Source: Clostridia bacterium
GTDB taxonomy: Bacteria > Bacillota > Clostridia > UMGS1840 > HGM11507
Direction of reading: 5' to 3'
DNA length: 26,576 nucleotides
Assembly: GCA_045539675.1 (NCBI GenBank)
Contig: JAZQFU010000167.1
Coordinates: 1-26,576 of the forward strand
Shown here: one piece after another, positions 1 through 26,576 of the stretch
How positions within the stretch are numbered: position 1 is the first letter of the stretch
Layout of the letters: each line of letters starts with the position of its first letter
Position numbers and translations under genes: made by a program
Notes under the pieces: model-generated
The model's database searches: none
What the model was told of the DNA's origin: nothing
What the model saw: the letters and a program-made list of their open reading frames with translations, nothing else

Positions 1-133
1 ATCATCACGCATCTGCGTGCATCAAACTTCTCTTTCGCAATGATGATATACAACGGTTAACACCGTTGATAATATGCAATTCCTTCGGAATTGATTATAT
101 ACACGCCTTCGGCGTGATTTGTGTAAGCGGCAG
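1..133. repeat. Partial copy of the hairpin-array element (cut by the window edge); direct repeat of 287-419
   Basis: 1-133 aligns without gaps to 287-419 (offset 286) with 4 mismatches (positions 12, 14, 29, 30). It contains hairpins CACGC/GCGTG (6-19), CAACGGT/ACCGTTG (51-68), CAATTCC/GGAATTG (77-93) and CACGCC/GGCGTG (102-116). Confidence 0.95.
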
Positions 134-213
134 ACTTCACAAATATCTTTTATATTTGACGGAATGAAACATACATTAGGAGCATTAAGTCGCTTGTACT
201 AATGAAATCAAAC

Positions 214-419
214 CGACAAGCCAGGACTTGTCGATTTTTTATCCATTGCGAAAGCAATGGTATATCATCAGTCTGCAGGACTGTATATCATCACGCAACA
301 GCGTGCATCAAACTCATCTTTCGCAATGATGATATACAACGGTTAACACCGTTGATAATATGCAATTCCTTCGGAATTGATTATATACACGCCTTCGGCG
401 TGATTTGTGTAAGCGGCAG
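214..419. repeat. Palindrome-rich repeat element: conserved 12-bp unit alternating with variable hairpin spacers, in two inverted arms (REP/BIME-like, MITE-like or structured ncRNA)
   Basis: Right-arm units: TGATGATATACA 327-338, TGATAATATGCA 353-364, TGATTATATACA 378-389, partial TGATT at 401. Inverted left-arm units: GGTATATCATCA 259-270, TGTATATCATCA 282-293. Every spacer is self-complementary. Extra hairpins at 214-233 and 243-260. The structure is seen directly; the class is not determined. Confidence 0.85.
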
Positions 420-430
420 GATTTATCTTC

Positions 431-461
431 AAAAAACACAAAGAGGCTCAGAACAGCCTCT
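431..461 (-). terminator. Probable intrinsic terminator of the amidohydrolase gene, overlapping its stop codon
   Basis: The minus strand reads AGAGGCT-GTTCTG-AGCCTCT (7-bp stem, 461-442) followed by TTGTGTTTTTT. The TGA stop (450-448) lies inside the hairpin. Confidence 0.6.
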
Positions 462-1254
462 CCGCATTTTTATATTTAATCTTTTCAAGCTCGTCCTCCG
501 TAAGACCTATTGATTCAATGAATTCAAGTGTATCCGAAGGCTTCTCCCAGGGTGAATCGCTTCCGAAAAGAATTTTTTCAGCACCGTGCTTTCTTATTAT
601 ATCAAGGCAAAGCTTTTTCGGAATAAACTCACTTATAAAGGCAGTATCCATAAGAATGGGTGTTCCGCATAAAAGCTCATAAACCTCTTCCCACATCATA
701 AATCCGCCCATATGTGCGGCGATAAGATATTTTCCTTCAAAATGAGAAAGGGCATTCTTAAGCATTTTCGGAGTGCAATGAACGGGAGGAGGAAGACCGA
801 TATCCGCTCCTGCATGAATCAGCACATACATTTCAAGCTCCTCGCATTTTTTTAAAATTTCCACCGACCGCTCCGAATCAATATAAAACTGCTGAAATTC
901 CGGATGGAGCTTTATTCCCTTAAAGCCTCTCTCTTTAAGATTTTCTATTACGGACAAGGCATCCTCCTGCATAGGATGAACGCTTCCGAAGGATATCATT
1001 TTTTCATTTCTTATTCCCTCGGCAAAATCATTGATTGTTCCGCTCTGGGTTACCGTTGTTGCAATGGGCATAACAAAGCTTTTCGAAACTCCGCTTTCGT
1101 CCATTGCCCTTTCAAGCCCCGCAAGGGTGCCGTTATGACAGTTTTTCGGAATATATTTTCCCTGCTGAATCTTTATTATTTCACCCTTAAGCTTTTCCAC
1201 AGTCCTCTCTGCGATTTTATCAGGGAACGCATGGGTATGAATATCTATAAGCAT
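448..1254 (-). CDS. Metal-dependent amidohydrolase family protein (TIM barrel, Amidohydro_2/COG2159-like), 268 aa
   Basis: Motifs IDIHTH (HxH), KLHP, IHAG, AHMGG and GSDSPW. Start moved from the ORF-track 1335 to the ATG at 1254 (MLIDIHTH), which follows AAGGAGG. The upstream extension overlaps the promoter region. Confidence 0.88.
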   Translation of the reverse strand: MLIDIHTHAFPDKIAERTVEKLKGEIIKIQQGKYIPKNCHNGTLAGLERAMDESGVSKSFVMPIATTVTQSGTINDFAEGIRNEKMISFGSVHPMQEDALSVIENLKERGFKGIKLHPEFQQFYIDSERSVEILKKCEELEMYVLIHAGADIGLPPPVHCTPKMLKNALSHFEGKYLIAAHMGGFMMWEEVYELLCGTPILMDTAFISEFIPKKLCLDIIRKHGAEKILFGSDSPWEKPSDTLEFIESIGLTEDELEKIKYKNAERLF

Positions 1255-1306
1255 TTTTCTCGTTCCTCCTTGTTTTACATCCCGGGTTAATATAGCCTTA
1301 AAAGTT

Positions 1307-1335
1307 ATTATATCAATTTTTCCTTTATTTTTCAA
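1307..1335 (-). promoter_or_regulatory. SigA-type promoter for the amidohydrolase
   Basis: Minus strand: TTGAAA (1335-1330), 17-nt spacer, TATAAT (1312-1307), with an extended -10 TG. Confidence 0.7.
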
Positions 1336-1352
1336 TTATTATTTCCTGCTGA

Positions 1353-1381
1353 TTGACAATTTTATTCCGTAATGATAAAAT
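1353..1381 (+). promoter_or_regulatory. SigA-type promoter for the GH3/ABC operon
   Basis: TTGACA (1353-1358), 17-nt spacer, TAAAAT (1376-1381), with an extended -10 TG at 1373-1374. Confidence 0.75.
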
Positions 1382-1411
1382 AAATAATTAACGAAACGGA
1401 GGAACGGCAAA

Positions 1412-3424
1412 ATGATAAAAGAGCTTATAAATAAAATGACACTTGATGAAAAAATCCTTATGCTTACAGGCTTTACGCCAATGGGCACCGAACCGGTTAA
1501 GAGGCTTGGAATTCCCGAAATCATTATGGCAGACGGGCCTCACGGAATACGTTCAAGCCTTAAGGATAACAATACCTCATTTCCCTCCGTAACCGCACTT
1601 GCTTCCACCTGGAATAAGAAGCTTGCATATAAAATGGGAAGCGCAATTGCAGACGAATGTATCAAATGCGGAGTTGACCTGCTTCTTGCTCCCGGAGTCA
1701 ACATTAAAAGACATCTTCAATGCGGAAGAAATTTTGAATATTTCAGCGAAGACCCCTTTATTTCCGGAGCAATGGCAACCGAATACGTAAAGGGCGTTCA
1801 GGATAAGAATATCGGAGTAAGCATCAAGCACTATGCCCTTAACAATCAGGAAAAATTCCGAAATTTCATAAACGTTGAGGTAGACAGACGTACTCTTTTT
1901 GAAATATATTTAAAGCCCTTTGAAACGGTAGTTAAAAACACCTCTCCCGCTTCGGTAATGTGTGCGGAAAATAAGGTTGACGGAATATGGTGCTCCGAAA
2001 ATAAATATCTTCTTAAGGATATACTCAAGGGAAAATGGAATTTCAAGGGCTTCGTTATTTCCGACTGGGGCGCGGTAAAGGATTCCGCAAGAGCATTAAA
2101 ATCGGGAATGGATCTTCAGATGCCCACAAAAACGGATATTATCCACGATATAAAAGCAGGACTTGAAAAGGGCATTATCACGGAGGCGGATATAGATGAG
2201 GCAGTTTCAAGAATTATAGGCATTGCCCTCAAAGAAAAAGCTGCACCCGTTTCTTATGACCGTGAAAAGCAGCATAGAATATCCGGTGAAATAGCAAGGG
2301 AAAGCATAGTTCTTCTTAAAAACGAAAATAACGTATTGCCCATAACTCCCGAAAAATACAAAAAAATCTCCGTATTCGGAGAATTTGCAAAAAATCCTCT
2401 CATTTCCGGTCAGGGAAGCTCAGAGGTCTATACTGCAAAGGAATACATAACCTCTCCCCTTTCCGAGCTTGAAAAGCTTCTGGGAGGCAAGGTAGAAATT
2501 GAATATCACGAATACTATAAAAAGCTTTCTTATCTTGAGAATATGATCTGGACGGGATTTGATAAGTTCAAAGAAAGCGTTGAGGATTCCGACCTTGTTG
2601 TTTTCTTTATCGGCTCAATGGTTTCGGAGGATACCGAGGAATTTGACAGACGTTCCCCCTATTTCAATCCCAACTTTGAATTTTTCATCAACCAGGCAAA
2701 TTCACTCGGCAAAAAAACCGTTGTTGTTATGCAGACAGGCAGCGCGGTAATTTTTGATTACTGGCAGAAGAAAACCGATGCAATTGTTGAAATGTGGCTT
2801 GGAGGCGAAGATGCCGGCGGAGCAATTTCCGATGTGCTTACGGGAAGGGTAAATCCTTCGGGCAAACTTGCAGAAACCTTCCCCTTAACATTAAGAAAAG
2901 ACCTTGAATACCCCGGAGACGGAGTAAAAATCGAATACAACGAAAAGCTTAACGTGGGCTACCGCTACTATGATAAGCATCCCGGGGAGATAAATTTTCC
3001 TTTCGGTCACGGGCTTTCATACACAACCTTTGAATACGGTAATCTCAATTTGAACGTTACCGATGATAAAATAAAAATAAGCCTTACTCTTGAAAACACC
3101 GGTGAATATGACGGTGCAGAGGTTATTCAGATTTATGCAGGCAAAGAGGATTCAGGCTTTACCAGACCCAAAAAAGAGCTTAAAGCCTTTGAAAAGGTTT
3201 TCTTAAGAAAGGGAGAGGCAAAAACCGTTGAAACGGAAATTCCCTTAAAGGAGCTTGCATATTTCAATCCTTCCCTTGATGAATGGATTACCGAACCGGG
3301 AAAATATACAATTTTCGCGGGAGCATCCTCCCGTGATATCCGTCTTTCGGAGCCGGTGACAATAAATAATGAGATTCCCTATACCGTAGATTACGAAACC
3401 GTTGGAGTGGGAATGCTTCAGTAA
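1412..3424 (+). CDS. GH3 beta-glucosidase-like glycosidase (GH3 N + GH3 C + Fn3-like), cytoplasmic, 670 aa
   Basis: Motifs ADGPHG, CGRNFEYFSEDP, IKHYALNNQE, GFVISDWG (nucleophile Asp), NPSGKLAETFP, VGYRYYD and FPFGHGLSYTTFEY, plus a C-terminal Fn3-like RPKKELKAFEKV. GGAGG RBS; no signal peptide. Confidence 0.93.
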   Translation: MIKELINKMTLDEKILMLTGFTPMGTEPVKRLGIPEIIMADGPHGIRSSLKDNNTSFPSVTALASTWNKKLAYKMGSAIADECIKCGVDLLLAPGVNIKRHLQCGRNFEYFSEDPFISGAMATEYVKGVQDKNIGVSIKHYALNNQEKFRNFINVEVDRRTLFEIYLKPFETVVKNTSPASVMCAENKVDGIWCSENKYLLKDILKGKWNFKGFVISDWGAVKDSARALKSGMDLQMPTKTDIIHDIKAGLEKGIITEADIDEAVSRIIGIALKEKAAPVSYDREKQHRISGEIARESIVLLKNENNVLPITPEKYKKISVFGEFAKNPLISGQGSSEVYTAKEYITSPLSELEKLLGGKVEIEYHEYYKKLSYLENMIWTGFDKFKESVEDSDLVVFFIGSMVSEDTEEFDRRSPYFNPNFEFFINQANSLGKKTVVVMQTGSAVIFDYWQKKTDAIVEMWLGGEDAGGAISDVLTGRVNPSGKLAETFPLTLRKDLEYPGDGVKIEYNEKLNVGYRYYDKHPGEINFPFGHGLSYTTFEYGNLNLNVTDDKIKISLTLENTGEYDGAEVIQIYAGKEDSGFTRPKKELKAFEKVFLRKGEAKTVETEIPLKELAYFNPSLDEWITEPGKYTIFAGASSRDIRLSEPVTINNEIPYTVDYETVGVGMLQ

Positions 3425-3439
3425 AAAGGAGGCAATATT

Positions 3440-5161
3440 TTGAAAACCGTGCTTAAATATCTCAGGCCGTTTACCGGAAGAATGTCTGTTCAGCTTGTGA
3501 TTAAAATTCTCGGAACACTTTCCGAGCTTATGCTTCCCTTCATCTTAAGTCACATTCTCACCAATGTTATAGGGAAATCCGTATCCGTTATTATCGGATG
3601 GGGAATTCTGATGATAATTTTTTCCGCACTTGCCTGCATTTTAAACGTTATTGCTAACCGTATGGCGGCAAGAGTTTCTTCGGATTTTGCAGAAAACTTA
3701 AGGAAGGACTTATTCATAAGAACCCTTCGTCTTTCGGCGGCACAGACCGATTATTTTACCATTCCCTCTCTGGAATCAAGAATAACCTCAGATACCTATA
3801 ATGTTCACAGCTTCGTAAATATGGCGCAGAGAATGGGAGTGCGTGCTCCCATAATCGTTCTTGGAGGAATTATAATAACCCTCTTTATGGATACGTATCT
3901 TTCACTTATTATGATTGCCCTTCTGCCCCTTATTTTCACCGTTGTTTACTTCGTTTCGAGAAACGGTGTTCCCCTTTATTCAAAGGTGCAGAAATCGGTG
4001 GATTCAATGGTGCGTGTTGTCCGTGAAGATTCGGTGGGAATAAGAGTAATCAAGGCTCTTTCCCGTTCCGGATATGAGCACAATCGTTACGATAAGGTGA
4101 ACAAAGCTCTTGTTCGCGACGAAATCCGTGCAGGCACGGTTATGAGTATAGTAAATCCACTTATGACCATGTTTATGAATCTGGGAATCGTTGCGGTTAT
4201 CGCATTAAGTGCAAGCCGTGTTGCAGCGGGTCTTTCAAAGCCCGAAACGGTTATTGCCTTTATGCAGTATTTCACTCAGATTTCAATGTCTATGATGTTT
4301 CTTACAAGAATGTTTGTTATGTATACGAAATGTGCGGCTTCTGCGGAGAGAATCAGCGAAATTTTAAACACTCCGGAAGGGATTCTCACTTATTCCGAAA
4401 GGGAATACCCGCCCGAAAAGACTGATGCACACATTCTTTTCAAAAACGTAAGCTTTTCATATAAGGGCAGAAAAAATAATCTTGAAAATATAAGCTTCCG
4501 GATTAAAAAGGGCGGCTCTCTGGGTATTATCGGGGCAACCGGCTCGGGAAAATCAACGGTTATACGCCTTCTTCTCCGCTTTTATGATATTAATTCCGGA
4601 GGAATATATATTAACGGAAGGGATATCCGTACCTTTGAAGAAAAGGAACTATATGAAAAATTCGGCTTTGCCCTTCAGTATGATTTTCTTTTTGCGGATA
4701 CCATTGCGGAAAATATCCGCTTCGGACGGGATATTTCAGACGAAGACCTGAAGGCTGCCGCAAAAATCGCTCAGGCGGATTCCTTCATCTGTGATTCTGA
4801 AGAAGGCTATGAAAGAAAGCTTTCACCCCACGGAACAAATATTTCGGGAGGGCAGAAGCAAAGAGTGTTAATTGCCCGTGCCCTTGCATCAAAGCCCGAA
4901 ATACTAATTCTTGATGACAGCTCTTCCGCACTTGACTATAAAACCGATGCGGCTTTAAGAAGGGCTCTGAAGGAGCAGAAGGCAAATACCACAACCGTTA
5001 CCGTCGCCCAAAGAGTAAGCACCGTCAAGGACTGCGACCTTATTCTTGTTCTTGAAGAGGGAGAGATAATCGGAGCAGGAACTCACGAAGAGCTTTTATC
5101 TTCCTGCGATGTTTATAAAGAAATAAGCGACTCTCAGATGGGAGGTGCCTTCGTTGACTGA
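3440..5161 (+). CDS. Heterodimeric ABC exporter subunit (TMD+NBD) with a degenerate catalytic site, 573 aa
   Basis: TTG start after AAGGAGG. Hydrophobic N-half, Walker A GATGSGKST, signature ISGGQKQR, Walker B ILILDD (D instead of E), and H-switch replaced by Q (TVAQR). This is the TM287/EfrA-type pattern. Confidence 0.93.
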   Translation: MKTVLKYLRPFTGRMSVQLVIKILGTLSELMLPFILSHILTNVIGKSVSVIIGWGILMIIFSALACILNVIANRMAARVSSDFAENLRKDLFIRTLRLSAAQTDYFTIPSLESRITSDTYNVHSFVNMAQRMGVRAPIIVLGGIIITLFMDTYLSLIMIALLPLIFTVVYFVSRNGVPLYSKVQKSVDSMVRVVREDSVGIRVIKALSRSGYEHNRYDKVNKALVRDEIRAGTVMSIVNPLMTMFMNLGIVAVIALSASRVAAGLSKPETVIAFMQYFTQISMSMMFLTRMFVMYTKCAASAERISEILNTPEGILTYSEREYPPEKTDAHILFKNVSFSYKGRKNNLENISFRIKKGGSLGIIGATGSGKSTVIRLLLRFYDINSGGIYINGRDIRTFEEKELYEKFGFALQYDFLFADTIAENIRFGRDISDEDLKAAAKIAQADSFICDSEEGYERKLSPHGTNISGGQKQRVLIARALASKPEILILDDSSSALDYKTDAALRRALKEQKANTTTVTVAQRVSTVKDCDLILVLEEGEIIGAGTHEELLSSCDVYKEISDSQMGGAFVD

Positions 5162-6935
5162 TAGAAAAAGAGATAACAGGGGAATATTTTTAAGGCTTTT
5201 CGGCTATGTTTTAAAATACTGGTATTTATTTATTCCCGCAGTAATATTCACCCTCCTTTCAAATCAGCTTGCACTTCTCGGGCCAAAATATTCGGGAGAG
5301 GCAATTGATGCAATTGTTGCGCCGGGGGGAGTGGATTTCCACGGAGTATATTTAAATGCGGCAATAACCCTGGGCTGCTATATTGCCTCTGCAATTTTAT
5401 CTTATGCCCTTGCAATGCTGATGCTTCGGATAAGCCAGAAAATAGTTTATACTATGAGAAAGCAGCTTTTCGAAAAGCTGACCTCACTTCCCGTTTCTTA
5501 TTTCGATACGCATACAACAGGTGATACAATCAGCCGTATTTCATACGATATTGATACGATAAACAGCTCACTTTCCCATGATCTTGTGCAGGTAATGACC
5601 AGTATATATACGGTTCTTGGTTCGCTTATATTTATGTGGAGCATTTCAAAGCCTCTTATCGGAGTATTTGCAATCACGGTTCCGCTTTCCATTCTTATTA
5701 CCGTTTACCGTTCAAAAAAGGTGCGCCCCTTATTCCGCAAGCGTTCGGGAAAACTGGGCGAGCTTAACGGATATGCGGAGGAAATGCTTTCGGGATGCCG
5801 CACTATTTCCGGATATAACCGTGAGGAAACCATTGCAGACCGTTTTAACAAAAGAAACAAGGATGCCATGGATGCCTATTACAATGCAGATTACTATGCA
5901 GGAACCATGGGCCCCACAATGGGACTTATAAACAATCTTTCCATTTCCCTTATTATGATTCTGGGAGGAATACTTTATATGTATTCTCAGAACGGCACCT
6001 TCCCCGAGGGAACGGTATTTTTCATTACTCTGGGCGGTGTTGCTCAGTTTGTTCAGTATTCGAGAAAATTCGCAGGCCCCATAAACGAGTTTGCAAATAT
6101 TATGAGTGAGCTTCAATCGGCATTTTCCGCGGCGGAAAGAGTTTTCAGAATAATTGATGAAGAGCCGGAGCCGGCAGATACGTTTGATGCAGAAGCACTT
6201 GAGGAAACAGAGGGAAACGTGGAAATAAAAAATGTTACCTTCGGTTATAATCCCGAAAAAATAATACTTAAGGATGTTTCCTTTAACGCTCCCGGCGGAA
6301 AAACCGTTGCAATTGTCGGGCCTACGGGTGCAGGAAAAACAACCATAATAAACCTGCTTATGAGATTCTATGATGCACAAAGCGGAACGGTTACCATTGA
6401 CGGAAAGGAAATCGCATCCTTAACAAGAAACTCCTTAAGAAAGGCATACACAATGGTTCTTCAGGATACATGGCTGTTCAGAGGAACAATTTATGAAAAC
6501 ATTGCCTACGGAAGAGACAATGCGACCGAGGAAGAGGTAAAGGAAGCGGCGAAGGCGGCGAGAATAGACAGCTTTATCGAAAGTCTTCCCGACGGATACA
6601 ATACCGTTATTACCGATGACGGTATTAATATCTCCAAGGGGCAGCGCCAGCTTATAACAATCGCCCGTGCCATTATTTCCGATTCACCCATGCTTATTTT
6701 AGATGAAGCAACCTCAAATGTTGACTCAAGAACCGAAATTAAAATTCAGGAAGCAATGAATGAGCTTATGAAGGGAAAAACCTGCTTTGTTATTGCTCAC
6801 AGACTTTCCACCATTCAGAATGCGGATATGATTATCGTTCTTCAGAACGGTGAAATCACAGAAATGGGCAACCATGAGGAGCTTATGAAAAACAAAGGGT
6901 TTTACAGTACACTTTATAATTCACAGTTTGAGTAA
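5154..6935 (+). CDS. Heterodimeric ABC exporter subunit (TMD+NBD) with the consensus catalytic site, about 593 aa
   Basis: Walker A GPTGAGKTT, degenerate signature ISKGQRQL, Walker B LILDEAT, H-loop IAHRL (TM288/EfrB-type). Start placed at TTG 5154, 6 nt after GGAGGTG and overlapping the upstream stop. The ORF track uses GTG 5145, which lies inside the RBS. Confidence 0.92.
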   Translation: MTDRKRDNRGIFLRLFGYVLKYWYLFIPAVIFTLLSNQLALLGPKYSGEAIDAIVAPGGVDFHGVYLNAAITLGCYIASAILSYALAMLMLRISQKIVYTMRKQLFEKLTSLPVSYFDTHTTGDTISRISYDIDTINSSLSHDLVQVMTSIYTVLGSLIFMWSISKPLIGVFAITVPLSILITVYRSKKVRPLFRKRSGKLGELNGYAEEMLSGCRTISGYNREETIADRFNKRNKDAMDAYYNADYYAGTMGPTMGLINNLSISLIMILGGILYMYSQNGTFPEGTVFFITLGGVAQFVQYSRKFAGPINEFANIMSELQSAFSAAERVFRIIDEEPEPADTFDAEALEETEGNVEIKNVTFGYNPEKIILKDVSFNAPGGKTVAIVGPTGAGKTTIINLLMRFYDAQSGTVTIDGKEIASLTRNSLRKAYTMVLQDTWLFRGTIYENIAYGRDNATEEEVKEAAKAARIDSFIESLPDGYNTVITDDGINISKGQRQLITIARAIISDSPMLILDEATSNVDSRTEIKIQEAMNELMKGKTCFVIAHRLSTIQNADMIIVLQNGEITEMGNHEELMKNKGFYSTLYNSQFE

Positions 6936-6938
6936 TAC

Positions 6939-6976
6939 AAAAGCTGTAAAAAACGCAGGTTTTTTACAGCTTTTTT
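6939..6976. terminator. Bidirectional intrinsic terminator between the convergent operons
   Basis: Perfect 16-bp inverted repeat AAAAGCTGTAAAAAAC (6939-6954) / GTTTTTTACAGCTTTT (6959-6974), 4-nt loop, with A/T tails on both sides. Confidence 0.9.
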
Positions 6977-7020
6977 AGATATTTTCTTATCGGCATTCCT
7001 CTTGATTTTTTACAATCCGT

Positions 7021-8211
7021 TTAATTATTATACATATCGGTTCTTGTCTCGTTCATATATATGTTTTTTCCTACAGAGTTACTTGACACGGATAAGCTTC
7101 TTGTAACAACAGGCTTGTTTATATCAAAGCTTGAGACTGCATATCCTTTTCCTGTTGCTCTGTCCACAACCTCACCGGTTGCCGACACAATGCTTGTTGC
7201 GTGTTCTCTATACGTACAAGCGACCGCAATCGGTGTTTCGGTAAGATATGCCGTTGCTCTTATCTGATATTCGGGATAGCCCATTGTAGGATCAAGCAAA
7301 AGCTGAACTCCTTTTTCACACAGGAGCCGGCTTAATCCCGGATACCACATATCCCAGCAGATTGTAAAACCGATTTTTCCTATTTCCGTATCAAATACGG
7401 GTGCTTCGTCACCGGGAACAAGTCCCATTTCGTGCTCGTTGACTGTCAGATGAGATTTATCATAGGTTCCCACAACCTTACCGCTGCGGTCAATGAGCAC
7501 GGCAGTTGCATAATAATTTTTCTTTTCATCAACCCGATGAATGGAAAAGGCAAGAAAAACCTTATGCTCTTTCGCCTTCTCCTTCATAAGCGTCATTACT
7601 TTTCCGTCCATGGTTATTGCCTTTTCAGCTATCGTTATGCCTTTCACAGGAACAGAGTGAAAATGCTCTCCCAGAAGAATCAGGTCGGGGTGCTCTTTTT
7701 CTGCCACCTGGTCAATGCGCTTTAAAAATTCCGCAACAACCACATCGAAAATCGCCGTGCTTTCAGGATTTGAATATTCAAGCCCCTTTTCCTCGCCAAG
7801 GCAAAGTGCCGCGATTTTTACATTTTTAGCCTCATATTCCCTTTCGTATTTAATGGAAAAATCACCTGCAAACACCTTTGCATTTTTCTTGGTATATATG
7901 ATAATATGCATTTTGACTTTTACGGCACCCTCCGGGCTTAAAGCCTCGTCACCATCCTTTGCATAATACCTCAGAAGCTCTTTATCATTGGTGTCATACC
8001 ACGAAATTATGCACTTGCTTTTTGCCCCTTCAACGCACAGATTTAAATTAATCGTATAATACGCATTTTCATTACATTCCAAAGCTTCGCTGACAAGCTT
8101 TAAATTTGCATAGGTTTCGGGTTTAAGCTCTGCGTAAACGCCGAGGTCTGTTTCTGAAAGCTTTATATTTGATTCTTCGCATATTTTTTTTACATTCCAT
8201 TTATTGCACAT
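7021..8211 (-). CDS. Carbon-nitrogen hydrolase (nitrilase superfamily amidase) with an extra N-terminal beta-sandwich-like domain of about 130 aa
   Basis: Glu-Lys-Cys triad contexts LILLGEH, TYDKSHL and FTICWDMWYP. Start probably ATG 8211 (9 nt after GGGAG) rather than 8220, which abuts the RBS. No signal peptide. Confidence 0.85.
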   Translation of the reverse strand: MCNKWNVKKICEESNIKLSETDLGVYAELKPETYANLKLVSEALECNENAYYTINLNLCVEGAKSKCIISWYDTNDKELLRYYAKDGDEALSPEGAVKVKMHIIIYTKKNAKVFAGDFSIKYEREYEAKNVKIAALCLGEEKGLEYSNPESTAIFDVVVAEFLKRIDQVAEKEHPDLILLGEHFHSVPVKGITIAEKAITMDGKVMTLMKEKAKEHKVFLAFSIHRVDEKKNYYATAVLIDRSGKVVGTYDKSHLTVNEHEMGLVPGDEAPVFDTEIGKIGFTICWDMWYPGLSRLLCEKGVQLLLDPTMGYPEYQIRATAYLTETPIAVACTYREHATSIVSATGEVVDRATGKGYAVSSFDINKPVVTRSLSVSSNSVGKNIYMNETRTDMYNN

Positions 8212-8272
8212 AAAAAGCATCTCCCGTTTTTACGTTCCCGGCATCCTTCCGCTTGTCCGCTCATTTTTAAAA

Positions 8273-11200
8273 TTATTTACTCACCGGCTTTACAAGTAAA
8301 TAATACTGCCCGTCATTTATATCTCTTGTACCCGGGGTTTTCATTGTGACCTTCACAGACTTACCCTCAGGCACACTTACAGTTTTCATATAGATATCAT
8401 CATAAGCATATCGACCGGTCGGTCTCTCTACAATAAATACGGTTCCAAGCTTAAGCTTCTTCCATGTATCATCAATAAATTCAGGTGTGTTTCCGTAAGT
8501 TACAACATATAAATTCGCAGTTGTATTTAAGTTAAAGCTGTATAAATCAAAGCTTTTTCCGGAAAATGCCGGGTACTTATAGCCTTTCTCACTGCCAAGT
8601 CCGTAATAATATGCATTCTGCCATGCAACCGAACTTTCAGCATCTGAACCATATGCCGCGTAATTCATGCTCATGTTAGGCGGCAGATAACAACAGCCTT
8701 CAAGCTCCGCCAAATCATTAAGATACACAACCGGATAGTCTCTGTCTCCGTAGGCAACGGCACCCTCACCGAAATTATACTTCAGTTTCGGAGAACTGAT
8801 ATACCTTTTTGACGAGGTATCTGTACATCCTTCTTTTAAACCGGAGCTTAAACCGGAATATTCCCTTACCGACTGAGTTATATTCGTCACATATGCTTTT
8901 GCGTTGACATTGTAATTTATTGTAACGGTTCTCGTACTGCCGACCTGTGCAGTCAGGGTTATTGTTGTCTTCCTGCTGCTGCAATCCGTATTCACAACCA
9001 CCTTTGTGGAATTATCCGCCGCCACAGCTGTGACAGTCGGGTAAACAGAATACTGTGATATTTCAGCATTATATTCAGACTTTGAATCGTCAAAGTCTGA
9101 AATCAGTTCGCCGTCAAGGAAAATTCCCTTCAGGGCAGTACTGTTTGAATTATATACTGATGCCTGTGTAAGCGGTTTTCCGGAAGCTTTATCCCAGATA
9201 AAGGTTTTTATAAGTCCGTTGTCCGGCAAATTAACCGAAGCTTTAAGCAGTTTTGCGTTGCCTGCCGCTTCTTCAACTGAAGCAAGTCTTCCTTCGCTGT
9301 CGTAGCTGCAAACAAGCATGCTTACATTCTTACCGTTTGCATTATTTACAAATGCATTTGCAGTTACCCGGCCGATGCCAGAATATTTAACATAGGAATA
9401 AAAGTCAACAGCTCCTGCAGTATAGTATACCGTACCGCTTTTAATAATATTATTTTTAATTGCAGTTACCGTTATTTTATACTGTGCTTCAGCTTGTGAA
9501 ACTTCAAAGCTTAACGGAGCCGATACATTTTGATATACAGTATCATTTACAGTAACATTATAGCTGCAGCCGCTTACCTCGTTCCAGCTTACCTGAGCCA
9601 TAGCATCAGAGGTTTTATTTACAGCAATATTCTGCGGTATAATCGAATTTGCAGATAAAATACCGCTGTTACTGAGCAGAATATAATTTCCGCCTTCCGC
9701 ACTTAATTCAAGTGTTTCTCCGTCGAGCGAAGCATTTAAACCAATTGCACCGGAAATCTTTCTTCCTTTTTCGTCCTTTAAATCGGATACATTGCCGACA
9801 GTCAGATACTTATTTGCCGCATTAAGCGAAATATCACAGTCATCATCACAGCTCAGTGCAAGCTGACTGTTACCCATTGCAACAGTAACTGCTTCGTCCG
9901 AATTAATCAGAACATTTCCGTCAACTTCTAAGTAAGTACCGTTCGTAAGCATAACTGAATAGCTGTTTAATGCCACAGCTGTTCCGGAAAACTCAATATT
10001 TTCCGCAACGACGGTGTCACTTTCGCCCTTTAAGTTAACAAACACCTCTGTACCGTCCTCAAAGCTAAGCTTCATATAGCTTCCGTCGTCCGAATAGGTT
10101 GGTGTAATTTCCTTAGCAGCTGTTTCCCCTTCGTTGTAAACGTCCATTGTGACAACCATTTTTGCAGCACTGCATTTTTCTGTTGCAAAGGAAACTCTTT
10201 TATGCTCAGGGTAATCCGCATAAGAGCCTTCCGCAGGATAATAGGTTCCATTCGGTGCAGTAAAGCCATCATAATACTCCCGTATAACCGTTTCAGGATA
10301 CTGAACCTGCGCTTTAAGTCTTGCTGTGCCCTGCTTTATAACTGCGGAATTTTCCGCATTTTCAGGAATTTCAATAGCATTCTCCCCATTGAGCCACCAT
10401 TCAAAGACAGACGTACTGCCGGCTTTAGCCTTAAGATCGTCAATTACAACAAAAACATCAGGTCTTACATAAATGATACTTCTTTCAAATTTATCAAGCT
10501 TTCCGTTATATGCCTGCGTTGCATCGCCCGTCACACTATCAAAATCAATATGATTTACAAAAGCTTTTATACTTCCTTCAGCATTAAAGGAATTTAATTT
10601 CTGACCTGCTCCTCCGTCTGTTGTTATACTGTTGTTGGCAAAGGTCTGTCTGTGAATATTCTGTTCATGGGGCGAACCGAAAGCATCATAATATCCCGAG
10701 TGAATAGCTAAGTTTTCTCCAAAAGCAGAAATCAAAAATCCGTTATTATCCGAAAAGGAATGACTGTAAGTTCCGTACGGACTTGAACGGAAGGTAAGCT
10801 GCACTCTGTCGGAATCTTCAAGACTGCTTGTCATAACAGCCACACCTATATCACGGAATTCATGCGACAGCGGCAAATCCTTCGGAGACATACTTGCCAC
10901 ACTGTCCGACATATTCGCATAATAGTCGCTGAAATCATTTACACTTCCCATTCCCTTTGCATTTTCAGCATACCATTTTGCATAAGAATTTCCGGTGAAA
11001 TATGCCGTTCTTTTCATTCCTGCCGTTACCTGTGAATTGCTTTCAGACTTTTTTCTGCCCGCACCCTCGCCGAAGCCTCCGTATGAGCCTATAGGCCAGG
11101 CATAGGTTGTATAGAGATATTCATTCTGAAACCATGCTCTGTCATAGAAATTAACAACTCCGCCAAGTGCAAGAAGGTCAACAAAATCCTTATCTATCAG

Positions 11201-12676
11201 ACGGGAATTATAATAACCCGTTCCCTGTGCCCAGCCGCCGTCTTCATATGACCACGCAGGAATGTATGAAAAGGCTTCAATAGTATCACGAAGAAGCTTA
11301 TCGTAGCCTTCAATTTCTCCGTAGGTTGCATATGCAACTATTCCGGCATACATAAATCTTGTACCTTCATGGGAACCGTAAGGCATTTTTCTGTTATATT
11401 CCGGATAGATTGAAATAGGATCTGTTCTCTGCTTAATAACGGATAAAACCGTCGGTATCTCTGTATCAGCATCAAGCAAGCCGTAAATCCAGTCATAGGC
11501 TCTTGCCATACATATTGCAATAAGACGGTTTGCCTGAGTTGCTTTTTCCGCCGAGGTCGAACCCGCCGGATCCCATCCGGCAAGCTTTAAAAGCACCGTT
11601 TTAGCATATGCACCGATAGCAGCATCCTCTGTAAGCAAATATATAAAACTGCAAGCCATCAGCTGATCAGTCATTTTCTCAGATGCTTTATTGATATAAT
11701 TTGTATATTGAATTGACTGATAAGCATCTGAAGCACTTTCATCTATGCCTGCGTCCTCTTCGTTTGGATCATCGTAAAGCTTATTAGCCAAAACATAACC
11801 CTGAGCTTCAGCCAGATACTTTTCATACACAAGCTTTGAATATTCGTTTGTTTCCTTCAGCTTTCTGAATTCTTCCAGCTTTTCAGGTCTTGTGAATACT
11901 CTTGGATGTGAAGACGGTATTCTTGACATAATAGTATCAATATCCTCCATCACAGCCTCATAAGCATTCGTATCAATTCTGAACCTTCTCGCCTCCGACC
12001 ACTCACTTTGCCCGTCGTCAATAAAATATCTTACCGACCAGTAATACTGCACACCGGTCTCCAGAAGACAATCGGGGGTAAATACATTGATTTTAAGTCC
12101 ATCCCAATGATATTTTATATCACTGAGTGCTTCATCGCTGCATATTTTAAGCTCAAAGCTGTCTGCACCCTCCACAAAGGGCCAGGTAAAGCTCGGTGGA
12201 TTTTGCTGTGAAGCATACTTATCCTTAGGTCTGAAGTTCATTGCAAGTCCGTCGCTGCGCTGATAAACACAGTCCGAGTCCCAGTTATAACCCGAAACAT
12301 ACGGATCGTTGTTATAGGCTACTACTGCCGTTGCTGCTTCGTCAACGGCTTTTCCGCCCACAGTCACAGTATAATCCCCGAGAGGGGCGGTATCGTCTAA
12401 AGTGAGCGTTTTTTTATACTGCCCATCTTCACCACAAATTATCTGATCCATATACAACAGCATCCCTTTTGGATCAGTAATCGTAAGACTTATCTGGTTA
12501 TCTGAAAGTCCGTTGTCTATACTTCCGCGGACTGAAAGCATCTTCCCGTTTATATTTGCAGACAGCGATACGGTTTCAACACCCGCCGCAAACGATACCG
12601 GAAAAGCTGACATAAGTACAGCCGACGTAAGCATAAGACATATAATCTTTTTTATAAATTTTAACAAACTAATCAC
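8273..12676 (-). CDS. Secreted multimodular PL15-like polysaccharide lyase A: signal peptide, Ig-like module, DUF4962, heparinase II/III-like domain, Fn3-like, module X, cadherin-like, C-terminal domain Y
   Basis: Signal peptide ending VSFA. QNPPSFTW...NVFTPD...YYW and HPRVF (DUF4962/PL15 N-terminus), PYGSHE, DGGWAQGTGYY, FRSSPYGTYSHSFSDNNGF...GENLAIHSGYY. These resemble the PL15 motifs of Agrobacterium Atu3025 as I recall them. Alternative start: TTG 12667, 8 nt after an SD-like AGGGCG. Confidence 0.8.
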   Translation of the reverse strand: MISLLKFIKKIICLMLTSAVLMSAFPVSFAAGVETVSLSANINGKMLSVRGSIDNGLSDNQISLTITDPKGMLLYMDQIICGEDGQYKKTLTLDDTAPLGDYTVTVGGKAVDEAATAVVAYNNDPYVSGYNWDSDCVYQRSDGLAMNFRPKDKYASQQNPPSFTWPFVEGADSFELKICSDEALSDIKYHWDGLKINVFTPDCLLETGVQYYWSVRYFIDDGQSEWSEARRFRIDTNAYEAVMEDIDTIMSRIPSSHPRVFTRPEKLEEFRKLKETNEYSKLVYEKYLAEAQGYVLANKLYDDPNEEDAGIDESASDAYQSIQYTNYINKASEKMTDQLMACSFIYLLTEDAAIGAYAKTVLLKLAGWDPAGSTSAEKATQANRLIAICMARAYDWIYGLLDADTEIPTVLSVIKQRTDPISIYPEYNRKMPYGSHEGTRFMYAGIVAYATYGEIEGYDKLLRDTIEAFSYIPAWSYEDGGWAQGTGYYNSRLIDKDFVDLLALGGVVNFYDRAWFQNEYLYTTYAWPIGSYGGFGEGAGRKKSESNSQVTAGMKRTAYFTGNSYAKWYAENAKGMGSVNDFSDYYANMSDSVASMSPKDLPLSHEFRDIGVAVMTSSLEDSDRVQLTFRSSPYGTYSHSFSDNNGFLISAFGENLAIHSGYYDAFGSPHEQNIHRQTFANNSITTDGGAGQKLNSFNAEGSIKAFVNHIDFDSVTGDATQAYNGKLDKFERSIIYVRPDVFVVIDDLKAKAGSTSVFEWWLNGENAIEIPENAENSAVIKQGTARLKAQVQYPETVIREYYDGFTAPNGTYYPAEGSYADYPEHKRVSFATEKCSAAKMVVTMDVYNEGETAAKEITPTYSDDGSYMKLSFEDGTEVFVNLKGESDTVVAENIEFSGTAVALNSYSVMLTNGTYLEVDGNVLINSDEAVTVAMGNSQLALSCDDDCDISLNAANKYLTVGNVSDLKDEKGRKISGAIGLNASLDGETLELSAEGGNYILLSNSGILSANSIIPQNIAVNKTSDAMAQVSWNEVSGCSYNVTVNDTVYQNVSAPLSFEVSQAEAQYKITVTAIKNNIIKSGTVYYTAGAVDFYSYVKYSGIGRVTANAFVNNANGKNVSMLVCSYDSEGRLASVEEAAGNAKLLKASVNLPDNGLIKTFIWDKASGKPLTQASVYNSNSTALKGIFLDGELISDFDDSKSEYNAEISQYSVYPTVTAVAADNSTKVVVNTDCSSRKTTITLTAQVGSTRTVTINYNVNAKAYVTNITQSVREYSGLSSGLKEGCTDTSSKRYISSPKLKYNFGEGAVAYGDRDYPVVYLNDLAELEGCCYLPPNMSMNYAAYGSDAESSVAWQNAYYYGLGSEKGYKYPAFSGKSFDLYSFNLNTTANLYVVTYGNTPEFIDDTWKKLKLGTVFIVERPTGRYAYDDIYMKTVSVPEGKSVKVTMKTPGTRDINDGQYYLLVKPVSK

Positions 12677-12683
12677 GCCCTAA

Positions 12684-15600
12684 TTATCTTTTTAGAAGCA
12701 CAATCCAGTCATAGTTCCACGACCCCGAAACTACCTCAAAAGTGATTTCATAGGTTCCCGGCTCAAGCTCAAGTCCGCTGTCAGTAATCGCTGTATGCCA
12801 CTGCTCGGGAGTCGAACCGAATCCGTCGGTCTTGCGGTCAAGCCCGAATTCATAATCCTTACCGAGAATATTGAATGAACGAACCGACGTACCTTTATCA
12901 GAATCTGTGCTTATCCATGAAACATACTTAACAGCCAGGTCATATACGCCTGCTTCTTTAATTTCAATGTTATACTTTATCTGCGTACCGATATTATTAA
13001 AGCTTGAAATACCTTTACCTCCCGACAGGAAGGATCTTGTTGTATAGACTCTTGCTCCGTCAGCAATTTTGCCGGTATAATCCTCAGCCTCAACAAATAC
13101 CGATGCTCTGTTTCTTACAGCATCATAATCAGCCTCGTAGGTTGTATTAAGCTTTTTGGACTCTATAGATTCAAGCTTAATATAATTCACAGCGGAATCA
13201 GTACTTACATCAACGGTACTGAAGCCTCTTATATCCCCTATCTGATTTCCGGCAAAGTCAAGCTCTTTATTCTTTTCAACCACCTTGTATTTTTTCGAAG
13301 GAACAGATATCGCACCCTGGTAGTTAACAGAACCGTCACGCTTTGTATATCCTTTGATTTGGTATTTTTTCCGCTCTCCGTCAGCATCAACTGTAACCTC
13401 ACCCGTTACTTCTTCTGTTTTAAATTGCTTGCCGTTCAGCATAAGAGAATAATGTCCAAGCTCAGAAGTGAAGGTTACATAAGCCTCCGATTCTTCAACC
13501 GTGTATGATTTTTCTTCTTCGGATTTTTTTCCGGCTTCAGCCTCCTTTAATATACCTTTTTCATAGGAAATGCCGATTGCCGGTGAAAGCTCTCTGCCGT
13601 TATACTCTGTAACACTGTTAAGCCCGTCAATGTAATCATTATTTGTATTAACCGAAACTCTGTTGTCACATTCAGATGAGATACCAAGCTCATCCTTACC
13701 CATACATACAGATACAACACCTTCGGATTTTACAAGCTCTGTACCGTTTAAGATAAGTGATGTACCGTTAACAAGCATTACAGAATCATCATTATATACA
13801 ACTGCGTCACCGTTAAATACTATATCGCCTGCACTTACGGTTTCTGCAGAGTCTCCTGTGTTTACATACATAATTGTACCGTCTTCAAAGGTCATTTTTA
13901 TATAACCTTCAAAACATTCGGTATCAACATCACGTGCCGCAATATGATTCTGATGCACGTCAAGGGCTACAACAATTTTTGTTTCATTAGCCTTTTCTGT
14001 TTCAAACCATGCACGTCTGTGAACGGAAGAGTTTGCATAGCTGCCCTCAGGATTATACTCCTTCATTGTAGAGTTTGCCCAGATATCATTATAGAAGGTC
14101 TTTACATTCTTCGGATATTCAACGGAGACATCAAGAACCGCATTATTCTGCTGCAGTCTTACCCCGTTTCCGTTTTCATAAACACTTATATCATCCAGTG
14201 CATTAAGCCACCACTCAAACTTAGCGGTTTTGTTTTCGTTGTCAGATGCCTTAAGGTCATCAATAACAACAAAAATATCCGGTCTTATGTATACCACATT
14301 TCTTCTGAAGCGTCCAAGCTTTATCCCGCTGTAAGCCCGAGTTGCATCTCCGGTTAAAAGATCAAAGTCAACATGATTTAAAAAATTTGTTATCTTTCCC
14401 TTTGCCTCAATATCACTAAGATTCTGCCCCTTGCTGTTCGCTATGGTAACAGTATTGTTTGAGGTTGAGTTTCTGTAAATATTCTGTTCATGGGGCGAAC
14501 CGAAAGCATCATAATAGCCGCTGTGTATCAAAAGATTCTCTCCGAAGGCAGAAATCAGAATACCGTTATTATCCGAGAACGAATGGCTGTATGTTCCGTA
14601 CGGACTTGAACGGAAGGTAAGCTGTATTCTGTTCGGGTCAGTCAGATCATTTGTAAGATTTGCAACTCCGATATCCTTAAACACGTGTGAAAGCTGCAGC
14701 TCTGCAGGAGATTCTGATTTTACATCGGCGCTCATATTTGCATAATAATCGCTTATATCATCAATTGCCCACATTCCTGCAGAATTTTCTGCATACCATT
14801 TTGCATAAGGATTATTTGAAAAATACGCAGTTCTCTTCATTCCGTTTGTAAGATTGAAATCAGCAGAATGACGTCCAAGCCCTGCCCCCTCGCCGAAGCC
14901 GCCGTATGAGCCTATGGGAACAGCGTATGTTGTATAAAGATATTCATTCCGGTACCATGCTCTGTTATAGAAATTGACAACTCCGCCAAGGGCAAGAAGG
15001 TCAACAAAGTCCTTGTCTATCTGTCTGGAATTATAATATCCCACACCCTGCGACCAGCCTCCGTCTTCGTATGACCATGTAGGTACCATGGAAAATGATT
15101 CTATGGTATCGCGAAGAAGCTTTTCATAGCCTTCGATTTCCCCATAGGTTGCATATGCTACTATTCCGGCATACATATATCTCGTCCACTCGTGTGAACC
15201 GTAAGGATTTTCTCTGTTATATTCCGGATAAATCGAAATCGGGTCGGTTCTTTGCTTTATAACATTTAGTATTATCTTTTTGTCCTCTTCGCTGAACAAG
15301 TCATAAAGCCAGTCATAAGCTCTTGCCATACATATTGCAATCAGACGGTTTGCCTGAGTTGCTTTTTCAGGTGAGCTTGCACCGTTTACATCCCATTCCG
15401 AAAGCTTAAGCATAGCTTTTCTGCCGTATTCACCAATTTCCTTATCGCCGGAAATGAGATATACAAAGCCGCATGCCATAATCTGATCGGTCATATCGTT
15501 TGCAGCATCGTTTATATAGTTTGTATACTGTATACTCTGGACAGCAGAAGATGCATTCTTATCTATAACCGCATTTTCCGCATTTGCGTCTCCGTACAGA

Positions 15601-16208
15601 TTTCCTTCCTGAACGTATTTTAAAGCATCCTCCAAATATTTCTCATATACTCTCTTTGAATATTGATTTGTATCCTTAAGGCTTCTGAATTCTTCAAGCT
15701 TTTCGGGAGTTGTGAATACTCTCGGATGAGAAGAAGGAATTCTTGCCATAATGGTATCAATGTCATCCATTACAGCCTCGTGAGCATCCGGATCTATTCT
15801 TAAACGCCTTGGCTCTGACCATTCACCGGGTTTGCCCTTAATATAGTATCTTACCGCCCAATAATAAGTCACTCCGGTTTCGAGAGTATGACCGGGAGTG
15901 TAAAGATTGAGCTTAATACCCTCCCACTTATATTTCACATCGGTAAGTGCCTCATCTCCGCAAAGAATGAGATCAAAGCTTTCGGCTGCCTCAACGTATG
16001 GCCATGTAAAGCTTGTCGGATTCTGCACCGATACATATTTATCCTCGGGTCTGAAACCCCTTTTATACTTTCCCAGACTCACATATTCGGAGGTCCAGTT
16101 ATATTCCCCGGAAGCTGCAGCATATGAAAAAAACGGCATCGTACCTGCAGCCATACTAAGAATAATGCAAAGAGAAACCAACCTTTTTAAACTTCTTCTA
16201 AATTCCAT
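12684..16208 (-). CDS. Secreted PL15-like polysaccharide lyase B: signal peptide, DUF4962, heparinase II/III-like domain, C-terminal CBM6/CBM35-like domain, 1174 aa
   Basis: GGAGG RBS and signal peptide. Same lyase motifs as lyase A (QNPTSFTWP, PYGSHE, DGGWSQGVGYY, FRSSPYGTYSHSFSDNNG). The C-terminal VEAEDY...YDLAVKY...GTYEITF...NYDWI is typical of CBM6/35 galactose-binding-like folds. Confidence 0.8.
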   Translation of the reverse strand: MEFRRSLKRLVSLCIILSMAAGTMPFFSYAAASGEYNWTSEYVSLGKYKRGFRPEDKYVSVQNPTSFTWPYVEAAESFDLILCGDEALTDVKYKWEGIKLNLYTPGHTLETGVTYYWAVRYYIKGKPGEWSEPRRLRIDPDAHEAVMDDIDTIMARIPSSHPRVFTTPEKLEEFRSLKDTNQYSKRVYEKYLEDALKYVQEGNLYGDANAENAVIDKNASSAVQSIQYTNYINDAANDMTDQIMACGFVYLISGDKEIGEYGRKAMLKLSEWDVNGASSPEKATQANRLIAICMARAYDWLYDLFSEEDKKIILNVIKQRTDPISIYPEYNRENPYGSHEWTRYMYAGIVAYATYGEIEGYEKLLRDTIESFSMVPTWSYEDGGWSQGVGYYNSRQIDKDFVDLLALGGVVNFYNRAWYRNEYLYTTYAVPIGSYGGFGEGAGLGRHSADFNLTNGMKRTAYFSNNPYAKWYAENSAGMWAIDDISDYYANMSADVKSESPAELQLSHVFKDIGVANLTNDLTDPNRIQLTFRSSPYGTYSHSFSDNNGILISAFGENLLIHSGYYDAFGSPHEQNIYRNSTSNNTVTIANSKGQNLSDIEAKGKITNFLNHVDFDLLTGDATRAYSGIKLGRFRRNVVYIRPDIFVVIDDLKASDNENKTAKFEWWLNALDDISVYENGNGVRLQQNNAVLDVSVEYPKNVKTFYNDIWANSTMKEYNPEGSYANSSVHRRAWFETEKANETKIVVALDVHQNHIAARDVDTECFEGYIKMTFEDGTIMYVNTGDSAETVSAGDIVFNGDAVVYNDDSVMLVNGTSLILNGTELVKSEGVVSVCMGKDELGISSECDNRVSVNTNNDYIDGLNSVTEYNGRELSPAIGISYEKGILKEAEAGKKSEEEKSYTVEESEAYVTFTSELGHYSLMLNGKQFKTEEVTGEVTVDADGERKKYQIKGYTKRDGSVNYQGAISVPSKKYKVVEKNKELDFAGNQIGDIRGFSTVDVSTDSAVNYIKLESIESKKLNTTYEADYDAVRNRASVFVEAEDYTGKIADGARVYTTRSFLSGGKGISSFNNIGTQIKYNIEIKEAGVYDLAVKYVSWISTDSDKGTSVRSFNILGKDYEFGLDRKTDGFGSTPEQWHTAITDSGLELEPGTYEITFEVVSGSWNYDWIVLLKR

Positions 16209-17409
16209 TCTTCTTACCTCCGTCCTCAGAGGGTGTTACAATAATAACGCACCTATTTTCAGCATCATAGCCTACCTCATACCCAAGGGTTTCAGCAACC
16301 GATCTTAAGGGAACATAAAGCTGATAAGCCTTCTGCACGGAAGCTTCCAATAAATCAACAAGCTTTCCGTCTGCCGTGAACTGCGCCTCACCTGCATTGA
16401 ATACATATTCTGATTCACCGCTCTTCATAGTAAAGCAAAAACCGTTTCTTGTGTACCCTAAGCCGAAAATATTTGCAATATTCTTAACAGAAACCATTAC
16501 TCTGCCGTTATCTGAAATATAAGGTGCCGCCGATAAATATTTATATCTGCCGTCAAGCTTTATATTTATCCTGCCGGGAACTGCGTGGTTTACCGCACCC
16601 TGAACCTTTATAGCCTCAACACCCTTCGGAATATCCGTATCTTCCTCCGGAAAATCCGGCAACTCCTTTTCCTGAGATACTCTTACATAATCAACCGTCC
16701 ATTTTCCCGTTCCGACCGAGCTGGTAATTCTTACCTGCATAAGCTCTTGCGCAACATATTCGCTGTAAAAGCTTTTTTCCGTAGCGTAGGTTGTTTTTCC
16801 TGTGCTTTCATTGGTAAATACAGTGTATGCCAGTGAGGTATTAAAATCCACATACATTTTTACGTGATACCAGATTTCCTCTTTAACCGGTTCTGACAGG
16901 ACAGGTGTTTGATCAAGACCTCCGCTGTTATAATAATGGTGTCCGTTTCCGGATTGAAGTGAGAACCGCGCAAATTCCTTTGCAGTTCCCTTATCATTTC
17001 CGTGTAGGGTAAGTCTGAAAACGCTCCACGGGGCACCGTCGGTAGATGTATACTTATATCTTGTCTCTACGCTTACAATTCCTGTTGGATTAGGCATATC
17101 TATAATAGCCTGAGGTCCGCCTGAATCAGCAAGGTCTGTAAGCTCAAGACAGTTTTTCTTTAATCCGCCCCCAACGTCATTAACCCCAACAAGTAAAGTA
17201 CCGTTGTTTCCGTTTGAACGTGTAACCGTAGGTCTGCTTCCTTCTGCGTAGTTTGTAAAATCATCAAAGAATATATCATTGGACTGTGGTTGGGGACGCA
17301 CTGTCTCCTTTATAAGCTCCGGGTCACGTCTCAGCGCCTCCGCAAAGGCAATGGTACTGAAAAACACAGTGCATACAAGTATTAACGAAATGACTGATTT
17401 AAATTTCAT
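16198..17409 (-). CDS. Secreted protein: ConA/lectin-like beta-sandwich plus C-terminal copper amine oxidase N-terminal-like (stalk) domain, about 403 aa
   Basis: Signal peptide MKFKSVISLILVCTVFFSTIAFA; start ATG 17409, 8 nt after AGGAGG. N-domain FFDDF...WYHVKMYVDF...VDYVRV. C-domain APYISDNGRVMVSVKNIA...YVPLRSVAETLGYEVGYD. Overlaps the start of lyase B by 11 nt. Confidence 0.75.
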   Translation of the reverse strand: MKFKSVISLILVCTVFFSTIAFAEALRRDPELIKETVRPQPQSNDIFFDDFTNYAEGSRPTVTRSNGNNGTLLVGVNDVGGGLKKNCLELTDLADSGGPQAIIDMPNPTGIVSVETRYKYTSTDGAPWSVFRLTLHGNDKGTAKEFARFSLQSGNGHHYYNSGGLDQTPVLSEPVKEEIWYHVKMYVDFNTSLAYTVFTNESTGKTTYATEKSFYSEYVAQELMQVRITSSVGTGKWTVDYVRVSQEKELPDFPEEDTDIPKGVEAIKVQGAVNHAVPGRINIKLDGRYKYLSAAPYISDNGRVMVSVKNIANIFGLGYTRNGFCFTMKSGESEYVFNAGEAQFTADGKLVDLLEASVQKAYQLYVPLRSVAETLGYEVGYDAENRCVIIVTPSEDGGKKNGI

Positions 17410-17422
17410 ACTCACGCCCTCC

Positions 17423-20224
17423 TTATTCTATAATATATACGCCGTAAGCCCGCCCGTAATATGTCTGAATAGCTATTCTTGAGCACTCATTTCCTACGTC
17501 TTTATATGCCTTCAGATCGCCAAAGCTTGCGCCTGATACCGTCAGATTACCGCTTGCAAACTTCATAAGCTTCGCATAATATCCGACCTCTTGCCTTGTG
17601 GTAACAAACTTACAGTCCGCATGGGTTACATTCTGAAGAACGCTTCTGTCCTTCTCATTTGTAACGTAAATCATATATCCGTCATCAAAGGTATCGTAAA
17701 CATACCCGTATACCACAATTGTAGCACTGGTATAGAAATTGTATGTATCACTCTTTACAATGGTATCGGTGCTCTGCTTGTAATACAGAGTTATCCTTTC
17801 AACATATCCTTTAATGTTTACGTAATACCGTATAGCATCACCTGTTTTCAGAGTGTCTGCCGAAAGCTGCTCGGTATTTCCCTCTGAATCCGTTACGGAA
17901 TAGGTTGTTCCCGGCTTGATCTTCATCTTTCTTTCGCCGTTATTGTCTACAACCGTAACACAGACAACTGCATCGTTATAGTTATCATCCCATACCTTTG
18001 ATACTTTCTTAACCACCGCAATACGTGAGCCATCGGCACCTACAAAGCCGTCGGGATACGAAATAATATCCGCTGTCATGGACTCTGTATTTGTATAAAA
18101 TGCGTTCAGAGTCATTAAAGTGCCTGAAGCAAGAGAGTCATATGCTGTTCCGCACATATATGAATCCGTATCGTTCATACCTACGGGATTAGTAATGCTC
18201 GGATGCATAATAACCGGCGTCTCCTTCTTCATTGCAACCTGAGGCCCGCAGGTGTAATAGGTTCTTGAATAGTAGGAGTTACCCGAATTTACCATAAACA
18301 GCATATCGTCATTATCTGTGCTGTCTCCTCTTACTGCTGCAATGGCTTTTTTTCCGTCTATCAGCGTATCAATTGCAATTATTTCACCGTTTGCATTAAG
18401 CTTATATCTGACAATTGAAGAATAACAATCATCGGGTGCAACACTTCCCATCATAACCTTTGAAGCCTCATTAAGTCTTGCAAGCACTAACGGACTATCG
18501 GCTTTATATGTGCCGCCATCAAGTATAATATTCTCCGCCGCCTCAAATACAGTAAAATTGTCGCCGGCATCATACATTTTAAATACCAGCTTATTCTGCA
18601 AATCCTTTGTTTCAGGTGCAGCTTTGACAATAAAACCGTATACATATTCGGTTTCGGTTGCATAAACAAGATATGAAATCCTTCCCTCCACATCCGTAAA
18701 AGCCTTTACATAATTACCAAGGTTAAGCTTTTCTTTTTCGATAATGCGGCATTCCTCATTAACACGATACTCTTTGCCGTCTATAGTCACATACTCATTG
18801 TCATCTCTTGTTTGTTCTATCTTTCCGGTGACGGCGCCGTCAAGTATATAAATACGTACATACTGCTGATATGCGTCAGCTGCCGAATGATAAACCGAAA
18901 CAACTGTATTCGCAGAAATTTCGCTTATATCTGTTTCCTCACCCTTGGCATCATACACAATTGTGTATGGATCGTTCGCGTTAACATCAACCATAAGCTT
19001 ACGGCTTGGATTGTACTTGTCGTAAATATATTGATTGTTTTTATCCACGTGAGAAACAACAAAATTCTCGTATGCATCAACAAAGACAACGTCATATTTT
19101 CCGTCCTTTGAATTATCAATAAGACGGATTGCGCCATGCTTCTTCGTTGTGTAGGTAATTCCGTTTTTTGTGCAGGAAGTCTTTATCATATCCATGGAAA
19201 GTGCTTCCCTGGTTGAAGCACCATTGTAGATAACGGGCGCACCGTTCTTAAAGGAATATGATTTGGACTTATTGGCAGCATCATCCCAGTATTCAAGCTT
19301 TGTTCCGCTTATATTTTCGATATCATCAATATCAACGGTGATTTCCACGTTATCATCCGATTTCTGAATGTATGCCACCTTCGGAAGCTTGTCTCTTTCC
19401 TCCACATAATACATATCAACAAGATAACCGAGATAACTGTATATATTTTCTATTCCCCTGCATTCAAGCTCCAGCTCGCCAACCTGAATCCAGAAGGGAT
19501 TAATATCGTTTTTGCCGACAAGTCTTGTAAGGTCAACGCCGTTCACAACATCCTTTAAATGCTTCATATGAAAAACGGTATCTAAAAATGTTCCCACCTC
19601 AACAAGACTGTAGTCTGCATCAGGGCCGTAAGTATCCTGCCCGATAAGCGGAATTTCAAGAGAATTGAAGATAAGCTGTGCCGCCATTCCCTTAGTAAGT
19701 GCTGTTTTCATATCTATATCGAGAGATGTATACATTTTAAGAAGCTTTGCACAAAGGTAATAGCCGCTCGGAAAACCGCCCCTGCTTTCAGCCGCAAAGC
19801 TGTAGCCGGCAATCTTCAATATAACTGCTGATGCCTCAATAAGACTGATATTTTCATCAGCAAGTATATTTCCGTTCGGATCGCCGCCTATTGCTCCGAA
19901 CTTTGTCAGCGTTTTTATGTATTGCTCAAATTCATGCCCGGGAATTAAATCTTTGTATATTATTTCGGAGCTTACCGTTCCGCTGTATCCCGCCAGAATG
20001 CAGGCAAGTTTGAAAAACTCGCCTCTCGTAATCCCTTCGGTAAGATTTTCTTCGGTATACTCCGTTATTCCGATAGCATTCGTAATGCCGAGAGCTTCTT
20101 TTCCGTATATTACTTTTTCCTCTTCTTCCTCTGCTAATACAGGGCAGAAGCTTAAAAGCAATGCTATTGATAAAATACAGGATATTATTCTTTTCAAAGC
20201 CATCTGATTGATCAATCCTTTCAT
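17423..20224 (-). CDS. S-layer-like protein with N-terminal degenerate SLH repeats and a large beta-rich body
   Basis: Signal peptide (MALKRIISCILSIALLLSFCPVLA; possible start ATG 20203). SLH-like segments ITRGEFFKL, YKDLIPGHEFEQYIKTLTKFGAIGGDPNG, ISLIEASAVILKIAGY and LTKGMAAQLIFNSL. The overall layout matches clostridial S-layer proteins. Confidence 0.7.
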   Translation of the reverse strand: MKGLINQMALKRIISCILSIALLLSFCPVLAEEEEEKVIYGKEALGITNAIGITEYTEENLTEGITRGEFFKLACILAGYSGTVSSEIIYKDLIPGHEFEQYIKTLTKFGAIGGDPNGNILADENISLIEASAVILKIAGYSFAAESRGGFPSGYYLCAKLLKMYTSLDIDMKTALTKGMAAQLIFNSLEIPLIGQDTYGPDADYSLVEVGTFLDTVFHMKHLKDVVNGVDLTRLVGKNDINPFWIQVGELELECRGIENIYSYLGYLVDMYYVEERDKLPKVAYIQKSDDNVEITVDIDDIENISGTKLEYWDDAANKSKSYSFKNGAPVIYNGASTREALSMDMIKTSCTKNGITYTTKKHGAIRLIDNSKDGKYDVVFVDAYENFVVSHVDKNNQYIYDKYNPSRKLMVDVNANDPYTIVYDAKGEETDISEISANTVVSVYHSAADAYQQYVRIYILDGAVTGKIEQTRDDNEYVTIDGKEYRVNEECRIIEKEKLNLGNYVKAFTDVEGRISYLVYATETEYVYGFIVKAAPETKDLQNKLVFKMYDAGDNFTVFEAAENIILDGGTYKADSPLVLARLNEASKVMMGSVAPDDCYSSIVRYKLNANGEIIAIDTLIDGKKAIAAVRGDSTDNDDMLFMVNSGNSYYSRTYYTCGPQVAMKKETPVIMHPSITNPVGMNDTDSYMCGTAYDSLASGTLMTLNAFYTNTESMTADIISYPDGFVGADGSRIAVVKKVSKVWDDNYNDAVVCVTVVDNNGERKMKIKPGTTYSVTDSEGNTEQLSADTLKTGDAIRYYVNIKGYVERITLYYKQSTDTIVKSDTYNFYTSATIVVYGYVYDTFDDGYMIYVTNEKDRSVLQNVTHADCKFVTTRQEVGYYAKLMKFASGNLTVSGASFGDLKAYKDVGNECSRIAIQTYYGRAYGVYIIE

Positions 20225-20276
20225 TTTTGCATCTGAAATTGCGTACCATCAGGAACAGAAGGCACGAAAGACTGCA

Positions 20277-22052
20277 TTATTCCGCAATCAAAGTATATAT
20301 AATCTTTGCCGCCTCGGCTCTTGTGCAATTAGCCTTCGGCTCAAATTTACCTTCGCCCTTGCCTGAAAGAACTCCTGCGTTTTTAAGTGCATATACAGCT
20401 TCCTTGGCATAATCGGAAATTGCCGCGTTATCCGCGAACTCTCCGCTTATTTCTGCATTGAGCTCCCTGCCGTTTGCCTGTGCGATTCTGTAAGCCATAA
20501 CAGCAGCATCCTCACGGGTGATTGCATTGCCGATACCGAACGTGCCGTCCGGATTTCCTTTAACAAAACCTGACTTCTTTGCCGCAGTAATATAAGGAGC
20601 ATACCATTCGCCCGCTATCGTATCAGTAAACTCGGCATTGCCTTCGCCAAGCTCAACCTTGTAAGCTCTCAGGAGCATTGTCAGCATTTCTTCACGGGTT
20701 ACATTTCTTGAAGGCTCAAATTTGCCCCCTCCGGTTCCGCTTACTATACCGTCATCTGCAAGTGCAGCAATACTTGCCTTTGCCCAGTCAAAGCCTGCCA
20801 GATCGCTGAACTTATCCTCAGGCTCAGTCACGGGAGTAATCGGCTGAGTTATATTCATACCGGTGCCTACGCTCAATCCGCGTCCGCCACCGCCGCCGGA
20901 GCTGCCTGAGCCACTGGGCCTTAAGGCAGTTTCTTTTAAAAGGGCTGCCATTTTCTCGTTAACCGCTTTAGAAAACCCATTCACAGTTTCGTAGCTGTTT
21001 TCAAGCACATATGTATAAAGCTGTGATTTCTTTGTTGTTGTCATCCCTGCAGAGTTAAAGCTACTCATAAGTATTCCGCTTTCCTCACCAAAGCTTGTGA
21101 TGAAGTATTCAACATCTCCCCAGGAATCAGCCCCCGTGCAGAGTGCTGTCAGAACACCCTTTGCATACGCTTCCTTCGCAGCCTCCGCCGTCAGATGGTT
21201 TTTTCCCTTGAAATAGTTTGCAGTAAAGGTATTTTTCTCGTTTACGCTGAGCTTTTCAGTGTAAGCATTTACGTATTTTTCATCATATCCAAGTGCTTCC
21301 TTTTCATCTGCCGCATCTATAAGTCCCTCATTAATTCCTTCAAGCTTTGCAGCAAACGTCAAAGAATCAATCATCGAGCCTATATCAGCCGCAACCTTGG
21401 AAAGTCCTTCCTCTGTTAAAACAAGCTCTGCAATTTCATCCTCACTCAAGTCCTCTACGTTCCAGCTTTTGCCCTTTACCGATTTATATAAGGCTTCGTA
21501 TAAAAGTGCCTTGTCTGATACCTTGTAAATCATATCGGAGGTATCAATAAGAGTAAGCATTTTCATTGCGGCACTGGGCTCATCTGACGTGCTTCCGATT
21601 GCCAAAAGCTCTGCAAGGCCTGTTTTCGCTGCCGGAAGCTCTCCTTCGCAAAGCTTTACCGCTTTGGCAATCAAAACCGCTTTTTGCTGAGCCGTGGCAT
21701 AGAAAATTCTGCCCTTTTCACTGCCGTTTATTCTTACCGTAATATCGCCCGGTTCAACGCCGTCGAGACTTGCGGAAAACATACGCTCACCGTTTGAATC
21801 GGCAGGCTCCTGCGCCATAAGAATAAAATCCGAAAGTATATCTTCTCTTGTATAAGTAGTTTTTATTTCTTTTCCGGGTTTCAAAAGCTGAATGCTTATG
21901 CTTTCGTTTTTCTCAGCTCCGTTTACCGTTACCAAAATCGTCTTTGCCGCATCATCAACGCTGTACTGATATGATACTGCCGCAAGACAAGGAGTTGTCA
22001 TAGCAAAAGCAGACACTGCCAGGGCTAAAATTGTTCTGATGGTTTTTTTCAT
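20277..22052 (-). CDS. SLH-domain cell-surface protein (Ig-like module, helical region, Gly/Ser linker, 3 SLH repeats), 591 aa
   Basis: Signal peptide and GGAGG RBS. Linker SGSGSSGGGGG. Three SLH repeats: FSDL..FDWA...GIVSG...TREE, FTD...WYAPY...GFVKG...TRED and FAD...DYAKEAV...GVLSG...TRAE. Confidence 0.92.
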   Translation of the reverse strand: MKKTIRTILALAVSAFAMTTPCLAAVSYQYSVDDAAKTILVTVNGAEKNESISIQLLKPGKEIKTTYTREDILSDFILMAQEPADSNGERMFSASLDGVEPGDITVRINGSEKGRIFYATAQQKAVLIAKAVKLCEGELPAAKTGLAELLAIGSTSDEPSAAMKMLTLIDTSDMIYKVSDKALLYEALYKSVKGKSWNVEDLSEDEIAELVLTEEGLSKVAADIGSMIDSLTFAAKLEGINEGLIDAADEKEALGYDEKYVNAYTEKLSVNEKNTFTANYFKGKNHLTAEAAKEAYAKGVLTALCTGADSWGDVEYFITSFGEESGILMSSFNSAGMTTTKKSQLYTYVLENSYETVNGFSKAVNEKMAALLKETALRPSGSGSSGGGGGRGLSVGTGMNITQPITPVTEPEDKFSDLAGFDWAKASIAALADDGIVSGTGGGKFEPSRNVTREEMLTMLLRAYKVELGEGNAEFTDTIAGEWYAPYITAAKKSGFVKGNPDGTFGIGNAITREDAAVMAYRIAQANGRELNAEISGEFADNAAISDYAKEAVYALKNAGVLSGKGEGKFEPKANCTRAEAAKIIYTLIAE

Positions 22053-22091
22053 AATATTCCCTCCGCAAAGATAGTTTTTAAATCACCAATA

Positions 22092-22147
22092 GTTGATTTT
22101 TGCATGAGTTTTTAAGAATTCTCCCCGAAACTCATATAAAAATCAAC
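22092..22147 (-). other. Long intergenic stem-loop (candidate mRNA processing/stability element)
   Basis: GTTGATTTTT (22092-22101) pairs with AAAAATCAAC (22138-22147), and ATGAGTTT (22104-22111) pairs with AAACTCAT (22128-22135). There is a 2x2 internal loop and a 16-nt terminal loop. Confidence 0.7.
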
Positions 22148-22152
22148 CATTC

Positions 22153-22181
22153 TGCCGGGGGGCTTTAATAACCCCCCCGCA
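22153..22181 (-). other. GC-rich intergenic stem-loop without a U-tract (stability element or weak terminator)
   Basis: The minus strand reads TGCGGGGGGG-TTATTAAAG-CCCCCCGGCA (one mismatch), 16 nt after the stop at 22198. It is followed by GAATGG, not poly-U. Confidence 0.6.
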
Positions 22182-22197
22182 TTACGGATAAAAAATT

Positions 22198-24408
22198 TTA
22201 ATTTACAGGCTTTGCAAAAACTATAGGGTATGCGTTACTTTTAACAGTTCTTATAGTAACGGTATCACCTTTTTTTACATTCTTTATATACCAAATCCAT
22301 CTGGATTCAACGGCACTTGCAGCTGAGAAAACCAAATTCTCTAAAGGTACTGCTGCTAATTTTGTCCAGCCATCGGCTGTAATCCATGCATTTGTAGTTG
22401 CTGTAGCCAATATCAATTCTGCATCATTACCTGCTTCAAAGGTATAGAATATATACTGACCGTCTGTGTTACGGTAACCATATGAGTCATAACCATTTCT
22501 TATACCGTAATCCAGTGCAATAAATTCTGCTCCTTCAAGCTCCATAACCTCCGGATAAGAAATAACTGCTCCTCTCTGAGGCTTTGACGGATCAGTCCAG
22601 CCTTTGAACTCTCCCTGGTATGTATATAAACTTGAATTGTTGCTAAATACACCTTTTGATGCAGAAACATTTTTAGTGTTATATGCTGCAAATTCAGCTC
22701 CGAGTTTAAGGTTCTTTATCAAGCCTGCTTCAGACTCCATAACTATTTTTGCAAGAATCTCCTCATACGAAAGACCTTGCAAGCTTACATCTCCGGTATA
22801 TTTAATCTTCGTATTTATTTTTTGGAATTTTGATTGTATAAATGGATTAACTTTATTTTCCACAGCGTTCCATGTGAGATAATAATTGCCCTTTTCGATG
22901 TCTGAATAATCAGCTATATCTTCGTTACCGATAACTCCCTGTGCCACAAGATATGCCCAGAAATCATATGAGCCGGAATCGAAACAAACACCTATCATTC
23001 TTGAGTTCGGATAATCCGATGCGTTAGTCAGTTTTGTTGCCGTAACCTCTCCGTTTTCATCCTTGAGCTTTATAGCCTGAGTACAAAAAGCTGTAACCTC
23101 AACGCTCTGATTTACCCAAAAAGACAATTTTCCGCTTGTATTGCCGGCGGGAACAACTATATAATTATATCCTGTGTAAGCTTCCGGCATATCAAAAATA
23201 TGTTTACCGACGGTACTTGCATTTCTGTCTGTTGCTATAAGTGTTCCCGTAATATCATCATTATTGGTATCCATAGTTTCGGGGAACACGGGAAGAGGAC
23301 TTGTTTTAGTGCCCGCAGTAAATTCTACCGGCGTAGTTTTGCTTGAGTCACCGACTTCACCGTTGCCGATATAATATGCCGGGGCGCTATAAAGTAAATA
23401 ATCATCCCATTCAAGTGCGGTTCCGTCGGCATTAACAACTACATCTCTGTCTGCACTGACGGTAGGCTTAATAACAAATATCTGTCTTAATGTTCTTCCG
23501 TTCGAAAACTCAAGCTCTATCTTTTTCAGTTCACCCTCACCAACTGTATAGCTTTTTGTTGCTTTATAATTGTATGGTTCAAGTGTAACGAAAGAAGCGC
23601 CTGTAGCTGCAAATTCATTTTCTTTTATATATCCTTCCAAATCCGGTTCTGTATATGTGATTTTAAAGGTTTTTGTTACAGGCTTCGAATACACCTTTCC
23701 CGGTGTATTTGCAACATTGGAGGTTCTTTCGGCTTCTGATCTCTGACCGATTTCAACGGTTATTTCAGTAGTTTTAGAGGATTCGAAATCATTTACCACT
23801 TTAACGCTTGCAGTGTTATCGGCATAGCCTGCTAATTTTGCAGTTACTGCCGGATACGAAACAGTCCCGTTGGAAACTGTCAGCTTCTTTGTATATTCTA
23901 TGGTATCCCAGCTGAATTCCTCGCCGATATAGTCCTCAAATGACTGACCGTCAAAAGTAATTTCAAGCTTTGCATCAGTAAGGCTTTCTGCACCGAAGGT
24001 AGCAACATTTGAGACAATCTTCTGGTTGCTTTCCTCCCATATGAAAGCCTTTGCGGTGTAGCCGTCTTCCATTTCAACCCAGTCTGTTCTTACAACGGTA
24101 TTTACACCTGATGCCGTTTCAACCTTGACAAGCTTCTTGTCGGCATCATAGACTGCGCAGTAAAGGACTGCTTTTTCATCTGCCGAGGTATAGTTTCTGA
24201 TAAATGCTTCTGCTCTGATGTAATCCTGAGTTTCGCCTGTTGGATTGCCGTTTTCATCTTCCAATTCAACTGTTGTTTCCTTGAATACAACATGGGAGCT
24301 TAAAAATTCTGATTCTGCTGCAAAAATGGTGGGGAACACAGAAATCATAACAGAAGATACTACAAGCAACGCCAACAAAATTTTTAATGTTTTTTTGGTT
24401 TTTTTCAT
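22198..24408 (-). CDS. Secreted non-catalytic modular protein (module X, cadherin-like, two Y-like domains), about 736 aa
   Basis: Start ATG 24408, 7 nt after AAGGAGA; signal peptide ending IFA. Motifs VYDADKKLVKV...AKAFIWE and YPAVTA...DNTASVKVVN...KTTEITV, with C-terminal LEGAEFI...YTFEAG...ADGWTKL. No catalytic motif recognised. Confidence 0.75.
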   Translation of the reverse strand: MKKTKKTLKILLALLVVSSVMISVFPTIFAAESEFLSSHVVFKETTVELEDENGNPTGETQDYIRAEAFIRNYTSADEKAVLYCAVYDADKKLVKVETASGVNTVVRTDWVEMEDGYTAKAFIWEESNQKIVSNVATFGAESLTDAKLEITFDGQSFEDYIGEEFSWDTIEYTKKLTVSNGTVSYPAVTAKLAGYADNTASVKVVNDFESSKTTEITVEIGQRSEAERTSNVANTPGKVYSKPVTKTFKITYTEPDLEGYIKENEFAATGASFVTLEPYNYKATKSYTVGEGELKKIELEFSNGRTLRQIFVIKPTVSADRDVVVNADGTALEWDDYLLYSAPAYYIGNGEVGDSSKTTPVEFTAGTKTSPLPVFPETMDTNNDDITGTLIATDRNASTVGKHIFDMPEAYTGYNYIVVPAGNTSGKLSFWVNQSVEVTAFCTQAIKLKDENGEVTATKLTNASDYPNSRMIGVCFDSGSYDFWAYLVAQGVIGNEDIADYSDIEKGNYYLTWNAVENKVNPFIQSKFQKINTKIKYTGDVSLQGLSYEEILAKIVMESEAGLIKNLKLGAEFAAYNTKNVSASKGVFSNNSSLYTYQGEFKGWTDPSKPQRGAVISYPEVMELEGAEFIALDYGIRNGYDSYGYRNTDGQYIFYTFEAGNDAELILATATTNAWITADGWTKLAAVPLENLVFSAASAVESRWIWYIKNVKKGDTVTIRTVKSNAYPIVFAKPVN

Positions 24409-24485
24409 TTTCTTCTCTCCTTGCATTTTAATTATATATTAAAAGCCGTACTCAGCCTTTATGCAGAATTAAATTTCAGTCCGTT

Positions 24486-25649
24486 TTACTCCGTATATCC
24501 GTCATAAACGATTACATGAATATAACCTCTGCTTTGTGCAACATTGGGACTTGTTACAGTAACCGATTCGTCACCGACTTCAATATGCTTTGAATATTTT
24601 GTATTAAATTTCTTATCATCAACGGTAGAGATGCCGTCGCCGGATACTTTTGTATAACCCCACCTTTCATCCGCCATAGCCACGGACCCGGCTTCAAGCA
24701 ACACATAAACCGTTGCACTTCTGTTAAGCTCAAAGCCCAACCAGTCTTTGTAATCAGATGACATCCACGCCTGCACATATTGCTTACCATCTCCGCCATT
24801 TTTCCAGGCAAAGGCGGTCTGTAAGTAATCACAGCCCACAAAGGATTCATCCGAAATCGTTCCTACGTAAAATTCTCTGTCCAGTACAATCTTCGAGCCA
24901 ACCTGCAAATTTTGCTTCAAAGCAGGTAAAAATGCAGCTCCATCTGTAAAAGACTGCATAAATCTGACGTTTTCTACAAGGGGTTTATCGCTTTTATACT
25001 TAACTGTATAGATTTTTTCATCGCCGTCAACCGATGTTACCTTTATAACGGTTTTTCCGGGGAAGGTTACCGGATCTGTTATTTCTACCTTAGCACCGCT
25101 GTCAAGAGTTTTCACCGAAACCTCAGGGCAGGCTTTTCTGGTCGATGCAACCGTATACTCGTATTCATATATTTCACTGTCAAAGCCTTCAATTGCAACA
25201 CCATCTACCGTCAGCTCAACCACATCGCTGCTGCCCCCCGGCAAAAGTGAGGAATTACAAACCGGAGTCATTCCGCTTATGCTGCTCCATAAAACTGTGT
25301 TTATCCTGCAGTTTTCGGCATTCTGCGGAACGGTAACGCTTACGGAAAATTCAGTTTCCTCTGTTCCCGCTGTTTTTTCTTCAATGCCTACATCAATAAG
25401 CTTTCCTCCGTCATATAAAAGCATAACAAAAGCCATACTTTCAGCCTCAGAGCCATCTGCAATTTTCACATCGATTTTCGCAGTAAGCTCTCCGCCGCTG
25501 AGAGTTGTGGTTTCTCCTTCTGCATTTGTATATGTAATCTGCGAATACTCATACTTTTCTTCCAGGGCAAAAGCTGAAAGCATAAAACATATACTCATAC
25601 ACAGAACAAGAATTGCTGCTTTTAATAAAGTGCTTTTAATTTTGTTCAT
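24486..25649 (-). CDS. Secreted non-catalytic modular protein (module X, cadherin-like, domain Y), 387 aa
   Basis: Signal peptide ending SAFA and AAAGGA RBS. Motifs LYDGGKLIDV...TVLWS, VELTVDGVAIEGFDSEIYEY...PEVSV (cadherin-like beta-sandwich) and LKQNL..G....DR...GCDYL...GFELNRSATVYV. Confidence 0.75.
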   Translation of the reverse strand: MNKIKSTLLKAAILVLCMSICFMLSAFALEEKYEYSQITYTNAEGETTTLSGGELTAKIDVKIADGSEAESMAFVMLLYDGGKLIDVGIEEKTAGTEETEFSVSVTVPQNAENCRINTVLWSSISGMTPVCNSSLLPGGSSDVVELTVDGVAIEGFDSEIYEYEYTVASTRKACPEVSVKTLDSGAKVEITDPVTFPGKTVIKVTSVDGDEKIYTVKYKSDKPLVENVRFMQSFTDGAAFLPALKQNLQVGSKIVLDREFYVGTISDESFVGCDYLQTAFAWKNGGDGKQYVQAWMSSDYKDWLGFELNRSATVYVLLEAGSVAMADERWGYTKVSGDGISTVDDKKFNTKYSKHIEVGDESVTVTSPNVAQSRGYIHVIVYDGYTE

Positions 25650-25688
25650 ATTTTTATCATCCTTTCCTTAAAAATTATATTTTTATGA

Positions 25689-26576
25689 TTATTTCAGATA
25701 TATAAATTCCTCGGGAATAAGGGTGAAGGGATTTCCGCCCTTAAAGGGAATCTCTCCGTATATGGCAGCAACAAGTGCTCTCTGGGTTTCTTCGAAGAAA
25801 TTATAACAGTTTATAAAGGTATGGAAATTAAAGAAATGGTCGAAATAAAGATATGGAGTTCCCATGCTTATTCCGATTGATTTCTCGGAGCCGTGGAACA
25901 TAACGAAACTAAAACTTTCCTTTTCGTCCTCTCTGTAATAATTGTTAAGACCTCTCATAAGATATCCCACATATATTATCAGATCGCTGTTATTTGAAAT
26001 ATCCTCAATTTCGTCGTAGCTGTATAAATTACGCTTGAAATAGATTTCAGCACCTCTTTTATTGAATTCCTCCTTCATTACCTTCAGGCTTTCAATCTGC
26101 TCATCATCATAGGAAAGAATAATGGCAGTAACTCTTTTGATATATCTTTTATCAACAGGAAGAAGACTCTTTTTATTGGCAACCAGCGAAAGACTGTTTT
26201 CCGCAACCCTTGTATTTGCTCCCTTTACGTATTCGTTAACCTCTTTGACGTTATCGTCGGTATAGGTATAATCATCCTCAAACATACCCAGCTTTTCCTT
26301 CATTTCAAGAACACGCAGACAAGCATCGTCTATACGTTCAATTGATACTCTTCCTTCCTTTACCGCCTTTTCTATAACGTCTATATAATAATCCTTGGCA
26401 CCGAGTATCATATCGTTACCCGCATTGAGTGCCGCTATGTATACCTCTGCCTCATCGCAGTCAAATATATCCATAAGCCCCTTCATTGTGATTCCGTCTG
26501 TAACCACAACACCCTTAAAGCCCATTTCCCCTTTAAGAAGATCGGTGATTATTTTTTTTGAAACGGAGGTGGGAAT
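25689..26576 (-). CDS. GH3 glycosidase, C-terminal part (5'-truncated by the window edge); NagZ/beta-hexosaminidase-like sub-type possible
   Basis: The frame stays open from 26576: IPTSVSKKIITDLLKGEMGFKGVVVTDGITM (nucleophile TD.xxM), ALNAGNDMIL, RIDDACLRVLEMKEKLG, AENSLSLV, and C-terminal GTPY...ALVAAIYGEIPFKG. The diagnostic NagZ motif would lie outside the window. Confidence 0.82.
   Translation of the reverse strand: MPTSVSKKIITDLLKGEMGFKGVVVTDGITMKGLMDIFDCDEAEVYIAALNAGNDMILGAKDYYIDVIEKAVKEGRVSIERIDDACLRVLEMKEKLGMFEDDYTYTDDNVKEVNEYVKGANTRVAENSLSLVANKKSLLPVDKRYIKRVTAIILSYDDEQIESLKVMKEEFNKRGAEIYFKRNLYSYDEIEDISNNSDLIIYVGYLMRGLNNYYREDEKESFSFVMFHGSEKSIGISMGTPYLYFDHFFNFHTFINCYNFFEETQRALVAAIYGEIPFKGGNPFTLIPEEFIYLK

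Follow-up and report, generated by a model that had tools for sequence, protein, structure and literature searches.

Tandem mirror-symmetric hairpin arrays in a Clostridia genome belong to a family of modules located behind tRNA genes and have a putative Avd-like partner protein

A 26,576-nt stretch of Clostridia DNA (the window) carries near its start two tandem copies of a mirror-symmetric array of about 180 bp, at positions 1-133, where the copy is cut by the contig start, and at 241-420 (Table 1). The 12-mer TGATDATATRCA matches the window eight times (at 41, 67, 92, 327, 353 and 378 on the plus strand, at 282-293 on the minus strand, and at 7899), against a mean of 0.05 in 100 shuffled sequences, none of which reached eight matches. 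Seven of these fall within positions 1-420; the eighth, at 7899, lies within a gene and looks like a chance coincidence. A near-copy of the 12-mer is present at 259-270 on the minus strand, and a partial word closes the row of arm B. All five spacers of the second copy, CA/TG ends included, form perfect hairpins. A preliminary description of this DNA had reported an array of 12-mers with self-folding spacers at 243-410; the words and hairpins were placed correctly there, while the unit is longer than stated and the further copy at the contig start had been missed.

Table 1. Features of the two array copies and their surroundings (positions refer to the window).
Feature	Position	Strand	Remarks
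Copy 1 of array	1..133	.	97% identical to 287-419; truncated by contig start
Copy 1, end of arm A	6-19		hairpin
Copy 1, centre and P1 3' strand	32-42		
Copy 1, arm B words	41-52, 67-78, 92-103		partial word 115-126
Copy 1, arm B hairpins	51-68, 77-93, 102-116		
Inter-copy spacer, 3' extension with AAATATCTTTT	134..208	+	
Terminator-like hairpin and T-run	209..240	.	abuts copy 2; stem 214-233; scores as terminator on minus strand too
P1 local hairpin CCATTGC-GAAA-GCAATGG	243..260	+	mini-hairpin core GCGAAAGC at 248-255
Arm A	261..305	+	word TATATCAT 261-268, hairpin 269-283, word TATATCAT 284-291, hairpin 292-305
Centre	306..328	+	306-317 unpaired; P1 3' strand CTTTCGCAATG 318-328
Arm B	327..412	-	words 327-338, 353-364, 378-389; partial word 401-412; hairpins 337-354, 363-379, 388-402
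End of repeated unit	413..420	+	identity to copy 1 ends at 419
Terminator common with convergent amidohydrolase gene (448-1335, minus strand)	432..471	.	stem 442-461

The two copies differ at four positions over their shared length, which are confined to the unpaired centre and a single loop. Behind copy 1 come the spacer and a terminator, and behind copy 2 the terminator of the convergent amidohydrolase gene; the promoter and terminator scan and the gene list showed neither a promoter nor a gene behind either copy. Within the array of the window copy and on its minus strand, promoter searches yielded only matches to 9 of 12 consensus positions, which are built from the words themselves. The 5' half and loop of the P1 hairpin are complementary to 318-328 in 11 of 11 nt. 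Only the flanking hairpins with stems at 214-233 and 442-461 qualify as intrinsic terminators: the hairpins of the array are followed by the word and have no T-run, and the last of them obtains a weak terminator score through ATTTGTGT. The fold energy lies far below that of shuffled sequences on both strands (z-scores of -6.5 and -6.9), as expected of palindrome-rich DNA, and therefore does not name the strand. An open reading frame of 103 aa that crosses the array (202-513) was treated as not real because hairpins of different length put it into different frames.

A scan for the exact pattern, with each species represented by one genome, recovered at least 120 relatives, so that homologues are present at 120 or more loci in MAGs of gut Clostridia. 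Nearly all relatives listed come from MAGs labelled Acutalibacteraceae, Oscillospiraceae, Eubacteriales or Clostridia and from animal guts; all carriers are MAGs, and their contigs break in arrays. A BLAST search of eight other genomes of the window organism's family with the array gave no match, and 2.9 million viral contigs gave two, each about 160 nt from a contig end, by which a phage feature was ruled out. We assign the array to a class, W1, of dyad-symmetric DNA modules of about 180 bp, of which the window holds two tandem orphan copies, and place W1 in a superfamily of hairpin arrays that immediately follow tRNA and tmRNA gene terminators. The window MAG (G000; 2.27 Mb, 342 contigs, 97% complete) has four W1 copies; those outside the window, on contigs C236 and C229, share 79% and 73% identity with the window copy and sit behind tRNA-Trp and tRNA-Gln. 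Many contigs of this MAG, the window included, start or stop in an array.

All relatives share a common plan. The 5' part consists of a CCA end, an A-run, a terminator hairpin, a T-run, the sequence ATCCA and the P1 hairpin; the junction of hairpin, T-tract and ATCCA seen at 209-240 is present in 104 relatives. Arm A follows with one to three words (TATATCAT, TATCTCAT or CATATCAT), each succeeded by a CA...TG hairpin, and a short centre closes with the P1 3' strand. Arm B has almost always three words (ATGATATA, ATGATATG, ATGATATA), again with a hairpin after each, and ends in the partial word TGATT. The tandem arrangement with a related spacer is seen in other genomes as well, where extensions related to 134-208, with a T-loop-like GGTTCGAAT piece, part tandem copies (class '-X'; loci L068, L071 and L113).

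Across the family, the words are nearly invariant and the stems variable. In 118 copies, each of the arm B hairpins occurs as 16-21 distinct stems that are fully paired in 92-93% of cases, and chimeras made from the 5' half of one copy and the 3' half of another pair far worse (none of 500 reached the observed value). The long-range P1 pairing likewise co-varies, with a mean complementary run of 8.6 nt against 5.6 nt with shuffled partners (none of 500 as high), and occurs in at least three compensating versions. Covariation of the arm B stems and of P1 thus indicates that intra-strand pairing is under selection, and bears out the earlier view that the spacers conserve structure and the repeats conserve sequence. 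Pairing of words between the two arms, which would give a rod of four-way junctions, was dropped because no mutual compensation is seen between the position-specific variants of arm A (TATCTCAT) and arm B (ATGATATG).

The modules are placed at the ends of stable-RNA genes. Among the loci listed, 61 of 125 copies have an intact tRNA gene of the same strand ahead of them, with many isoacceptors represented, and some of the remainder lie behind tmRNA ends or 3' fragments of tRNAs; CCA and an A-run stand ahead of the terminator hairpin in 80 of 104 copies listed. The same few terminator hairpins recur behind different tRNAs, which argues that the terminator travels with the module. At the other end, 42 of 121 copies listed are followed by TTGATT-17-TATAAT, whose -35 box overlaps or is supplied by the last word, and downstream of this promoter come a conserved leader, an RBS and then unrelated small genes. 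In a genome of the same genus, the terminator behind tRNA-Trp is a different one and no array follows it; similarity ends exactly after CCA. Neither terminal inverted repeats nor target duplications were found at the outer borders of the modules.

The words could on these grounds be arm-type sites of an attachment site (attL/attP-like) used by integrative islets that target tRNA genes. The location at tRNA and tmRNA 3' ends, the tRNA 3' fragments that precede many copies, the diverse accessory genes downstream, the break of synteny exactly after CCA and the two viral matches at contig ends would all fit. We nevertheless regard an attachment site as very improbable, since at least eight word classes (see below) face only two tyrosine recombinases in the window MAG, neither of which lies beside a W1 array, and since arm sites recognized as duplex need no co-varying hairpins between them. 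With two integrases in the genome being too few for the number of word classes, an integrase was also rejected as the enzyme partner of the arrays.

The largest cluster of genes directly downstream of W1 arrays (15 of 85 among the loci listed) encodes a 114-aa protein that belongs to the PF05635/TIGR02436 family by its HMM scores (67-70 bits for the Pfam model, cut-off 33.8; 75-78 bits for TIGR02436, cut-off 24) and by its 2RLD/Avd-like fold. The AlphaFold2 model is a four-helix bundle (pLDDT 94.8) with TM-scores of 0.86 to 2RLD and 0.79 to Avd (4DWL); 2GSC is also among the closest structures, and the crystal entries 2RLD and 2GSC contain five chains each. Small genes of unrelated kinds come after the four-helix gene. 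Small four-helix-bundle genes had been mentioned in the preliminary description as neighbours of similar arrays, and TIGR02436/PF05635 is the commonest gene behind the arrays; in the window MAG, a PF05635 gene of the W1 clade stands behind the copy on C229, with a -1 frameshift in a T-run, which counts against the pairing but may stem from the assembly. The Avd pentamer binds a stem-loop capped by a tetraloop via flipped-out bases at its foot (bioRxiv 10.1101/2023.10.23.563531), and a hairpin with a fixed flanking word would be just such a target. Judged from the sequences, the Avd-like protein probably reads matching arrays.

Genes and arrays are coupled by word class. The window MAG has about ten PF05635 genes, and each intact one away from contig edges, except that of contig C180, is preceded by a mirror array with a word of its own (GTGATATT on C69, GTGGTATT on C330, GCTAAAT on C209 and the W1 word on C229). 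A loose scan of the MAG found at least 36 arms in at least eight word classes, many of them at contig ends; it is a better census than a strict whole-genome dyad detector, which found only six arrays because it requires exact 7-mers. Mapped onto a tree of 56 PF05635 proteins, the word classes require 16 changes, compared with 37.9 for shuffled classes (none of 200 shuffles came as low), and a switch to the word ATGTAAT inside the W1 clade falls on a long branch. Such clustering is partly expected from the linkage of a gene with its upstream DNA, and unlinked arrays were therefore examined too. In five better-assembled relatives, with gene classes known for only some genomes, unlinked arrays match the class of the resident gene except for the TATATCG arrays of G011. 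Among these relatives, GCTAAAT arrays are confined to the two genomes that have a gene of this class, with four unlinked sites among them, and AGTGRTATT arrays likewise to the two genomes with the corresponding gene class, where G006 contributes at least seven unlinked arrays; TATATCG arrays occur in three genomes with a matching gene and in G011, in which none was found and which counts against the coupling.

A wider survey took in 300 genomes sampled across the class. The W1-clade gene (at least 83% identity) is present in G000, G036 and G106, which belong to three different families, and all three carry W1 arrays (three loci with four copies in G000, three in G036 and nine in G106). Neither gene nor array is present in 293 genomes, and four gene-less genomes have one W1 array each; these four count against the coupling. 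By a hand calculation over genomes that are not independent of each other, the probability of finding all three genomes with the gene among the seven with arrays is about 8 in a million. Every genome with several W1 copies also has the matching PF05635 gene, and this favours a part for the protein in maintaining or multiplying the arrays. Of the 25 species in the order of the window organism, G000 alone has either the gene or the arrays.

Two further explanations were weighed. The arrays might be a self-spreading, non-autonomous DNA repeat in the sense of a REPIN, BIME or MITE that is moved by some other enzyme, the four-helix gene being incidental. Inverted palindrome-rich arms outside genes, several diverged copies per genome in addition to the tandem pair of the window, the array-less tRNA-Trp site with its clean end after CCA and the restriction of W1 to a single genome of its order speak for such a repeat. 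Yet the genome has no PF01797 Y1 transposase, no reverse transcriptase and two tyrosine recombinases only, no terminal inverted repeats or target duplications are visible at the outer borders, the copies of this genome are just 73-79% alike (the tandem pair excepted), and multi-copy states occur only alongside the matching PF05635 gene, so that we consider this explanation quite unlikely. The second invokes an element that acts purely in cis, upstream of a promoter or as an insulator, between a strongly transcribed tRNA gene and the next promoter and without a dedicated protein. Its appeal lies in the location between terminator and promoter, in the last word that overlaps the -35 box, and in the conservation of promoter and 5' UTR ahead of unrelated genes; it has very little probability, because the window copies, among others, lack a promoter behind them, one genome can contain many word classes that are mutually exclusive, and word classes track PF05635 clades and gene presence.

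The hairpin loops of the two arms are mirror images of each other. Read on the plus strand, 123 of 237 arm A loops are of the form G..A and 2 of the form T..C, as against 0 and 209 of the 276 loops in arm B; the rare G-T versus A-C mismatches show the same lean (13:1 in arm A, 3:9 in arm B). The favoured strand is hence the plus strand in arm A and the minus strand in arm B, and no single transcript provides both. A C-G pair closes 471 of the 513 hairpins (92%), and 318 (62%) have the full C(GNA/GNNA)G form. Canonical cores (GCGAAAGC, GCGAAGC, GCGTTAGC, CCGAAGG, GCGGAGC and their kin) number 262 on the favoured strands and 5 on the complements. The hairpins thus combine what characterizes DNA mini-hairpins, namely a C-G closing pair and a loop of 3-4 nt with G...A, on one strand. 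The same cores are present at the origins of phages G4, St-1 and alpha3, at RSF1010 ssiA and in N4 promoters, and such hyper-stable DNA mini-hairpins are reported to melt near 70-76 °C and to bind SSB poorly (2026 review, PMC13037366). N4 promoter hairpins have a stem of 5-7 bp and a 3-nt loop with a C-G closing pair, 5' G and 3' A, and extrude in vivo at physiological superhelicity (PMC4496689).

We favour folded DNA, as roughly twice as likely as one RNA, on the strength of the mirrored loops, the signature of DNA mini-hairpins and the contrast with the neighbouring terminators, which act as RNA. The arrays have 302 triloops and 172 tetraloops, compared with 4 triloops and 82 tetraloops, mostly TTCG and GAAA, in the adjacent terminators. 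The frequency of wobble pairs was discarded as a test of RNA versus DNA, since the terminators are equally Watson-Crick and a low value cannot part the two. Several points count against DNA: the extrusion of 5-7-bp stems from duplex DNA has an energy cost and has been shown for N4 only; the sole solved complex of Avd with a nucleic acid is with RNA; and in class W2 (GCTAAAT) some sister arrays are situated downstream of a promoter-like TGnTAGAAT and upstream of the RBS of the four-helix gene, with no promoter between, and by their position seem to be transcribed. A run designated X1 (type 'RNA?') yields nothing but short multi-copy contigs that cover the conserved words, and is uninformative on transcription.

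A structured ncRNA of the Gut-1 kind would be a read-through or leader transcript folded into a ladder of hairpins, whose RNA the Avd-like protein binds for self-regulation or as a sponge. The filing of the sister motif Gut-1 as an sRNA by Rfam, the RNA stem-loop bound by Avd in DGRs, the apparent location of W2 arrays within the 5' leader of the four-helix gene, the fold z-scores of about -6.5 and the fact that GAAA/GNRA loops are also RNA motifs all speak for it. However, the mirrored loops and mismatches put the favoured form of both arms on no single transcript, GNA triloops dominate, unlike the UUCG/GNRA tetraloops of the adjacent terminators, and the window copy has no convincing promoter on either strand. 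W1 moreover begins right after the T-run of a terminator and ends at a promoter that points away, so that little transcription is expected. We therefore hold an ncRNA to be unlikely, if still a serious contender.

A folded-DNA module with a class-specific Avd-like docking protein is the best explanation of the sequence data, and we give it about an even chance of being correct. The module would act as exposed single strands or as extruded mini-cruciforms, and in each arm the strand that runs 5' to 3' towards the centre would fold into mini-hairpins of the C(GNA)G type, with the constant 8-nt word TATATCAT displayed between them. Each unit of hairpin plus word could then serve as a docking site for a class-specific pentameric PF05635 protein, which would be encoded behind one 'master' array per genome (here on contig C229), and protein and arrays would be gained, kept and multiplied together in a manner similar to RAYT and REPIN. 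Single-stranded nucleic acid with repeated protein-binding sites, as already considered in the preliminary description, fits the hairpins and words. Possible roles of the complex include promoter control, insulation against read-through and REPIN-like upkeep or spread. By analogy, we tentatively propose a nuclease-free partnership of the RAYT-REPIN type, in which each Avd-like paralogue would read its own word between SSB-resistant mini-hairpins on transient single-stranded DNA at tRNA 3' ends and thereby drive upkeep or multiplication of the arrays, or use them as signals for strand-specific initiation or control; this specific form is doubtful.

PF05635/TIGR02436, annotated as '23S rRNA intervening-sequence protein' and Avd-like, is a very large family whose only known role is in DGRs, and the partnership, if true, would be its first function outside them. 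Three findings open the roles of this family and of the orphan motif Gut-1 (see below) to simple binding and probing experiments: arrays of the Gut-1 type form one arm of the mirror-symmetric modules, the hairpins bear the signature of DNA mini-hairpins, and the array classes go together with PF05635 paralogues of matching class. The modules are also of practical relevance because they break MAG assemblies and mark variable gene slots behind tRNA genes.

The closest known relative is Gut-1 (RF01706), an orphan Rfam motif since 2010, in which short hairpins of variable sequence likewise stand in rows, linked by a constant word (Weinberg et al. 2010; PMC2864571). The Rfam scan of the window gave no match at gathering score and only chance hits at E ≤10, and the Gut-1 model (gathering score 50 bits) matched neither the window nor, at gathering score, any of 18 W1 loci. 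The constant word is GUGAAAU in Gut-1 and UGAUGAUAUACA or its complement here, so that three hairpins with GUGAAAU, as required for Gut-1, are absent. Gut-1 was described as a one-armed RNA from gut metagenomes without a partner protein (PMC2864571), whereas W1 is two-armed. In the window MAG, RF01706 matches 22 other places, five of which exceed the cut-off, frequently as pairs that face each other on opposite strands and, like W1, behind tRNA genes and ahead of PF05635 genes. These facing pairs within the arrays identify Gut-1 as one arm of one sister class, and Gut-1-type arrays as one arm of mirror-symmetric modules at tRNA ends. W1 arrays are a variant of this catalogued orphan motif and not members of an Rfam family; their novelty is limited by a sister class of the same architecture.

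REP, BIME and REPIN elements are, like the arrays, extragenic palindromes in inverted pairs, and the folded strand differs between their halves. REPIN-RAYT systems, too, come as several orthogonal families in a genome, and each family is tied to a single protein gene located beside a copy. Unlike in REP elements, the conserved part of the arrays is the linker and not the palindrome, and placement at tRNA 3' ends is strict; the inverted arms are present and the 5' GTAG tag of a REP/REPIN pair is absent. The partner differs as well, being a 114-aa four-helix bundle and not a Y1/HUH nuclease. A transposase of the RAYT or IS200 type, one of the partners considered in the preliminary description, has to be abandoned, as the 97%-complete window MAG has no match to PF01797 (Y1/RAYT/IS200), and in comparison with IS200/IS605 ends the hairpin polarity is mirrored and not one-stranded. 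A CRISPR array was rejected: the repeats measure 8-12 nt and occur in two orientations, and the spacers are palindromes of 11-18 nt that are homologous between copies.

With Avd of DGRs (PDB 4DWL, 8UB7), the partner protein shares the fold, and the Avd pentamer grips a short stem-loop by its foot bases. The window MAG has no match to the reverse transcriptase PF00078, which removes the other enzyme that had been envisaged as a partner, and, unlike a DGR, no pair of template and variable repeats. In a DGR, Avd has one site, on RNA, as opposed to six to eight sites per module, probably on DNA, in the arrays. The 23S rRNA intervening sequences of Leptospira and Coxiella carry an S23p/PF05635 ORF and place it at a stable-RNA gene next to inverted repeats. 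Unlike there, the gene coupled to the arrays is external to the RNA gene: a terminator and a promoter of its own precede it, and the arrays of hairpins and words lie on one side. The phage G4, St-1 and alpha3 origins, RSF1010 ssiA/ssiB and N4 share identical cores with the arrays (GCGAAAGC, GCGTTAGC, CCGAAGG, GCGGAGC), each on one defined strand. The ssiA and ssiB signals of RSF1010 are situated on opposite strands. Whereas these phage and plasmid signals are single hairpins that are read by primases or RNA polymerase, the modules described here are chromosomal arrays with a class-specific word.

Throughout the genome of the Clostridia bacterium MAG (G000), at least 36 hairpin-array arms were found, which fall into at least eight word classes named by the constant word between the hairpins (GCTAAAT, GCGATAT, TCGATAT, GTGATAT, GTGAAAT, CAATTCATG, ACATCATT and others). 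Because many of these arms lie less than 100 nt from contig ends, the arrays are probably the cause of much of the breakage of the MAG. A single exact copy of the 12-mer TGATAATATGCA elsewhere in the window is not flanked by hairpins and probably matches by chance. In a single public sequencing run of uncertain kind (X1, labelled 'RNA?'), short contigs covered the conserved array start (window 235-351) with a summed depth of ~86, compared with ~2 for the neighbouring gene; this depth most likely reflects words that are common to many organisms, not expression.

Coordinates of arrays, genes and associated sequences (L, extracted loci; C, contigs; G000, the MAG; G002, another genome)
Feature	Location	Strand	Remark
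W1-class four-helix-bundle gene	L004:1299-1484 = G000:C229 about 6180-6530	- (L004)	
Example arrays outside the window	G000:C150:598-907, C182:7725-7899, C223:7894-8055, C188:3409-3600, C334:1118-1411, C6:16842-16923		
GCTAAAT-class upstream hairpins	G000:C209:2330-2375, C150:560-598, C182:7690-7725; L150, L161, L165		
Recurrent non-tRNA sequences before W1 terminators	L019, L023, L026, L035, L050, L123; L024, L058, L064, L087; L070, L077, L098; L081, L105, L117		groups separated by semicolons
PF05635 genes without hairpin arrays	L143, L144, L154, L157, L160; G000:C96:1100-1437, C242:550-900		
Single 12-mer	window 7899-7910		inside CN-hydrolase gene (7021-8220, -)
G-rich tandem repeat	L007, about 7830-7900	oriented strand	
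~190-bp repeat	L172:1010-1290 (G002:C54)		two direct copies

In the 60 nt upstream of the terminators of the W1 modules, which carry the mirror-symmetric arrays, several conserved non-tRNA sequences recur immediately before the A-run and terminator (e.g., ...GCTATTTTAAGCTGTAAACAC and ...GGCACATTTCATTCGTGTCATTAAGTTCAAA). None of them matched an Rfam family at gathering score; possible sources are unknown small RNAs, of which these would be the 3' ends, or tRNA genes that have decayed to fragments. On the downstream side, the W1 loci grouped as class 'P-' (e.g., L030, L041, L054, L070, L075, L087 and L116) share a homologous promoter, spacer (…CGCTTTTATGCTATAAT…), leader and ribosome-binding site, and the same promoter and leader precede unrelated small genes encoding lipoproteins, RDD-family proteins, XRE regulators and an InPase-like protein. 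These loci amount to a portable terminator-array-promoter module. At one further locus, a G-rich tandem repeat (several copies of GGGGCCAAGGGG) lies directly downstream of the W1 array.

A perfect 13-bp hairpin (GAATAGATTTAAC / GTTAAATCTATTC) lies upstream of the arrays of the GCTAAAT class, and a conserved TGnTAGAAT, which resembles an extended -10 box, overlaps its 5' strand. Since the interval between array and four-helix gene lacks a promoter in this class, the arrays may be transcribed as a leader. The full reading of the W1-class four-helix-bundle gene on C229 requires a -1 shift in a T run after codon 32, and the remaining frame is intact; the gene is either a pseudogene or affected by a homopolymer assembly error. 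An unrelated repeat in G002, containing a …CACCTGCACCA(C/T)GT(C/T)GAA… hairpin followed by a T-run and GCAAAAAAGT…, lies upstream of a gene homologous to the one behind the C236 array of G000.

Hairpin arrays are absent at some other genes of the PF05635 family (listed in the table), which instead have purine-rich short tandem words upstream (AGGAATTA, AATGAAGAAT, GAATTAAG), in some cases arranged in two inverted groups. These words are a second context class of the family.

Follow-up and report, generated by a model that had tools for sequence, protein, structure and literature searches.

A Clostridia locus with PL15-like lyases and paired SLH proteins belongs to an amplified, PUL-like cassette family

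Introduction

A Gram-positive polysaccharide utilisation locus (PUL) combines enzyme, transporter and regulator in one locus. Far less is known about glycan capture by gut Firmicutes than about the cellulosome or the Bacteroidota Sus-like systems. Carbohydrate-active enzymes can be displayed via SLH domains, as are Cel5I of Ruminiclostridium cellulolyticum (PMC4976890) and Xyn10B of C. lactoaceticus (PMC6556019). The domain PF07833 (Cu_amine_oxidN1, below also CuAO) is part of OlpC and ScaG, two cohesin proteins of the cell surface (PMC3413522), is found in the Desulfotomaculum surface proteome (PMC4137172), and mediates homodimerisation of the CuZnSOD of Paenibacillus lautus, a protein with an N-terminal signal sequence (PMC10432803).

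Here we analyse a locus from the MAG of a Clostridia bacterium. It is one copy of a large paralogous, multi-copy family and not a one-off invention. The explanation towards which we lean, if only just, is a PUL-like operon family in which a wall-anchored non-catalytic platform, accessory proteins and lyases act together on a uronic-acid polysaccharide.

Results and discussion

Layout and ends of the operon

The window, i.e. the whole stretch of 26,576 nt that was analysed, contains these features:

25689-26576, minus strand: GH3 glycosidase gene, 3' portion (Pfam Glyco_hydro_3, 4e-19), 39 nt from g387
24486-25649, minus strand: g387, 387 aa, signal peptide, secreted non-catalytic modular protein, a free-standing form of the g1467 tail
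22198-24426, minus strand: g742, 742 aa, signal peptide, secreted and non-catalytic, modules in common with the N-terminal part of the lyase tail
20277-22052, minus strand: g591, 591 aa, C-terminal SLH triplet (Pfam SLH x3, 5e-35)
17423-20224, minus strand: g933, 933 aa, SLH triplet predicted in the N-terminal part (residues ~40-192), then small beta-barrel domains over ~740 residues
16198-17415, minus strand: g405, 405 aa, ConA/legume-lectin-like jelly roll (45-250) and Cu_amine_oxidN1 (284-393; PF07833, 2e-14)
12684-16208, minus strand: g1174, 1174 aa, secreted PL15-like lyase (DUF4962 4e-31, Hepar_II_III_C 1e-15)
8273-12676, minus strand: g1467, 1467 aa, secreted PL15-like lyase (DUF4962 3e-31, Hepar_II_III_C 7e-18)
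7021-8220, minus strand: g399, CN-hydrolase (nitrilase superfamily), 399 aa (PF00795, 8e-25), 52 nt from g1467
6939-6974, minus strand: hairpin resembling an intrinsic terminator, with a 16-bp stem, a loop of 4 nt and a U-rich tail; the CN-hydrolase and ABC-exporter genes converge on it

A first-pass annotation had described seven adjacent co-oriented genes whose products each carry a signal peptide and which lie -11 to about 145 nt apart; ORF coordinates and an N-terminal scan bear this out. From 25649 down to 8273 on the minus strand, g387, g742, g591, g933, g405, g1174 and g1467 follow each other with intergenic gaps of 59, 145, 52, 7, -11 and 7 nt (ORF positions checked). The set comprises two PL15-like lyases, a protein with three SLH repeats, the 933-aa protein and a protein with Cu_amine_oxidN1; the remaining two are modular and unannotated. 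Signal peptides were called heuristically from an n-region, a Kyte-Doolittle core and an AxA-type cleavage site; all seven proteins have these elements, with 12-residue hydrophobicity maxima of 2.2-3.0. A late TM segment or LPxTG motif was found in none of the seven by sequence scan, and Dockerin_1 in none of the window proteins by Pfam. The window proteins thus agree with the first-pass view that dockerin, cohesin, LPxTG and C-terminal TM anchors are absent. Its description as non-cellulosomal also holds beyond the window: cohesin PF00963 matched no window protein and nothing in the whole 97%-complete MAG, and the two dockerin-like matches of the genome both lie on contigs other than the window's. 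SusC (TonB-dependent transporter) and SusD Pfam families were not found among the window proteins. Elsewhere in the genome, a CsaB-like pyruvyl transferase is encoded (PF04230 match on contig C56, E 2e-37), as would be needed to make a pyruvylated wall polymer.

The transcription unit is probably longer than earlier described, with the GH3 gene upstream as the probable first gene of the operon and the CN-hydrolase gene downstream as the probable last of the unit. The 5' part of the GH3 gene is on another contig of this MAG, C134, where the GH3 N-terminus matches at 4e-46; reverse-complemented C134 contains the window's final 120 nt, and the join rests on this 120-nt exact overlap. On C134, a divergent AraC-family regulator gene (Cupin_2 plus HTH_18/HTH_AraC) adjoins the GH3 gene on the opposite strand, and a second cassette, on contig C189, has a divergent AraC gene too. 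At the other end, g399 has an additional N-terminal domain of ~130 aa and no signal peptide, its N-terminus being without a hydrophobic stretch. It has 16 CN-hydrolase paralogues in the genome, many at one end of a cassette. The first-pass annotation had seen no canonical terminator before 6939, and the only convincing one is the 16-bp hairpin there, which folds as RNA with a dG of -26.8 kcal/mol (z -4.98; 0 of 200 shuffles equally stable). The ABC genes at 3440-6935 are of exporter type and lie on the other strand relative to the cassette; a sugar importer was not found within the window. As a trace of transcription, one 233-nt metatranscriptome contig maps inside g933. The AraC regulator and two intracellular enzymes, GH3 and CN-hydrolase, give the locus PUL-like features.

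The two lyases

The lyases g1174 and g1467 share 59% identity over 858 aa and, judged by sequence, both keep the PL15 architecture of alpha/alpha toroid and beta-sheet (seen as DUF4962 plus Hepar_II_III_C) and the catalytic His/Tyr/His. The closest solved relative of g1174 is Atu3025 (3a0o, E 4e-47), of which H311, Y365 and H531 align with H339, Y391 and H542 of g1174; the Atu3025 residue numbering could be fixed because 3afl is the H531A variant. Corresponding stretches of g1467 contain the motifs PYGSHE at 432, GYYNS at 487 and YSHSFSD at 637. In both lyases, the second His of SHSH is replaced by Phe. Precomputed annotation gives PF16332 the alternative name DSE-like_N, in which DSE is presumably dermatan-sulfate epimerase. 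In view of this name, the lyases may instead have an epimerase activity. In g1467, an Ig-like module (weak MG2 match) is on the N-terminal side and g387-type modules form the C-terminal tail, and the C-terminal tail of g1174 (residues 901-1173, termed L1174C) has a weak likeness to CBM35 (CBM_35 E 0.002, below cut-off).

Both lyases had been noted as lacking a recognisable anchor, and Pfam finds neither SLH nor Cu_amine_oxidN1 on them. Moreover, SLH is on none of the ~42 lyase ORFs of the genome, and PF00395 in 0 of 52 lyase homologues. As both window lyases lack these domains, they may simply be released. The locus might then be an ordinary co-regulated Gram-positive utilisation operon that builds no assembly, with lyases and small modular proteins set free, SLH proteins acting as independent wall-bound binding or S-layer proteins, and shared modules being common Ig-like spacers or CBMs spread by shuffling. 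The anchorless lyases and the 52 SLH-free homologues fit such an operon, and AraC, GH3 and the ABC importers of relatives are typical PUL features. However, the secreted unanchored binders g387, g742 and g405 would diffuse off with little gain to the cell. Together with the evidence on gene order and domain shuffling given below, this leads us to regard an operon without assembly as a serious but somewhat unlikely explanation.

Wall-anchored proteins and accessory modules

In g591, the C-terminal SLH triplet has TREE/TRAE motifs at 452 and 577, and the unannotated N-terminal region (residues 26-400) is common to 24 ORFs of the genome. The first-pass annotation had counted three proteins with envelope domains, and SLH x3, SLH/S-layer and Cu_amine_oxidN1 are all present; its reading of the SLH region of the 933-aa protein as degenerate, however, does not stand. 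Pfam detects a single weak SLH repeat (2e-4), but by predicted fold g933 carries a full triplet: in the AF2 model (pLDDT 82.9), residues 40-192 match SpaA-SLH with VIA Z 18.5 and Sap SLH with 16.7, and Foldseek gives TM 0.82 against 6cwl. The rest of g933, its body, consists of small OB/DUF5666-like barrels without a solved counterpart. AFDB cluster matches are uncharacterised SLH/S-layer/DUF5666 proteins, and across 77 g933 homologues no Pfam families other than SLH were found. An earlier reading of g933 as an accessory S-layer protein is consistent with this predicted SLH triplet and all-beta multidomain body.

The classical S-layer protein architecture of G933 would also suit units of envelope variation or remodelling, with G933/G591 paralogues as alternative S-layer proteins and heparinase-like enzymes that act on the cell's own or competitors' anionic wall or capsule polymers and not on food. 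In several order-level relatives (L028-L030), G933 is indeed found by itself and not near CAZymes, and PF07833 is common in cell-wall hydrolases (PMC4137172). We nevertheless consider this very unlikely, as the cassettes hold regulators of the AraC sugar type, the intracellular enzymes GH3 and CN-hydrolase, and CBM35-like and lectin-like modules, and those of relatives hold ABC sugar importers, GH88, GH39 and GH106-like genes, with GH141-like genes also in their surroundings. In addition, the lyase expansion, with 26 DUF4962 matches in the MAG versus 0-8 in relatives, looks like nutrient specialisation.

The model of g405 (AF2, pLDDT 90.1) has a jelly roll with VIA Z 20.3 against the BT_1020 accessory domain (5mqs 413-614) and 15-16 against lectins and CBM-like domains, and Foldseek matches it to legume lectins. 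We take g405 as a candidate adaptor; it could also be catalytic rather than binding, because the lectin-like fold is found in GH16, PL7 and PL14 enzymes too. Modules are common to enzymes and non-enzymes, as had been proposed, in that the g1467 tail matches both g387 and g742: g387 is 24.5% identical to g1467 residues 1102-1410 over 322 aa (E 1e-11, shuffle z 20.5), and g742 residues 70-255 match g1467 residues 1104-1271 (E 2e-8, z 12.9). A Pfam search of g387 and g742 gave no match even at E<=5, and an atlas search with g742 returned unnamed Bacillota clusters only. The g387-type module is present in 19 ORFs of the genome, five of them directly upstream of a lyase; in G006, such modules are on the SLH partner. 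Model positions ~65-190 of g387 recur in other proteins as repeated Ig-like units, as would be expected if spacers had merely spread by shuffling.

Amplification and conservation of the cassette

The MAG (2.27 Mb in 342 contigs) holds ~42 lyase ORFs, 45 G933-like and 91 SLH-bearing ORFs, 24 with the g591 N-terminal region (G591N), 27 with CuAO and 16 CN-hydrolases. More than 20 contigs of this genome show one recurring order, in which an SLH protein is followed by G933, then by the lectin/CuAO protein and then by a lyase. Directed adjacencies are G591-like to G933 (13 times), other SLH to G933 (4), G933 to CuAO protein (5), G933 to a lectin-domain-only protein (2) and CuAO protein to lyase (8). 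Contig C94 carries a heparinase-II-like (HepII_C-bearing) cassette version. Cassette paralogue pairs have co-diverged (r 0.74, Mantel p<=0.0002, n=12). Could such amplification be a binning or strain-mixture artefact of a fragmented MAG? Many of the 342 contigs end inside cassette genes, and a sheep-gut contig joins both lyase genes. Yet the paralogues are just 22-59% identical, far under strain variation, the estimated contamination is 1.6%, and in relatives with better assemblies, of 30-100 contigs, scored G933 copies likewise reach ~20 and DUF4962 matches 8, all of which makes an artefact extremely unlikely.

The idea that the genes might be scattered in relatives clearly fails, as five genomes of the same family preserve the order SLH protein, G933, lectin/CuAO, lyase(s). 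Orthologous loci with this order, with two lyases each, were found in a Hadza human gut sample, where an SBP and two permeases lie upstream, and in another metagenome. More widely, the order from SLH protein through lectin/CuAO protein to lyase is kept in ~12 of 50 loci from at least 7 MAGs, and 36 of 52 G933 cases have an SLH gene as immediate upstream neighbour. All genomes compared are MAGs, of ~1.3-3 Mb, from uncultured bacteria labelled Oscillospiraceae or Clostridia, and their hosts' guts are human (Hadza), ruminant, deer, rabbit and bird. Strict order and pairing persist at ~25-35% identity across paralogues and genera, which argues against an operon without any assembly, even though cassette-wide duplication alone could yield the adjacency statistics.

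Mobility of Cu_amine_oxidN1

A lectin/CuAO gene lies directly upstream of 19 of the 21 lyases with an L1174C tail versus 1 of 15 without it (Fisher p 4e-7, with kin that are not independent). Five lyases with fused CuAO have neither the tail nor the upstream gene. Both adjacency and tail statistics can stem largely from whole-cassette duplication and not from selection on contacts. CuAO is found on the adaptor, on lyases, on other enzymes and on G933, alternating between separate gene and fusion. One G405 homologue has acquired SLH (fusion P0136, G405-like plus CuAO plus SLHx3), and relatives have a CuAO+SLH+G933 fusion followed by BNR/Sortilin-type enzymes with C-terminal CuAO; the window's own g933 has no Cu_amine_oxidN1 domain. 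Since the domain shuffles among adaptor, enzymes and G933, a shared role in localisation is supported. This alternation between own gene, lyase fusion and G933 fusion, like the SLH on a G405 homologue, speaks against freely released, unconnected products; the domain appears to move as a docking module would.

A further-reaching and rather doubtful proposal takes PF07833 as a dockerin-like 'handshake' module and the G933/G591 SLH pairs as its wall-bound scaffolds. PL15-like, heparinase-II-like and BNR/Sortilin-type enzymes would dock via fused PF07833 or via a lectin-PF07833 adaptor that recognises the enzyme tail. This would be a third, cohesin-independent Gram-positive multi-enzyme surface architecture, with tens of substrate-specific versions per genome, like the Sus pairs of Bacteroidota.

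Proposed model

Building on the observed gene content, folds, conserved order, amplification and domain shuffling, we return to the platform model favoured at the outset. The divergent AraC-type regulator probably controls nine genes that would be co-transcribed, namely GH3, g387, g742, g591, g933, g405, the two lyases and the CN-hydrolase. Sec would export the seven middle products, of which g591 and g933 would be held on wall polymer via their SLH triplets and jointly form a non-catalytic surface platform, paired in most cassettes. g405, g387 and g742 might serve as accessory proteins that bind sugar or act as adaptors through protein-protein contacts. Each lyase tail would have a stand-alone partner, g405 for the CBM35-like tail of g1174 and g387/g742 for that of g1467, and we infer that the lyases are tethered to the cell surface. 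Near the cell, both would depolymerise their putative substrate, a uronic-acid-containing polysaccharide, and the imported products would be finished inside by GH3 and CN-hydrolase.

This lineage spends a large share of its genome on one repeated unit around a wall-anchored non-enzyme pair. If it is a physical apparatus, an SLH protein gene followed by G933 would be a genomic hallmark for Gram-positive PULs. The G933 body and the G405 lectin domain, both large families without annotation, would gain a role, as would the widespread PF07833, and the cassettes would point to many uncharacterised PL15-like enzymes, presumably with differing acidic-polysaccharide specificities. Even without a complex, the expansion of lyases and SLH proteins marks a specialist degrader of uronate-containing glycans.

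Comparison with known systems

Like the PL15 exo-oligoalginate lyase Atu3025 (3a0o/3afl) and the 'heparinase II/III-like protein' 6lja, with matches at E 4e-47 and 2e-32, the window lyases have DUF4962 and Hepar_II_III_C; in contrast to these, they are secreted, 1174-1467 aa long and extended by additional N- and C-terminal modules. The S-layer proteins Sap/EA1 of B. anthracis and SpaA of P. alvei likewise have an N-terminal SLH triplet and then an all-beta multidomain body, as predicted for g933, but they are encoded by one or two abundant lattice genes, whereas 45 g933 paralogous ORFs are embedded in enzyme operons. With SLH enzyme display in Clostridia, Paenibacillus and Caldicellulosiruptor, the locus shares SLH triplets, which would anchor non-covalently to the wall polymer, non-cellulosomal enzymes and the presence of a CsaB-like gene in the genome. 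There, SLH is on the enzyme itself, and here on two dedicated non-catalytic proteins in a fixed gene pair. OlpC of C. thermocellum and ScaG of A. cellulolyticus, with PF07833 plus cohesin (PMC3413522), also have a Cu_amine_oxidN1-type domain on surface proteins that hold enzymes; here no cohesin was found in the genome, and PF07833 is carried by enzymes or adaptors or, among relatives, by the SLH scaffold itself.

Bacteroidota PULs or utilisomes (SusC-SusD, surface glycan-binding proteins; PMC7618045) also form many paralogous loci with a conserved non-catalytic surface pair, binding proteins, enzymes and their own regulator, and the co-divergence of pair members is paralleled in the cassette paralogues. 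Unlike them, the present system, known from genes and predicted folds, has no outer membrane, TonB-dependent transporter or SusD; SLH anchoring is unrelated, and uptake would be by ABC importers. Measured against a Gram-positive PUL, the locus has enzymes (two PL15-like lyases and GH3) and an AraC regulator (on C134), and no carbohydrate transporter was found in it, the ABC genes of the window being of exporter type. In kind it belongs to what is already known, SLH surface display and the Gram-positive PUL. What is new are the SLH triplet and barrels of G933, the lectin/CuAO fold of g405, the longer operon, the amplification, the fixed conserved order and the mobility of CuAO, and taken together the locus looks like an undescribed Gram-positive way of surface polysaccharide harvesting.

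Organisation of the secreted gene cluster

The source genome is a metagenome-assembled genome (MAG) of 2.27 Mb in 342 contigs, 97% complete with 1.6% contamination, and the window is a complete contig of it (C167). Its features relevant here are as follows.

8273-25649, minus strand: seven ORFs of 387, 742, 591, 933, 405, 1174 and 1467 aa, spaced by 59, 145, 52, 7, -11 and 7 nt
7021-8220: CN-hydrolase gene, downstream of the lyase genes, product without signal peptide
6939-6974: stable hairpin after the CN-hydrolase gene
1412-3424 and 3440-6935, plus strand: a second, complete GH3 gene with an Fn3-like domain, and two half-transporter ABC exporter genes (ABC_membrane plus ABC_tran)

The N-termini of all seven products, named here by their length (g387 to g1467), have the make-up of signal peptides: the n-region is basic, the core strongly hydrophobic and the cleavage site of the AxA type. 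Neither a membrane segment nor LPxTG follows in any of the seven, and the lack of LPxTG rules out sortase anchoring. Pfam assigns DUF4962 plus Hepar_II_III_C to the two large proteins, g1174 and g1467, three C-terminal SLH repeats to g591, a single weak SLH repeat to g933 and a C-terminal Cu_amine_oxidN1 domain (PF07833) to g405. Even at E<=5, g742 and g387 had no Pfam match, and at this threshold the N-domains of g405 and g591 and both lyase tails returned a sub-threshold CBM35 as the only usable hit. PDB sequence searches with g405 and with the g1467 tail gave no match, and none of the ESM Atlas look-ups (g742, the g591 N-region and g387) led to a named relative. A cohesin search of the whole MAG was negative, which excludes a cellulosome; dockerin-like matches are confined to two contigs other than the window.

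The two lyases share 59% identity across 858 aa. Among solved structures, the PL15 exo-oligoalginate lyase Atu3025 is closest to them (E 4e-47), with the 6lja protein second. By alignment, His311, Tyr365 and His531 of Atu3025 match conserved residues in both lyases, and in both, Phe takes the place of the second SHSH His. The tail of g1467 is homologous to g387 (z 20.5) and g742 (z 12.9). ORFs, signal peptides, Pfam and tail homology together bear out the first-pass annotation, which had described seven secreted proteins with shared modules and no cohesin. The transcription unit is probably longer than had been claimed, with a GH3 gene upstream and the CN-hydrolase gene downstream. The GH3 gene lies 39 nt upstream of the seven and runs off the window end; its N-terminal part is on contig C134, which exactly overlaps that end and also carries an AraC-family regulator gene in divergent orientation.

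Scanning the window for consensus promoters and terminators did no better than chance. The plus-strand GH3 and ABC exporter genes converge on the operon's terminator, and no sugar importer is found within the window. A gut metatranscriptome mapped to the locus yielded a single 233-nt RNA contig, in g933. Gut metagenomes of animals, among them sheep and cattle, contain the window's DNA. In a sheep-gut run, one contig joins position 10405 to 14253; the 3847 nt in between are missing from it and 27 other letters stand in their place. The two positions are equivalent places in the tandem lyase paralogues. This join is either a recombinant single-lyase variant of another strain or an assembly chimera.

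Predicted folds of g933 and g405

The g933 model (pLDDT 83) was compared with solved structures, Foldseek included. The SLH trimer is predicted to be complete and takes up residues 40-192 (Z 18.5 to SpaA-SLH, 16.7 to Sap). The other ~740 residues are modelled as a string of small beta-barrels for which solved structures offer no counterpart, and their likeness in AFDB is limited to uncharacterised 'SLH / S-layer / DUF5666' proteins. The MAG also encodes a CsaB-like pyruvyl transferase. In the g405 model (pLDDT 90), residues 45-250 adopt a ConA/legume-lectin-type jelly roll that precedes the PF07833 domain (residues 284-393). The BT_1020 accessory domain matches this jelly roll best (Z 20.3), and lectins and a carbohydrate-binding module from a phage come next; the lectin-like fold is common to GH16, PL7 and PL14 enzymes.

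Recurrence of the cassette within one genome

HMMs made from the window's own domains were run against all ORFs of the MAG. They matched 42 lyase, 45 G933-like (relatives of g933), 24 G591 N-domain (relatives of g591), 27 PF07833, 19 g387-module, 16 CN-hydrolase and 91 SLH-bearing ORFs, about half of the matched ORFs being truncated by contig ends. The window locus is thus one among many in this genome, and the copies are not scattered. Counted as directed neighbours on the same strand, a G591-like gene precedes a G933-like gene 13 times, with another SLH gene in this place 4 more times; a PF07833 protein precedes a lyase 8 times and a g387-like protein precedes one 5 times. G933 is followed by a PF07833 protein in 5 cases, by a protein with the lectin domain only in 2 more, and by a lyase with fused PF07833 in 2. 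On C220 the order is identical to that of the window, i.e., SLH protein, G933, lectin/PF07833 protein, lyase and CN-hydrolase, and on C189, too, an AraC gene in divergent orientation and a CN-hydrolase gene stand at the start of the cassette.

Since paralogues in the MAG are just 22-59% identical, the copies must be old rather than strain variants, and an artefact of strain mixture is ruled out. The similarity matrices of G591-like and G933-like proteins correlate (r 0.74, Mantel p<=0.0002, 12 pairs), from which it follows that the pair duplicated and diverged as one unit. On C94 (L037:4534-13033), two heparinase-II-like enzymes (HepII_C plus Hepar_II_III_C) stand in place of the lyases, one with F5/8 type C and the other with Cu_amine_oxidN1 and an InlB B-repeat, and adjoin a G591-like/G933-like pair and a g387-like protein.

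A larger variant on C206 (L041:1225-18139) comprises a GDSL esterase, an SLH protein (1147 aa), a Laminin_G_3 protein (1138 aa), a G591-like SLH protein (940 aa), a G933-like protein (865 aa) and a second Laminin_G_3 protein (1117 aa). It holds no lyase, so the SLH pair would serve other enzymes too.

The CN-hydrolase of the window type carries an extra N-terminal domain of ~130 aa. Its 16 paralogues often lie at one end of a cassette (contigs C112, C252, C339, C220, C125, C149, C60, C146, C72, C189 and C136), and the orthologous locus L033 has an AP_endonuc_2 plus CN_hydrolase fusion in place of the plain enzyme. Lacking a signal peptide, the CN-hydrolase would work inside the cell; a speculative function is to remove amide or acyl groups from the sugar acids set free.

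Conservation in other genomes

G933 relatives occur in 8/8 genomes of the same family and 16/16 of a second family in the order, and are patchy over the class. DUF4962 enzymes cluster in the first family, with 26 matches in this MAG, 1-8 in family members and 0 in most others. The order SLH protein, G933, lectin/PF07833 protein and lyase with the C-terminal tail of g1174 (L1174C, residues 901-1173, weakly CBM35-like) is kept in five same-family genomes. Orthologous loci with the full order and two lyases each were found in a Hadza human gut assembly, with an extra ABC sugar importer upstream, and in another metagenome, with a CN-hydrolase fusion at its end.

A search of species-representative genomes with g933 alone gave no match, and a search of these genomes with a 9-sequence alignment provided 48 loci. 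They belong to MAGs that bear the labels uncultured Oscillospiraceae or Clostridia, Ructibacterium (loci L060 and L068) and Ca. Ornithomonoglobus, from sources that include human, deer and rabbit samples. With the two metagenome loci added, the immediate upstream neighbour of G933 is an SLH gene in 36 of 52 cases, and the series from SLH protein through lectin/PF07833 protein to lyase is found at about 12 loci in at least 7 MAGs. In more distant families, G933 adjoins other glycan genes, for example an SLH-bearing GH141-like enzyme with GH88, or a CBM9 protein, an ABC importer, GH39 and a GH106-like enzyme. From this distribution we conclude that G933 is a general companion of glycan-utilisation loci in the class and that the lyase version is a family-level expansion.

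PF07833 and the question of assembly

PF07833 occurs in four forms: as part of a lectin-PF07833 gene of its own, which precedes the lyase; fused onto the lyase where this gene is missing (C5, C322, C80, L024, L062); in a G405 (g405-family) homologue fused with SLH (P0136); and as an N-terminal fusion on G933-type SLH proteins in deer-caecum and other Clostridia MAGs (L075:6909-11978, L078:3154-7995). The last are followed by one or two BNR/Sortilin-Vps10-type proteins with C-terminal PF07833 (Pfam E 1e-35 to 2e-39); the BNR and Sortilin-Vps10 domain pair resembles GH74 enzymes. A lectin/PF07833 gene lies directly upstream of 19/21 lyases with the L1174C tail versus 1/15 without it (Fisher p 4e-7, a value inflated by common ancestry), and the five lyases with fused PF07833 have neither tail nor upstream lectin/PF07833 gene. 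The modules of the g1467 tail are those of free-standing g387 and g742, and in one relative they are also found on the SLH-anchored partner.

The most economical rival is an ordinary co-regulated operon whose lyases are simply released, which we regard as a possible, minority reading. Judged from sequence, three patterns appear to go beyond what co-regulation gives, namely the mobility of PF07833, the link between lectin/PF07833 gene and lyase tail, and the shared g387/g742 modules. Furthermore, secreted, unanchored and non-catalytic binding proteins would make sense mainly if held at the cell, which is an argument and not a measurement. Envelope remodelling or S-layer variation is a weaker rival than the released-lyase operon and seems quite improbable.

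In OlpC and ScaG, two proteins of the cell surface, PF07833 lies ahead of the cohesin (PMC3413522). It serves as homodimerisation domain in a Paenibacillus lautus superoxide dismutase with an N-terminal signal sequence (PMC10432803), and is present in the surface proteome of a Gram-positive bacterium as well as in wall hydrolases (PMC4137172). In the window's operon, where g405 is the candidate adaptor, the lyases and g933 are without PF07833. A PF07833-based docking system, in which G933 and G591 would act as scaffolds, is put forward as a tentative and rather doubtful proposal.

Comparison with known systems

A description of the cassette was not found in the literature on SLH with heparinase/PL15 or on Gram-positive polysaccharide utilisation loci (PULs), as covered outside subscription journals. 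The closest likeness is to enzyme display by SLH, organised in the manner of Bacteroidota PULs. As in the latter, loci are numerous and a conserved pair of non-catalytic surface proteins marks each of them, although all components are different. In contrast to SLH-based display, the enzymes of the cassette never bear SLH themselves, and unlike the cellulosome, the system is built without cohesin.
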